In this document: piece by piece, positions 1 to 64,000 of the stretch | Numbering within the stretch: position 1 is the first letter of the stretch | Layout: every line of letters begins with the position of its first letter | IMG/VR virus record: IMGVR_UViG_3300021254_000027 | Span: 1 to 64,000 of that record | Reading direction: 5' to 3' (one strand) | DNA from: a virus | Taxonomy: Duplodnaviria > Caudoviricetes | Length of the DNA: 64,000 nt | Translations under genes and position numbers: made by a program | Notes under the pieces: model-generated | Told to the model about the DNA's origin: nothing | The model's input: the letters and a program-made list of their open reading frames with translations, nothing else | The model's database searches: none

Positions 1-2
1 AG

Positions 3-149
3 AGTGTTATTTTATGGTGTGATGCCGATCTTGGTACTTGTCGTATCAAGCCGATGTTTCTTACTGATTTCCAATATGAATGGATTGGAATAGATGACTT
101 AAAAATTGTAATCAATGAATTTAGTGCTTTTGAGGAGGACGAAGATTAA
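3..149 (+). CDS. C-terminal end of a gene cut by the window edge, probably a DnaB-like replicative helicase
   Basis: Open frame SVILWCDADLGTCRIKPMFLTDFQYEW...EEDED ending TAA at 147-149, just upstream of the primase. Helicase identity is inferred from context and the W..DLGTCR tail. Confidence 0.45.
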   Translation, partial: SVILWCDADLGTCRIKPMFLTDFQYEWIGIDDLKIVINEFSAFEEDED

Positions 150-373
150 TGGCTAAGAATACTGGAAATAAAGTTGTTATTATCAAGGCTGATGAGCGTT
201 ATCCTATTGAGGGACGCGAAATGGAATATATTATGACTCGCGGTGAATATGATTATTTAATGGATAAAGATCGTGCTCCTCGCAATGTCCATCGGAATAA
301 GTACATTTTGGACTATGTAAATAGTGTTTGCGGTATTTTGGGTACTGTTACGACTGTAAGAATCGAGGATTAA
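149..373 (+). CDS. Hypothetical protein (74 aa)
   Basis: GAGGAG RBS; start overlaps the previous stop (TAATG); stop abuts the primase. Confidence 0.75.
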   Translation: MAKNTGNKVVIIKADERYPIEGREMEYIMTRGEYDYLMDKDRAPRNVHRNKYILDYVNSVCGILGTVTTVRIED

Positions 374-374
374 T

Positions 375-1478
375 ATGAAGTATGACAAAGACGAAATCAA
401 GAACAAATTAACTGTAGACATGGTAGAAGATATGGTTCGTGATTTCGGCGGTGACCCGCGGACTGCCCCATTTGGCTTTATCGCGGGCACCATTTGTCAT
501 AATCGTCCTGGAGAAGGGAGCCATAAACTTTACTACTATGAAAATACAAAACTATTCCGTTGCTATACTGGTTGCGACGCTACGTTTGATATATTCGAGC
601 TCATTTGTAAAATTAACAAAATTGCTGGGAAGGAATGGACTCTCCCTGCAGCAGTACGATATGTCGCACAACGATACGGTTGGGCGCCACACAATGACCA
701 ATTACCCGAAGATGGGATGGAAACTCTCATTGACCAATCCATCTTCGATAGATACGAAAAAAGATCAAGAGATACTAAAGAGGATCGATCAGGAAGTATT
801 CTCAAAGCCTATGACCCCAGTATCCTTGACCATCTCGCCTATCCAAGAATAGGAGACTGGATCGATGAAGGAATCACTCCAGAAGTGTTGCGATATAATC
901 GAATCGGCTACAACCCAGGAGGAGACCAAATTACAATTCCCCATTATGATGCCAACGGAACGTTCATTGGACTTCGCGGCAGAGCATTGTCAAATGAATC
1001 CGCATCTCTTTATGGCAAATATCGCCCCATCTCAATCGGTGGGCAAATGTACAATCACCCCTTAGGTTTTAACTTGTACAACTTAAACAATAGTAAAGAT
1101 AACATTAAAAAAATAGGAAAGGCGATTATTTTTGAAGGTGAAAAAAGTTGTCTCCTTTATCAGAGTTATTTTGGCCATGATGCAGATATTAGCGTGGCTT
1201 GTTGTGGCTCTGCTGTGTCAGCTCGGCAAATGGATCTACTCATCAATGTTGGAGCTAAAGAAATTATTATTGCATTCGATAAGCAGTTTCAAGAAAAAGG
1301 TGACGATGAATTTAAACACCTCGTCAAAAATTTAAAAGCGATCCATCAAAAATATAATAATTACGTTTCAATTTCATTTATATTTGATAAAGAGAATTTA
1401 TTAGGATACAAAGATAGCCCCATTGATAAAGGAGCGGAGACCTTTGTAAAATTATTTAAGAACAGGATTGTGTTGTAA
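375..1478 (+). CDS. dnaG: DnaG-type DNA primase (Zn-binding + TOPRIM)
   Basis: CHN...CYTGC zinc motif, ITIP..D..G..IG.RGR, TOPRIM FEGEKS and IIAFD. Confidence 0.88.
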   Translation: MKYDKDEIKNKLTVDMVEDMVRDFGGDPRTAPFGFIAGTICHNRPGEGSHKLYYYENTKLFRCYTGCDATFDIFELICKINKIAGKEWTLPAAVRYVAQRYGWAPHNDQLPEDGMETLIDQSIFDRYEKRSRDTKEDRSGSILKAYDPSILDHLAYPRIGDWIDEGITPEVLRYNRIGYNPGGDQITIPHYDANGTFIGLRGRALSNESASLYGKYRPISIGGQMYNHPLGFNLYNLNNSKDNIKKIGKAIIFEGEKSCLLYQSYFGHDADISVACCGSAVSARQMDLLINVGAKEIIIAFDKQFQEKGDDEFKHLVKNLKAIHQKYNNYVSISFIFDKENLLGYKDSPIDKGAETFVKLFKNRIVL

Positions 1479-3232
1479 TGATTTTTAAGTTAAGAGAAAG
1501 CAGTCCGCTTATTAAAGATCCTATTGAGCGGCTTTTATATACAAGAGGATTAGAAACAAGAGAAGATATGCAGCTTTTCTTAGAGCCTAATTCTTCCGCA
1601 GAAATTGATTATCATCAACTTGATAATATAGAACTTGCGGCGAGACGTTTGTTAAAAGCACTTGTGCGACAAGAAGAAGTATATGTCCAAGTTGATAGTG
1701 ATTGTGATGGTTATACATCTGCGGCAGCCCTATTGAATTATATGCACGATATTGCTCCTGTTACTGTAGAAAGGAAATGGACATATGGTTTGCATAGAGC
1801 GAAACTACACGGCATTGACCGAAGTAACATCGGAGAAAACACAGCCTTGGTGGTTGCACCCGACTCTTCAAGCAACGAACAGACAATCCACCAAGAGCTT
1901 AATGCAGAAGGAATCGACGTCGTGGTCCTTGACCACCACGAAGCGGATAACACCGCAGGAGATCCAGCAATTATTGTCAATAACCAGCTTTGCGGGTATC
2001 CCAATAAGTTCTTGTCAGGGGTTGGAATCGTCTATAAAGTCTTACAGTGTATCGACGATCTCCGACATGAACCAGGCAACGCTGATAACTACTTAGATTT
2101 AGTCGCATTGGGGTTAACTGGTGATATGATGGATATGAAGTCTCTTGAAACGAGATTTTATATTACAGAAGGTTTTGAATGGGTGAAAAATCCATTTTTT
2201 AAGTATCTTGCGGATAAAAATGAATATTCCATGAAGGGTGTTTTTACCCCTCATTCTGTTGCTTGGTATATTGTTCCATTTATTAACGCCGTAACACGAG
2301 TTGGTAATAATGCTGATAAATTATTGGTTTTTGAATCAATGTTATCTTGGAAAGCAGGAGAACTAGTTCCAAGCGATAAGAGAGGTGCACGTCCAGGCAC
2401 AGAGGAATTACGAGTTGTAAAAGCAGTTCGACATGCGAGTAATATTAAATCACATCAAGACACTGATAAGAAAAATCTTCTTGCCGCGATGGAAGAAAAG
2501 ATTGCTAAATATAATCTTTTAGAAGATCCTGTTTTGATTATTCAAAACAAAGGAGTAGAAGATGATGACCCTGTGCGAGGTATTACTGGTCTTGTTGCTA
2601 ATAGTCTCATGGCCAAATATGGTAAGCCTACTCTTATCCTCAATGAAATCGTGGACCCCAAAACAGGAAAAATTACTTGGTCAGGCTCTGGACGTGGCTT
2701 TGCTACTACAGATATTAATAACTGGCGCGATTATATTGTTTCTACTGGTACAGCCATTTTTGCTGAAGGCCATCCTTTTGCCTTTGGTGTGGCTTTCACT
2801 TCTGATGGGTTGGAGTGGTTCAAAAATACAGTTAAGTCTAAGTGGGGTTCGACGCCATTTGTTATGAGTTATGACGTTGATTATATTTGGACGATGCACG
2901 ATGAATTTGATAATATTGTTATGACAATAGGTGAATATGAAAATATTTGGGGCCAAGGAGTGCCAGAGCCTCTTGTCGTAATTGAACATATAAAGATTAA
3001 AGATGATGTAAAACTTAATCTATTAAGTAAAGGAACATTAAGATTGGATCTTTATCCTCATAAAACAAATTGCATTAAATTTGGTTCTAATGCGGATGAA
3101 TATGAAAGTTTAATAGGAAAAACAATAACAATTCTTGGAACATGTTCTATAAATGAATGGAATGGTAATCGTACACCGCAGATTCAAATTAAAGATTATT
3201 TTATAGAATCAGTTCCTGTGTGGGATTTTTGA
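1478..3232 (+). CDS. recJ: RecJ-like DHH-family ssDNA exonuclease
   Basis: DSDCDG, LDHH, LSGVG, DLVALG..GDMM, PFINA..R, SGSGRG and GH motifs; C-terminal OB-like INEWNG...QIQIKD. Confidence 0.92.
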   Translation: MIFKLRESSPLIKDPIERLLYTRGLETREDMQLFLEPNSSAEIDYHQLDNIELAARRLLKALVRQEEVYVQVDSDCDGYTSAAALLNYMHDIAPVTVERKWTYGLHRAKLHGIDRSNIGENTALVVAPDSSSNEQTIHQELNAEGIDVVVLDHHEADNTAGDPAIIVNNQLCGYPNKFLSGVGIVYKVLQCIDDLRHEPGNADNYLDLVALGLTGDMMDMKSLETRFYITEGFEWVKNPFFKYLADKNEYSMKGVFTPHSVAWYIVPFINAVTRVGNNADKLLVFESMLSWKAGELVPSDKRGARPGTEELRVVKAVRHASNIKSHQDTDKKNLLAAMEEKIAKYNLLEDPVLIIQNKGVEDDDPVRGITGLVANSLMAKYGKPTLILNEIVDPKTGKITWSGSGRGFATTDINNWRDYIVSTGTAIFAEGHPFAFGVAFTSDGLEWFKNTVKSKWGSTPFVMSYDVDYIWTMHDEFDNIVMTIGEYENIWGQGVPEPLVVIEHIKIKDDVKLNLLSKGTLRLDLYPHKTNCIKFGSNADEYESLIGKTITILGTCSINEWNGNRTPQIQIKDYFIESVPVWDF

Positions 3233-3257
3233 TTTTTTTAGAAAGTTATGGTATAAT
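3229..3257 (+). promoter_or_regulatory. sigmaA/sigma70-type promoter (extended -10)
   Basis: TTGATT-17 nt-TATAAT with TG at -15/-14. Confidence 0.75.
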
Positions 3258-3261
3258 ATAT

Positions 3262-3483
3262 ATGAAAGATAAGATAGTGGTAATTCAATATCCGATTGAG
3301 ACTTATGATCTTGATACCGCCGCCAAGCAATTTAAGGCTGTTCATCAATTTATCCAAGAGCAAGGATATGATTGGGATTTAATACTAATCCCAAAAGACT
3401 GCCACTGGTCAGAAATGACATATGAAGAATTAGAACATGTAAGAGATACAATTAATTTAGTATTAGAGGATAAAAAAAGATGA
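3262..3483 (+). CDS. Hypothetical protein (about 73 aa; track start GTG 3220 lies upstream of the promoter)
   Basis: ORF fills the RecJ-helicase gap and has an ATGA overlap with the helicase. ATG 3262 follows the -10 box. Confidence 0.6.
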   Translation: MKDKIVVIQYPIETYDLDTAAKQFKAVHQFIQEQGYDWDLILIPKDCHWSEMTYEELEHVRDTINLVLEDKKR

Positions 3484-4661
3484 TATTAACAGCAAAACAG
3501 GAACAAGGATTAAAACTTGCAGTCAAACGGTATAAGGATCACGAACCTTATACCGTTATTGCTGGTTATGCAGGTGTTGGTAAATCTACCCTTGTTCGAT
3601 TTATAATTGATGCTCTTCAATTAAAAGATTGGGAGATTGCATATATTGCTTATACTGGAAAAGCCGCGCAAGTATTGCGTAACAAGGGATGTCATAATGC
3701 CATGACTGCGCATCGGCTTCTCTACAAATCAATTCCAAAAGAAGATGGAACATTCATGCACATTCCTGTGCAAACTCTTTTTCCTCTTAAATTGGTAGTT
3801 GTAGATGAAGTTTCTATGCTGCCCGATAAGATGTGGGAGCAACTTTTAAAGTATAAAGTGCATATCCTTGCGCTCGGCGATCCTGGTCAGCTTCCTCCAG
3901 TCCGTGCAGTAAGTAATGGCGCACTAGATCATCCGCATATTTTTCTGGATGAAATTATGCGGCAAGCTGCTGAAAGTGAAATTATCCGCTTGACTATGGA
4001 TATTCGAGCGGGTAAAAATCTTGCTTTTCAGCGAGGCAAAGAAGTTCGAGTTGTTGATCGGAATGAGACTTTAGCTCCTGGCTTTTTTGATTGGGCGGAT
4101 CAAATTATATGCGGTAAAAATGAAACTCGTGGATTTTTAAATGATTATCGTCGCAAACAACTATGGCAAGAGGCTTATCAAATTGAACCTATTGTTGGAG
4201 ATAAAATAATTTGTTTGCGCAATGATTGGGAGTTTATAAATGAGAATTTAGATGCTCTTGTTAACGGGTTAACTGGGCATCTTACACGAATAGAATATAA
4301 TGAATCTAATCCTTGGATGGAAAAAACTCCTTGGATTGACTTTTTACCTGATTATGACAATGCTGCTCCATTTTATAAAATTGAAGCAGATTATAAACTA
4401 TTAACTACTAGACAGCCTTTAATTACAAGAGGCCCGAATGGTACTTGGCGAGAGATTCCCAAACAATTTCATCCTCATGAATTTGATTATGGATATGCAA
4501 TTACTTGTCATAAATCCCAAGGTAGCGAATTTAATAAAGTAATTGTGTTGGAAGAATTTCTTAAAAGTGAAAGCAGAGAAGACCATATTAAATGGCTTTA
4601 TACTGCTGCAACTCGTGCCGCGCAAAAACTTATTGTAGTTAAGAATTATAGAAAGCCTTAA
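3480..4661 (+). CDS. RecD2/Dda-like SF1 helicase
   Basis: Walker A GYAGVGKS, AYTGKAA, VDEVSM, GDPGQLPPV, YAITCHKSQGSEF, LYTAATRA. Confidence 0.9.
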   Translation: MILTAKQEQGLKLAVKRYKDHEPYTVIAGYAGVGKSTLVRFIIDALQLKDWEIAYIAYTGKAAQVLRNKGCHNAMTAHRLLYKSIPKEDGTFMHIPVQTLFPLKLVVVDEVSMLPDKMWEQLLKYKVHILALGDPGQLPPVRAVSNGALDHPHIFLDEIMRQAAESEIIRLTMDIRAGKNLAFQRGKEVRVVDRNETLAPGFFDWADQIICGKNETRGFLNDYRRKQLWQEAYQIEPIVGDKIICLRNDWEFINENLDALVNGLTGHLTRIEYNESNPWMEKTPWIDFLPDYDNAAPFYKIEADYKLLTTRQPLITRGPNGTWREIPKQFHPHEFDYGYAITCHKSQGSEFNKVIVLEEFLKSESREDHIKWLYTAATRAAQKLIVVKNYRKP

Positions 4662-4690
4662 TTGACATTTTTATAAGAAAATGATATAAT
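4662..4690 (+). promoter_or_regulatory. Consensus sigmaA promoter for dnaE
   Basis: TTGACA-17 nt-TATAAT with TG extension, then an AGGAG RBS. Confidence 0.88.
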
Positions 4691-4723
4691 ATATATAGAA
4701 AATGAGGAATAGGAGTTTTATAA

Positions 4724-7700
4724 ATGGCATTTTTTAACGATCATAATCATACCGTTTATAGTAATCTCCGTCTTGTTGACTGTATTAACAAGCCCAAAGC
4801 CCTAATTGATGAAGCGATTAAATTAGGGCTTAGTGGTATAGCTATTACAGATCATGAAGCATTGTGTTGTCATATTGAAGTGAATCAATATGCACAGAAA
4901 TTGCGGGAAACTAATCCGGATTTTACAATAGCGCTTGGAAATGAAATTTACCTTGTAAATAAACGAGAAAATGGACAGAAGTATTATCACTTTATCTTAA
5001 TAGCCAAAAATGCACGTGGGCATCAAGCTCTTCGAATGTTAAGTTCAAAAGCTTGGTATAATGGCTATGAAGATAGAGGTTTTCGTGTACCTACTTTAAA
5101 AAGCGAAGTTGAAGAGGTCATGAAAGATTATAAAGGTGATGTTATAGCGACTACTGCATGTATGGGCGGCGAAGCATCAACTTTATTGATGGAAAAGAGT
5201 ATGCGAATGAGCGTGGGCATTAATGATGATCAAGTCCATGCAGATTTGCATAAATTCATTAACTGGTGTATTGATGTTTTTGGTAAAGATGATTTTTATA
5301 TTGAGTGCGCGCCGAGTCTGAATAAAGATCAGATCTTAGTAAACCGCATGTTAAAAACTTATATCGCGGATGTATATGATTTAAAAATGATACCTGGTAC
5401 TGATAGTCATTATCTGCGTAAGGATTTGCGGTTGGCGCATAAAACTTATCTTAATTCAAAAGATGGCGATCGAGAAGTCGATGAATTTTATGAGTTCGCT
5501 TATCTAATGGATGAAAACGAAGTGCGGCGATTGCTCCATCATAGTTTTGAAGATGTAAAAACTATAGATTGGTTATTTGCAAATACTGAACTTATGCGGC
5601 AGAGTATTGAATTTTATAGTCTAACTCGTCCGCAAAAGATTCCATTGGTTGATGTAGAAATGCCGACTGGTTTTTATGCGATGGACCCTGAGCGTTATCC
5701 GACTCTATGGCGGATTAATTGTGATGGTAATGCGCAAGAAAAACGTTGGCTTCATGATTGTATGGATGGTCTAGAGCGGCATGGAATTGCCGAAGACCGT
5801 CAACCCGAGTATATGGATCGTTTAGAGATTGAAGCTGATGTAATTGATTTCATTGGCAATCGTCTCGGAAATTGTTTGTTCGCATATTTTAATACTTTTA
5901 AGCATTATATTGATTTGTTCTGGGAGTGTGGTTCAACTGTTGGGCCTGGTCGAGGTAGCGCTACTGGTTTTCTTTCCAATTATCTTTTGGGTATTACTCA
6001 ATTGGATCCTATCCGCTGGGGATTGCCTTGGTGGAGATTCCTTAACAAAGAGCGAGCTGAATTACCTGATATCGATATTGACCTTGCCCCAAGTAAAAGA
6101 CCTCTTATCTTTGAACGAATCAGAGAAGAGCGCGGAGAACTTGGATGCGTACAAGTTGTAACTTTTGGAACTGAAGGAACCAAAAGTGCTATTCAAACGG
6201 CATGTCGTGGTTATCGGTATCAAGATGAGGATGGTAGAGAATTATACCCGAATGGTATTGATAATGATGTCGCATTATATATTAGTGCATTAATTCCAGA
6301 AGAGCGTGGATTTTTGTGGTCATTTAATGATTGCATTTATGGCGATGAAAGTAAAGGCCGTAAACCGATTAAAACTTTAATCACCGAGTTAAATAAATAT
6401 CCTGGACTAGTTGATATTATCCAGAATATTGATGGTTGTGTAAAGCAACGTGGTATTCATGCGTCTGGTGTTATCTTATACAACAATGATATTTTTGATA
6501 CTGGCGCGATTATGAGGGCCCCTTCTGGAGAACTTGTTACTTGTTATGATCTTCATATGTGCGAAGCCGCCGGAGATACTAAATATGACTTTCTCGTAAC
6601 TGAAGTTTGTGACAAGATGATTCAGTGTCTTGAACTCATGAAAAAAGATGGAGTTATAGAGAACGAGAGCATTCGTCAGTTATATAATCGTTATCTGCAT
6701 CCTGAAAAAATAGACACAAACAAACCAGAAATTTGGGAACATCTGGCGGCGGGAGATATTCTCGATGTTTTCCAATTCAATAGTGGAGTTGGATTGAGTG
6801 TTGCTCGTTCCATGAAACCGCAGAACCCTCTTGAAATGACTGCGGCGAACGCTATGATGCGTCTAATGAATGAGCCTGGTGTAGAAAGTCAGCAGGATCG
6901 TTATGTTAGAATTAAAGATGGCGGAGTCGAATTGTTTGAACGAGAGATGACTGAGCATCATTTGCCGCAAAAGATGAAAGAAAGATTACATCATTATTGT
7001 GATACATATTATGGATGTAGCGCGATCCAAGAGCAAATGATGGAAATCTTGATGGATCCAGAAATCGCGGGCTTTAGTTTAAAAGAAGCTAATGATGCTC
7101 GTAAAATCGTCGGTAAAAAACAGATGTCTCGTATCCCTGAATTGAGAGCGCGATTTAATCAAACAATGTCAGAAAATCTGGCAGATTATGTTTGGAAATT
7201 AGCAGTTGCGCCACAATTAGGATATGCGTTTAGTATTAATCATAGTCTCCCCTATAGTTTTGTAGGTATCCAGACGATTATCTTGGCGACTCAATTTAAT
7301 CCAGTATATTGGAACTCAGCTTGTTTGATCGTTAATAGTGGAGCAGTTGATCCAGAAGCGAAAGCATCTACAAATTATGGAAAGATTGCAAAAGCTGTTA
7401 ATGACATCCAGAGTCGAGGAATTAAAATCGCGCCGATTGACATTAATAAATCAGATTATGGATTTACTCCTGATGCTGAAAATAATGTAATTATGTTCGG
7501 CATGAAGGGATTATTGAATGTTGGCGATGATTTAGTCGCAGAGATAATCGCAAATCGTCCATATGAAAACTTTATGGACTTTATGAATAAGATTAAGATA
7601 ACTCGACAGCCGATGATTGCGTTGATTAAATCTGGTGCTTTTGATCATTTTGGTGAGCGCAAAGGCATTATGGCGCAGTATATTTACTTAACTTGTGATC

Positions 7701-8563
7701 GCAAGAAGAGAATTAATCTGCAAAATATGAATGGATTAATCCAGCGCAATATGATTCCTGAAGAATTAGGGCCTGCGCGATCAGTATATGAATTTAATCG
7801 CTACTTAAAAGACAAGTGTAAAAAAGGTGATAAGTTCTATATTGACGAACGTGCGTTAAATTTCATAAATAAACGTTATCCAGATTTTCCATTTGAAGAT
7901 GGACAATGTGTAAGTGCAAAAGTTTGGGATAAGATTTATCAGTCTGAAATGGATGTTATCCGTAATTGGATGAAAGATCATCAGGATGAAGTCTTATATC
8001 AAATGAATAAAGCAATTTTTATGGAAGATTGGCAAAAGTATGCGGCAGGTAATTATTCATCTTGGGAAATGGAAGTAATGTGCTTCTATTATCATCAGCA
8101 TGAACTTGCGCATGTGCAAATGGCGAAATATGGAATATCTCGATTCCAGAATTTGCCAGCTGATCCTCCTGTAATAAGTTTGTATCGTGGTAAGATTCCG
8201 ATTTACCAGTTGTCTCGTATCGCTGGTACAGTGATTGCGAAGAATAAGACAAAAGGAATTGTGACGATTTTAACTACTGATGGAGTAGTAAATGTCAAAT
8301 TTACGAAAGAATATTTTGCGATGTTCGATCGTCAGATTAGTCAAAGAGGCGCCGATGGTGTAAAGCATGTTGTTGAAAAATCTTGGTTCAATAGAGGCAG
8401 TATGATTGTTGTAACTGGATTGCGGCGAGGGGATGAATTTGTCGCCAAAAAGTACGCCAACACTCCTGGACATCAACTGTACAAAATTACTGAGGTATTT
8501 GCTAACGGCAGCATAACATTGTGTTCAGAACGAGCTCAGGGAGAGAGCGAAAATGTTGAGTAA
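4724..8563 (+). CDS. dnaE: DNA polymerase III alpha subunit (family C, DnaE-type) with PHP domain
   Basis: PHP HNHT, TDHE, TDSHY; GPGRGSA, RFLNKER..PDIDID, HASGV, KYDFL, YAFSINH; C-terminal OB fold. Confidence 0.96.
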   Translation: MAFFNDHNHTVYSNLRLVDCINKPKALIDEAIKLGLSGIAITDHEALCCHIEVNQYAQKLRETNPDFTIALGNEIYLVNKRENGQKYYHFILIAKNARGHQALRMLSSKAWYNGYEDRGFRVPTLKSEVEEVMKDYKGDVIATTACMGGEASTLLMEKSMRMSVGINDDQVHADLHKFINWCIDVFGKDDFYIECAPSLNKDQILVNRMLKTYIADVYDLKMIPGTDSHYLRKDLRLAHKTYLNSKDGDREVDEFYEFAYLMDENEVRRLLHHSFEDVKTIDWLFANTELMRQSIEFYSLTRPQKIPLVDVEMPTGFYAMDPERYPTLWRINCDGNAQEKRWLHDCMDGLERHGIAEDRQPEYMDRLEIEADVIDFIGNRLGNCLFAYFNTFKHYIDLFWECGSTVGPGRGSATGFLSNYLLGITQLDPIRWGLPWWRFLNKERAELPDIDIDLAPSKRPLIFERIREERGELGCVQVVTFGTEGTKSAIQTACRGYRYQDEDGRELYPNGIDNDVALYISALIPEERGFLWSFNDCIYGDESKGRKPIKTLITELNKYPGLVDIIQNIDGCVKQRGIHASGVILYNNDIFDTGAIMRAPSGELVTCYDLHMCEAAGDTKYDFLVTEVCDKMIQCLELMKKDGVIENESIRQLYNRYLHPEKIDTNKPEIWEHLAAGDILDVFQFNSGVGLSVARSMKPQNPLEMTAANAMMRLMNEPGVESQQDRYVRIKDGGVELFEREMTEHHLPQKMKERLHHYCDTYYGCSAIQEQMMEILMDPEIAGFSLKEANDARKIVGKKQMSRIPELRARFNQTMSENLADYVWKLAVAPQLGYAFSINHSLPYSFVGIQTIILATQFNPVYWNSACLIVNSGAVDPEAKASTNYGKIAKAVNDIQSRGIKIAPIDINKSDYGFTPDAENNVIMFGMKGLLNVGDDLVAEIIANRPYENFMDFMNKIKITRQPMIALIKSGAFDHFGERKGIMAQYIYLTCDRKKRINLQNMNGLIQRNMIPEELGPARSVYEFNRYLKDKCKKGDKFYIDERALNFINKRYPDFPFEDGQCVSAKVWDKIYQSEMDVIRNWMKDHQDEVLYQMNKAIFMEDWQKYAAGNYSSWEMEVMCFYYHQHELAHVQMAKYGISRFQNLPADPPVISLYRGKIPIYQLSRIAGTVIAKNKTKGIVTILTTDGVVNVKFTKEYFAMFDRQISQRGADGVKHVVEKSWFNRGSMIVVTGLRRGDEFVAKKYANTPGHQLYKITEVFANGSITLCSERAQGESENVE

Positions 8564-8843
8564 AAAGGTTACGCGGTGGAGGAGTAGTATCTTCCACCGC
8601 AAATGCCGATATTGTAAATATTGTGAAGAAATGAAATATGGTGGCTTTTATTGTAAAGCCAAAGAAGCAAAAATTTACCAGCCTTGGTATGGTATAGGAT
8701 ATAAATCTGATGATTTATATTTGAGATTTTGCACATTATTTGAGGTGAAAAATGGATATGAAGAAACCAAAGTATCTAGTGATAGCCCTAGTGGGGAAAG
8801 CTGGAGTTGGGAAGGATACCCTGGCACGGGACCTCGTGGATGA
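8553..8843 (+). CDS. Possible small Cys-rich protein; C-terminus overlaps gmk
   Basis: CRYCKYC...C...C pattern fills the dnaE-gmk gap. The 92-nt overlap with gmk makes it uncertain. Confidence 0.4.
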   Translation: MLSKKVTRWRSSIFHRKCRYCKYCEEMKYGGFYCKAKEAKIYQPWYGIGYKSDDLYLRFCTLFEVKNGYEETKVSSDSPSGESWSWEGYPGTGPRG

Positions 8844-9336
8844 TCATAAGCATTGGAATGCAATAGTATCTTGCACAACTCGTCCACCAAGAGAGGGAGA
8901 AAAAGATGGCGAAGCATATCATTTTCTTACTAATGAGCAATTCGCGGAAAAGGTATTAAGTGGAGATATGCTGGAAGCCACTTGTTTTAATGGATGGCAT
9001 TATGGTACTATGAAATCTTCTCTCCAGCCAGGAGTGAATGTTGGGGTATTTAATCCAGAAGGATTTGATTGTTTGGCAGAAATGCCGATTGAGGATGTAC
9101 GAGTACACGGATATCTTGTTCAGTGTGAAGATAAAACTAGGCTTTTGCGGCAGTTAAATCGAGAAGAACATCCTGATGTAAATGAAATTATCCGGCGTTG
9201 GCTTGCTGATGATGAAGATTTTTGTGAGATTGAAGACGATGATCGACTAAATGTTGTATGGAATGAAGCGCCTCACCACAAGATGCAGATATATCGTCAG
9301 ATCGAGAATGACGCTCGGCAGGTCGGCTTTGATTAA
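8752..9336 (+). CDS. gmk: Guanylate kinase-like protein
   Basis: P-loop GKAGVGKDT; SCTTRPPREGE.DG..YHF; WHYGT. Confidence 0.9.
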   Translation: MDMKKPKYLVIALVGKAGVGKDTLARDLVDDHKHWNAIVSCTTRPPREGEKDGEAYHFLTNEQFAEKVLSGDMLEATCFNGWHYGTMKSSLQPGVNVGVFNPEGFDCLAEMPIEDVRVHGYLVQCEDKTRLLRQLNREEHPDVNEIIRRWLADDEDFCEIEDDDRLNVVWNEAPHHKMQIYRQIENDARQVGFD

Positions 9337-9386
9337 GCAATTTTGATTAATCTCCAAATAAATATGATACCCTTTAAGGAGGTTAT

Positions 9387-11627
9387 TTGATGATTACAAA
9401 AAGAGATGGACGGCGTGTCGAATTTGATGGAAATCGAATTCGTATCGCCATTTCAAAAGCTTATTGGGAAGATGAATATACTCCCGATAAACCATTTCCG
9501 CCATATGCTGAAGATATAGTACAGTATGTTTGGGATGAAAATGAAGCCTACGAGTTGAATGTCGAAGAGATTCAGAATATTGTAGAAAAACAACTAATGA
9601 AATATGATCCTTCGACCGCACGGGCATATGTACGTTATCGCTATCGTAAAGAATGTATTAGAGAGCAGAAAAATGAATTTTTCGCATTGCTTGGAGAAAA
9701 AATTGAGGCGACTAACGTACAGAATCAAAATGCAAATGTAGATGAATATTCATTCGGTGGCCGCAAAGGTGAAGCTGATTCTATTGTTATGAAACAATAT
9801 GCACTTGATTATTGCATGAGTGACATGGCAAGAGAGAATCATCTAAACAATATTATTTATACTCATGATTTAGATGCTTATGCAGTAGGTATGCATAATT
9901 GTTTAACCATTCCTTTTGATGATTTATTGGCGAATGGATTTAACACTAGACAAACAGATGTACGACCTGCTAATAGCATTAATACAGCTTTTCAACTTGT
10001 TGCAGTTATTTTCCAATTGCAATCTTTGCAACAGTTTGGTGGAGTATCAGCGAGTCATTTAGACTGGACTATGGTGCCCTACGTTAGAAAAAGTTTCTGG
10101 AAACATTTTAGAACCGGTCTTGTATATGTAGAACGTAAATTAAATGATCTTACTCCTGATTGTGATATAAAAGATTTATCCATTGAAAGTGATTTTTATG
10201 ATAAATTTGAAGCACCAAATGCCTATGCATATGCAATGGATATGACTGAACGTGAATTATGGCAAGCCGTAGAGGGTATGTACCATAATCTTAATACGCT
10301 TCAATCACGATCTGGTAATCAGTTGCCTTTTACTTCAATTAATTATGGAACTTGTACTTTGCCAGAAGGCCGTATGGTAATTAAGGCTTTGCTTGAAGGA
10401 TCTATTGAAGGCATAGGCAAGCTACATAGAACACCTATTTTCCCTTGTGGTATTTTCCAATTAGGAAATGGCATTAACAGAAAACCAGGAGATCCTAATT
10501 ATGACATGTATAAACTCGCCCTCCAGTCTACATCCAAGCGGTTATACCCTAACTACGCCAATATTGACTGGTCAGGAAATGCAGGTTATGACCCTAACGA
10601 CCCATGTACCTACTTTAGTACAATGGGATGCAGAACAGCGAATGGTTTTGACATTAATGGATTCGGACAACGTAAGGATGGACGCGGAAACATCTGCCCA
10701 GTTACTATCATTCTCCCTACCATTGCGATGATGGCTAAAGATGCCGTAGAGGCTGATACGCGCGGCGACGACAACGGGGATTCAAAATCACTCTTCGATT
10801 TTTTCATGGCAATTCTTGACCAGAAGATTTTTGAGGCAAAAGATCAGCTAATTGAACGATTCAATTGGATCTGTAAGCAGAATCCAGAAAGTGCTAAATT
10901 TATGTATGAAAATGGCACTATGGCTGGTTATATTCCAGAAGAGGGTATCCGTTCTGCGTTAAAGCATGGAACTCTCGTTATTGGCCAGCTTGGTATGGCA
11001 GAATGCTTAGAGATTCTTTGCGGAACTAATCAGTGTCATTCTAGGGGTATGGAACTCGCAAAGAAAATTGAACAGCTATTTAAAGATCGCTGTGCTCAGT
11101 TTAAACAAGAGTATATGTTAAACTTTGGTGTTTATTATACTCCAGCTGAAAATCTATGTTACACAGCGATGAAGAAGTTTAAGGAGAAGTATGGAATTAT
11201 TAAACACGTTTCAGACCATGAATATTTTACGAATAGCATACACGTCCCAGTTTGGGAAGAGATCGGTGTCTTCGATAAGATTGATATTGAATCGCAATTA
11301 ACTGGGTACTCTAGTGCTGGATGCATTACATATGTTGAATTAGAAACCGGAATCCAGAATAATCTTGAGGCCCTTGAAGAAATTGTAAATTATGCAATGG
11401 ACCATGATATCCCATATTTTGCAATTAATGTACCTAATGATACTTGCCTTGATTGCGGTTACACCGGAGAATTCAACGATAAATGCCCTGCTTGCGGTAG
11501 TCATCATATTCAACAACTCCGTAGAGTTACTGGATATTTAACTGGCAATTATAAGACTGCATTTAACTGGGGCAAACAAAAAGAAACAGAAGAGAGAGTT
11601 AAGCATACAGGAAGGATGACAGAATAA
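9387..11627 (+). CDS. nrdD: Anaerobic (class III) ribonucleotide reductase with N-terminal ATP cone
   Basis: ITKRDG ATP cone, HNC, SRSGNQLPF, MGCRT, TPAE, CxxC...CxxC, glycyl-radical RRVTGYL. Confidence 0.97.
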   Translation: MMITKRDGRRVEFDGNRIRIAISKAYWEDEYTPDKPFPPYAEDIVQYVWDENEAYELNVEEIQNIVEKQLMKYDPSTARAYVRYRYRKECIREQKNEFFALLGEKIEATNVQNQNANVDEYSFGGRKGEADSIVMKQYALDYCMSDMARENHLNNIIYTHDLDAYAVGMHNCLTIPFDDLLANGFNTRQTDVRPANSINTAFQLVAVIFQLQSLQQFGGVSASHLDWTMVPYVRKSFWKHFRTGLVYVERKLNDLTPDCDIKDLSIESDFYDKFEAPNAYAYAMDMTERELWQAVEGMYHNLNTLQSRSGNQLPFTSINYGTCTLPEGRMVIKALLEGSIEGIGKLHRTPIFPCGIFQLGNGINRKPGDPNYDMYKLALQSTSKRLYPNYANIDWSGNAGYDPNDPCTYFSTMGCRTANGFDINGFGQRKDGRGNICPVTIILPTIAMMAKDAVEADTRGDDNGDSKSLFDFFMAILDQKIFEAKDQLIERFNWICKQNPESAKFMYENGTMAGYIPEEGIRSALKHGTLVIGQLGMAECLEILCGTNQCHSRGMELAKKIEQLFKDRCAQFKQEYMLNFGVYYTPAENLCYTAMKKFKEKYGIIKHVSDHEYFTNSIHVPVWEEIGVFDKIDIESQLTGYSSAGCITYVELETGIQNNLEALEEIVNYAMDHDIPYFAINVPNDTCLDCGYTGEFNDKCPACGSHHIQQLRRVTGYLTGNYKTAFNWGKQKETEERVKHTGRMTE

Positions 11628-12160
11628 TGCGCTATGCTGGTATTATATTTAATGATACCGCCGCAGCTCCAGGAGTCTGTTTATCATTCTACACCCAAGG
11701 CTGTCCTATCCATTGCGAAGGTTGCCATAATCGAGATATGTGGGATGAAGATGGCGGCTATGAGTTTCGTCCAGAAACTTTAGATAGGATTATTTACGGG
11801 TTGCATGCTAATGGTATTAATCGAACCTTTTGCATTTTGGGCGGGGAGCCATTCTCCCCGCACAATGCTTTTTTAACTGGACTGCTAGTATCAACAGTAA
11901 AAGAAAAAAGTCCAAATACTCCTATATGGATTTGGAGCGGGTATCCTATTGAAGAGTTAGTTCATAATGGTAATAAACATGTTAGAGATGTTTTGCGGCA
12001 AATAGATGGATTAGTTACTGATCCTTTTATTCTCGCAGAACGTGATATAACTCTTAGGTTTAAAGGATCTCGTAACCAAAGAGTCTGGAAATTTGATCAC
12101 AGAAAAAAATTATGGTATAATATAGAAAAAGAAGAAGAGGAGTTCCAAGTCGATGATTGA
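11627..12160 (+). CDS. nrdG: Anaerobic RNR activase (radical SAM)
   Basis: CPIHCEGC, LGGEP, GSRNQR; coupled to nrdD. Confidence 0.95.
   Translation: MRYAGIIFNDTAAAPGVCLSFYTQGCPIHCEGCHNRDMWDEDGGYEFRPETLDRIIYGLHANGINRTFCILGGEPFSPHNAFLTGLLVSTVKEKSPNTPIWIWSGYPIEELVHNGNKHVRDVLRQIDGLVTDPFILAERDITLRFKGSRNQRVWKFDHRKKLWYNIEKEEEEFQVDD
12093..12121 (+). promoter_or_regulatory. sigmaA-type promoter embedded in the nrdG 3' end
   Basis: TTGATC-17 nt-TATAAT with TG extension, followed by a GAGGAG RBS for the 12153 gene. Confidence 0.7.
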
Positions 12161-12680
12161 AAAAGATAACGCTATCTTTATGGAACCAGACGAATATGAT
12201 GAATATCGTAAACAAAAGACACAAGAACTTCAAGAGCAATTTGAAAAGATCCGAGTTGAAAATCCTGAAAAAATCTTGGATACTACAATGTACGATTTAA
12301 ATAAAGACATTATAGCCCAGATTAAGGATATGACTCCAACCGAAATTAAAAAGCGTATGAAGTTAATTCGTTCTTGGTTATACCATGATACAGATATTTA
12401 TTATGCGCTGATCTGTTGGGACTTTAACTATATTACTATCTTCAGATTTCCTAATGAAAACTGGGATGAGCAAGTAAAAGAGATTCAAGAGATTATCACT
12501 TCACTTGGCGCAGTTAAAGCAATAGATCCTCATAATGGTGGTAAGGCGATGGACCTTCACCACATTGAAGATGAAGTAGAAAACATTGATGCTTTTGAGA
12601 TTTGGATTAAGTTAGAAGAATACCAAGAGCCTAAAATGTTTATGCTGTTCCCTTATGGAGGAGGCATTATTGAAGCATGA
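12153..12680 (+). CDS. Hypothetical protein (175 aa)
   Basis: GAGGAG RBS; overlaps neighbours; no recognisable motif. Confidence 0.8.
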   Translation: MIEKDNAIFMEPDEYDEYRKQKTQELQEQFEKIRVENPEKILDTTMYDLNKDIIAQIKDMTPTEIKKRMKLIRSWLYHDTDIYYALICWDFNYITIFRFPNENWDEQVKEIQEIITSLGAVKAIDPHNGGKAMDLHHIEDEVENIDAFEIWIKLEEYQEPKMFMLFPYGGGIIEA

Positions 12681-12931
12681 TGTGGTTTGACTATACGACT
12701 ACCGCCGGTGTACTTATTCATTATACCGGATTCGATGGTAGTGAACATGATTATAAAGCAAATTATATATTGCCGCAAGAGGTAGTTAGATTGGTTGCAT
12801 CTATTGCCGATTCTAATAATATCTCAGAAATTACCTGTGCAGGTATTGCTTATGACTTGAAAGATGCTGTTAAGCAGGAACTTGCGCGAACCTATAAAAA
12901 TACTAACGTAGTATTTAATAAAGCGGAGTAA
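12677..12931 (+). CDS. Hypothetical protein (84 aa)
   Basis: GGAGG RBS; ATGA overlap. Confidence 0.75.
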   Translation: MMWFDYTTTAGVLIHYTGFDGSEHDYKANYILPQEVVRLVASIADSNNISEITCAGIAYDLKDAVKQELARTYKNTNVVFNKAE

Positions 12932-12943
12932 AGGAGTAGAAGT

Positions 12944-13174
12944 ATGGCTCGTTACCTATTGAATGTAACTGAAAAATATCGTGTTGATACTGTTGAGGAA
13001 GCGCTTCAAATGCGCGACGAGGCGAATGATGATTTCAATTTTGAACTTCAATCATTCCAGTACGTAACTAAATTTAATAAGAAAACTGAAGAGGAATATC
13101 AAATTGTTACTCTAAAAAAAGTTATCAATGTAGAGAAAGAGCCAGCTTCTGGTGTGATGGTGCATTATGAATAA
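12944..13174 (+). CDS. Hypothetical protein (76 aa)
   Basis: AAGGAG RBS; overlaps the dUTPase start. Confidence 0.8.
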   Translation: MARYLLNVTEKYRVDTVEEALQMRDEANDDFNFELQSFQYVTKFNKKTEEEYQIVTLKKVINVEKEPASGVMVHYE

Positions 13175-13763
13175 GATTGCAGCGAAGTTTGAAAAGATTA
13201 GTAAGTATGCGGATGATAAAGACATTATATGCCCTTTGCGCAAAACAAATACCAGCGCAGGTTATGACTTTTATTGCGCAGAAGATACTGTAGTTCCATC
13301 ATATTCTTCTGCCATTACTGCGGATTTCGCAAATGATCTCGTAAAAGATATGCACTCTTATTATGAATCATTTGAGCAGTTTTTAGAAAGCCTTCCATAT
13401 GACCTTAATACTGCTGCAACACTTGTTAAGAAATATGGACACAAGATGACTCTTGTTCCTACTGGTGTTAAGTGCCGTATTCCAGATGATTATTACCTAC
13501 AGTTAAGTGTGCGCTCTAGCTTGCCGCTAAAGCACTGGTTGATTATGGGCAATGGCGTTGGGATTATAGATGCTGATTATTATAATAATAGCGATAATGA
13601 AGGCCATATATATTTTGAATTGATAAATCTGTTACCTTTTGACGTGGTTATTAAGAAGGGCGATTGTATTGGTCAGGGCGTTTTTCTACCGTATGGTGTG
13701 ACCGAAGACGATCAAGGTAACGATGTTGAGCGCACTGGTGGATTTGGATCTACCAATGAGTAA
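13167..13763 (+). CDS. dut: Trimeric dUTPase with an ~40-aa insertion
   Basis: Motifs SAGYD, RSS, GIIDADY, IGQG, RTGGFGST. Confidence 0.95.
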   Translation: MNKIAAKFEKISKYADDKDIICPLRKTNTSAGYDFYCAEDTVVPSYSSAITADFANDLVKDMHSYYESFEQFLESLPYDLNTAATLVKKYGHKMTLVPTGVKCRIPDDYYLQLSVRSSLPLKHWLIMGNGVGIIDADYYNNSDNEGHIYFELINLLPFDVVIKKGDCIGQGVFLPYGVTEDDQGNDVERTGGFGSTNE

Positions 13764-14250
13764 AACAATTCTTGCGCTAGATTAGGCCACCAAAACATCA
13801 GGGTGGTCTATCTGGCAAGATGGCACCCTGATCGAATATGGTCATGTAACATTTGATTAGGAGGATCCTTTTATCCGCAATAATAAACTTTGTTCATGGC
13901 TTGGTAACATGATTGAAACACGAGATGTAGATGAAGTTGTGATTGAAGATATACAAATGCAAGTTAACAATGTTTTAACATTTTAGCGGCTTGCATAGCT
14001 TCAAGGTGCAATTATTGATATGTTAATTGATTGGCATATTGATTATAAAATTATTAAACCATCTGAATGGCGAGCTGCATGTAATTTCTTGAAAGGTCAA
14101 GATAAGCATCGTGCTTCATAGAAAAAAATTGCACAAGATTGGGTTTTGTCAACATATGGACGTAAATGTACCCAAGATGAAGCAGATGCAATTTGTATTG
14201 GACATGCTGTGGTTCAATAGGAAGATAGTGAATTAAACTGGGAGGATTAA
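13756..14250 (+). CDS. ruvC: RuvC-like Holliday junction resolvase (164 aa, six in-frame TAG=Gln; absent from the ORF track)
   Basis: MSKTILALD*ATKTSGWS...VVIEDIQ...TF*RLA*LQGAI...PSEWR...K...DEADAICIG. The acidic RuvC-type residues are present. TAGs at 13783, 13858, 13984, 13996, 14119, 14218; stop TAA 14248-14250. Confidence 0.88.
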
Positions 14251-14251
14251 T

Positions 14252-14647
14252 ATGGAGTGGGCAGTTATTATAAATGAGATATTTACTGTCGTATTAATTC
14301 CTTTGCTTGGTTTGGTAGCAAAATATTTTATTGAATTTTTGCATGCCAAGAGGGATGAAGCAAAGAATAAAATTGACAATAACACGTTGAAAAAGTATAT
14401 AGATATGCTTGATGCAACTATTACTCGTGCGGTTATTGCCACAAATCAAACCTATGTTGATGCTTTAAAAGAGCAGAATGCGTTTGATAAGGAAGCACAA
14501 GCTAATGCTTTAAAGAAGACTTACGATGCAGTTATGGCGGTTTTAACTACTGATGCTGAAGCGTATTTAAGTAATGCTATCGGTGATCTTGAGAGTTATA
14601 TTAAGACTGCGATTGAAGCTACGGTTAAAGACCAAAAAAAGGTATAA
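14252..14647 (+). CDS. Putative holin, LL-H-like
   Basis: Single N-terminal TM helix, then V.ATNQTYVD.LK...FD.EAQ...IE..V pattern; GGAGG RBS. Confidence 0.6.
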   Translation: MEWAVIINEIFTVVLIPLLGLVAKYFIEFLHAKRDEAKNKIDNNTLKKYIDMLDATITRAVIATNQTYVDALKEQNAFDKEAQANALKKTYDAVMAVLTTDAEAYLSNAIGDLESYIKTAIEATVKDQKKV

Positions 14648-14693
14648 AAAAAATTGGGGCGACTCTTAATTGAGTCGCCCCATTGTTTTTTTT
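14646..14693. terminator. Bidirectional intrinsic terminator between the convergent arms
   Basis: A-run, perfect stem TGGGGCGACTC / GAGTCGCCCCA (14655-14682), T-run. Confidence 0.92.
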
Positions 14694-15219
14694 AATTATG
14701 AACAGGTAATGCTCTAATTCTTTCATCCCAAAGATCCATATGACCATTGCCGCCTAGTTTATGATAAACCGCGAGTCTCTCATTATATTGAATCAATTCA
14801 GCATGAGTTATATAGCCATGTTCTATGAATGTATTACATGCAGTAATTAAATTTTGTAAATGTGCGTCCAACACACCTTGTCGGACTGCATCAATATCTT
14901 CTGCATTCTTTAATTGCTAATTATGAAGAGCAGAAATATCAGTCTGCCACTTTTCATCCATGGCATTTAATTTTGCTAAAATCTAGGTATCCATAGCATT
15001 GGATTGCTCTTGAATTTTAGCAAAGTGCTTGCCGCAAATTTCTTCATGAACATTAGAAGAACGAGCGATACGTTCCCATTCTTCTTTTTTCTATTGATCA
15101 TTACCTTTTTTAATTGGGTTTATTAATCGTGCAGCAATTAACCCAACTATTGCTGCACATATAAATGGAATGATCCATTTAACAAATGTTTCTAATATTA
15201 ATGGTCCTGCAACCGCCAT
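14692..15219 (-). CDS. Membrane-anchored, possibly lysis-associated protein (175 aa, 3 TAG)
   Basis: GAGGAG RBS; MAVAGPLILETFVKWIIPFICAAIVGLIAARL TM helix; coiled region; C-terminal YHKLGGNG motif of the kind seen near phage lysis genes. Confidence 0.7.
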
Positions 15220-15238
15220 CACAGTCACTCCTCAGAAG

Positions 15239-15550
15239 TTATTCTTCCTCAAGATAAACGTCATCACTCGAGTTCTAACTTACATCAGGCGCGCATTCCG
15301 CAACAGCCTTATAGCTTTCGGCTATTTTCTTATAATTTTCTACTCCAGCTTTGGCAGTATACCCAAGGCGCAATGATACATAAGCAGTTGTCATATATGC
15401 AAAAATATTCTGCGCGAACGCCCCAAGTTCAGGTCGTATTAACAAAATGATTAAAAGCGTAATTGTTAATAACGCATAGACTATTATATCAATAATTGTT
15501 AATTTTTTACTAAATTCAAGGGGCTTTTTGACTATTTTCTTTCTAGCCAT
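15239..15550 (-). CDS. Two-TM holin-like membrane protein (103 aa, 1 TAG)
   Basis: EFSKK + two hydrophobic helices + YTAKAGVEN; TAG 15275 read-through to TAA 15239. Confidence 0.65.
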
Positions 15551-15561
15551 TATATCACCCC

Positions 15562-15608
15562 AAAAAAAATAAGTCCTAATTAAGGCAGCACTCTTAATTA
15601 GGGCTTAT
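15562..15608 (-). terminator. Intrinsic terminator
   Basis: ATAAGCCCTAATTAAG / CTTAATTAGGACTTAT stem followed by a T-run on the - strand. Confidence 0.75.
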
Positions 15609-15619
15609 AATTTTTATAA

Positions 15620-15925
15620 TTAAATTACGAAATTAAGATTCATATTAACTGACATATTGTCGCCATTAAGGTTTTCATCAATATTTTGAATGGTGGCTTC
15701 AATATCAGCAAGAGTATAAATAGACTCACCATTTTCATTTTTAAGTTCGATGCTATTAATGCCACTTACACCGATAGTTTGCAAAAAAGCAACGGTGGAA
15801 GGAGAAGGTATAACACCAACATAACCATAAGAATTTGCGCCTTCTGCATTAAAAGAAGTAGTACGACTAAAAGAACTAATCTCAAAAGCATGAGCTGATT
15901 GATCATTAAGAACCATTGAAATCAT
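15620..15925 (-). CDS. Hypothetical protein (101 aa, no TAG)
   Basis: GGAGG RBS, TAA stop. Confidence 0.8.
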   Translation of the reverse strand: MISMVLNDQSAHAFEISSFSRTTSFNAEGANSYGYVGVIPSPSTVAFLQTIGVSGINSIELKNENGESIYTLADIEATIQNIDENLNGDNMSVNMNLNFVI

Positions 15926-15983
15926 AAGAGTATCCTCCCTTAAAATAGTTAATCAACAGAAGCATTAGACTCCTCTATTTTCT

Positions 15984-16021
15984 ATTCAAAAAATAGATTC
16001 AATTCTTGAAGTGAATTGTCC
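15984..16021 (-). promoter_or_regulatory. Putative phage late-promoter motif, copy 1
   Basis: GGAC-N8-TCAA-N13-TTTTT-GAAT; same spacing at 33223-33260 and 43304-43341. Confidence 0.5.
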
Positions 16022-16084
16022 TTTACCCAATCTTCATAGTCATTATCATTCCAAAACACAGGACAAAAAACTGTACACAATTTA

Positions 16085-17080
16085 TTATTCCTCCTCATCT
16101 GGAATATTCACGCCATCAGCAATTTCTTGTTCAGTACGTTCTTCGCCCTCAATAGGCTCTTCATCTTCAATTTGAATATCTGTATTATATACTGCCCAAG
16201 AAGTTTCTGTATCATCAGTAGTAGGTCGCAATGTATTATTATCTAAATGGCATTCATATTCAATACCATCTAACATTACATGATCTCCATACTGATAAAT
16301 TTGGCCCTCTTGCCACTCAGGAATAATTTTATTCCCTTCAGCATCAATTTCTGTCCAAGTTAATCTTGTACCAGGAGTTGTAGTATTAGTATAGAAATTA
16401 GAGAAATAATATTTCCCTTCATACTCTACACAAGCGCCATATTCATATGACTGTCGTGGAACCCAAGTTGGAAATACTGGCACTCCTGTAGAAGGCTGTG
16501 GAGTAGTTAAATTTTTCCAAGGCGCGTGTGCTACATTTGGAGGATAACAGTTATTAACACTTTCTGATTCATAAATAAAATCTCCATATTTAACTTGATC
16601 TCCTATATCATATCCAGATTTATCATCTTCTGGTGGATACCATGGAGGAATAAAATTAATTTTTTCAAACTTATCAGAAACAGAAGGAGCATTTAAAGTA
16701 TCGGTTAAATGATTTAAAAGAACTTTATATAAATATCCTTTATGTCTATAACGCATTCCAGCAATAACATTTAATCCTGGGCGCCAAGCAGGATAAAGAA
16801 TTAAATGCGCAACAGCTTCTTCATCTGAAAAATCTGAGAGTAAAATATTTAATTCTTCTCTTGTTGCTTTTGCATTTACAAATGAAATTCCAGAATCTTC
16901 AAAAGCAATTTGAGCCATTGATTTTTGGAATAATTCATTGCCAACTCTATATAGCCGAAAATAATCGATCGCCGCAGCTATACTGTCTCCATTATAATAT
17001 GTTGCACTATCAGGCAAATCCATGAACGCAACACTTAAAGACGCGCGATCCTCATTTGATATTGATAATAAAAATCCCAT
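16085..17080 (-). CDS. Protein with about 4 CBM5/12 (ChtBD3-like) carbohydrate-binding repeats (331 aa, no TAG)
   Basis: Repeats W....Y..GD.V.Y.G..Y (e.g. YDIGDQVKYGDFIYES, WQEGQIYQYGDHVMLDGIEYEC); GGAGG RBS. Confidence 0.75.
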   Translation of the reverse strand: MGFLLSISNEDRASLSVAFMDLPDSATYYNGDSIAAAIDYFRLYRVGNELFQKSMAQIAFEDSGISFVNAKATREELNILLSDFSDEEAVAHLILYPAWRPGLNVIAGMRYRHKGYLYKVLLNHLTDTLNAPSVSDKFEKINFIPPWYPPEDDKSGYDIGDQVKYGDFIYESESVNNCYPPNVAHAPWKNLTTPQPSTGVPVFPTWVPRQSYEYGACVEYEGKYYFSNFYTNTTTPGTRLTWTEIDAEGNKIIPEWQEGQIYQYGDHVMLDGIEYECHLDNNTLRPTTDDTETSWAVYNTDIQIEDEEPIEGEERTEQEIADGVNIPDEEE

Positions 17081-17090
17081 ATAAACCTCC

Positions 17091-17621
17091 TTAAGATATG
17101 CGTTCCCACATTTTTACAGTAATAAATGGCATTATATTATTATGACCGACTGCTCCACCCCAGTCTTCAAGCCATCGTCCACCAGTCCCACTAGTAGAAG
17201 TATAGTCATAATTCGCTGAACCAGAAGATGCAGCTCTTGCACCAAGTCGATGACTATGAGATGGAATTTCATAAACTGTTAATGAATGTGTTGCTTCAAA
17301 AGGATTTATATCTTGCTATGCAGTATAAGTATCTCCTGCGCCAACAATAATACGTCCACCAGGATAATAGGTACTTGTTCCCAATGATTTCCAAGTAGAA
17401 CCAGATACAAGAGAAGAAGGATTAAAAGAATCACTAATAACCCCATACTACGCCATAAAAATACTACCTACTGGATGCATTGCTGATGCAACACTATTTT
17501 TTAAACTATTTAATTTACTTGCTAAAGTAGATCCATTAACATAAACCCAAGATTGCCCTAGACGAGGGAACAATTTATTTTCTCCTGCCGCATCCCATAA
17601 CTATGCAGATATTGTAGCCAT
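17091..17621 (-). CDS. Baseplate/tail Gp10_C-like protein, paralogue 3 (176 aa, 3 TAG)
   Basis: HPVGSIF...W...GRIIVG...ATHSLTVYEIPSHSH...GHNNIMPFITVKMWERIS; start overlaps the upstream TAA. Confidence 0.8.
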
Positions 17622-18151
17622 TATGACACCCTCTTCCACATATAATAAGCAACACTTGGCTATATATTATTATGAGGCTAGCCTCCACCATTCGCGGCAC
17701 TCCAGTTGCCACTATCACCACCAACTCCATGGTCAGCATCTCTAGAACCGCCATAGTTAACTCTACTAGTATTACCATACATACGATGTCGATGAGGTGG
17801 TAATTCCGCAGTTGTTAAAGTATGAGTAGCTTCTCCTCCTGTCGCTTCAGTTGGATCATCCGTAGTCCCATCGCATGTTAAAATTGTTCGGTTCATGCCC
17901 CACTTTTGCCAAGTACCGATACTACTTGGTGCGTTATTATTTTTAGTAATAATAATAGTACCAACAGGATAAGCAGTATTTAAACATTGAGTTGTAAAAC
18001 GAGAACTGCTTTCCCAATAAGATAATAATGTATTTAAATAAGTTAGAGCGCCATTTGCTGCGGGACTTTCTATATATATATCTTTTGCAGTAGTAACTAC
18101 AGCTTGAGGAGTAGTTTTACTGGCCTCATAAATAATTGCGCTTTGTGCCAT
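17621..18151 (-). CDS. Baseplate/tail Gp10_C-like protein, paralogue 2 (176 aa, 2 TAG)
   Basis: YPVGTI...GGEATHTLTTAELPPHRH...GGG*PHNNI*PSVAYYMWKRVS, TAA at 17621. Confidence 0.82.
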
Positions 18152-18163
18152 TTTAATTCCTCC

Positions 18164-19309
18164 TTAAGCAGTTCGTACCCAAGCACATGCAGTAATATAT
18201 GGTTGCATATTATTATGCGCAGTACCAGATCCTGTAGTTCCAGACCATCTTGCCGCAAGACTCCCACCACGTCCAGCATCATAATCGTTTGAACCACCTG
18301 ATGATGATCTATTACCAGTACTATGTGAATGATTTGCCATTTCATAGACAGTTAAAGAATGAGCAGATTCTCCCCATTGTTGAGACACATCTGTTGTATT
18401 AAATTGATTATACATATTATCAATACGTACATATAAATCAACTACAGTGCTAATTCCATTTGCTGCGGAACCATTGGGCCAAGGAATACCATTCTGATAT
18501 ATAGCCATGGTCGCGAGTCCATACCACCAGTCTCCGCTCGTATTACAGTTTCCTACTGCACCAGCATTGCCATTTCGTGATAATACTAGTCCGCCCCAGC
18601 TGTTATAATTTTTCCAAGGTACATATAATCCTTGCAAATAATTACTTACAGTATCATTTTCATCCTCATATCCTTCAGTTTCTGTTCCATCTGTCATTGC
18701 TTTTGATACTAACCCTGGCGGAGGATAATGATATCTAAAATTAGCTCTTTGACGCCAACGTCCATTATGAGTATATTCGGTACTATTATCTAATCGGACC
18801 CAAAACTCATAAGCCTACGTTTCATGAGAAACTTGGCTGCTAAAATTTTCTAATCTAGACCAACATTTATCAGTAAGCTCTCCAGTATTTAACCAATTTG
18901 ATGCAGTAAATACTCCACCAGAAGAAGTATCCTAATGAAAAATATGATCCCAGTGTGATACGGTTCCATCAGCAAGTGTTAAAGTAACAGCTTCTCCTGC
19001 AATAGGATAAGAGTCACTATAACATCCAAGCGTATACCCACTTGGTAACTTACTCCAAGTTCCGCCCATAATCGACGCAGGATTGACGGAACTTGAAGTA
19101 GTAGTATATATTGACCCAACTGGATATGAAGCTAAGATAGCACTTGGAACCAAATTATTTATTGTAGTCTATAAATTTTCTCCACTAAAAGTTGTGCCAG
19201 AGACATTAGACCAAATATCATTCGCTATTGCACGAACTGATATAAAATCTTCACTTGCAATAGGATAAGAGCTGGCTGCAGCTTTAGTGTTTGTTTTTAA
19301 TGCTATCAT
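18164..19309 (-). CDS. Gp10_C-like protein with an inserted fibrinogen/lectin-like domain, paralogue 1 (381 aa, 3 TAG)
   Basis: YPVGSIY...GGTW [insert] GESAHSLTVYEMANHSH...AHNNMQPYITACAWVRTA; joins three track fragments in one frame. Confidence 0.8.
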
Positions 19310-19320
19310 AATTAAACTCC

Positions 19321-22300
19321 TTAACCAATAGGTATTAAATAAATGTCTCCAGCAGTTGCACTTGTCGGTAATGAAGCACGATAGAATATTCTTAAATTTT
19401 CTCGTGCACCAAGAGCTGTTGTAGCACCTGTACCACCTTGTGTAATTGCCCAAGGAGAAGATTTCGTTATGCTAGAACTACTAATAGTTAATGGACCGTT
19501 AAAGGTGATCGCGCCAGTAAACGTAATAGTATCAGAAATTGTACCAGCATTTAATGTAGTAGTTACCGGGTCTGAAATTGTACTTACAGTCGCATAACGA
19601 GGAATAGAAGATTTCTTTGTATTCCATTCACCAAGATCTTTATGGCCTTGCGCTGTCATTAATCCATGAATACTATCTGTCGCATCGCCATGATTAAAGA
19701 AATAAGGCTGACCATTAATAATTGGTGCAATTGTATAACCACCAGTTGTATTACTTAAAGATGATGCAGAACCAGATACGTATGTTGCACTTGTACCATT
19801 TACTGCTCTACTAGAACTAATAACAAGACCTTTTGTATTTGCTGCAGAAGCATTTGCTAGTGGAATATTTTCAGTAATTACTTGTGTTAATGTCTGAGTA
19901 CTAGATCCACTACCACCGCCGCCAATTGATGCATTTAATGCAGAACTAATAGCTGCGCCAAGACTTGTTTTTCCACCACCAGTTATAATTGTATCTGGAT
20001 CTTCATCCAATTCAACAGTCATTGCATGAATTAAACCGGTTTGTCCACCATTAGTATTTACATAATAATTAGTACCATCATAATATACAATATATTTACC
20101 TGCTGGTAAAGTATGATTAGATGCACTAGAAATTTCTCCATTTATATATAAATCTTTTGCTCCTGTGCTAGCAACATTTAATGTTAATTTTGAAGCTGCG
20201 CTATTTGCATATCTAAAAGTAATTTCAAAAAATGAATTTTCTCTTAGCGCGTAATATGATGCATTAGAAGAAGCTTTTGCTGCCGTTGCGGCTGCAGTAT
20301 TACACCATACAGAAGTAATAGTATATGTATTATTATAATCAGTGCTCATAAGCACCCAATATGTACCGTCATATTCAAATAAATGTGTACCATTTTGAAA
20401 CAATTCTGAAGCTGTATTTAGAGTATTTGTACCACCGCCATAATGTTTTCTTATATTACGTGCACCAGTACTATTAACATTTAATTTTAAACTAGCCACT
20501 GTTGCGCTATTAGTATTAGAAAAAGTTACAAAAATTAATGCTCCCCTAGTTAAATCTGTTGATGTAAAATCTGTACAAACAACTGCTTTTTCGGCTGTAG
20601 CTGCAGCAGTTGAACAAACACCATAAAAAATTTTAGCATTACCTGAATTTTTAGCAGTTAATATTTTTGTCCATGCACTCCAACCTTCACTTTGAGTTCC
20701 ACCATTTTCATTTTGGCGGAACAGCAAAGTATTATCACTTGCTAATACTTGAAATTTATCTGCTGTATGCCCAATCTATAAACCAACCCAATCTTCTCCA
20801 CTTGTAAGAGAAGTACCACTTAAAGTGCCTGATCCATAAAAAGCAAATGATCCATTGGCCGTATTAATAGTGGTTGAATTTACACTTATTGGCTCTTTAA
20901 CCTGTAAACTGCCATTTATATATGTTGCACCATTAGAATATAAAACATAACTACTATCAACCGAATTGCCGCCAATCATAGCTCGATCTTTTGCAATTAA
21001 CCCATTTGCTTTAACAGCAACACTTGTCTAATCCGTAACAAAATTAAAAGATGCCTCCATACCTGAAGTATCATTATAACGATTAAAAATTATTGCTCCG
21101 TGCTAAGTGCTATCGGCAAAACGAATTTGTGGTCCAGCATCTCCATAAGATAATTGACCTGCTACTCCACTTTTTAAATCAGCAGCTGCACTAAATGCTG
21201 TTCCTGAAATTAATAAGCCATCTATATAACCTGAAGCATTATCTGCTGAAGCATGGTTTAAATAAGTTACATAATTAGAATTTTCTAATTGAGTAGTAGT
21301 ACTTGCATATACAATTCCATATTGAGTCCAAGATGTTTTACCAGTACCGCCCTATGCAACAGTAATAGTATCTTTAGTTGTTAAAATTTGATAAGTCTTA
21401 TTTTCTGTTAATCCTGTAGTAACTCCAGGTAAGTTATAGGTTTCATGATAACCCGTTGTAGTTGTATTAGCCGTGCTGTTTGGACTATATTGCCGCCAAT
21501 AAAACATTCCTCTTGTAATATTTGTGGCATCACCAATATCATACCAATATTCACCGACTTTAGTACCAGCATTATTGAATAAAAATGTATCTCCAGGATA
21601 TCTATTTGCATTACCTGCATCATCATATGCTTTTCGTGAAAGATGTCCAAAGGTCTTACGTCCACAAAATTCTTGACTACTGGTTGTTATAATGCCGCTT
21701 TGTGTACGTGATGCTGCAGGAATCGCTGCACCTGTACTTTGTGTCTAACCTAATGTAGTAATTTTTAAAGTCGGGCCAGCAGTAGTGCCATTCGTCCAAG
21801 CAGAAGAAGGACTAATATTTTTCCATACTGGAGCTGCGGTACCATTACTTACAAGTGCCTAAGTATCTTTTGTTCCTCCACTTATAGGTGCATAGATACC
21901 TGTCTCATGACTCTATGAAGCTCCATTTATTGTTGCTAAACTATGATATACAGCACGTTCTGTTGTTAAACCAGTACCGGAGTCACTTAAAGCCCCATTG
22001 ACGGTTGCATCTTTTACTCCATAAGTTACTGCATTACCAAAAGCCCCTTTTACGCAATATGTAAGATTAGATTTATTATTTGATGATTGATAAGCTCCAT
22101 TCCAATAAGCTAAAGTATTTATGGTTGGAATATAAATATCTGTTGCAGCTGCAGTCCATCCTAAATTTCCAACAGATGTCATATTTTTAATAGCTCTTGT
22201 AGTAACTGCATTTGTCCCATTACCTATTAATAAAGCTCCTGAAGTAAAAGTGTTTGCTCCTGTACCACCTCGTGAGACAGGCAAAGTTCCAGATCCAATT

Positions 22301-22518
22301 ACACTTGCGTTTAAACTTGGTATATCACTTGCGCTTAAATAGCCCCAATATATTGAGGTACCGTTACTCATAAGTATATTTTTATCTGCTCCCGCGCCAT
22401 ATGTTGTATCATTACTAGCAATAGGAGCTAATAAATTAGTTAACTATACAGTAGTAGTATAGAGCGTATCAGTTACTCTGGCGCTCCCTTGTATTAATGT
22501 ATCTTTTAACTATGCCAT
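19321..22518 (-). CDS. Tail fibre protein (about 1065 aa, multiple TAG)
   Basis: GGAGG RBS; MA*LKDTLIQGSARVTD start; GGTG repeats; two C.TAAATA.K domains. Fragments 21913, 20776 and 19321 share one frame. Confidence 0.8.
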
Positions 22519-22530
22519 TGTAATTCCTCC

Positions 22531-24846
22531 TTAACGCTCTATAAATTGATTTGCGCCCCAAAAACCATCAGTTGTTGTATAAACATTTACCATCTAAACA
22601 TTATCGATACGTAAATATAAGTCATTATATCCAGTTGTTGTTACTGTACTTCCCCATCCAGGAATGCCAGACTAATATACAGAATAACTACCAACTGCGC
22701 CCCACCAGTTACCACTATTACCATTATTGGTGGTTAAGTAAGCAGAGCCTTTTTTGGCGTATAAACCACCCCAGGTATCAACAGTAGTGTATCCTGTTGA
22801 TGTATTTTTTATTATATTTTCTTTAGCAACTTCAGCATATGTTGCTAACATAGGATTTACTGTTTGCACCCAACGATATTTATTTTCATTAGTCTGCGTT
22901 GCAGTATATTTACTCTTTACCATTAATTCCCATTTATCTACTCGATCACAGCAATCAACATTAAACCATCTATTCTCATCAATATATACTCCATGGATAA
23001 AATCATTTGTAGAAGCAAAAGATCCTGCACCAGGATTATTATGATGATAAATATGCATCCAAACGCTGCCATCTGGTTCAATATATAACTTATTATCATA
23101 TTTAGCGATTTTTGCAAATTCTGTAATTTCATTATTACATAACTAACCACGTTTTGTAATTTGATTTTTATTATTTGAAACAATTTCATAGGTATGAATA
23201 TGTTGAGCATTATCAATCTTCATACTTACATTATATAACTATTTTATATCTGTGTCAAGTAATGAAGTGCAATAAATACGTAAATCACTTATATGCTATT
23301 TGATTTGACGCCAAACACCACCAGCTTTTCCAAGGCCCATACAAAAACTTTTCCAGGCTGGTAATGTTCCAGTCAATGCACTAGTCTATTTAAGTATACT
23401 ATCACAATAATATTTTACATTTGTTCCATCAAAAGTGATAGCATGATGATGCCAATTACCATTTTTGTTAAAATTACTAAAAATATTTACACGAGAAGAG
23501 CCATTATAAATACCGAATGTACTATCCCAGTTTGCGATAGCTGTGGTATTATAATCTGTTCCTTTTGTAGTATTGGTCTAAATAGTATTTGATGTTTCAA
23601 AAATACCGCCACGACCATATGCTAAATTTTTACCCCACCATGTGATAGTGATAGCATTCATCGCTGGCATTTCCATATTGCAATAAAAAAATTGCGCACC
23701 AGTTATAGTATTTGAAGAATTATCAACAGTAGTACCCATACATGAAATACAAGCATCATAACGAGAACTATCATTTGATATTGTTGTATCTACACAAATA
23801 CCATTATGATTATAGCCGCTACTATCTTCTATACTACCGGCAAGCGGAGTAAAATTAGAAATTAATCTTAAATTTCTTATGTATATAATATCTCCAGCTG
23901 TACCACCATAACATCTGGTTCTAAAAATTACCAGAGTAGAAGGAGAACCATTAATTGTTAAAGAATAATGTTGCCATACTGTTGTAATTGCAGTTTTAGG
24001 AGTCACCGCATATGCAGAACCATCAGAATTTCTAAAATAAACATCAAAAAACATATCTGCTGCAGTTCCTTTTGCATCGCATTCTACTCTATATAAAGTT
24101 TCTGAATTTGAAATTAAAGTTGTATTATAACCACTATCTGCAAAGGTATTACCACTAGAACGAGTAATAGAAAAAGTAGTATTAGAAGTTAACCAATTAG
24201 CATTTTGTAATGAGTCATCTAATTTATAATGTAAAACAAGTCCCTATGAAATTTCTTTAATTTCCACCGCGGAAAGACAGTGATCGTAGATGCGAAAATC
24301 ATTTAAATATCCATTTAATGTTGTTGTTCCAGTGCGACCATCACGGCCTAAATAATATGAACCATTAGTACGATTTTTTTCATTTAAAGTAATAGTATTA
24401 GTATATTTTTCAATACCGTTAATATATCCTTTTAATACAGTACCACTATAAGTAAAAACTACATGAGTCCAAGTATTAATTCCTACATTCATTGCTGAAA
24501 TTACTATATCTGGAGTACCCCAATACCAGCGAAGATTATGATTAACATTTAATTCAATATTAAAATTATTACCACCGGATACGCTATAATCACCTAATAT
24601 AATAGCCCGACTGCTATCAATTTGATTTACCCAAAAACATACACTAAAAGGCTGTGTACCACCATTTAGTATTTTATATAACTCATTACAATTCAATTCT
24701 ATATAACTACTACTATTGTCAAATTGATAACATTTTCCTATTTTCCCACTATTATTTATTGTAGCACCATGATTAGTGATTTCAATATTACTTATTCCTA
24801 AATTCTTTAAATCCCCATCAAGAGGAAGCCAAACTCTTAATGCCAT
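22531..24846 (-). CDS. LamG/ConA-like lectin tail protein with a C-terminal fibrinogen/lectin-like domain (771 aa)
   Basis: MALRVWLPLDG...WTHVVFTY...YING...LNDFRIYDHCLS..EIKEIS*GLVLHYKLD; second LamG (WHHHAITFDG...SDLRIY); three fragments in one frame. Confidence 0.82.
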
Positions 24847-24858
24847 TTGACTCCCTCC

Positions 24859-27800
24859 TTATGCAAAAACAAAATCAATAGATTCGTCAGTAGAATTATA
24901 TACAATATGTGCTTTTTCTGCATTACTAATATTAAATGCTACTGTCGGCGCTGTATCATTAACAATCATTTTTTCAACGATAGTATTACCAGTTGCCTTA
25001 TCTAATAATGTCATTGAATGCGCGACACTATTCGCCGTGTTATACTAACGAGCAACAATAGATTCTCCTGAAGCGCCATCATCACCAGTGGCAATTTCAA
25101 ATACAGTATCAGATTCTCCAGTCCCTAAGACACGCAACCAACCTACATCATTCGATGTTGTTGGGTTAGAAATCGCTAATCCGTCACCATATAGCATAGA
25201 TGTTTTAGCTGGCAAAATAATATTACTAGTTGTACCATTGCTATAGTTTTTACCAGCAGAAATAACCATAGGACGAGTAGCATTAAATTCCGCCGCAGTT
25301 AAACGACCAGGAGTAGTGTCTAAATAGATACCTGTATCTGCAATACCAGCTAATGCTTGCGCAGTAGCTGTTGGTGTAGTTGTTACACCAGTTATATATG
25401 CTTTAGAACTTGTATTTAAAGTAACATTCTATTTAGTATCTGTATCAGTATTAGGATTACTCGGCAACTTTGCTTTAATAGCTATGCCGCCAACAGTCGC
25501 TAATGTAACTTCAGTACCCCAAGATAATGTAGAAGTACCACTAGAAGAAGAAACACTAACTGTACCACTGCTAATACTTAAACCTGTACCAATTTTCACT
25601 CCGCCCAATACACTATCTGTAGCTGTTGGTAAAGTGTATTTAGTGTCTGGAGGGACTGTCCATGTACCATCTTCTCGTAAATATTTTGTAGTACCTGCAG
25701 TAGTACTTGGTGCAGGGACTAAACCTGCGGCAGCATTCGCACCAGACTTTACAAATACACTATATGTTGTATTCTGTGGAGTTTTGATTAAAATTGAGCT
25801 ACCGCCCGCGGTTAACTTATATGTAGTATTGGCAGTAAGTGTATTTAAATTTGATGTACCAGTATCTGTTGCAATAGATAAAGTGTGAGTATGATTAGAT
25901 GTTGCCGCGCCTACCTACGCCGCAGTTGGAGTACTCCATTCCCCTTTTTTATTTAACCATTGATTAGTTGTTGAAGTATCGGTTCCTAAAGCTAATTTTA
26001 CAATAGTACCATTTACTACATTACTTACTTTTCGACGATGATAAGTTGTAGTAGTTGTACCTCCACCAGCATATTGTGCAATTAAATAATCATCTTTAGT
26101 CGCTGGTGAAGTTCCTTCACCTAATCCATTAATTGCTGTGCTTAAATTAAGCCCTATTGTAATAGTGCCAGACGTTGTAATGGGACTACCACTAATACTA
26201 ATACCATCCGACCCAGAAGCCGCAACATTTGTTACAGTACCAGTATTAGCAGTTGGTGTTAGTCCTAATAAACTTGTAATATCACTTTTTCCTACAGCGG
26301 TCGTACCGGTAATATGGCCTTGAGCATCATATTTAACTTTATAAAAACCAACTGAACTTGTAGCTGTTACACCACTAGAATCGTGATTTAATACAATTCC
26401 ATTCGTTGCATCATACGTTAAAGTTAAATTAGTACCACCTAAATTAGCTAAAATTTGTTTTAAATAATCTGCTCTCATGACACGTGATGAAGTTGCAGTA
26501 CCCGTCCATGCTTCTTCTTTTGTCATTGCTGAATAAGTAGTATTAGAATCATAATAATTTAATACTCGCCAGCATCCACCAGTTATATTTGTAGTTGCTG
26601 CAGCTCCAGCTACTGGATACACCGTATTAGTTGCCCCATCACTATCATATACTAAAGTAATTGTAGTACCTACATCAAAATGAGTAGTTAAACGAGAAGT
26701 CCCACTAACACTAACGGGCTTATAAGTTGTTCCGTTATCAGTAGAAACAAATACACCATTGCCATGACCAGCTACTGGTACAGTAATAGTAATTATATCT
26801 CCTTCTGCCGGTGTAGCAGTAGAGAGATTAAATTTCCATAAAGCTGGTTTCCCATTAGTAGATGTGCTAGCATTATAAGCTACGGCTGCTGTACCTGTAC
26901 CAGTAATAGTTGGATGAAGAAATTTTTTAAGGGTTAAGTTACCAGTCATCGTATCTCCTGTTAAAGCAACTGCCCCAATATTCGCCGCCGTTAAATTAAC
27001 TTGTCCATTCCTATAATTACTTTCTGAATTTCCTTTTATGCTAGTAACTCCTGTATTATTAATTGTAGTATTTGCAATTTCAATACCTGTTCCAGCAGAA
27101 TAGGTTGTATCTGTCCAAGGGACATTAACATAAGCTTTTTCATTTGCTAACTATATTGGATAATTCTTACCAGATTGTGAATAACCTATTTTAATACCAC
27201 CAAGAGCATTACTTGTAGCAACAGGTAATGAATAATTATTAGAGGTCGGCATAGTAAAAATAAATGTACTACCACCAGCAGTTAATTTATATTTTTGGCC
27301 AGAAGCAAGAGTAATCTAACTAGTACCAGTGTCTTCAGCTAAAACCATTGTATGTGTGTGACCCTTTGTAGCGGCATAATCAGCATAATTATGATCATCT
27401 AATAAAGTAGACCAAATTGACCAACTTGGAGTTGAAGTCATACGACGAATATATGCATGAGCCGGGCTGGTAGCTCCTGATTCAGAAGAAATTAATAATT
27501 GCGCAGCATAATAATTATTAGATGTTGAACTCGCGCCAAACTATATAGTAGCGCCATATTCTGTCTCATTAGTAACTGGATGCGCAGCACCATTTAAAGG
27601 ATATATCCCTGCTGTAGTAGAAGCAGAAGAAAAATCTAAAGCAGTATATTTTACAGGCAAATAATCTGTTGCTGCTTTTGTAGCAATACTGCCCAATCCT
27701 AAATTGGTTCTTGCTCCAGCTGCAGTGTTCGCACCAGTACCACCATTAGCAACAGGTAACTTACCAGATACTCCTGGTCTTGGCGCTTCTGTAAAAATAT

Positions 27801-28314
27801 TTGCTGTAGAAGTTCCTTCAAGATCAACCAATAAAGCTGGAGCTGTAGTTAATCCAGTACCACCATTTGCTACTCCTAATTTACCAGTCACGCCAGGGCG
27901 AGGACTTGCAGTAAAGACACTTGCCGCAGTAGTTGATCCAAGATTTATAAGCATACTTGGATTTTTTGCTATACCAGTACCGCCATTTGCAATCGGCAAT
28001 ATTCCAGTTACACCAGGCCTAGGCGCCTCTACATATGGATTTGCGCCAGAAGTAGAAGTGAGGTCAACTATTAAGCTCGGTGTTTTAGTATTACCAGTAC
28101 CACCATGCGCGATAGATAATGTTTGAGTTAAATCATCGGCTAAAGCTGCATTTAATACAACACGGTTTGTGCCCAATACTGCATTAGTAGTGCCATCTCC
28201 AGCGACATCAATATAAAATTTGCCATCATCAGGAGTAAAATACGCATATCCTTCTTTTGCTTTTTGTGCCGCAAGATCTGCGGAATTACCTCGTTTTATT
28301 TTAAAGAGAGCCAA
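24859..28314 (-). CDS. Tail fibre protein (about 1151 aa)
   Basis: TTG start after GAGGTG; PRPGV.G.L..ANGGTG repeats; D.QGHITG; LP.AT...LGG.K; ends YNSTDESIDFVFA. Confidence 0.8.
27700..28120 (-). repeat. Tandem ~39-aa repeats (L.VANGGTG...P.LLVDL.....A..F...PRPGV.G) x3-4
   Basis: Visible in the translation of the 27541-28314 fragment. Confidence 0.8.
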
Positions 28315-28343
28315 TCTTCAGCACCTCTATTCTTTTCTATAAT

Positions 28344-28379
28344 AAAAAAAATGGCGGATAATATTTGATATTATCCGCC
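28344..28379 (-). terminator. Intrinsic terminator
   Basis: Perfect 12-bp stem GGCGGATAATAT/ATATTATCCGCC followed by a T-run on the - strand. Confidence 0.85.
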
Positions 28380-28389
28380 GATAAATAAA

Positions 28390-30516
28390 TCAGAACGTTT
28401 CCCACTTAATGCCAGAATAAATATCAGTTCCAGCAATTGTAGCAATCTTATCTCCAGAAGTATAGTCTGCTTGCTGAGATACATTCAAAGTATATGTAAT
28501 CTAATTATAACCGGTTACATGTCCAGTGCTGTCTACTGTAACAGTATCTGCTCTAAAACCAGTACCAGCAACAATAGTTGCATTATTAGTAGATTTAGAT
28601 GTAGTTGTACTATGTGAAATAGTAATAGCGCCAGCATCTGTATTGGTAATTGACAAACTAGAATTAGTTCCAACACCAATAGACGCCCATTTGCCATCAC
28701 CACGGAATAAATATAAGCGTTGGTCTTTAGTCGCAGCAGGAACAAAACCTTTTACGCCTGCGGCAGAAGCTGTAGCACCTTTATATGTACCCAAGGTAAC
28801 ATTGGCAACCGCGCCATTATAACTTTCTGCAGTAACACCATCTGTACCATTTAACAATAATGCATTAGTTAATTTACCAGCAGCTGTAGCAGTAGCAGCA
28901 TTGCCATCTAACTCACCATGAAATGTTAAAGCATATACATTTTTCCATTTTGCACTACTACTACCTAAATCATAACCAGCATTACTGCTAGCATTGGTTG
29001 CTGGTGTAATATTTTGAGCAGTAGAAGCTGCTGTTAATGCAACTCCACCAGCAAAAGTTTTCTTACCATTAAATGTTTGCTCAGCAGCACTTACTAAACC
29101 AATTTGAGCGCCATTGGCAAAAGGAAGTATCCAAGTAGTTTCGCCACTACCACCCTTCCATGCTCCAAAGGTATCTTTTGCTGCGGCATCATCAGATCCT
29201 AACTTAATAGTTAAACCATGTTGTAAATTAGTGGCAGTATTAGCATTACCTTCTAATGTTCCATGAAAACTTGTGGCATATACATTTCCCCATTTAAGAG
29301 AACTACTACCTAAATCATAACTGTTATTAGTTTTTGGTGTAATTGTCAGCATAGATGCATCGGCATCAACACTAAAAGCCCCACCAATTTGAACCGCATC
29401 ATTAAAAATCTTTTTACCTTTAAATGTTTGTTCATTAATAGAAACAAGTCCGGCAATTGCGGTTGTTGCTAATGGAACATTAAATTCTTTAGTAGAACCA
29501 GAACCATTATAACGAGTTTGTTCGACGCCAGCAATTTTTAATATTAATGAATTAGCAACTTTTTCTGCAACCGCAGCAGTACCTATAACGAATTTTTCTG
29601 CCGCGCCTACACCAGTACTATCATTATATTCAAATGTAGAAATACTTGCAAGAGGAGTTGCACGAATATTACCATTAGCATCATGAACCAAGTCTTGTTT
29701 AATATAGTATGTTTCGCCGCTTTCAGTAATTTTAACTAAATCACCCATAGTAACTTCGCCATTATTAATCGCTTGTAAAGCAGTTGCTTGATCGCCATAA
29801 GTATAAATACGCTCAATCGCTGCAGCTGGGATCATACCAAGTGGAATTGTTCCATCAACTAAATCATCTAAAGTGATTGTCATAGCAGAAGCGCCATACC
29901 ATGATTTAGTACTGCTTTCATTTTTAGCAAACGTTAATGCGTTAATTTGTTTTAACTTATCAGCAGTTGTTGCAGTAGTAGCATTACCATCTAATGCTCC
30001 ATGAAAAGTTGTCGCATATACATTCTTCCATACTGCTGATGTAGAACCTAGATTGTATTTATCAGTAGTTCCAGGAAGAATGGTACTCATTGTAGAGTCT
30101 TTTTCTGCCGCAACAGAAATACCATTATTAAATACTGGAGTTGCCGCAAATATTTTTACGCCATTAATATTTTGCTAACTTCCAGTAAGAAGACCCGCAG
30201 TATTACCATTAGCATATGGAATAATCCAAGTAACATCGCTAGCACCTTTCCAGTTTCCATTACCCAATCTATTTGCGGCAATTTCTTCACCTAAATAAAT
30301 TGTTAAACCGCCAGCGACAGAATTAGCTTTGCTAGACTAAATTTGGAAACGCTATGGATTAGCTTCTGTTCCTAAATCAAAATATAATGTAGCATCATAA
30401 ATACCAGACGTTGAAGTAGATCCAGTATGAACATACATTGAACCTCTTGAACCGGCACTTAATGATGGTAATTCATTAGTTTGCGGACCATAATGGACCT
30501 ATAATAATTCAGCCAT
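28390..30516 (-). CDS. Tail fibre protein with three YxLG....W.NVYA..FHG.L.GNA repeats (708 aa)
   Basis: GGAG RBS; MAELL*VHYG start; extends the 28501-30090 fragment at both ends; TGA at 28390. Confidence 0.8.
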
Positions 30517-30530
30517 TTATTTCACACTCC

Positions 30531-31115
30531 TTATACGTTGGTCCAATAAACCGTAGATTTCTGCTTTAATGCATCTACGATTTCGTAAAGGGGCTAACTA
30601 AATAATGACTCTTCTTTCGTAATGCCTTCATCAACACCGTATAAAATACGACCTTCTGCCTATTGAGTGCGCAAACTATATACAAACTCATTAGTATCAA
30701 GATTGATCGAATAAAAACGGATTGCGAACTTAATTGTGCCTGCCTTCCGAGTAGCGTCACCATGAATACACCAACCAAAGATAATTTTATTTGGATCAGT
30801 AATAATATCTTTTACTAATACCGGAGAGATACGGCTATCACCATTTGCATTGATATATTCAATTACGCAAGCCATTCGAGACAAATCAACCCCATCAAAA
30901 TAACGAGGCACTTGAAAATATATTGTTTCAGCATAATGGTCGCGTGCGACACTAAGGAATTTTGAATACCCGCTCTTTTGAATTTCAATAGAGCGGGTAT
31001 TCATATCAACATTCACAATTTCAGCATCGGATGGCACTACAGTAACTATGGTCTTTGAATTTGCTTGCATTTCAGCCAAAAGTCTAGCGACCTGATCTTG
31101 AGTTGTAGCAGCCAT
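30531..31115 (-). CDS. BppU N-terminal-like baseplate protein (194 aa, 2 TAG)
   Basis: V..DH.AE.IYF.VPRYFDGVDL...IEYINA.G...FGW.I...AT..AG.IKF pattern; read-through to TAA 30531. Confidence 0.7.
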
Positions 31116-31138
31116 AATTCAATGCCCTCCTTGTGTCA

Positions 31139-33136
31139 TTATTCTTTTTCTAAGTTCTGAAGCTGATTAAAGCTATAAGCAGGAGTCGTAACTCCATTCT
31201 CTGTACGTGTAGCATAACGCTGATATGTAGTACCACGCTGAGAAATCTGTACAACATATACATAAAGGTCAAACTTCTGACCAACATACATTTGATTTAC
31301 ATTAGCAATAGAGAAATCTGCTGTACCATTAGAAATGAATTGCTGAGACGCAGCAACAGGATAAATCTTAGTATCATAACCCTGATTCTCATTAGGAACC
31401 TGAGCAGCTACCTGCGCGAACATCTGATATTCAGCATCTTCATAAGGCATATTACCAATAGTAACATGGAACAAATTCTTATCAGAAGCATCTCGAGCAA
31501 TACTAATCTGATCACGTCTTAATTCAACCGGCATTGCTTCAATTTTAACTTCAGCACTAGTAGCGTGCGTTACAGTATTGTTCTTAGTATTAGTTGCAAT
31601 GCAATAATATACACCGCGGCCATTAGTCTTATTAGTATTACCTTGACTTGGATCATAAGTAGCTTCAGTGGCACCTGCAACAGGAGTTACAACACCAGTA
31701 AGGAAGTCCTTATGATACCATTGATATGTTAAAGCGCCATTAGCATCATCAACACTAATAGACATTGTAGAAGCATCAGTGTCAAGATACGCAAGGCCTG
31801 GAAGTGTGCGGCTATTAACAACAATGTCATGCGCAGGCTCAACATTAACAATTGCGCTATAAACATAGCGGATACCGCCCTGTGCATTTTCATTGCCAAT
31901 AAAGCACTGATATACGCCAGGAACATTGGTCTTTAAAGTACGATAAGTGGTTCCATCAGCAGGAGAAGCTACATAGTAAGTAACTCCATCAGCAACTTCT
32001 TCTTCTTCTGCAAGAACGTACTCGTCATCAACAAGTTTATACCAACCTTCCGCAGCAGGATTTACTCCTTCAGAAATAGTAGCAACAGCGTAAGTTGATT
32101 CAACTGGATCACTAAAAGTAATAGCTTTATTATTAGCGAGTTCATAAGTAATAACATTAGGAAGAGTTGCATCATTTACGACATTAGCATTTGGCTGGTC
32201 AATCATGATACTGTTCCAATTCCAATTAAATACTAAACGACCGCCATCTGGACTTACTGCATTTACAGTTAAAATAGTACTGTAATCATCTTCGTCTCCA
32301 TCATCATCAAAATCAATATCTCCCTCAGGAAGATTCAAGGTGATACGAGCAGGAGCCGCAGTTAAACTATTAATAATTGGACTATAAATTGCGCGAGAAT
32401 AAATAACGTCATTATAAGATTCACGTTCAGCTGCGTCTTTATCAAGAGTAAGAGTATTCTTAACAGCGACTTTAGCAGTTTGAGTCTCCAAACGGAAGTC
32501 CACTAAACCGCTCGCATTTACGTGTTCAAACTCAAAGAAAAATTCAATATTACCAGCAGCTGCAGTAGCTTCTTGAGAGATAGCCCAACCAAGATATAAA
32601 ACGTCACCAACAGCATATTTAACAACTGGAGTGGTCTTATAGAATTTAGTTTCACCCTTTAATCCAGCATTATACCAGAAAATATTGATATTGGTGCTTT
32701 CAAGTAAGTCAACTACATCATAAAAACGAGGCATATTGAAGAATAAAATTTCTGCCAAGTGATCGCCCAAAACACCAACGCCATTTTTATTGAACTCAGG
32801 TGGGACTGTAATTACACGAGTGTTAGTGTCAATGGTGAAATCAGGCTCATCAAAAGGAGCATGAATATAATCATACAAACGAGCCTTACCAGCAGCATTA
32901 TCAGTCTCAGTAATCTTTTTAACGACACGAACGTAAGTATTTAAAAGGTTAATGTCGTCTAAAAGTTTGCCGCTAATTAACTTGCCATTAGAATCAAAAT
33001 TAGCATCGACTTGTGCCTGAGATTCATCTAAGATATCTACATCGATGCCGACATCTGCGGCGTCACGAACAAACTGAACAGCAAATGCCTGATCACTAGC
33101 AAATTTAGTGCGGAGATCGTCTAAAGACATATACAT
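31139..33136 (-). CDS. Structural protein with a BppU_N-like domain and Ig-like domains (665 aa, no TAG)
   Basis: F.IDT.TR.I.VP...GDHLAE..FF..PRFYD..DL; Ig-like LTYQWY...GAT.ATY...G.YYC.ATN. Confidence 0.8.
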   Translation of the reverse strand: MYMSLDDLRTKFASDQAFAVQFVRDAADVGIDVDILDESQAQVDANFDSNGKLISGKLLDDINLLNTYVRVVKKITETDNAAGKARLYDYIHAPFDEPDFTIDTNTRVITVPPEFNKNGVGVLGDHLAEILFFNMPRFYDVVDLLESTNINIFWYNAGLKGETKFYKTTPVVKYAVGDVLYLGWAISQEATAAAGNIEFFFEFEHVNASGLVDFRLETQTAKVAVKNTLTLDKDAAERESYNDVIYSRAIYSPIINSLTAAPARITLNLPEGDIDFDDDGDEDDYSTILTVNAVSPDGGRLVFNWNWNSIMIDQPNANVVNDATLPNVITYELANNKAITFSDPVESTYAVATISEGVNPAAEGWYKLVDDEYVLAEEEEVADGVTYYVASPADGTTYRTLKTNVPGVYQCFIGNENAQGGIRYVYSAIVNVEPAHDIVVNSRTLPGLAYLDTDASTMSISVDDANGALTYQWYHKDFLTGVVTPVAGATEATYDPSQGNTNKTNGRGVYYCIATNTKNNTVTHATSAEVKIEAMPVELRRDQISIARDASDKNLFHVTIGNMPYEDAEYQMFAQVAAQVPNENQGYDTKIYPVAASQQFISNGTADFSIANVNQMYVGQKFDLYVYVVQISQRGTTYQRYATRTENGVTTPAYSFNQLQNLEKE

Positions 33137-33165
33137 AACTTATCGTTCTCCCTTCTATATATTGC

Positions 33166-33209
33166 AAAAAAAATAAGCGAGGATAAAGAGAGACCTCTTT
33201 ATCCTCGCT
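33166..33209 (-). terminator. Intrinsic terminator or attenuator-like hairpin
   Basis: 15-bp perfect stem AGCGAGGATAAAGAG/CTCTTTATCCTCGCT followed by TATTTTTTTT on the - strand. Confidence 0.8.
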
Positions 33210-33222
33210 ATCTCTCATTTTA

Positions 33223-33260
33223 ATTCAAAAATTAATGAGTGTTTTTAATGGACTTCGTCC
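33223..33260 (-). promoter_or_regulatory. Putative phage late-promoter motif, copy 2
   Basis: GGAC-N8-TTAA-N13-TTTTT-GAAT. Confidence 0.5.
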
Positions 33261-33460
33261 TAATCTATCTCTTCCCAAAAACCTTGATCGGCATATGGAC
33301 AAACCAATGCTTGATAACGAATTTTGGTTAATTTATTTCGGAGCCACTTTCTAGGACTGGCTTGGAGGTTTGCCATTTTAACATAGCGAACCTCTTCATC
33401 AGTAGGGCACTCAGATACGACCGTTCCATCTTCTAAATGATAGGTAACATAACAAATCAT
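33245..33460 (-). CDS. Hypothetical protein (71 aa, 1 TAG near the C-terminus)
   Basis: GGAGG RBS; read-through of TAG 33260 gives ...EEID*DEVH then TAA. Confidence 0.7.
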
Positions 33461-33474
33461 ACTTATTACCCTCC

Positions 33475-36400
33475 TTAGTCGATTAAACTAGTTTGAACAC
33501 GAACAGAGCCTTCACCAGAAACTCGTGTAGCACCAAAGGCATAAGTAGGCAAATAAACTCTTTCGTCTCCTTCGCCGGTATATTCAGTAAATGCAGTTTT
33601 CCAAGGCTCATTACCAGGTACTGCAGCTACAAAGTTCTATGCCTATTGCTCGTCTGCAAATTGTCCTTTCTCGAATTGGAAAGTAAGAGTATTTATCTTA
33701 GCACCACTAAGTGCCAAACCATCAACAACATTTACTACACTAGTAGTCTTTCCATTGACAGGATCGCTATTAACTTCTGCTGGGAATGCCCAAATTAAGT
33801 TATAACTATTATTGCCAGCCAATGTATCATTATGGAATGCTTCGGATCCAATCGTGCGGAGAGTACTTGGAATACCAGTAAGATAATACAAATCTCCACA
33901 ATTACGGAAGGCTCTTAAACCAATATATTCAATATTAATTGGTAACTGTTGGAGACCAAGTTTGCGGCAATCCATAAAGGCTTTAGCGCCGATATATAGA
34001 ATTGTTCTATTAGTATAGTTAACATCGTCTCGCATTGCTGTTAATGTCAATGTTAATTCAGAGCATCCACTAAATGCATAGTCTCCAATTACACGAACTC
34101 CTGCTAAATTAGTTTCGCCATAAATTAGACCAGAATTACTACTGTAATAACGACAGAAGGTTAAATTAGAACAATTTTCAAAAGCATGTCCACCGATACG
34201 TGGCCAATAATTACCAATACCAATCTTAGGATCATTGTGCATTGTAATAATTTCTGTCGCATCAAAGGTCGGAGCAAAAATAACTTCGCCGAGACCAGTA
34301 CATTCAGCAAAAGCATAATCGCCAATGTTCAAAATATCATTAGGAATCTGACCAAAGTTTAAAGAAGTATCTCCTCTAAATGTACCATTAGAAATAATTT
34401 TAAGTGTATCTGGCAAACCTGAAATATGTAAATTAGGACAATAAGCAAAAATCATATCATTATTAATACCTGTGTTATGAGTCGTGTCACATCCACCAAT
34501 TGTCTCTAACTGCTAAAGTGCAGCAAGATCAATATATTCTAAAGTGGTATTAGGCGCACTATCAGAGCCATTAAATCCTGCTTTAATAGCACCATTTCCA
34601 CCATCAGCAATATATTTAATAGGGCATCCTTCTTCGAAATACAAACGTCTTAAAGAAGGAGATTCATTCTTTACAGAGACAACATACTTACCATCAATCA
34701 TCTTAGGAACACAAATGGCACCAACAGATACAGATTTATCAATAACTGCAACAACACCATCATTAATATCATAAGTCGCGCCATCAGCTTCGAAAGTAGT
34801 AACATTAAATAAATCAATTGCATTCTTATTATTATCTTCTGTTGGTGTACGAGTTTTAAAGTATGCTGTTGGAGGATTGGCCAATGTATCCATATAAACA
34901 GGTTGAGAATATACAGGATATAAAGTTACATTAGACTAGACAACAAAGTCTGTGTAATCAGAACTACCAAATTTAAATGTATCCAAAAGTTGAATTGTAG
35001 TTTTAGATACATCGCCATCATGGTTAGGATCATAATCAATAACTGCTGGTAAATTAGTAGGTAAATTAATCTAACTACCATATTCATAATCAATTACATC
35101 CCATTGCTCTGCAGGAGTAACTCCTTGAGGAGTATACATAAATGTAACTTGATAAATACGTTTGTGCATCAAGAAAATTGGATACAAATCTATCTGTTGA
35201 TCTGTATAATCATCTTCTGTCAAAGACTCTGGGCAATTTTCATCTGCGGTATAAGTATTATCCGCTGAATTATAAGTCATTTCAATGCCTTCCGCAAGAT
35301 ATCCAGCAAGAACAGATTCAGAAGGAGTGGCCTCAACTTGAGTATAACTCCATCCCTTAAATTCATAAGTCCATTCAACACCAGGTGCGATTGCAGGAGT
35401 GGCAACTTGAGTCTCTAAATGCTCTTTAAGATTAAATCCAATCGCTTCATTAGAACCAATGGTAATTGAGTTCTTATAAGTTGCGGTAGAATATACTGGA
35501 TCTCCTGTATTAGGAGCATGAATAACAATATCATAACCAGCAATAATTTTTTCAGGATTCTTATAAACAATCTTCAAGTTAGGGAACAACTGGCCATATT
35601 TATTTTTGATATCTAAATCATTAATCCAATAGTCTCCATTATTAATGGTAATAGTACCACCAAAATAAGTATTATTAGTTAATGCACGACTAATTGTATT
35701 ATTAGTACCATCCGCTGCAGTAGTTGTATAACCACTAGGAATATTAGCGATATAATCTAAAATTTTGATGTCATTAATTACATCGTCTACTAAGACACAA
35801 GTATCTTCATTGATTTCGTTAACTGTCCAATTAATATCTGGTAAACGAATATTCAAAATCTGACCCTATTCATCTTCATCCTGTGCCATAATGGTATTCA
35901 TTAAAGCATAAGTGTCAACCTTAGGACAATTTTCAATACTAATACCATTAAGATTGGCTACACTTTCAAAAGTCAAATTAGAAGGATTGGTCTTAGTATC
36001 AAAGAATAAAACATCTTTTAAATTTAAAACTGTCGTAGAAGCTGGTAACTCTAAGTGTTTTAAATCTGCGCCTGCCGCAAATCTAATTACTCTAAGATTA
36101 GAACCTGTTGCATAAACATTCTTTAAATAAACTTGCGCAGTTAAATCTAAAGTAGTATTTGCGAAGAGGGCTCTCTATAAATAAACATCTTCAAGTAATG
36201 GGCAGTTACTTAAACCACCAATAGTAGTAGCTTTATCTGTTTTATAAGAAGGATCATCACAGCCAAGACGTAAAACACGAATTTTATTCTTACTATTGAA
36301 TGTTATCTGCAATAAGAATTTATCAGATAAATCTCCAATATCATATATCTCTCCAAGATGGAAGATATATGCTTCTGTATCACCCAAAGAGCTTGGAAGC

Positions 36401-39400
36401 ACACCGGCTGGAGCAATTGTCTAAACTGGAGTATTAGGAGCCAATTTAATAATTTGAACTGGGTTATTACCACCAATTTGAGTTGCACCATACTGAGTAC
36501 TTTGAGATTTAAAAGTAAATTGTAAAGTATGAGGATCTGGATGGTATTTTGCGCCGCTTGGGTTAGGCTATGTATTTTCGGCATCAAGATATGCAGAGCA
36601 ACCATTCATACGTAAATCAATATCAGCAACGCCGCCTTTTCCAGTTGGTATAGCATATTTACTATCTAAGAAAGCAAAACGATGCTCTAAGAAATGACGT
36701 CTATGCAAAGAACGAGTTCCTTGCTCTGCGTGAATCCAGTTAACACCGACTTTAGTGGTAGTAACACCATTAACAGTAACAGTAGTTTCTTCAGTTAATG
36801 GACGAATATATTTGTACCAACCGTCTTTGTTATCATAAATTTCTGCGAAGGCATCTGCTTGCATTTCATTATAACTCTTAGTTAAGAAATCAACAGTGAA
36901 CTTGCCACCATTGCGCATACGATTATACAAAGTAGTAATATCATCATAGAAAGCTTCACGAACGTTAGCCCACAAAGTACTGTACATACCATTTGCTACC
37001 CAGTTACCATCTTCATAATGACCATAATTTGCACGAGCATTATATGCAAGAGTGTCAATTTCGTCATCAACATCATAACTATAACGCAAAACACCTGAGT
37101 TATCAACACCAAGAATAGTATCCATATCATAGAAAATTGGATACCAATGTCCAGTGTTATTAACATTATCAATATCGAAAGAGCACATCATCATATTCTT
37201 ACCACGAGAATCAAGCATCAAAAGGGCCTCAGTCATGATATAATAGAATAATGTGAAATCTTTACGCATATAAGTATCAAATTCGTCTTTAAACTTTGCT
37301 AAACGATATTCACGAGTATCTTTAGTATAAGTTGTTCCACCATAAGTAACAGGGGTAATATCACGATCTGGATCAGCATAATTTTGGTCAGTAGTATGCA
37401 ACCAGTTTATTAAACGCTAGAATGCACGCTTATCAGATCCAACTTGGTCTTCATATTCTGGATAACGAGATTCAAAAGCTGCAGTCCAAATATCCATATC
37501 ATCGACGCCTTCATGCCAGTCGATACGGAATCCGCACAAGTCAGCAGCATTATTTAAAAACTCCCAGCATTGAATGGTTCCAGGTCCTTCAACCTTTTCA
37601 TACAAAGGTCCTGTTTTTGTTACATATGTTTTAAACGCCGCAGCGCTATTACCAGTCCAAACGGCGTCATCTCTTGGGGCAGTATAATAAGTCTTTGATG
37701 CAAGATTATCTTCGTCCCACTTTTTACTTTCATCAACAGTACCTTGGAATCCAGTAATGTAATTATTATTTGCATCAACCAAACGTCCATAAGTACCATC
37801 TTCATCAGGTTCAAAACCGAACAAAGAGTGTTCTGCCTTATCGGTATCAAAATTATAACGACCAATATAGGTTTCAGTACCAATAGAATCGCCGGTGCGC
37901 CAGAAAGCAATAACCGGACATCCGACTACATTGTTACAAATAGTCTTATCAGGATATTGCTCTTGTGCGACAGACTTAATATTAACACTATCATAAATCG
38001 CTGCGAGAGCGTTACCAGTACCAGTATTATGCGCCAAAGAAGAATCCATATAGTCAGCTTTCAAAGTAAACAATGCTACCTTAGGAAGCTTAGTCCACTT
38101 CTCCTGCTCAGCAAGAGCTTTCTCTTGTGTAGCAGCATCCATACTATCTAATCCTTCAATTGGAATAGCAGGCAATAATGAATACTTATCTTTCTTATTC
38201 ATAAAGCGTACACGTAAGTTCTTTACTGGATACGCTAATGAAGAAGTACCTTGCGCATATACAACAGCTTCAACAGGAGCATTAGCAGTACCAAAATTAC
38301 GATCTGGATGCTCTGGGTCAACAAAATAACAAGGCATATAACGGAAATCTTTTTTACCGGTTGGAAGAGCACGAATAGTACCAGTACCACCAGTTTGATT
38401 TACGTATTCGCCTTTATCATTAAGAACTTTAATTGGATTACCTTCAGAATCAAGAATATTACCTTTCTTATCACCAGTAGCTAAACCACCAGTAAATACG
38501 ATATAAGGAATATTACCAAGACTTTGGACTTTAGTCAAAGAAATTTCATCATTACTATTTAAAGCATCATTGTTTTCTGCAATAGCAAGACGCTCTGCAA
38601 CCGTAGGGAGATCCGCCGCATAGTTATTCAAAACAATACGGTCACTACTGTAAACGCTATATACACGAACACTATAAAGATCAATGTCTCCATAAGTGGA
38701 ATCAAAGATTAAGTAAGAAGGACTTTCGCTAGATGAGTCTTGAATATTGCCACTGTACTTAACCAAACCAGAAAGAACACCATTTACATAAGTGTAAATT
38801 AAGTTCGCATTAGTATTATTTGCACTATTAGATTGGATAGAGAAAGTAATATGAACACGCTGATCTTCAGTTATATATGCGCGCAAACCATTTGTTGCTG
38901 CACGTTCATCTTCTGTAAGAGCTGCATCTTCTTCTGGAGTATGATAATTAGTCTGGTCCTAAGTATTCATACAAATCTTATCACCAGTACCAACAATACC
39001 AGTATAAACTTTACCTCTATACCAAGAAGCGCCATTAATTAAAATCTGGTTAACATCACGGACATTAGAAACTTTATAGTTAATTTCAATTGTTTTACCA
39101 GTTCCTTGTGCACCACGATCATCTGTATTTTCACCAGAGAACATTGCAAAAGGAATAGTTAATTTTGCACCATTTGTCAAGTGTAAACTTGTAACAAGAT
39201 TATCATCAGTAATCCAACCATTGGTGTTCCAGTTGAAATTTTCAAAATTACACTCAATATTTTTATAAGTCCAAGTTGCAGGATTAGATTCATCATTACT
39301 GCGTCCTGCCGCGCTTAAACTAAGCTGCAATGAACTGGTTTCAATTTCAGGAAGCTCAGCTTGCAAAGCAGTTACTGTAATATTTTCGATTGTTTCTGCT

Positions 39401-40719
39401 AAGTTATAATCATCAATAGCAACAACAAAACGCCAAGTACCAGCTTTACTTAAAATAACATTCCAAGTATGAGATTCATTATAAGTAACTGCCGCAGTTT
39501 GATCAACCATTAATTCTTCACCGCAATAAGCAGTTAAATGAACATTTGCAGTTGAACCTTCATATGCGGCTAAGTATTCAACCTGAGCGGTTTGATACTG
39601 TTCATATGTACTCTTGCCTAAACTAGCAGATAACATAGGAATTGTGGAATCGGCACTACGATAAATAAATGAAGTAGTAACCTCTGGAGAAGTTAGCCAT
39701 TCATTTTCATTAATATCAGGACGTGCCGTAATCCATACATCAACAGTATAATTACCTTCAATATGAGCAGATAGATCAAGAGTGTAAATATATTCTTGGC
39801 CACCATCAACATTAGAACTAAATGGTACTCTATCAGTAACAGGATTTAAATATCCAGGGATATTCATTCTAATGTTAATATAACGCTCTGCCATAGTACT
39901 TGCGCCATAAGGACGAATTGGTAATTGCAAACTATCACGAGAAGTAACACCTAAGTTAGATGCTACAATAACACTTAAATCAATTAAGCGGATATCATTA
40001 TAAACAACAGAAGCTGCATGGCTATATTCATTTACGAAACGCAAAAGAACTTTATTAGATTCGTTGATAAGGAAATAAGAAGAATATCTCTGTAAATCAA
40101 CAGTAGTATATACGCCTTGAGTTACCTTACGAATCGTACCAGCATAGTTGTCATTAATAGTGACTTCAACATCAATCGTAGTATCTGGTAAAGAGTCAAC
40201 AACCTTAAATCCAATAGGGATTGAATTGTTTGCGGCGATAATATTATAGTTTTGATTTGGGTCTTTTGCTACAGTTAAACCACTAGTAATTCCACCGCCG
40301 CCACCAGATCCAGCTACAGTTAATTTAGAGGTTGTAATTAAAGTATTGCGTTCATTTTCAGGATCAACGGCAACATTTAATACACGATAAAAGCACCCAT
40401 CTGAATTGATAATAATATCATCAGTGCTTGGAGCCTCTTCAGTAGAACCGTTAAATTCAGCTGGGAAATTAAAAATGAATGTATTACTTTCGGTTTCTTC
40501 AACGGTAAAATCTCTAACTCCGAAATAAATACCGCTGCTACCGCCAAAAGCATAACGATCTTCATATGAATTTCCATGAGGATCTGTAAAGTCACAATCT
40601 AAATAAATCTTCTTTGTATCAACTGCAAAAGAAAGACGACCATCTTCAAGACTTAATGCCTTAATATATTGATCGCGTCCTTTCATTAACTGTAATACAG
40701 AGTTATCAGTTGTACTCAT
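33475..40719 (-). CDS. Giant tail-associated protein: N-terminal fibre module, LamG-like region, CotH-type kinase domain, LRRs and BspA-type LRR_5 (2414 aa, about 11 TAG)
   Basis: Seven track fragments share one frame. QGTSS..YPVKN, FTLKADYMDSS..HN, YIGRYNF, DSRGKNMM, WYPIFYDMD; C-terminal (L/I)P.....IG..AF..C..L repeats; GGAGGAG RBS. Confidence 0.82.
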
Positions 40720-40743
40720 ACAATTTTGCTCCTCCTTCTCTTA

Positions 40744-40775
40744 AAAATAGGAGGGTCATAAGACCCTCCCCTATT
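40744..40775 (-). terminator. Intrinsic terminator
   Basis: AATAGGGGAGGGTC-TTAT-GACCCTCCTATTTTT on the - strand. Confidence 0.75.
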
Positions 40776-40781
40776 TCATAT

Positions 40782-42302
40782 TTATGGATTTGGATCAAAA
40801 GAAATCCAAGTCAAATGCTATTCAAGAGATTCAACAGTGTCAGATAAATTTTCTAAATTATTAGCAACAGTAGTGATATTACTTTCCGCTGTTGTCATTC
40901 TGTTGCCAAGCCCATCAATACGAGCTCCTAAAGCAGTATCTGCTGCTCCACGAGCACTTGCTTCTTGCGCGACTTGATATGCGACAGACCCTTCAGTCTG
41001 ATCACTACCAGTTAAAATACCAACATCATCTTCAAGATCTTCTACCCTATTAGTTAAACTAGAAGTAGCATTTGCAATTTTATAATCAACAGACCCTTGA
41101 GTTGTACTATCACCATTTAAGGTTGTAATTTGCCCCTAAATGGTAGTAATATTTCCTTGCGCAGTAGTAATATTACCCTCCGCGGTGGTCATTCTAGTTT
41201 TTAAACTATCAATATTATCTTCTGCATTTTCCATACGATTTTGAAGATTTGATACATCACTACCTAAATTAGTAATTTGGGTATTCATAGAAGCTGCAGA
41301 ATCAGCATGAGTGCTAATCCAATCAGAAATTTCTTTTAAAGTGTCAAAATCATTTGGAGCATTAGCTACAATCGCTGCGATGGCATCATCAACGGTCTTT
41401 TTGACAGAACCAACAGTGCCATCAGTTTTATTTAATAAAGTAATTGCTGCGGTATTAGCGCTTACGTCATCACTTAAGTCTTCAACATCGTTTTCAAGAT
41501 CTCCAATACGAGTAGTTAAACCAGTATCTTCGCTCTCTCTTGCTGTACGCTCCGCTGCAATTAAATTAAGAACAGAACCTTCAGTATTTGCATCACCATC
41601 TAATTTGGTGAGGACTGTTGTATGTCCACTAACAGTATCTTGTAAATTTTCAATATCATTCTCTATACCACTAACTTTGGTCTTTAAATTTCCAACGTCA
41701 GTTTTTAAAGTTCTGATTTCATCAGCAAGAGCTTTAAATGTAGTATATTGTGTTTCAGATCCAAGCAACGCCGCAGTAGCTGTCGCAACAGCATTAAGAA
41801 TAGAACCTGCTGTATTAGCATCGCCTTTAAACATCGCAATGTCTGCCGCAGCGGAAGTTTTGAAATCTTCAAGATTTTCTACTCTTGTTTTTAATCTATC
41901 AAGCTCTTCTGTAGTAGCTACACTAGCTTTTGTAACAACAAGACGTAATGTACCATCGTCAGCAACAGTTGTCGTAATATCAGTCACAACATTACCTGTT
42001 GGGCTGCTATTAACTCCGACAACGCCGGCTTTATTAATCTGAACCCAAGAATTGCTAGTTGAATTCCAACGAGCTAAGATATTGCCTGTTTTTACATAAT
42101 AAAGCGCAGTTTCATAAGCATGACCAGTGGCAGGTAAATCATTAACAGTATTAACTGGAATGAAATCACCAAGACGGATACGTTTTGTACCATTGTCTAT
42201 ATACATTGCACTTTCATCAGTGGTTACATATATAGTACCATCTTGTACTTGCGCAGGCAAATTCGCTAATAAACCACGTTTAAACTGAATATTAGCTGGC
42301 AT
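40782..42302 (-). CDS. Coiled-coil tail fibre/whisker-like protein (506 aa)
   Basis: MPANIQFKRG N-module; heptad-rich; repeated L.G.....GSV; APNDFDTLKEISDWI; ends LTWISFDPNP. Confidence 0.8.
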
Positions 42303-42323
42303 TTATATTACTCCTTTCTTTAA

Positions 42324-43259
42324 TTATTCTTCTTCGTCAATAGACTCCCAAACATACTAACCATAATTATTAATCATGTATGTTACATAATCTTCGACAT
42401 TATTATAAGTATGGCCCTCTGGATCGGTATAGACAGATTGCCCACCAGAAGAGGAAACTGTAACCCAACTTCCAGTTGCATTTAAGAACAATTGTGCCTT
42501 CTCTGCCGTAGTTAGCGTACTAGCAGCAACAGGAACAAGTCCAGAAACAGTTCCATTAAATAAAGGAATAATTGAGTCAGCATTATTTGCAAGCTCTGCA
42601 TAAATACCCGTAGCGGGAACATTAACTAAATCACCAGTTTCAGGATCAGTTGTAGAACTTGCTTTATGTCCAATTAAACTTTCAAGATCGGCTGTAGTTG
42701 CATAACCATTTAAATCAACGAAAGGACCTAATTCAATCCAGTCAGTTCCATTCCAAGCGTATTCTTTATCACCTACTTGATAAACATCGCCCTCAGAAGG
42801 ATTACTGATTAAATCTAAGTCTGTAGTCGTTCCCTAGAAGTGGAATGCACTAGCTGCGGCAGATTGTAAATTTGCAAGAGCAGTTTGTAAATTACTAACT
42901 GTTCCCTCTAATGTAGTTACTCGTGCCGCAATAGGATTAGAAGATGTGTCTCCAATGAGAACCCATCCATCTGTGCTTGAAGCATAAACAAAAGCTAAAG
43001 CACTACCATCACCATTTCTTACAACAGTAATGTCGCCCTTAACCACTGGAGACGCTCCGACAATAGCAGCAATAGCATCAGCATCTGTCTATTCTGCTTG
43101 TCGTGTACCAATATATACATGAGCTTGTCCAAAAGGAGTTTCGCCACGATACAACTCATTTGTATCAAGCAAGAAATATAAAGCATTATTTTGTTTGGCT
43201 TCAAGAGCAGCATATTCCGCAGCGGAACCAAACTTAAATAAAACTTTTTGATTCGGCAT
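42324..43259 (-). CDS. Tail fibre-associated protein (311 aa)
   Basis: MPNQKVLFKFG start; fragments 43089 and 42834 in frame; GDVYQVGDKEYAWNGTDWIELG; ends YVWESIDEEE. Confidence 0.78.
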
Positions 43260-43303
43260 TATCTCTTCACTTCCTTTCAAACTAAGTATCTGTCTCTTTA
43301 TAA

Positions 43304-43341
43304 GATAAAAAATAAGCCCGAATACTTAACGCATTCGGGCC
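43304..43341 (-). promoter_or_regulatory. Terminator hairpin coinciding with putative late-promoter motif, copy 3
   Basis: GCCCGAATGC-GTTAA-GTATTCGGGC-TTATTTTTT; also matches GGCC-N8-TTAA-N13-TTTTT. Confidence 0.6.
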
Positions 43342-43352
43342 AATAGTATTTA

Positions 43353-45353
43353 TTAAGTTGCTGTATAACTTCGAGTATCTTGTCCAGTTGTTACTAAACC
43401 ATATTTAGTCTTTTCTATTGTTAAAGTATATGTCCCAGTTGCAGTTGGTCTATAGGTTGGAGTTGTTGAGCTCGTTAAATTGCTCCAGCCTTCACTGTTC
43501 CATCTATATCTATAAGTGGCTGCTGAATCCCAATTCTGAACAGACCCTTGTATTCCACCATCAAAAAGTGAAGTACTGACTGCCGGAGGGGTAAGTGCTG
43601 CGCTGACAGCAGTAGCAGCAGCTTCTATAATATCGTTAACAGTTGTACCACTATCTTGGACTGTATGCCCGTTATTACCCCAAGTAACAATATTGTTCGC
43701 TACAGCAGTTGCAATACTATCAATTTGTCTAGTATTAACAACCTTATTTAAACCAATAGTCTCAGCAGTAATATTATGAGGGTTGCTTGCAGTAGTATGA
43801 GTATTAATCGCACTTTCAATTTTCGCAAAAGCACTATTAATGCTATCTGTTTCTTCTATCCCTGTTGTAGCCAATGCAGAGATCCCTGTTAATGCGAGAG
43901 ATCCAACATTAGATCTTGATACAGTAAAAGCACCAGATGAACTGCTTAATGTTAATCCAGTAATTACATTGCCTGTACCTGTATCTGAAAGTGAACAAGT
44001 TGGAATAGTTACTGTTGTAGCATCTAGCGCGGTGATATGACCAGCTTGATCTGTAGACATATAAGGGACATTAAACGTCATACCAAACTAACTTGTTGGA
44101 ATTGAAGAGGTTCCTACATTAGTTTTAGTGCCAAGACCATTTAAAGCATGTCCAATAGTAATCTTTTTATCATTCGCTCCAGCGATATTAATCCACTTAT
44201 TGCCGCCTTCAATAGCAAAACTATCGACATAATTTGCTGCTGAAAAACTACTAGTATTACCAGTTATAGCAGTAGCTGCAGAACTATTACCGGCTGTTAC
44301 GGTTTTAAAACCATAAGGCAAAGTATAGGCAGTAGTAGATCGAGCAGTTATATGTCCTGCTTCATCCTAAGAAAAATTATAAATGATAAAAGTTCCTGTC
44401 GCGCTATTAAAATCGACTCCAGCATTTGGAGTAGTCTAAATATTCTAAATTAAATGCGCTATAGTAATTGTATCATTTTCCGCATTGCCAGCGAATCTAA
44501 TCCATTTATTGCCCGCTGCCAAAGTAGCAGTATCTACTTGCGTATCAGCTACAATAGAAGTGGTATTAGTAGTAATATCAGTTACAGCTGTCGCATTACT
44601 AATTGCAATGGTTTTAAAGTTATACGATAAAGTTAAAGTCCGTTTAGTCTAAGAACGAATATGCCCAGCTTCATCCCAGGTTAATTCATAAGTTACAAAT
44701 GTTCCGCTATTATTTAAATCAGTTGTCACAGTTTTTGATGTATCAATACTACGAACTAAATGCCCAATAGTTAATTTATCATCTGCAACATCTGATGTCC
44801 CACTCGCCGCAAGTTTAATCCAAGTATTGCCTGAATTAATAGTTAATGTGTCTTCATTATTATCTGCCACCATAGATCCATTTACGGCGTCTAAATTATT
44901 AACAGCATCAGAAGAGCCCGTAGTGACTTGAATGGTTTTAAACATGCGCAAATCTTTAATGCGCTCATCAACAGTTTCAGTTCTATCATTTAAGATATAA
45001 GCTAAATCTGAAATTGAATCCATGTTTGCGGCTGGCGTTGACTATGTAGAATGCCCATTTGTTGCAGAAGTTAATGCTGCTAATACGCTAGGATTACGAC
45101 CATATAATTCACGTAAAATTGTATCATAAGATTCTAATTTAGTAGTTAAACGTTCGGTACCAGATTGGCCCAACTAAACATCTGCTGCATGAATCAAAGC
45201 AAATGTATTACCATTCTTTTGAGTTAAACCTGCCGCCAATAATACTGTACCATCATAAGTACGAGGTTTTGCTCCGTCTACTCCTTGAACTTTACTGTAA
45301 TCATAAGGAGTAGTATATAAATTTTTATTAAATACATTATTTAAAGTAGCCAT
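43353..45353 (-). CDS. Tail fibre protein with FKT...GN.WI...ITI.H...D.AGHI repeats (666 aa)
   Basis: GGAGG RBS; MATLNNVF start; fragments 44649, 44088 and 43353 in one frame. Confidence 0.8.
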
Positions 45354-45366
45354 TTATATATCCTCC

Positions 45367-48189
45367 TTAACTTAACACAACAGATGTAGATCCAAGATTC
45401 TTATTTGAACTCTGCCAAATAGTATATGAAGCAGTTTCATTATATTCATTAGTAAAATTGATATTTCCTAAATTATCAAAACCGCCTTCAAAACCGCCAA
45501 CCTTAAATATTGGACGCGCCCATGATGCAGGACACAAATAATAAATATGCTCTGTAGCGCCAGCATTAACAGAAATAGTTTTACTTATTTTTGCAGTTGC
45601 AAGAATACTGCTGAATGAACTTAGATTAGTGCTCAACTTACTAAAACTATTTAAATTAGCAAGAGTATTATCATCACCGACGCCCCAATAGGCGCGATAC
45701 GCCCAAGTTGCTTTTACACTTGCAGTTTTAGTTACATCTCTTTCGTCTGTTACACTCAATGTCCAAGTTATAACTGTGCTAACAGTTTTACCAGTAATTG
45801 CATTAGAATCTGTTACCGTATTAACCGCGCTTGCATCATATTCAGCTTTATTAGTAACATAATAATTTTTCTCAAAAACCGCTGAATTAGGAGTATAAAC
45901 TGTTACTCCATCACTACGTGTAATTTTTAAATCTTGACGAGGACCTTTATTTAAAGTATATGATAAAGAAATATTATTTAATCCTTTACCAGCTTCAATT
46001 AAAATATTATTACCACTCTATTCAGCATCAGAACTAGTGATCTTAAATGAATTAATCATCTGTTCAACATACTGGATATCTGCCATTTCATGTTGCATTT
46101 TTTTAATTGCTTCTCCTAAAGTATCTGTTGCAGTTACTGCATGCAAACAACTATTTCCATAATAGCCCTGTTTTGCAGTTCCATTAACTGTATAATTAAC
46201 ATCAAAATATCTATCTGATGCAGTATTATTATAACTTAAGTCTAATGTATCAAGAGTATAAGAAACAGTATAACGCCAATTTCCTTTATTATCTAATAAT
46301 AAGTTACCTAAATTATTATTAATAATTTGCGGTACAATATCATTATATGGAAATTTAGTTTCTGCCATAGTAATTTTACCAGTGTCCGCAGTTGTAATGA
46401 CAAAACGGTTTTTGGCAAGATTCATATCTACGTTTTCAATCATATCACGCGCGCGATTAATCATACCAATCAAAGTACGATCATCGCGTGAGTCTTCATT
46501 ACTTAAATTAAGACCGACGATACGATTTACTAATGCAATCGCTCCACGCACTGTAGATGGAGATCCAAAACTTAAATCATTTACTACTGCTTCTTGTCCA
46601 GTATTTGGACGACCAACAGGTTTTGTAGCTTGATATACTTTAGTAAAGCGGAAATGAGGAACTTCTGGATTATTATTATAATAAGCCTCTCTACGATAAT
46701 ACTGAGTCCCAGCAGGAAGAGCAGATTTATTTGCGACTTTATATGCGCCTACAGTATCATCAAACCAGTATTCGCCATTTGCGTCTTTAGTCCATATGTT
46801 TGTATAAGATGGTAAATAATAACTTCTTATATTGTCATCTCCACCAGTATGAGAATCTTGGTAAAGCATCATTTTATTAAAGCGCATAGTATTACCTGCG
46901 CTAGTACCAATACCATAATAAATATCTTCATCCGCGGTATATTGCAAATGATTCGCAATCGCATGAGCTTTTTCTATTGCAACAGTATTTTCACTTGTGC
47001 GCTAAGTTAATGCTTCATTACCTAAACTATAAGTGCGACCAATTAATGCAGTCATCGTATTGGCGCGACCAAAAATACTATCAGAGTCAATAGTACAATT
47101 AGCTTGATTACCAAAATCTTCTTGCAATAATTGTAATAAACGCTATTCAGTAAACATTGCATTCCAAACTTTAGCAATAGCATTACCAATACCAGGTAAA
47201 TGAATATACCAAGAATAAGTATCATTCGCAGTTACACCATTAGTTCCAACTGCTGCGTTTTGTTCTCCATAATATTTTTGCCCGCTTGATTTAAAAATGT
47301 AATTAATTGCATTTTTTGGCTCTTCTCCATTTTCAGCTTTGCGCAAATAGTTGCGGTCCATAGTAAAGCCTAAGTCATTCCAGAAAATATCTCCATGGCC
47401 TTCTTCTTCCCAAGTCTCCCAAGTAGTTCCACTATTTTTATATTCGCCAGTTCGATAAGTAATATCGGCATCTGTCTCAATAGCATATTCTCTTTCAGGA
47501 GTTAATCTTGGTGCTGCAACGCTACTTCCTAAAGTATGAATTTCATGACCAAAAACCGCTGGAGTGTGCATATAATAATCTAATGTTGTGCTATTGCCAT
47601 CAAAGTACGGAGAAATAGGCTTAGTATTTGGTGGATCAATTACCAAATGGAAATTAGGAACTACTGTATTAAGTTCAGCTATCATAACATAACGATAGTT
47701 GCCAGTAGTAGTATCTACATGCTTCATCCAAACAGTAGAGTCATATCCACGTCCATAATTAGTAACATCTGTATTATATGCCGCGGCAAATGGACTTGCA
47801 TTTGCGGCAGTATATGGCTAATAATTTAATTCGTTAGATGACCCAGTAGAAGTACAAATATAAAAGCTATTCGCGCTATTCTTCTAAAATAAATCTTGAT
47901 AAATTTGGCCTTCGACTTTAGTTAATAAAGTACTAATATCAACTTCTGTATTATCAACAATTGCACCAGAAGGAGTGGTTTCATGAGTAAAATGTACATC
48001 ACCATAAAACTCGCCATCATAATAATAGCCAGTAATAGGTGGTTCATCATACTCAATTAAAACATAACGTCCGATAAATACTCCATCAGTAGCACATTGA
48101 CTATCCATCATAGTGCGAGTTTTATAAACTCTATCGAAAGTGAATGCAGTTCGATTCGAAGCTGATATATTACCATAGAATCCTGCCAT
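45367..48189 (-). CDS. Putative baseplate/tail structural protein (940 aa)
   Basis: MAGFYGNI...FTFDRVY...DGVFIGRYVLIEY; YGRGYDSTVWMK; four fragments in one frame. Confidence 0.75.
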
Positions 48190-48194
48190 TGCAC

Positions 48195-48527
48195 TCACTC
48201 CGTTTCATATATAAAATCAATAATAATATAAGCATTTTGGTTATTGCCTATTGTTTCAAGAGAACCATTATCAAACATGATACTGGTAATATTGGCAAGA
48301 CCTTCAACACTTAATTCATAAATACCAGTAGCGCCTACTACAATAGGAGTTTCACTAGCATTTAAATAAAATTTGGTTCCTGGTAAAGTCTACACACCAA
48401 GTTGTACAATGGGATATGTGCGCGGAAAGGCTGTGCCATTCCGCAACATATCCAAAGTCAAGGTGGCAGGATAATTGTTTTTTACGCCAGGACCAAACCA
48501 ACGAATTTGACCAACTTGCTTCGCCAT
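48195..48527 (-). CDS. Small tail/baseplate protein (110 aa, 1 TAG; absent from the track)
   Basis: GGAGG RBS; MAKQVGQIRW...VQLGV*TLPGTKFYLN...GATGIYEL...AYIIIDFIYETE, TGA. Confidence 0.78.
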
Positions 48528-48541
48528 TATCCTTTTCCTCC

Positions 48542-51500
48542 TTAAATAATTCTATCAACTGCGCGATTTGCAGTAATAGACATCATTCCATCATGCTAAA
48601 GCTATATACTAAACGATTTAATTAAGTATTCTCCGTCAATACCGCTTTGATTATCATGAACTCTAATACGAGTATTTGGTTCTAAATAATAAATTGGAAT
48701 TGCTGAGATAGTAACTGTTTCTTGATAATATGTCGCATCATATAACATAGAATCTAAAACTTCTTTAGCGCTTTTCCCCTACGCACTCATTTTAAAGTAA
48801 TCTGAAAAAGGAGGTACAAGATTAATACGAGCATATGCAAGATTTTCTTCTCCTTTAACAGGTTCATAATCTGTACTTACAAATAAGAGCTAAGGAGTCT
48901 CTCTAAAGTATATGGCTTTAACATCTTTATCATTAACAGATTTTGAACGACGACCAATCGCTTCTACCGAATATTGATAAAGATTCATATCTCCGCTATC
49001 CTAATCAAAGAAATCAATCCAGAAAAATAATGATTCTGGTTCGACAAAAGAGATTGTATTATTCGATGAGTTCCATTTTACATATTGCGGATTCCAATAT
49101 CCATTTTGTTCCCATTCTGCATAATCATCTACTGTGTTATCTGTATACTCCATTCGCCCATCGTCGGTCTAATTCGTTGTCCCATTATCATTATAAACAG
49201 TTTTAACTGTTTTCTAAGTACGATATAAATGCGGCCAAAATTCTAACATATCGGTAAAATAAGCATCATAACCAGTATTAAAAGTATCTTGCCAAGCATC
49301 TAATTCACTTTGAGTTTTGTCTATATAATTTGATGATTTAAATTCATTTAATAATGCTTCTTCCAACTCTTGATTACGAATAATCTCAGGAAGTGGCATA
49401 TATTCATCTTCATCATAAGTTGTATCATCTGGGACTTCAATAACTGTTGTAACATATTCATCCCAAGTACGAACCGTTTGTTTTGTAGTAGTATAATAAG
49501 TATGAAGTTGATTCCGAATTTCATCAATAATTACCAACAACTAATTTAATGATTGCGGCTATGTATAATGTTTACCAGGGAATAACATAATACTTATATC
49601 AAATAATGAACTAGATACTACACTAAACCCATATGAATCTCTACGACCAGTAGTTATACCAGTTAATCCATAAGCACGACCGACTGCATTTAATACAGAG
49701 CGTTGCGCTCGACTTAATTGAACATCAAAATAATCATCATCCCAAGAAAAGTCAAATAGCTCTAATGTTTTACGTTTAATATTTTCATCATCTACATAAT
49801 TTAAAGTGGTTAACATATTAAAAATCATACCATTATCATATGAATAGCCATTTCCATCATGTCGAATTGTAGAATCTGCCCATCCAGTTTGAGTAATCGC
49901 ATAATTAGCTGCGGCATATTCTGGACGAGTGCCTTCTGGATATTGCCCAGCCAAATCATTATTAACAATCTATGGATCTACTAAAGCCATTTGAGCTAAT
50001 GCAATTTTAATATAACTACTAAACATTTCTAAAACGAATAAATACTATTCAACTTCCTAAGCCGGCACATCCATTGGCTCATATTCATCTGTGCCTACAG
50101 TAATTTTTACTTCACTTTTTTCATAAGCTGGTGTTTCAACAATTTCTGATCTCGTAACTTTTTGCACTACTGTTTCTAAATGTGTACCAACAGGAGGCTT
50201 AACACTATCATCAGGTTTTTCAATTTCACCAGAGATAACAGGATAAGTTTGTGCCAATGAATAGTCATATCCTAATTTTGCATTCATTTCGGCTAATTGA
50301 GATTCTGTTAATTGTAAATTAATTTTATTTACATCTGGGCCATATAAAAAACGCTTATTTAAAATAGCTTGCTCATATTCTTCTTCACTCGCTAATGCGA
50401 CAAATTCCTATTTAAGATCATCATAATAATAATAGTCTTTATAAGATGCCGCATTTAAAGAATCATAATCATAATGAAAACGTAATGCTTTTTCATAAGG
50501 AGCTAAAGCTTCACCAATAATGCCCTTTCCTATTGCTTGTACATAATTGGTTTGTGTTTTTAAAGCCTATATCAACCCAGCAATTTTTTCTCTCGCGGCA
50601 AGATTATCTCTTGCCATCTAATAGATTAATTCACGCCAATCATATTGCCCGCCAACAGAATAAGACTAATATGGTTTTTGTTCTAACAAACTATAATAAA
50701 CTTGCGGCTTATGGTCAATAGCATAACGTAAATGAATTGGAAGAGCTTTCCCCCCAACACCAGTTAAATTGCCCCAAACTGCAAAATCGTTTTTAATAAC
50801 ATTAATCTACGGTTTATTCTAAAAACTTTCAATTAAATAACCATCAACAAAATCATAAATACTGTTACTACTATTAGCGACGCTATCATAATAAGTTTCA
50901 TTATCATTTACAATAGCATTTGTCCAAGTTGAATTAAAATAAATTCGTTTACGCTAAAAGATAAATCTACCGTTAATGTCATAAAAATATTCAAACTCTC
51001 CAAGCATTTTAACTATTTTATCAAGCATTTCTGTGATAGTACCACCAATAGCAACAGTTAATTCTCCAGTATAAGTAATATCTGTCGCACGATAGCCAGC
51101 TGTAGTATTTATTTCATTAGGGTCTACCCGTTTTAATAATACATACCAAACGCCACCGTATAAGATTGGTGCTAAATTACTGGTTACTCCTTGTGCTTCA
51201 CAAGCTGCTTCAAATAAACCTTCACGAGGATCTGAGCCAGAACCAAAAAGTATTTGAGTAGATTCAGCTTCTGTAAATACTGGAGTTCGAGTTTGTTGTA
51301 CACCAGAAAATGTACTTCCGCTACTACCAGTAAAATCCCAACTAATGCCATCTAAATATTCTGTAACTTCACTATCTTCAAACTAATTAAAGATATATAA
51401 AATAGAGTCATCAGCAATATAATCTAATAATTCTACACCGCAAGTGTCTAAATCATTAATTACAATATTACGATACGGTTCTTGAGCATATTGATGGACA

Positions 51501-52033
51501 GCTTCTCTAATAATATCATAAATTGGGATTAAATCTTTAGTCACACTACCATCAGAATGAGTTGTATAAATAGTACTAAATTCATGCGCCGCAAATAAAT
51601 TACCAGATATATCTCCATTGATAAGACACATCTTATCTTTACCCTAAATAGTGATAGTATATCCGCTATTATTTAAAGTAGAACTAAAACTACTAATAAC
51701 ATACATTCCCTGCGGGAACCATATTATATCTTCATATCTTGGATCAATAGTATTCCGCAATCCAAGTTCAACAGTAAATTTAGTATTTAAACTCCAAGAG
51801 ATTTCTTCAATTTGTACTTGATTTGTAATTAAAGTAATATTACAAGTACGACGGACCTTAGAAGAACCATCTACATTAATCGAACCACTAACTACATTAC
51901 CAGTAATTTCTGCTACAGATTCTTCGTCCCAGTTAAGAGAAATGATTTTAGCAAATACTTCTTTATTACGATGCTAATCTAACTTAATTAAAAAATCTTT
52001 GTCTAACAAAGCAAAAGTATTACTTAAAGCCAT
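48542..52033 (-). CDS. Baseplate hub-like (DUF5048-like) tail protein (1163 aa)
   Basis: GSINVDGSSKVRRTCNI...WFPQG...I*GKDKMCLING...FEYFYDINGRFIF...IKNDF.VWG...IPIYYLEPNTRI; four fragments in one frame. Confidence 0.7.
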
Positions 52034-52037
52034 TTAC

Positions 52038-55000
52038 TCACCCCCCAAAACGAGGCTTACCCATTTTACCAGAATCTTCATAAATTACTCCTTCATTTTT
52101 AGAAGAAGTGGGCTTTGTAGTTGATGTTGAAGTTTGATTAATTTTATTTATATCTACACCTTCAAGTTCTAATACTGCTTTTAACATTGATAAATAATTA
52201 TCTCGCACAGAACTATATTCAGCATAAGTAACAAAAGGTCCATTATAACTATGATCTTTACTATATGTACTATAACTATAAGGTACCCAAATATCCTATC
52301 CAGTAAAAGCAGTCCGCTCTTCACGAGTCAAACGATCAAAATGCTGAGTGTTTTCATTCCAAACAAAATATGAATTATCTTCATACATTCCATCTGGCAC
52401 ATTATTTACTAAAGCTTTCGCGCCCTCAGTAATATTAATCAACTATAACTAGTACGCTGCATAATCGCGCGCAATAGCGTTATATTGTTTCCAAGCATTA
52501 TACAAACTTTCGTTAAGCCCAAGAGCAACCTATTTAGCTTTGTCTCCTTCTTCAACACCATACGTTAAAGTTAAGAGTTGATAAATAAAAATAGGTTGTA
52601 CTTTAGTGCCCCAAGCCATATAAGTTGGTACCCAAGATGTTGTAGGAACATGATAAGAACCAGTTTCTGCGATATCAATAATCTCATTGTCTAAGCAAAT
52701 TTGAGTAGGAGACAATCTATATAATGTTCCATCTGGCTATTGAACTGGGACATAAGGCCGTCCATTATTAAATTCATATAAAAGATTTGCATCTGCATCA
52801 AAGATATAATAAATATCTGTACCAGGGACAGTAAACATAGCATTATTTACAAATAAGTCTCTACTACTTCTAGTGCCATATGGCAATACGCTTGAACTAC
52901 TTTCAGTTTCTTTAGTATCTTTATCTTGTTCAAATTCAATACTCCAAACTCGAACTGCTCTATCTAATAAATAAGTTGATACTCGCTCATTAAATTGATC
53001 AATCGCATTTTTTTCTCGTGGAGTCGCACTAAAATGGTAAGTCTCTCCAAAAGCTTGTAATGATCCAATTTCATATACCATATCACTTAAAGTAAAATCC
53101 ATAGAAACAATACCACGTATCTAATCTTTTAAAGTAGAAATAGTATCCATATAATTATTACCAGTCATAGAAGAACTAACTCCTAAATATGATGGACAAT
53201 GTACTACATCACGTTGTACAATTTTAGTTACCCCATCAAATACAGTTGAGTCTCTAGTCCAAGTACCAACCGTAACCTATCCAGGCATATCCTTCCATAC
53301 ATTTAAAAGTTTAAGATTAGATACTGCACTATCTTCATCAAACTAGATTTCATATTGACCAGTTGCGCCAACAAGATAATTAGTTACACCATCATAAGTA
53401 AACCAAACTTCGCGGCCAGACATTCCAGCGTCTCGATAATCTGTACTAACACAATCTTCAAATCGAATATACTAACATTTATTACCTTTAAGAAGATTGG
53501 TATTTTTAAATTCTTCAATAGCCTTATTTAAAGTTTCTTCTGACACATTAGTTAAATCAGAAGAACCTTGAATAACAGAAATCAAAGTATTTAAATAGTC
53601 CGCAAAGTTAATAACGCCAAATCTAAAAGCAAGAGTCGCATCTTTATCAACAGATAAAAATCCATACTCTCCTAGCTTAGAAGGAGAATAAGCATCAATT
53701 TCATCAGCTGTACAAGAGAAAGTATGAATCATGCGCGAAAGCGTATCATTTGGAACTAATGAAACATTTGATAAACGCACAAGATAATTACCTTCTCCTG
53801 GACTTCTAAATAACTTAATATTACCGTCGTTAAGCCAATTCAGAACTTCTAATTTAAAACGACGTTCATAAGCAATATTATCATCAATAATATCAGTAGT
53901 ATTGCTCCACCATTTATCCATTTTTAAATCTTCTGTGCGGCTAAGGAAAAATTCATTTTCATCACTTAAATAAGAAATTAATCCAGATATAGGAAACTCT
54001 TTATATTCTACATTACCATTTCTAAAGAAGAATGGATATTTACTTCCTAATGTATTTTTCTTAGTATCTTGAATAACAGTTTTAAATGAAGTAATTTTAG
54101 GATTAAAACGAATTTTTAACTGCCGTTCACCGTCATATAAAAAAGCATCTTCAAATACTACATATACATCAGGCGCATACATGCGCGTAGAATAAATATC
54201 ATAATTGTTAAATTGCTAGATAGAATAACGATATGTTTGTCCTTGTTCAACAGTAAAATCATGAAAAACTGCGTTAGCCGGTAACATACCAGTTAAATTA
54301 AAAGTAGCAATTTGAGTTTGAATAGTAAAATCTTCTGCGCTAGAACAGCGAGAAATCATAAACATACCATTATAAGTAAGTTCAGTTTTATTCGGATCAT
54401 TTGGTTTTAAAAACAAGTCTACACAGCCATTATCATAATCTAACTGCGCAATAAGATGCGCATCAATTTCAGGGACAACAGATGAACCACCTACAATAAT
54501 ATAAAGAGGTCCATTTACCTATAAACCATTCTAAGTAATAACTGAATACTATAAACGATAGCGTTCATCATCTTGGCAATTATAATTTAATATAAAACTA
54601 TCAGTAGATTCATATTGCGCATCATCGGTGTTAGCATTATGAACTTGCCAATCTGTTGTAGTTAATACTTTTCCCGCAGTATCATATAATGTAAAACGGT
54701 ATTGATAACATTTTTCAGAAGGATCATTAATATTAGAATAATGTCCAACATAATATGTAACATCAATATTCGCACTATAACGATTTAATCCTAGACAAGA
54801 AACAGATGGATATGCAGTACATTTAACAATACTAATTGTAGAATAATAGCCTATATTACTTGCATCTGCTGCATCAATATAGGCTAACTAAATTTTATAA
54901 TATTTTCCGAGATTAATCCCTTTAATATTGGTTAAATCAAATTCTGCATAACTATAACTTGTAGAAACGCTGTAAACAGTAGCATTTACTCTTCCCAATT

Positions 55001-55172
55001 CAATATCTGTTTCGCCATCACGGATTCGTAATTTTACTCCTCCAACTTCAGAAGCAGTAACTAATTTATTAAATGAGAAGGGGACTGTTAAAATATAGCT
55101 CCCTGTTTCTGAAACATAAAAAGGAGGAGTTGTACCCGCTAAAACTGGCGGGTACAACTTCATAGTAGCCAT
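52038..55172 (-). CDS. Distal tail/baseplate (Dit-like) protein (1044 aa)
   Basis: MATMKLYPP start; D.TVEQG..YRY; LKIRFNPKITSFK...TLGSKYPFFFRNG...KLFRSPGEGN; five fragments in one frame; TGA at 52038. Confidence 0.68.
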
Positions 55173-55174
55173 AA

Positions 55175-55561
55175 TTAGCCCTCCTCGTCAATAATAAGCT
55201 CCATAGCTTCAAGCTGCTTAGGCGTGAAATTCAAATCCTCAATCAAAGATACAGGGATCATACGCAAGGCGACATCAGCAGTAAACTTATTAAGTTCTGC
55301 ACGAGCCTCTTGACATTCCTGCTCTTTACCTTCAATAATCTTAAAGATGCCAGGCTCAGTTTGGATAAACTGGCCATTTTCATCTGTCTGTAAATACTTC
55401 TGCGCGAATGCGCGCTCTTGTTCAATATAAAACTCAGTTTCCTTAGCAAGCATTGCACTGTTTTTTGCAATCAAAAGGCTAAGCTTGAAAGGAAGTTCCT
55501 TATCCTTTAAAGTATCGAAAACCTCAGTAAGGTCATTAATCTGTCGAAAATTAAGTTCCAT
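55175..55561 (-). CDS. DUF1617-like small phage protein (128 aa, no TAG)
   Basis: LPFKLS..IAKN...L..E...R...Y...DENG pattern; AAGGAG RBS. Confidence 0.65.
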   Translation of the reverse strand: MELNFRQINDLTEVFDTLKDKELPFKLSLLIAKNSAMLAKETEFYIEQERAFAQKYLQTDENGQFIQTEPGIFKIIEGKEQECQEARAELNKFTADVALRMIPVSLIEDLNFTPKQLEAMELIIDEEG

Positions 55562-55585
55562 AAAATAATCTCCTTTTTCTCTTTA

Positions 55586-58500
55586 TTAAGTTGATGGTGT
55601 TGTAGGAATAGCAGAAGTTTTAATTTTAATTGTTGTAGACCCATTATTATTGGTTCTATCATAACCATCATATTTTTGTCCAACAGTACCATTATTAATA
55701 GTAAGAGTAAACGTACTGGTTGTTGAATTAATTTTTCGCTCTGCTAATATAATGCTACCATCATAAATACGAGCAGTAATATCTGCTCTAGTTACCGTAC
55801 CATTACTCCAACTTAAAGCTCCACCAGTTAAAGTTAGTGTTAAAGTTTTAGTTTTAGTACCGGTAAAAGAAGTACCATTATCATCTAACGCAATAGTACA
55901 AGATGTACTCCCAGCAGTGCTTTTAAGCGAGAGGCCCTTAAACCACGTCGTATCTTTCATATCAAAAGATGCCTCATCCGACGTGGTTTTATTAAAATCC
56001 GCATCACCTAGAGTTAATGATACTGTTGATCCACTTATATTGAATGTGGGTTTATGAGTATGCTTTAATGAAATATCCGCACTAGATGAACCAATCTTAT
56101 AAGTTAAAGTTCCAGCACTAAATTTCATACCTGAAACTCTTGAATTGATACCGTCTACAAGATAAGACAATGCTTGATTTATACGTAAATTCGCACCCAA
56201 GCCTAATCCTGCAGCAACACCTGTTAAATTACCCATACCTCCACTAATAGTACCAAAACTAGCTCCAACAGGAATATCAGTTCCATTAAATTCTAAAACT
56301 GTTGTTCCACTACCAGGAGTAGATTTTCCAGTAATGGTATTTCCACCATCACTATCTGCGCCACCAGTAACTCCAAAAGTAACATAAGGTAATTTTAATT
56401 GTAACTTAGTACCTATGCCTAAAAAACTATTACCAGCACTTGCAGTAACTCCAACACCACCGTATAAAGTATATCCATTTAATAAATTGCCCATAGCACC
56501 GCCAAGAGCGTTACCACCGCCATAGGCACCGCCAGAGCCTCCTGAAGATCCTCCACCAACAGATTTGATCTATGCGGCTAACATATTTACCATTTCCCAA
56601 ACCCAAGATTTAGTCGCCAATTCATCGCCTTTTACTTTAATTTCATTACAATAAATTGTTCCAGAATTAATATTATTAGCAGAAATTAAATCGCCCCACA
56701 TATTCCATCTACGAGTAGTAGTGCCTAATGTAGCACGAGTAATATTCTAATCATGCAAAAAAGCAGTTCCTGTTGGGAAAAATACTAATCCATAATCATC
56801 AGAGGTTACTGGAGTTACTGACATTGTATCTGTATAAATGGTTTCTGCATTAAGATCTTGTATATGATTAATAATAGCAGTCAAAACATTTTCAATACAA
56901 GTAGTTAATCTATCAGTACTATATAAAGACAAAACAATATTTTGTAAAGTGGTTAAAGAAGTATTTAAAATACTTTCTGTTAATTGTATTAAATTAACAG
57001 ATTGCATAATCTTAAAAACTTGCTATGCTAAATGTTCATGATCATTTACTTTATCTAAATTTGTAATAAAAATAGTGCGTAAATTATTAATAGATGAAAG
57101 TTCTGCATCAATCTAATTATTAAATTGAGCTAAATGTAACTCATTGACACTATTATCAATAATATCATTAGCAATTTCTATGCCATTATGATTAATCACT
57201 GTTGTTAATTGATTCTTTACATTAGTTAATAAAGTTTCTAAATTATTATTATTATATGTTTCATATACTGTATTATACTAATCGTAATCATTTGCTGTTA
57301 CTGTAATACTTCGAGTTTCTACTACAAGAGTATATTGAATAGTCGTTGTTTCTTCTCCATTATTATCAATTATTAATTCTTGTTCCATTTGAGGCAAAAT
57401 AGCATAAGTAGAATTAATAGTATATGTATTTGTTCTAGTATTATATTCAACATTATTGCGTGTAAATGTTTCAATCTAACTATCAGTAAAAGGTGTTGTT
57501 GATGTATATTCTTTACTTTCAGTTAATGTTGTACTTAAAGTGTTTGTCCAACTTAAATAAGCATCAGTAAATCTGATCCAATCATATCCAGCGTTATAAA
57601 AATCCATATAATCAGAATATAGTTTTGTAACCGCAGTTTGTAAATTCCTTACTGTATTATAATAATTCTAATATTCATCGATTTCTTCTTGATTAGGATT
57701 AGGCTAATCAGTGCTAATATCATAAACAGTACCTTTTTCAACAGTTAAGCCATCATCTAATAAACCAGTTACAATAGAAATACCAATATTTTCATTATTA
57801 CTATCATTACGACCCGAATCAAAAATTTTAAATTCATTTGGATTTAATAATGACTATCCAACTACTTGAATATTAGAAGTCTAACTCCAAGTATCTTCAA
57901 TACCAGTTAAAACAGCATCTGTTGCACTCTTATAATAATATTTATATCTTGCGCCACTAATTTTTTTAGTAATCTATTGATTTTCTGTATAAACACCAAG
58001 TAAATTACTAAAATTATCTTGTACATTTGTAATACCCTACAACCAAAATCCGCCAAGATTTAAAGTTCCTCCAGCAGTTCCAGTTAAACCATTCACTGCC
58101 ATTAAAGAGATAGTACCATCACCATTAATTACTGTTGCGCCCTTACCAAAAACTAATTTCTAATTTTTAGCATCAATTATAATAGAATGGTAAATATTTG
58201 CATTCGCGCCATCTGGTGGGTCAATATGCTCTGGATCATCAGGATCATAAGGTACAGTTCGCAATGAATTTTTATCAATTATCCATCCTCCGATATTACC
58301 TTTAGTAGATAATAAAGTACCATCCATCCGTACTCCAAATCGAATTTCAGCATCACCTGCATAAATTGCGAATCCACCACGAGATCCAATATATGCTTCA
58401 TTATAAACAATTGGGCCATCATTAATACCATTTGGCAATAACTAAATTGTTTTATTCTTAATAGGAATAATAGTAGATAAATCAGTATCATCAATTTGAT

Positions 58501-61500
58501 TACTAAAAATCTAATTACTTATTCCCGGATCACCTAGATATATTATACCAGAAGAATTTTTCTATGTCAAGCCAAAATCTCCAATATGCCAAGGTGAAGT
58601 TGAACCAATTGTGCCTGCGCGAGCAGTTAAATATCCTTGCCAATTAACGCTAAATAAAGGTTTAGTATTCGGTGAATATCCAGCAAAAATAGCATATTTA
58701 TTAGCATCATTCAAAATAACTTCATTAATTCGTTTATCTTTTATCTAATCTAAAGAATTAGCAAGATCATCATATAAACTATTACAATCTTTTATATCTT
58801 GATTATATTTAGCATCTAATTGCTTTTTCTTTACATAATACTCATCATAATTACTATTTTCTTTTAACCAAAGAGCACCTGCGGCAAGCATTTCATCATA
58901 CTGTCTGGTATAACCATCTAAATGATAATTATAATACGCTCGTGCCCATTGAGAAAAATCTGTTAACCAAGCAACAGACAAACACTCATCATGACTAGTA
59001 TCTAAAACGGTATGCAGATATGAAGGAGCTCCAAAAGCTTGCCACTATGCCATCCAAGTTTCATTAGAATCTTTCCCGCCATCTGACGAACCATAATATG
59101 TATTAGCAATATAAGTACATTCTTCGCTAAATAAAAATGGCTGTGTATTAAATGATTCAATACGCATTCCCTTTCCAGAAGTATTATATTCTTGATGTAC
59201 ATGAAGTGTTGTTTTATCAGCGCTCTAAACATCTACGTAATAATAAATCCGCGTGCTATTATCATTGCCATAAGAATCTGACCATAAAGCATTAATTACA
59301 TAACGACAAGCAGTTTGAGCACCGCCTATATATGCGAGACTAGGCTACCCATTTCGCCAATGAAAATGCGTACCAGTTCGCTCTTCTTTTGAGAAATACT
59401 CAATTAATAAAGATTCTAATAATTCTTTAGATACCATATCTCCATCAGTTTTAGATATCGCTTCATTAATAGCTAAAGATACGTTATCTGCCCAAGCAGC
59501 TTGCATATAATAATGTTCAGGATCATACTAAAAAATATGCGTATAATATGATCCTATAAGATTACGTAATTTTTGTAAATAATTTAAATATAAAAGGGTT
59601 AAATCCCGTTCACGTTCTCTATCTAATATGCTTTTTTTAATATTAATTTCTGTATTTAACTATGTTAATTCACTTAGATCATTTGTAGAATACCCTAAAT
59701 ACATGTAACGACTATCTAATAAAGTATCACCAGTATGTTTTTGATATAATCCTTGATTGCTAATCATCCAATTACCAATTTTACCATATCGAGCAATAAT
59801 TCCACCAGAAGTCAATACTCCATTATTGGGGTCAACAATAAAATAATCTTTGGTTTCATCATTTAAAAATTTATTTGCCCAAGCTGTTGATAACTCTAAA
59901 CTATCTACTCCCTCTAATGGAGCCTAAGAGCTTTTTTTAGCTTCTGCATATAAAAAATATTGTGAATAGCCTAAATGATTTGTTAAATCAATAGAACCAT
60001 CAGAAGAAATATTATATGTAATTGGATCTAAATTAATATACGCGGTTTTATCAACATTACTAATTAATGATTGATTACCATTAAATACAATTTGTCCCCG
60101 TCCAGATTTACCAATAAATCCAGTGCCATTTGTACGGAATCCAAATACTTGTCCGCCTTTTTCTAATCCATATATTCCAGGAATATCAAGAGATGCATCA
60201 CCATAATCAGACCAGTTACCCATAACTACGCCAGTAAAAGCATTATTATTATCTTTCGCTCCGGCGCTAATCATTTGCGCAAGAACCGCATTTTGAGCCT
60301 CATCTATAGTTAATTTACCATCCCAAGAATTAAGTAATGATGAACTATAAAGATTGCGGCTAAATGGTATAGCCTATTTAAATGTAACACCATTTTCTGT
60401 CCATTTCAAAATGGTATAATAATATTTCATATTATCGTCCCAATACCAAGGACTATCATTAGTAGTATTGTGCTTATATGGATCTAATGAATATTCAATA
60501 TGTCCAGGCAAATAATTTGCTGCCGCTTTACTTAAATCAATAAAACGAGAATCTCTTAAGTTCGCTGCAGCAGCTCTAATACTATCTAAATCACCGACTA
60601 TATCTTGCTCTAAAATATTAGCAATAGTAGCGTTATATTCATTTTGAATCATTTGTTCTAATTCTACATAGGTAGAAGAACTGCTTCCAGAAAATGGGTT
60701 TTTATTAAAAATCCAAGTTTCACTTCCATCTTCTGCGGCTTCTTTTGCATAATAAAGTAAATAATTATTATTCGTTGTAATCGCTTGTGAAAAGATTGGA
60801 GTTTCTTTTAAAGCTAAATAATCTGGCGTGGTTAATTGATTCCACGTACCAGCATTGTTTTTATACTAAATTAACTCCCAAGTTGGATATACATCTACAA
60901 AATTTTGTCCAACAGTTTGAGTTACTGAAAAAGTACCAATATTACTTAACGGCACTGATCCATCTGATTTAAACTCTACACGATTTGGACAGCTAACACT
61001 ATATTCCGCCGCTGCATCCGCGTCTGAGATTATTTTAAATCCTGCGACATTAGATAATATATAATCTGCTGCGCCTAAAACAGTTACCTTAAAAACTGGC
61101 GGCATATCATTGCGTAAATAACCAGTGATTTTATTACCAATAAAGAACGATCCATTTCCAATTGTCCAATTCTATTTATTATTACCTTCTTCATCTTGGA
61201 GTTCTTCTTCAGCGCTCTCAGTAATAATAGTTGGAGAAAGACATTCCCAAGAAAAAATATATTTACTGTTCTAAGATTCTTCCGCAGTTTTTCCTTTTTC
61301 TACAACATTCGCTACAATAGAAAATTTTTGATTCTAAACTAAAAATTCTCCTTCTGGTGCGAGTTGAGCAAATACAATAGTATATTGACTACCCATACTA
61401 CCAGCTTGTCCAAAATGTAACTCAATTTGTGGATGATAAGTTTTACCTTTACGAGTTACAATCGCACCAATTGTATTATTTAAATAAGCTAAATCTAAAT

Positions 61501-64000
61501 AGCTTTTAATCTTAAATTTACGAGTAATCGCACGAATACGATCATTATATAGAGAACTAGCTCCTTCTAAAATAGGCGCTAATACGCTATTTGATAATTC
61601 GGCATCGGTAGGGACTGCCCACTAATCAATCATACTTAATGATGTAGGTGGTTGCCAATTAACTTCTACTCCATTATCATCTGGATCATAAGTCATTGGA
61701 GAATAATTGCCAGTATCATTATTACGAATCCAAACCTACACATAATACCAATAATCATTATATCTTACATTGTCTTTATCTTTAAGAACATAATTATTTT
61801 CATCATAAACATAAAAATCTCGTAAGCTATTATCTTCTACTATATTAGTAATACCATTTTCATCAGTTTGTGCCCGCAATAATCTAAATGTAATTTCATT
61901 TAAACTATCAAGACTGCTAGTTTCAATAGAAGAATCTACATTAGTAAAAATAAGAGGCTCGGTTTCATATGGCACATCATTTACAGTTACTATTGCTTTC
62001 CATTGTTCGCGTGCGCGAGAAGCATTAGGAGTTACTCTATAAGTATCAAAATCTTCTCCAGTAGTAGACTCTAAATATTTCCAATTTAATCCGCCTTGTC
62101 TCTCAGCTAAGACGCTAGTATCTTGCAAACATCCATACTCATAATGATACCATTGAAGCTTAGCTCCTACAGCATCTTCCCAATATTCAAAAGAAGATAA
62201 ATCGTTATCATTTTTCTTTGCATAATGAGTAATTAAAATTGCTCCAGCATCAGTTAAATGTACCCAAGCAAATTTTAAAGTTTTTTCAGTTAATAACCAT
62301 TCATATCCAGGCTGTTCCGCATATTTATTTGTTATTTCTTTTATTTTTGCACTTTTTTCTACTGTATTTAAAGTCGAATCATTCTAAATGCTTAATATAG
62401 CTTCTTGATAAGTGCTATATTCTTGGGTATAAGTCAAAGCATCTGTACCGTATTTAATATCATCATAAGTATATAAAAATACTCGATCAGTAGTGCATTC
62501 ATCTGTTGTTAATCCCAATAGTGCAGATAAATTACTTACTTGAATATTAGATGGAATATTTTCATAAGGTATTTTCTATCCATAGACGTCCCAAAAATCA
62601 TGGTCTTGCCAAAAGAAAACTCTAATTGATTCAAGAGTAAGCATATTAGAAATATCAAAAATCTTCTATTGAATTGTAGGCTCATAAAATCCATAAGTAT
62701 TACCATACATATCTTCATTAGTAAAATAAAGAGTCTGAATTGTAGATACAGATTTTTCTTCTTCAGTTGGACGAGTTTTCCCTTTTAACTCAATACGTAA
62801 TCCATATCTTCCTCGCGCAGGACGATATTTTGACAATAAGGTTTTAAAATTTGCCGAAATCCCTAATTTAGTTTCAGCTAATGGGATAGTAGGATTTTCA
62901 TTATCCCACTTCCATAAAAAATTTTTATTGTCTACATCTAAACTAGTCGCCTCATAATAATCATTGATTGATTGATTATATGCGGCGACAGTAGAAGAAT
63001 ATGCTTTGTTAATTGGATCAGTATATTTATCATATACAGATTGTTCATAAGTTTTTAATAAATTATATTCTTCTTCAGTCCAATAATAATCAGTATCAAT
63101 ATGAGCATCTTCTAAATACTAATCAAACATATTTTCAAATTCGATGCTCGTCGTATCTGCATTATTTAAAACTTGCCCCAAAGCATTTGTGTATAAAAAG
63201 TCTATTAAAGAAGTAAAAGCCTTTTCATAATTTGTTGGTTCTGATTCTGTGCCATCAAGAGAATTGTACTATAACTAAAGTTCATTAATTCTTTTATTAT
63301 GCTATTCAATCAATTGATCTATCTGAGCCTTACGTTCTTCAGTCGTTAAAGATGTATCTTGAGCAATATCCTATAAAGAATTACGATATTGTTTTTCGGC
63401 ATCTAAAATATTTTCTTCTAACTCTTTAACTTTTGCTACAGTTAAATACATTGCACTCTACTCAGGGCTATAAAAGTTTTTTGTCGTCCAAGAAGTAGTC
63501 ACATCATTTAAATGAGAAGATGCAATGTAAACTCCTCCATATCGATTATAATGAGATTCAATTGAACCCTATAGTCTTTGATGATATCTATTATACACAC
63601 TTAAAATATTCTAATATGTTGAAATTAATGAATCATCATATAGATTTTTTAAAGAATCTAACTAATTTATATAATCTTGTTCATTTTCAGTCTTACATCC
63701 ATGTTCTGGTTTATTGGCCAAATAACCTTTTGATGTAAAAGTCGAATCGTGTGTTAAATCTTCTAAGCCGACAAATCTATCAAAAGGCATTTTGAAATTA
63801 AAATTGTAAGTTGCTGCTTCGGTGCCAGCATCTACTTTTCTGCCAATTATATATTTTTGTTTAGTAAAATCTCCCATTGGAACCATTACGTAAACGACTT
63901 CGTTTTCATAATAAGTTGCAGTATCTTGAGTATACGCATCAAATTTACCATTTTCATACTCTACTTTATAAATACCTTCACTCTTCCGAGCAGTAGAAAT
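55586..64000 (-). CDS. Giant tail tip/central fibre protein, start outside the window (>2804 aa, many TAG)
   Basis: Nine track fragments (63662, 61736, 60866, 60374, 59924, 58745, 58160, 56747, 55586) share one frame. Spot checks of the gaps found only TAG. AG.KD.NN.FTGVVMG...GFIGKSG.GQI motif; Gly-rich C-terminus. Confidence 0.8.

Follow-up and report, generated by a model that had tools for sequence, protein, structure and literature searches.

In-frame TAG codons, best read as glutamine, in the late genes of a DnaE-type phage

Our study confirms that a tailed phage (Duplodnaviria; Caudoviricetes) uses TAG as a sense codon in its late genes, and glutamine is by far the best-fitting meaning of this codon. 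The stretch of DNA that we analysed, hereafter the window, has 64,000 nucleotides and makes up the first 64 kb of a phage fragment 105.5 kb long (IMG/VR record IMGVR_UViG_3300021254_000027), whose completeness is about 61% by CheckV. The use of TAG is divided by gene module: the late, structural genes are recoded, and the early genes can be read in the standard code. TAG has replaced the CAG share of the glutamine codons in the late genes. Recoding of this type has already been described, and the phage of the window adds a further case. Its source is ruminant gut, and its host is most likely a member of the Firmicutes with the standard code; both the Shine-Dalgarno motifs and the nearest cultured relatives point to Firmicutes. 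The best explanation of the sequence, which we hold with high confidence jointly with the glutamine reading of the late genes, is that this is a siphophage of approximately 165-170 kb with a DnaE-type polymerase, distantly related to SPbeta, the Enterococcus phages EF1/VRE9 and phAss-1. The record offers a clean case of a code divided by gene module, in a Firmicutes-type, DnaE siphophage lineage of ruminants.

Open reading frames and gene map

Under translation table 11, open reading frames of at least 100, 200 and 300 amino acids cover 70, 45 and 28% of positions 13756-64000, and with TAG as a sense codon these values rise to 99, 90 and 90%. With TGA as a sense codon they are 74, 46 and 28%, which is no gain. 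The initial annotation, made from the sequence of the window, had read TAG as glutamine (code 15) and proposed this comparison as a check. As it had also described, the ORF lists show table-11 fragments that stop at TAG and reopen in the same frame, and the genes rebuilt by read-through adjoin each other or overlap by a few bases, all of them stopping at TAA or TGA. The ribosome-binding sites that it had noted are present as well: an AGGA, GGAG, GAGG or AAGG motif, often as AAGGAGG, lies within 20 nt upstream of 25 of the 36 window genes, compared with 10% of random positions. About 155 in-frame TAGs occur in the window, distributed over 20 of 25 genes; the RuvC-like resolvase gene is the one such gene on the + strand, and the others belong to the tail module on the - strand. 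Over the whole 105.5-kb record, 71 genes, defined as frames that close at TAA or TGA only, give 96% coverage and contain 349 in-frame TAGs. A random sequence of 35% GC with only these two stops would, as estimated from base composition, be interrupted about every 19 codons; since, with TAG as a sense codon, there are open frames with lengths of 1,044 to 2,878 codons, chance is excluded. The TAGs are distributed evenly along the genes, and their +4 base context resembles that of CAG.

The features of the window, together with one gene beyond it, are as follows.

375..13763, + strand: early replication and nucleotide-metabolism module (by Pfam: Toprim primase-like protein, RecJ-like exonuclease, SF1 helicase, DnaE-type Pol III alpha, guanylate-kinase-like protein, NrdD, NrdG, dUTPase); fits both codes, no in-frame TAG and no TAG stop
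13723..14250, + strand: RuvC-like Holliday-junction resolvase; six in-frame TAGs (13783, 13858, 13984, 13996, 14119, 14218); the sole recoded + strand gene
14692-15228 (3 TAGs), 15239-15550 (1), 15620-15925 (0), - strand: small late genes
16085-17080, - strand: CBM_5_12 protein; 0 TAGs
17091-17639 (3 TAGs), 17621-18151 (2), 18164-19312 (3), - strand: three paralogous Gp10_C-type tail-tip proteins
19321-22518, - strand: tail-fibre/host-recognition gene; 1065 aa, 9 TAGs
22531-24846, - strand: tail-fibre/host-recognition gene with Laminin_G_3; 771 aa, 8 TAGs
24859-28314, - strand: tail-fibre/host-recognition gene; 1151 aa, 6 TAGs
28390-30516, - strand: tail-fibre/host-recognition gene; 708 aa, 5 TAGs
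30531-31115, - strand: tail-fibre/host-recognition gene; 2 TAGs
31139-33136, - strand: tail-fibre/host-recognition gene; 665 aa, 0 TAGs, CAG-rich (CAA 7, CAG 18)
33475..40719, - strand: tail-module protein with a C-terminal BspA-type LRR region; 2414 aa, 11 in-frame TAGs
40782-42302, - strand: coiled-coil protein; 2 TAGs
42324-43280 (3 TAGs), 43353-45353 (7), 45367-48198 (5), 48195-48527 (1), - strand: further late genes
48542-52033, - strand: tail protein; 1163 aa, 22 TAGs
52038-55172, - strand: tail protein; 1044 aa, 14 TAGs
55175-55561, - strand: small TAG-free gene
55586..64000, - strand: giant tail protein, 3' part (gene 55586-64222 in the genome); about 2,800 of its 2,878 codons
64210-78477, outside the window: tape-measure-like gene, with 55586-64222 just downstream of it; 4,755 aa, 119 TAGs

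Gene order in the early module agrees with that of the Enterococcus phage VRE9_4. A lone TAG at 12123, upstream of the table-11 start at 12153, is probably non-coding. The initial annotation had counted 15 intact + strand ORFs, none of them ending at TAG; the absence of TAG stops holds, and the count was approximate, the real genes being 13 (375-14647), which end at TAA or TGA and one of which, the resolvase gene, is recoded. With its TAGs read through, the resolvase matches phrog_827 (E 5e-20) and phrog_159, and a database copy of the protein carries PF02075. The assignments for 14692..19312 come from Pfam (PF21939 and PF02839) and from PHROG tail-fibre and tail families. The 2414-aa protein matches phrog_14959 (E 2e-104) and Pfam LRR_5 (E 3e-23), and it has distant homologues (25-28% identity) in Bacteroides and human-gut phages. 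The block 48542..55561 matches phrog_32343, phrog_1887 and phrog_30026, families that are also assigned to two neighbouring genes of VRE9_4 immediately ahead of its resolvase gene. In the giant tail gene we counted 43 in-frame TAGs, 42 of them within the window; its homologues in five relatives have in-frame TAGs in all five cases, and its N-terminus resembles a VRE9_4 tail protein. Pfam scans of many of the tail proteins, and of a PHROG 'sigma factor' at genome positions 93627-94586, gave no match.

The relatives that we examined include at least 15 TAG-recoded ones, found among 17 portal-gene loci in IMG/VR; two other relatives (L018 and L019) look TGA-recoded and one (L020) looks standard-code. 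For two of the tail proteins (52038-55172 and 22531-24846) no relatives were found among the IMG/VR loci, and for the 2414-aa protein only two. A primase scan of gut metagenomes added 130 related loci; 80 relatives from the metagenome primase scan included none closer than 79%, and the part of the genome absent from the record was not recovered from them.

It is important to consider that the TAGs could be real stops, either in a decaying or mis-assembled phage with pseudogenes or in genes made as many short fragments, a reading to which the table-11 fragmentation and the record without a suppressor tRNA would lend themselves. We regard it as extremely improbable, since only TAG, and never TAA or TGA, interrupts the frames over about 50 kb and 155 sites, with the frame always kept, and full-length PHROG and Pfam matches are regained on read-through. 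Other samples contain at least 15 independent relatives in which the same fragmented, recoded architecture recurs, and TAG is conserved at homologous positions in 33 of 381 aligned columns for the window genes and in 122 of 806 for the rest of the genome. Pseudogenes and assembly error were rejected on the TAG-only interruptions and the preserved frame, together with contigs from the source sample, which show 0 differences from the window over 44001-64000. Table 11 splits the record and at least 15 relatives into short fragments and misses giant tail proteins of 1,000-4,755 aa; table 15 is thus needed if predictions of host range and structure are not to fail.

The residue at TAG columns

To determine which amino acid TAG stands for, we compared the TAG columns with the raw DNA of 18 related phages and with the cultured, standard-code Enterococcus phage VRE9_4. 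At the TAG columns of the window (n=381), the relatives have CAA in 39 cases, CAG in 13 and TAG in 33, and glutamine is the best residue by log-likelihood, 73 nats over the next one (Glu). In the better-conserved genes of the rest of the genome, glutamine occupies 285 of 661 TAG columns and leads Lys by 713 nats. The alignment of TAG columns, another check that the initial annotation had named, consequently supports its reading of TAG as glutamine, which exceeds every other residue by at least 73 nats; glutamine is also the best fit in each of the four near-complete relatives. The signal within the window is weaker than that of the head genes, because in the fast-evolving tail genes only 14% of the TAG columns are Gln (9% are TAG), compared with 30-36% Gln at CAA/CAG control columns.

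Individual sites show the same exchange among the three codons. In the resolvase, column 13783 is CAA, TAG, TAG and CAG in the relatives, 13984 is TAG in all four, and 14119 is CAA, CAG, CAA and TAG; column 48390 is TAG, CAG and TAG, and many columns of the block 48542..55561 (e.g., 50954, 48779 and 54888) align with TAG, CAA or CAG. Of the 82 TAG columns that could be aligned with VRE9_4, 21 are Q in that phage, and for the window genes the figure is 5 of 11; these matches include the RuvC motifs LD-Q-AT and LA-Q-LQG (its resolvase has Q at 13783, 13996 and 14119) and the TerL motifs FFY-Q-R and GKE-Q-A. Sequencing runs from goat and sheep gut revealed a strain that is approximately 93-95% identical; among 40 listed substitutions of roughly 966, one (44369 A>G on the + strand) turns the TAG of the window at 44367-44369 into CAG in the goat-gut strain.

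The motifs from which the glutamine reading had initially been proposed were located in the sequence: LD-TAG-AT at 13783, LA-TAG-LQG at 13996, GGG-TAG-PHNN at 17678, LGV-TAG-TLPG at 48390, I-TAG-GKDKM at 51644 and MA-TAG-LKD at 22510, as well as SVY-TAG-SGIP at 22672, whose counterpart AIY-CAG-NGIP lies at 18494. The paralogue pair HNNI-TAG-P (17660) and HNNM-CAA-P (18203) is also where it had been reported; however, the third paralogue has HNNI-ATG-P (17130), and the paralogues by themselves would indicate either Q or M.

We also weighed the reading of TAG as a sense codon for another residue, namely Ser, Leu or Tyr (candidates because the tRNA(CUA) of the clade has the long variable arm typical of bacterial type-II tRNAs) or pyrrolysine. 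In its favour, A, S and E each account for 7-8% of the window TAG columns. Column 13996, which is TGG in three relatives, counts against glutamine. Ser makes up 4% (27 of 661) in the conserved genes; TGG occurs at that single column, and CAA is dominant, with few cases of the one-step neighbours TTG, TCG and TAT/TAC. Given that CAA, two mutations away from TAG, is more frequent than CAG, the signal reflects amino-acid equivalence and not mutational proximity. Together with the tRNA features described below, the first rank of glutamine in every data set makes a residue other than glutamine highly unlikely.

Codon usage leads in the same direction, since TAG fills the CAG share lost in the late genes. 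The late block contains 330 TAG, 600 CAA and 150 CAG in 26,498 codons, and the corresponding tally for the early genes is 1, 90 and 60 in 4,304 codons. TAG and CAG together represent 44% of the Gln-like codons of the late genes, and CAG represents 40% of those of the early genes; the Gln-like codons amount to 4.1% of late codons with TAG and 2.8% without it, compared with 3.5% of early codons. In the early module at 375-13763, TAG is counted 0 times, CAA 90 and CAG 60 in the 4,304 codons, and the stops are TAA (seven) and TGA (four). Beyond the window, TAG is the stop of at least three small early genes, exactly at the end of their homologue in the closest relative. Code 15, as initially assigned, therefore holds for the late genes but not for the entire genome, given several early genes beyond the window for which TAG appears to be the stop.

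Suppressor tRNA and timing of late genes

The initial annotation had noted neither a suppressor tRNA nor a release factor in the window, and our searches agree: ARAGORN and Rfam RF00005 found no tRNA anywhere in the 105.5-kb record, the window included, and no release-factor domain (PF00472) or GlnRS (PF00749) was found in the record or in four relatives. The record is a fragment: it shares synteny with a complete relative of 165.7 kb (direct terminal repeats) over positions 44.4-154.5 kb of the latter, and judged against this relative about 55 kb is absent from it. The absent segment holds 18 tRNAs in the complete relative, including a tRNA(CUA), which would account for the absence of a suppressor tRNA from the record. 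From the relatives only, we infer that the phage of the window itself carries a tRNA(CUA).

The same findings bear on the alternative that the host reads TAG, either because TAG is sense in the code of the host or because the phage disables RF1 and uses a near-cognate host tRNA-Gln. This would suit a record that has no tRNA, release factor or synthetase, and suppressor tRNAs were detected in just 40% of the TAG-recoded phages of Borges et al. (10.1101/2021.08.26.457843). We consider it unlikely to a marked degree, as the 61%-complete record lacks exactly the segment that harbours the tRNA array in the complete relative, all four near-complete relatives have a tRNA(CUA), and the early genes avoid in-frame TAG and in some cases stop at it, which would be unexpected if the host always read TAG as glutamine.

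In four relatives (G002-G005), the tRNA(CUA) measures 88-95 nt and carries a long, type-II-like variable arm, an extra stem that is conserved and shows compensatory changes. This arm would be compatible with a residue other than glutamine, and by crude sequence similarity the molecule is nearer to the 'Leu', 'Trp' and 'Met' tRNAs of these phages than to their own tRNA-Gln; for both reasons, its charging identity is not fixed from the tRNA alone. On the other side, its 1:72 pair is weak or mismatched and the discriminator is G73 in 13 of the 14 long-arm tRNAs (A73 in one), an acceptor end that we take to be the tRNA-Gln pattern. Short-arm tRNA(CUA) genes of other phages have the same D arm, some of them (e.g., those of L097 and L099) also the same anticodon stem, and glutamine ranks first at the TAG columns of each of the four relatives with the long-arm tRNA. 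We tentatively suggest that the suppressor of this ruminant-gut clade, translating TAG as glutamine while early-gene TAG stops are kept, might be an unusual tRNA that combines a 7/5 cloverleaf, a covarying type-II-like arm and a Gln-like acceptor, although we hold this to be rather doubtful. If the extra arm alters charging, processing or protection of the tRNA, it would represent an undescribed adaptor design for natural code switching, and it might, for instance, make the tRNA orthogonal to the enzymes of the host or let it evade host tRNA nucleases. Nothing specific on suppressor tRNAs with a long variable arm in recoded phages was found in the literature, and we found no mention of such an arm in the text of Borges et al. 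(10.1101/2021.08.26.457843).

Returning to TAG as glutamine, we consider it very probable that the late genes are written with this codon; the early replication genes, which contain no TAG, read the same in both codes, and a tRNA(CUA) would drive a lock on timing. Within the window, the recoded late genes comprise those for the tail and host recognition and the RuvC-like resolvase gene; past its end they include the tape-measure, head, portal and terminase genes. At the start of infection, termination at TAG by the host would keep late proteins from being completed; a phage amber suppressor tRNA (anticodon CUA) would then build up, be charged by host enzymes and insert glutamine in competition with RF1. 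Translation of the late genes would thereby become possible, and the code change would operate as a timing lock. We infer the charging of the tRNA and its timing role. Three signatures internal to the record, namely TAG replacing CAG, a recoded resolvase in an otherwise standard-code operon and TAG stops in early genes, all fit the published idea that the code change times late gene expression, and the record alone opens no new question.

Comparison with known phages

Recoding of TAG to glutamine in late phage genes is established (Borges 2021/22, 10.1101/2021.08.26.457843; Peters 2022, PMC9523058; phAss-1 2023, PMC10607447). The TAG-recoded gut phages of Borges et al. include the clades Lak, crAss-like, Garnet, Amethyst, Jade, Sapphire and Agate (10.1101/2021.08.26.457843). 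The phage of the window shares with them TAG as glutamine in structural and late genes, standard-code replication genes, a predicted host with the standard code, an animal-gut source and a phage suppressor tRNA(CUA), the latter seen here in relatives. Its recoding occupies a single long block of the - strand and, in addition, one resolvase gene, whereas the recoded genes of the Borges phages are scattered modules. The 165.7 kb of the complete relative fall within the Agate range of 154 ± 27 kb, and mixed codes among relatives have likewise been reported for Agate. The agreement with Agate in genome size, animal-gut source and mixed TAG, TGA and standard codes is circumstantial; no RF2 was found here, in contrast to two TAG-recoded Agate phages and the Lak phages, which have RF2.

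The human-gut phage phAss-1 (OQ749652.1; PMC10607447), of approximately 136 kb, has a DnaE-type polymerase, NrdG and dUTPase, reads TAG as glutamine in its TerL, tape-measure, portal and tail-fibre genes, and encodes tRNA-Sup(CTA) genes but no synthetase dedicated to them. Enterococcus phage EF1 is a member of the same wider group. Its TerL and DnaE are 45% and 39% identical to those of the phage of the window, from which it differs in genome size and habitat. Members of the proposed genus Phassvirus share 80-86% nucleotide identity (PMC10607447), and membership in this genus was rejected because the similarity is at the protein level only.

The crAss-like phages with code 15 (PMC9523058) have the same late-gene recoding of TAG to glutamine, validated by proteomics, and thus constitute an experimental precedent; they are, however, an unrelated, podovirus-like lineage that infects Bacteroidota and differs in its apparatus for replication and transcription. 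Among cultured phages, Enterococcus VRE9_4, EF1 and H1 and Bacillus SPbeta use the standard code throughout (TerL 49% and DnaE 38% identical) and have CAA or CAG (Gln) or other residues at the TAG sites. They share the gene order TerL, portal, head, giant tape measure and tail, followed on the opposite strand by resolvase, dUTPase, guanylate kinase, DnaE, helicase and RecJ. Finally, a public contig of 170,770 bp encodes a RuvC (protein P0001) that is identical to the query across the 94% of it that aligns, and this contig probably holds the full genome and its tRNAs.

Coding capacity and gene order of the record

The virus record is a single sequence of 105,542 bp, with the window as its bases 1-64000; it is linear by its IMG/VR class, 61% complete according to CheckV, and has a GC content of 35%. 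Its DNA has a full match in one animal-gut metagenome, which is probably its source, and partial matches in goat and sheep gut runs. With table 11, the share of DNA lying in ORFs of 300 aa or more is 74% for bases 1-13755 and 28% for bases 13756-64000. When TAG is read as sense, coverage of the first region is unchanged, whereas that of the second rises from 28% to 90%; reading TGA as sense does not change this coverage, and reading TAA as sense yields abundant short ORFs and few long ones (39%). The initial annotation had assigned TAG to glutamine (code 15) over 13756-64000; its motifs and coordinates are all present in the sequence, and the gain in coding density that bears on its claim is specific to TAG. 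Once TAG is read through, abutting genes form a continuous run on the - strand from 14692 to the end of the window, every one of them stopping at TAA or TGA; the largest encode 2,414, 1,163, 1,044 and 2,878 aa. Of the 25 genes located between 13723 and 64000, 20 contain in-frame TAGs, about 155 in all. A Shine-Dalgarno-like motif, typically AAGGAGG, precedes 25 of the 36 window genes, compared with 10% of random positions.

Main features of the record
375-13763, + strand: replication block (Toprim primase-like protein, RecJ-like exonuclease, SF1 helicase, DnaE-type Pol III alpha, guanylate-kinase-like protein, NrdD, NrdG, dUTPase)
13723-14250, + strand: RuvC-like Holliday-junction resolvase (phrog_827, E 5e-20)
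window, - strand: tail/host-recognition proteins (three Gp10_C paralogues, a Laminin_G_3 protein, a CBM_5_12 protein, a 2,414-aa protein with BspA-type LRRs, tail PHROGs)
genome 64210-78477 (L002:210-14477), adjoining the window, - strand: tape-measure-like gene, 4,755 aa, 119 in-frame TAGs
beyond the tape-measure gene to 94,586, - strand: late-block head proteins, portal, TerL and a PHROG-labelled sigma factor

Gene 13723-14250 is recognisable as RuvC-like only with read-through of its six TAGs. In the 2,414-aa protein (33475-40719, read through), BspA-type LRR_5 is the sole Pfam family at E <= 1e-3, with no hit to the CotH kinase family, and PHROG 14959 covers residues 121-1356 (E 2e-104). 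The - strand late block extends past the window up to 94,586; TAG makes up 2.5% of the codons of its tape-measure-like gene, both ends of which align to the tape measure (2,673 aa) of VRE9_4, a cultured, standard-code Enterococcus phage. The gene order is that of VRE9_4 (TerL 49% and DnaE 38% identical) and also fits the wider SPbeta, EF1 and phAss-1 group. Because of the strong Shine-Dalgarno motifs and the SPbeta/EF1/VRE9_4-type cultured relatives, we infer a Firmicutes host.

The amino acid encoded by TAG

All genes were translated with X at TAG and searched by tblastn against the raw DNA of relatives, namely five large IMG/VR records (G001-G005) plus 13 other loci. The codons opposite window TAGs include CAA 39, TAG 33, GAA 22, AAT 18, GAT 16 and CAG 13 (381 columns), and those opposite TAGs in the better-conserved genes outside the window are CAA 220, TAG 122, CAG 65, AAA 58 and GAA 44 (806 columns); well-aligned local contexts in the window give TAG 25, CAA 19 and CAG 9. 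Using substitution profiles that these alignments gave for all 20 amino acids, we found that glutamine has the highest likelihood both at window TAG columns, 73 nats above Glu, and outside the window, 713 nats above Lys. CAA, two mutations away from TAG, is commoner opposite it than CAG; few columns show the one-step neighbours TTG, TCG or TAT/TAC, and TGG occurs at one column only. Amino-acid equivalence, and not mutational proximity, thus underlies the pattern.

Over 82 aligned TAGs, VRE9_4 has Q 21 times, K 10, E 9 and N 8; clear instances of Q in conserved motifs include LD-Q-AT and LA-Q-LQG of the window RuvC. The TAG columns of G002, G003, G004 and G005 compared with VRE9_4 are likewise fitted best by glutamine. 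The window TAG at 44367-44369 is replaced by CAG in a strain from goat gut that is about 93-95% identical. The paralogue argument of the initial annotation is softer than presented: its TAG/CAA pair stands, but a third paralogue has ATG at that position.

Early and late genes

TAG/CAA/CAG counts are 330/600/150 in late genes and 1/90/60 in early genes. Among glutamine-like codons, TAG and CAG together make up 44% in late genes, compared with a CAG share of 40% in early genes; such codons amount to 4.1% of all late codons with TAG and 2.8% without it, against 3.5% in early genes. TAG-rich genes are nearly free of CAG (43/71/5 in the 2,878-aa gene), whereas TAG-free late genes retain it (0/7/18 in 31139-33136). 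TAGs are distributed evenly along genes, and their +4 context resembles that of CAG. The TAG-free late-block genes (window 31139-33136, 55175-55561, 16085-17080 and 15620-15925; genome 80311-81426) have a high CAG share, and their neighbours are almost CAG-free. They possibly encode very abundant proteins, are needed before the switch or were recently acquired; the major capsid-like gene (80311-81426) and a few others may lack TAG because a less efficient codon is selected against where the protein is among the most abundant. Gene 12093-12680 has one in-frame TAG, at 12123, upstream of its table-11 start at 12153; relatives carry TAT or AAA there, so the gene probably does not extend to this TAG, which would leave the early module wholly TAG-free.

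The right arm (genome 94.8-105.5 kb; 94856-105542 = L004:4856-15542) contains small + strand genes with good RBSs that end at TAG under table 11.

TAG-ended genes with RBS
95868-96107, + strand
98554-98763, + strand
102788-102994, + strand
103255-104004, + strand
105275-105463, + strand

Three of these stops coincide with the end of the homologue in G001, the closest relative: the homologue ends with TAG for 98554-98763 and 102788-102994, and for 103255-104004 it aligns to the last residue, with TAA immediately after. On these alignments, TAG probably remains a terminator for some early genes, which fits a code that changes in the course of infection and not a genome that is code 15 throughout.

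Most likely, early genes can be translated by the unmodified host, and completion of the late genes would have to wait until a suppressor tRNA(CUA) has built up and is competing with RF1. The genes locked in this way would include the resolvase, required before packaging, all large virion proteins and the sigma-like protein, which heads the late block and has 3 TAGs. A code change acting as a timing lock is a published model (10.1101/2021.08.26.457843), and glutamine insertion at TAG has been demonstrated by metaproteomics in crAss-like phages (PMC9523058); by analogy, both may apply to this phage.

TAG recoding, late-gene bias, a suppressor tRNA and a standard-code host are already described. 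The same TAG reading is published for phAss-1, from a related group with DnaE polymerase (PMC10607447), although its DnaE and TerL are only 39-45% identical to those of this phage. The Agate clade of TAG-recoded gut phages is similar in three features: genome size, animal-gut origin and code-mixing relatives. Among IMG/VR relatives with portals 43-54% identical, reading TGA rather than TAG as sense raises coding density in L018 (0.37 to 0.65) and L019 (0.45 to 0.58), and the frames of L020 are fully open with table 11; TAG-recoded, TGA-recoded and standard-code members thus seem to occur side by side in the wider clade.

Suppressor tRNAs of the clade

No tRNA was found by ARAGORN or Rfam across the whole 105,542-bp record. 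The record is syntenic with positions 44.4-154.5 kb of G003, a complete genome of 165,734 bp with direct terminal repeats, and the approximately 55 kb of G003 without counterpart carry all 18 of its tRNAs, including a tRNA(CUA); G002, G004 and G005 (86-94% complete) have one tRNA(CUA) each. A RuvC identical over the aligned 94% of the query is encoded on a 170.8-kb contig. This phage presumably has a tRNA(CUA) of its own. Release-factor and class-Ic synthetase domains are absent from the record and from G002-G005, and the clade appears to depend on the tRNA alone together with host charging enzymes, a conclusion also reached for phAss-1 (PMC10607447).

The clade tRNA(CUA) carries a conserved long variable arm; apart from this arm it is a canonical 7/5 cloverleaf.

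Long-arm tRNA(CUA) genes
G003:10186-10280 (= L034:10186-10280, L081:3304-3398)
G002:3515-3606
G004:119761-119848
G005:162624-162713
other contigs: L078, L079, L085, L087, L090, L092, L095, L096, L100, L104

A pattern scan of IMG/VR with its D arm and anticodon loop retrieved 34 contigs with 35 tRNA(CUA) genes, about half of 72-77 nt and 19 of 88-97 nt. The extra arm is a stem with compensatory changes among 14 distinct long forms, and the other stems covary fully. In the long forms, positions 1 and 72 make a weak or mismatched pair (U-A, A·C, U·U or G·U), and 13 of the 14 have G73 as discriminator (A73 in L079); this is the acceptor pattern of tRNA-Gln. The short tRNA(CUA) genes (72-77 nt) of other IMG/VR phages share the D arm, and some, such as those of L097 and L099, also the anticodon stem. 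A non-exhaustive literature search found no description of this long arm.

Bacterial tRNA-Leu normally has a long variable arm. The tRNAs with Leu anticodons (UAA, CAA, UAG) at G003:7970-8045, 9684-9759 and 9766-9841 (L034) are only 75-77 nt long, and similar short ones occur in G004 and G005, without the long variable arm and in this unlike the suppressor.

Follow-up and report, generated by a model that had tools for sequence, protein, structure and literature searches.

A RuvC-type resolvase gene with six in-frame TAG codons inside an otherwise TAG-free replication block of a tailed gut phage: possible gating by amber decoding

The locus described here raises the question of why one gene of a replication block that otherwise keeps to the standard code should carry six TAG codons, and whether the decoding of these codons could set the moment at which its product is made. 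A temporal code switch in recoded gut phages, with TAG as a stop early and as glutamine late, is a published hypothesis (bioRxiv 10.1101/2021.08.26.457843; PMC7886860), and partial recoding, in which replication genes follow the standard code and late genes are recoded, has been published as well (Yutin et al. 2021, PMC7886860; Borges et al., bioRxiv 10.1101/2021.08.26.457843). The window analyzed comprises 64,000 nt, positions 1 to 64,000 of the IMG/VR record IMGVR_UViG_3300021254_000027 (Caudoviricetes), the whole record being 105.5 kb long and rated 61% complete. Its + arm codes for a Toprim primase-like protein, RecJ, an SF1 helicase, a PolIII-alpha-type polymerase, guanylate kinase, NrdD, and NrdG, and downstream of NrdG for three small unknown genes, dUTPase, RuvC, and a holin-like membrane protein (Table 1). 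The initial annotation had proposed that the resolvase gene is transcribed early, together with its TAG-free neighbors, but gated at translation.

Table 1. Features of the RuvC transcription unit and TAG-free genes of the virion arm. Positions are those of the window unless marked as genome positions.
Feature	Position	Strand	In-frame TAG	Remarks
Sigma-A-type promoter-like element	12093..12121	+		TTGATC, 17-nt spacer, TG-n-TATAAT; consensus scan; inside the 3' end of nrdG
Hypothetical 175-aa gene, first in unit	12153..12680	+	0	No family match; ATG overlaps the nrdG stop
Small hypothetical gene	12677-12931	+	0	
Small hypothetical gene	12944-13174	+	0	
dUTPase	13167..13763	+	0	PF00692 at 2e-17; phrog_135
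RuvC-family Holliday-junction resolvase, 164 aa	13756..14250	+	6	TAG read as Gln
Holin-like 131-aa protein	14252..14647	+	0	N-terminal transmembrane helix; phrog_13712 'holin' 8.5e-28
Bidirectional intrinsic terminator	14655..14682	.		11-bp GC-rich stem, T-runs on both strands; + arm meets TAG-rich - arm
TAG-free virion-arm gene	31139-33136		0	18 CAG
TAG-free virion-arm gene	55175-55561		0	6 CAG
Virion structural protein	80311-81426 (genome)		0	11 CAG
TAG-free virion-arm gene	86524-87363 (genome)		0	15 CAG

Translated with TAG as glutamine, the RuvC gene is a single open frame that ends in TAA, and the chance of 164 codons without TAA or TGA is ~6e-5 at the local base composition. The TAG codons are numbers 10, 35, 77, 81, 122, and 155 (window positions 13783-85, 13858-60, 13984-86, 13996-98, 14119-21, and 14218-20). 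A recount of the 14 glutamine codons gave the tally first reported, 6 TAG, 8 CAA, and 0 CAG, and the first TAG does stand beside the first catalytic aspartate, codon 10 coming directly after Asp9 (LALD-TAG-AT). The neighbors are TAG-free, as had been stated, and this extends to all 12 other + strand genes between positions 375 and 14647, which have 0 TAG among 153 glutamine codons (CAA or CAG) versus 6 of 14 in RuvC (Fisher p = 1.1e-7). A TAG in the listed ORF 12093-12680 proved to be an artefact of start choice, as this codon precedes the real ATG (12153). The TAG density of RuvC, 3.66 per 100 aa, is the highest among all genes of the window, most - strand genes having 0.4 to 1.9, and its TAG share of 43% does not differ significantly from that of the late arm of the same genome (149/540; p = 0.23). 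Within this genome, RuvC has late-gene codon usage inside a standard-code neighborhood, and no other gene of the replication block depends on TAG being read through. In the per-gene table of the window, CAG is absent from TAG-bearing genes and freely used in TAG-free ones, which is the pattern expected from CAG-to-TAG replacement. A strand-specific mutation bias is out as the cause, as the TAG-free genes are on the same strand as RuvC.

The assignment of the gene as a RuvC-like resolvase was borne out by several lines of comparison. The Pfam family RuvC (PF02075) matches residues 6-148 of 164 with 25.2 bits, above its cut-off of 22.2, and three PHROG resolvase families match the protein, the best being phrog_827 at 3.9e-20. 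A search of solved structures with the single sequence gave chance matches only, but a profile of 18 orthologues matched the whole length of E. coli RuvC (1HJR) at 1.1e-7. Residues D9, E64, D141, and D144 are invariant across these 18 orthologues and align with D7, E66, D138, and D141 of the E. coli enzyme. The AlphaFold2 model has a mean pLDDT of 89.8 and a pTM of 0.86, with TM scores of 0.75/0.78 against 1HJR and 0.76/0.78 against the RuvC of phage bIL67 (4KTW), and the best 11 Foldseek hits are all RuvC proteins (TM 0.70 to 0.78; 1HJR, 6LW3, 4LD0, 7W8D, and 4KTW among them), so the predicted structure matches the RNase H-like RuvC fold. Comparison of the gene with a relative of 89% identity gave 56 nucleotide differences but just 15 changed codons, and no TAA, TGA, or frameshift, a pattern that indicates purifying selection and not a pseudogene. 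The alignments also indicate that TAG is glutamine in RuvC, since TAG is found in columns of invariant glutamine (e.g., in the motifs IQ, LQG, and CTQDEAD) and since relatives of 87 to 89% identity, which keep 5 or 6 TAGs each, have CAA or CAG in place of TAG, or the reverse, at codons 81, 127, and 155. From sequence and model together, the product is predicted to be an intact RuvC-type junction and branch resolvase.

The initial annotation had asked whether orthologues are likewise enriched in TAG relative to their operon. IMG/VR was scanned twice and the JGI metagenomes once, which yielded 88 loci, forming 38 clusters at 80% RuvC identity; the second IMG/VR scan, by profile, recovered the loci of the first. 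Wide conservation was seen in the gene order with which the replication arm ends (NrdD, NrdG, small genes, dUTPase, RuvC), and 28 of the 38 clusters are TAG-recoding. Pooled over these 28, TAG accounts for 113 of 306 glutamine codons in RuvC (36.9%), for 98 of 1295 in the upstream genes of the same strand (7.6%), and for 342 of 1476 in the remaining, mostly virion, genes (23.2%), and the enrichment asked about was found. Lineage by lineage, the TAG share of RuvC is the higher one in 20 of 24 comparisons with the upstream genes (sign p = 0.0015; Cochran-Mantel-Haenszel [CMH] odds ratio 7.2) and in 20 of 26 with the other genes (p = 0.009; CMH odds ratio 2.0), p-values that are generous, as they ignore shared ancestry, several TAG positions being common to lineages and the gene calls in the flanks being automatic. 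At the extremes, 10 of 12 glutamine codons are TAG in one lineage (L027) and 8 of 13 in another (L001). The dUTPase gene that overlaps RuvC has 2 TAG among 88 glutamine-type codons in 13 recoded lineages, both near the N terminus, and the RuvC TAGs are spread over 29 alignment columns, many of them lineage specific. No TAG was seen in RuvC of the standard-code relatives. By these counts, the TAG enrichment of RuvC is a recurrent property of its relatives. TAG could be merely tolerated, through neutral drift from CAG to TAG in any gene whose product is required only after suppression has begun, and the twofold excess of RuvC over late genes across lineages leans towards a preference rather than such neutral tolerance.

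Is this gene then transcribed with its TAG-free neighbors? The stop codon of dUTPase and the start of RuvC overlap by 8 nt (ATGAGTAA), an overlap kept in many lineages, and the holin-like gene starts 1 nt past the RuvC stop, with its GGAGG ribosome-binding site within the 3' end of RuvC, which is the second-last gene of the predicted transcription unit. The terminator is the only one of this unit and parts the + arm from the converging, TAG-rich virion arm. The initial annotation had placed RuvC in an operon driven by a sigma-A-type promoter near position 12120. The promoter-like site of this claim is supported, as it is almost invariant in three diverged relatives (the alignment of the window, L001, and L002, the latter two having RuvC proteins just 54 to 68% identical to that of the window), with flanking coding DNA that varies; the co-transcription part is only plausible. 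Elements of the same class are also found at 3249 and 4682, before the helicase and polymerase genes of the + arm, and the attribution to sigma-A-type promoters is a reasonable one, since the perfect form TTGACA-17-TATAAT is present 3 times in the window versus 0.16 expected by chance. No conserved promoter was found between 12121 and RuvC, either by the consensus scan or in the alignment of relatives. The only internal candidate, at 13558-13586, was dropped, as its -35 box varies and its -10 box corresponds to the conserved DYYNN codons of dUTPase. Hairpins were predicted around the first RuvC TAG (z = -3.5) and across the beginning of the holin-like gene (z = -1.9); both were also dropped, being neither conserved nor covarying in the relatives.

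Among the Logan metatranscriptome contigs we found five short pieces at 11.5-13.9 kb, for which DNA carry-over is possible, and none at 14.1-17.3 kb or over most of nrdD, a missing cover that proves nothing. A contig of 386 nt from an animal gut library, likewise open to DNA carry-over, spans 13475-13860 with 100% identity and crosses the dUTPase/RuvC junction together with the first two TAGs, a contig being not necessarily a single transcript. Because of the 8-nt overlap, the conserved promoter, the lack of a conserved internal promoter, and the only terminator lying at 14655, the best reading is that RuvC is plausibly co-transcribed with dUTPase from the promoter-like site at 12093-12121. 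Similar TATAAT-ATA...TAG elements also precede virion genes, at ~58.5, 79.1, and 94.7 kb of the record, so the promoter sequence assigns no temporal class to the RuvC operon. The densest cluster of consensus promoters in the record, at least 10, is in a block of 50% GC at 96.5-105.5 kb, and this GC-rich block appears to be the true early region. Several of its ORFs end in TAG with a back-up TAA 4 to 30 codons further on, a hint that fits TAG acting as a stop at that stage.

The giant TAG-rich ORFs of the phage had suggested a crAss-like (Crassvirales) identity, taken here as a podovirus gene set, PolA or PolB, a giant virion RNA polymerase, and Bacteroidota hosts largely without Shine-Dalgarno sites. 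We rejected this identity, as the polymerase is of the PolIII-alpha type (PHP, pol3_alpha, and HHH domains), and the tape measure protein of 4755 aa (with 119 TAG codons) and the strong Shine-Dalgarno sites are also against it. Ribosome-binding sites of the AAGGAGG type precede 45 of 54 genes, and these sites together with the perfect sigma-A-type promoters point to a host that is probably a low-GC bacterium using Shine-Dalgarno sites. A blastn search of GenBank phages with a 3.7-kb region gave no match. An endonuclease VII-like gene may adjoin the terminase gene in the genome (weak match).

No credible tRNA gene was found in the 105.5-kb, 61%-complete record by ARAGORN (default, introns allowed, and relaxed) or with Rfam RF00005; all 45 relaxed-threshold ARAGORN matches lie in coding DNA, and none has the anticodon CUA. 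Complete relatives, of 142 to 181 kb, have 13 to 34 tRNAs each, and in one of them (G003) a tRNA with anticodon CUA stands beside a tRNA-Gln (L037:13-105). A suppressor tRNA is probably located in the missing part of the record and is assumed here, not seen.

The best explanation of the pattern, to which we give a probability of about 0.6, is that RuvC belongs to a standard-code operon, is gated by UAG decoding, and is made for debranching at the packaging stage. As long as UAG is read by the release factor, ribosomes would halt at codon 10 of RuvC and release a peptide of 9 residues. Full-length RuvC would need six successive suppression events and, judging from its codons, would probably not appear before amber suppression has set in; leaky expression would be negligible, and the yield would drop steeply under weak suppression and stay lowered under partial suppression. 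The gene would share its translational class with the virion genes, even if it is (probably) transcribed with the standard-code block. RuvC would be off during genome replication because phage RuvC cuts forks, other branches, and Holliday junctions, and its synthesis would then coincide with the debranching of concatemers for packaging. The premise of the initial annotation, that phage resolvases debranch DNA at packaging and can do harm, is found in the literature (PMC3864405, PMC3016281). Its suggestion that the code switch would time more than lysis or virion synthesis is not cleanly separable from lysis, since the next gene is holin-like. The analysis shows that the gene is intact, that TAG is glutamine in it, that it alone in the + arm bears TAG, and that this recurs in relatives; that it is co-transcribed with dUTPase, when suppression would set in, and what adaptive value the RuvC TAGs would have, we infer.

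The position of the gene also allows it to be seen as a plain late gene at the end of the + arm, driven together with the holin-like gene by a late promoter within dUTPase, in which TAG would be late-gene drift. RuvC is always found at the boundary with the TAG-rich arm, in three lineages (L004-L006) the next gene on its strand is a TAG-bearing homologue of window gene 14692-15228, a promoter-like site does exist at 13558-13586, and sigma-A-like elements occur in the virion arm too. We nevertheless consider this reading unlikely, given that the site within dUTPase has the unconserved -35 box and the coding constraint already described, that the 8-nt overlap is kept in many lineages, and, more weakly, that one RNA-library contig bridges the junction. 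The TAGs could instead attenuate dose and not timing, with inefficient suppression at six sites keeping a dangerous nuclease low. TAG use may also track the amount of protein needed, as is suggested by several virion-arm genes that shun TAG and favor CAG (Table 1), although the high abundance of these TAG-free virion proteins is a deduction, and the greater TAG richness of RuvC than of the average late gene across lineages (odds ratio 2.0) would fit as well. Dose control leaves unexplained the zero TAG in every other low-abundance enzyme of the + arm, and timing follows from the same codons too, so that we assign dose without timing a small probability.

Another possibility places the effect of the TAGs on the downstream gene, with uncoupled translation or polarity silencing the holin-like gene until suppression sets in, as a lysis timer. 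The tight spacing after the RuvC stop and the ribosome-binding site inside RuvC would suit such an arrangement, in lineages with a long RuvC the stop of that gene lies within the start of none but a TAG-free phrog_1401 gene that overlaps it, and strongly recoded genes have been suggested to amplify the block on the same transcript (Borges et al., bioRxiv 10.1101/2021.08.26.457843). RuvC is, however, also TAG-rich in four lineages (L004, L006, L025, and L026) in which the holin-like gene is elsewhere, on the other strand; the absence of TAG from the holin-like gene is barely informative, with only 4 glutamine codons, and the predicted hairpin at its start lacks conservation, making this a quite improbable reading. 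Under the standard code the gene has six in-frame stops, and it might be taken for a decaying pseudogene with ordinary nonsense mutations. The chance of this is practically negligible, as the stops are exclusively TAG, with no TAA, TGA, or frameshift, and fall at invariant glutamine positions, none of the 18 orthologues has lost any of the four catalytic residues, most of the changes relative to close relatives are synonymous, and the same pattern is seen in 25 clusters.

Gating of RuvC by UAG decoding could be part of something wider. Other TAG-bearing genes of the replication arm in relatives, where annotated, mostly code for DNA-cutting or DNA-modifying enzymes: a GIY-YIG endonuclease-like gene of ~330 aa with 4 to 11 TAG in three lineages (L008, L016, and L027), HNH endonucleases in two (L006, inserted in nrdD, and L146), and DNA methyltransferases in two more (L017 and L125). 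One lineage (L026) has nrdD itself recoded, so the boundary between standard-code and recoded genes is not absolute. Tentatively, we can propose that positive selection has made the amber codons of RuvC a timer, that cutting and debranching are timed by the code switch rather than by transcription, and that the same gate applies to all DNA-cutting and DNA-modifying enzymes of standard-code replication modules (RuvC, HNH, GIY-YIG, and methyltransferase), a generalization that we regard as possible but on the doubtful side. If true, recoding would be a general checkpoint of genome processing, beyond the control of lysis and virion genes.

With this case, DNA processing joins lysis and tail genes among the functions that are preferentially recoded. 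RuvC is also a compact test case for the idea of the code as a clock, being a small soluble enzyme whose activity is easily scored by DNA breaks and junction cleavage, with a predicted operon common to TAG-free genes and with 5 to 10 TAGs in many lineages. For annotation, it is a warning that a standard-code "block" can hold an isolated code-15 gene, and that such a gene would be cut short by callers that assign the code block by block.

Compared with known code-15 gut phages, the phage studied here is similar in having standard-code replication genes, virion genes that need TAG read-through, and a few preferentially recoded families, and its complete relatives have suppressor tRNAs; it is different in that a recoded gene sits inside a standard-code operon. 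In TAG-recoded crAss-like phages, the preferentially recoded genes are those for the amidase, the spanin, the tail tube, and one unknown family, and the replication machinery is described as standard-code (Borges et al., bioRxiv 10.1101/2021.08.26.457843). We found no mention of RuvC or a resolvase in the phage stop-codon recoding literature searched. The closest precedent of Borges et al. is in the Agate phages, where a TGA-recoded group I intron endonuclease lies in an early gene and its synthesis was proposed to be delayed until late (bioRxiv 10.1101/2021.08.26.457843). Both cases involve a DNA cutter with in-frame reassigned stops in early or replication DNA. The Agate enzyme is a selfish homing endonuclease of another phage clade and uses TGA, whereas RuvC is a conserved, syntenic resolvase of benefit to the phage, with TAG and in many lineages.

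Among resolvases, the RuvC proteins of the lactococcal phages bIL66 and bIL67 nick replication forks and break chromosomes when expressed, and they are thought to clear branches before packaging (PMC3864405). They share with our protein the fold and the acidic catalytic residues (PDB 4KTW) and differ from it in sequence, with ~20% identity, and in using the standard code. To our knowledge, no translational gate has been described for them. T4 endonuclease VII, the product of gene 49, does the same job as RuvC with an unrelated fold. Gene 49 is also on an early transcript, in which its ribosome-binding site is masked and translation is delayed; in T4 the delay is due to RNA structure and a late promoter and not to the genetic code. 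The main role of endonuclease VII is the removal of branches at packaging (PMC3016281). In this company, the probably amber-gated RuvC adds a new, well-conserved case to an idea already published, and its mechanism is not a new one.

Other TAG-bearing genes in the replication arm of the relatives, besides the RuvC resolvase, code for GIY-YIG-like endonucleases, HNH endonucleases, and DNA methyltransferases, and the genes adjoining them contain zero TAG codons. RuvC itself is longer (241 to 248 amino acids) in one clade (L007, L008, L015, L016, L018, and L027), with an extra N-terminal domain that looks like a zinc ribbon from its cysteine motif and that also contains TAG codons in the recoded members. 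The TAG-bearing phrog_4105/4257 gene and its homologs always adjoin RuvC. In the window the gene lies on the opposite strand, and several relatives have it downstream of RuvC on the same strand; the boundary of the arm has thus been inverted around this gene. The replicative polymerase of the window is of the bacterial PolIII-alpha type.

Within the virion arm, six genes have either no TAG codon or only one, with CAG strongly preferred, and their neighbors are TAG rich. One of the six codes for a virion structural protein (phrog_2729), and we suggest that TAG avoidance in this arm may track protein abundance. Another, the TAG-free phrog_1401 gene, is located ca. 3 kb downstream of a promoter-like site that sits within an open reading frame (ORF) of 2,766 amino acids. 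The 4,755-amino-acid ORF beyond the window contains 119 in-frame TAG codons and matches tape measure proteins at its N terminus (phrog_4211, 1e-51). Such a length is extraordinary among tape measure proteins. The phrog_3314 gene, which adjoins that of the terminase large subunit, shows a weak match to endonuclease VII (phrog_1035, 1e-4) and may code for a second branch-resolving enzyme within the packaging module.

The GC-rich block at the end of the record (ca. 50% GC, versus ca. 36% elsewhere) holds at least 10 near-perfect TTGACA-17-TGnTATAAT predicted promoters, each with TTAACA-type boxes upstream and small ORFs downstream, and the contig terminates inside it, at an ATG. The block is probably the true early region. 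No tRNA genes were found in the whole 105.5-kb record, while the complete relatives G003 to G005 have 13 to 34; one of these, G003, codes for a 93-nucleotide tRNA with the anticodon CUA, adjoining a tRNA-Gln(UUG).

Coordinates of the features (genome, whole record; L086, L029, and L030, its stretches beyond the window; other L numbers, loci of relatives)
Feature	Coordinates	Strand	Remarks
Replicative polymerase	window 4724-8563		PHP, pol3_alpha, finger, HHH domains
RuvC neighbor, phrog_4105/4257	window 14692-15228	-	TAG bearing
Its homologs	L004:6485-7027; L005:6486-6941; L006:6539-7069		
Long RuvC, N-terminal domain	about 5761-6000 in each locus		~75 aa; CPxGH...CxxC
TAG-bearing endonuclease/methyltransferase genes	L008:3015-4028; L016:3512-4507; L027:2991-3980; L006:2443-3048; L146:4299-5063; L017:1663-2586; L125:3620-4366		
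TAG-poor virion-arm genes	window 31139-33136; 55175-55561 (phrog_1401); 16085-17080; genome 80311-81426 (phrog_2729); 85417-86502; 86524-87363		
Predicted promoter	window 58542-58570	-	perfect TTGACA-17-TATAAT, extended -10
2,766-aa ORF	window 55586-63886		
4,755-aa single ORF	genome 64210-78477 (L086:210-14477)	-	N-terminal tape measure match
391-aa gene, phrog_3314	genome 92452-93627 (L029:14452-15627)	-	
GC-rich block	genome 96500-105542 (L030:2500-11542)		~9 kb; outside window
tRNA(CUA), G003	L037:13-105
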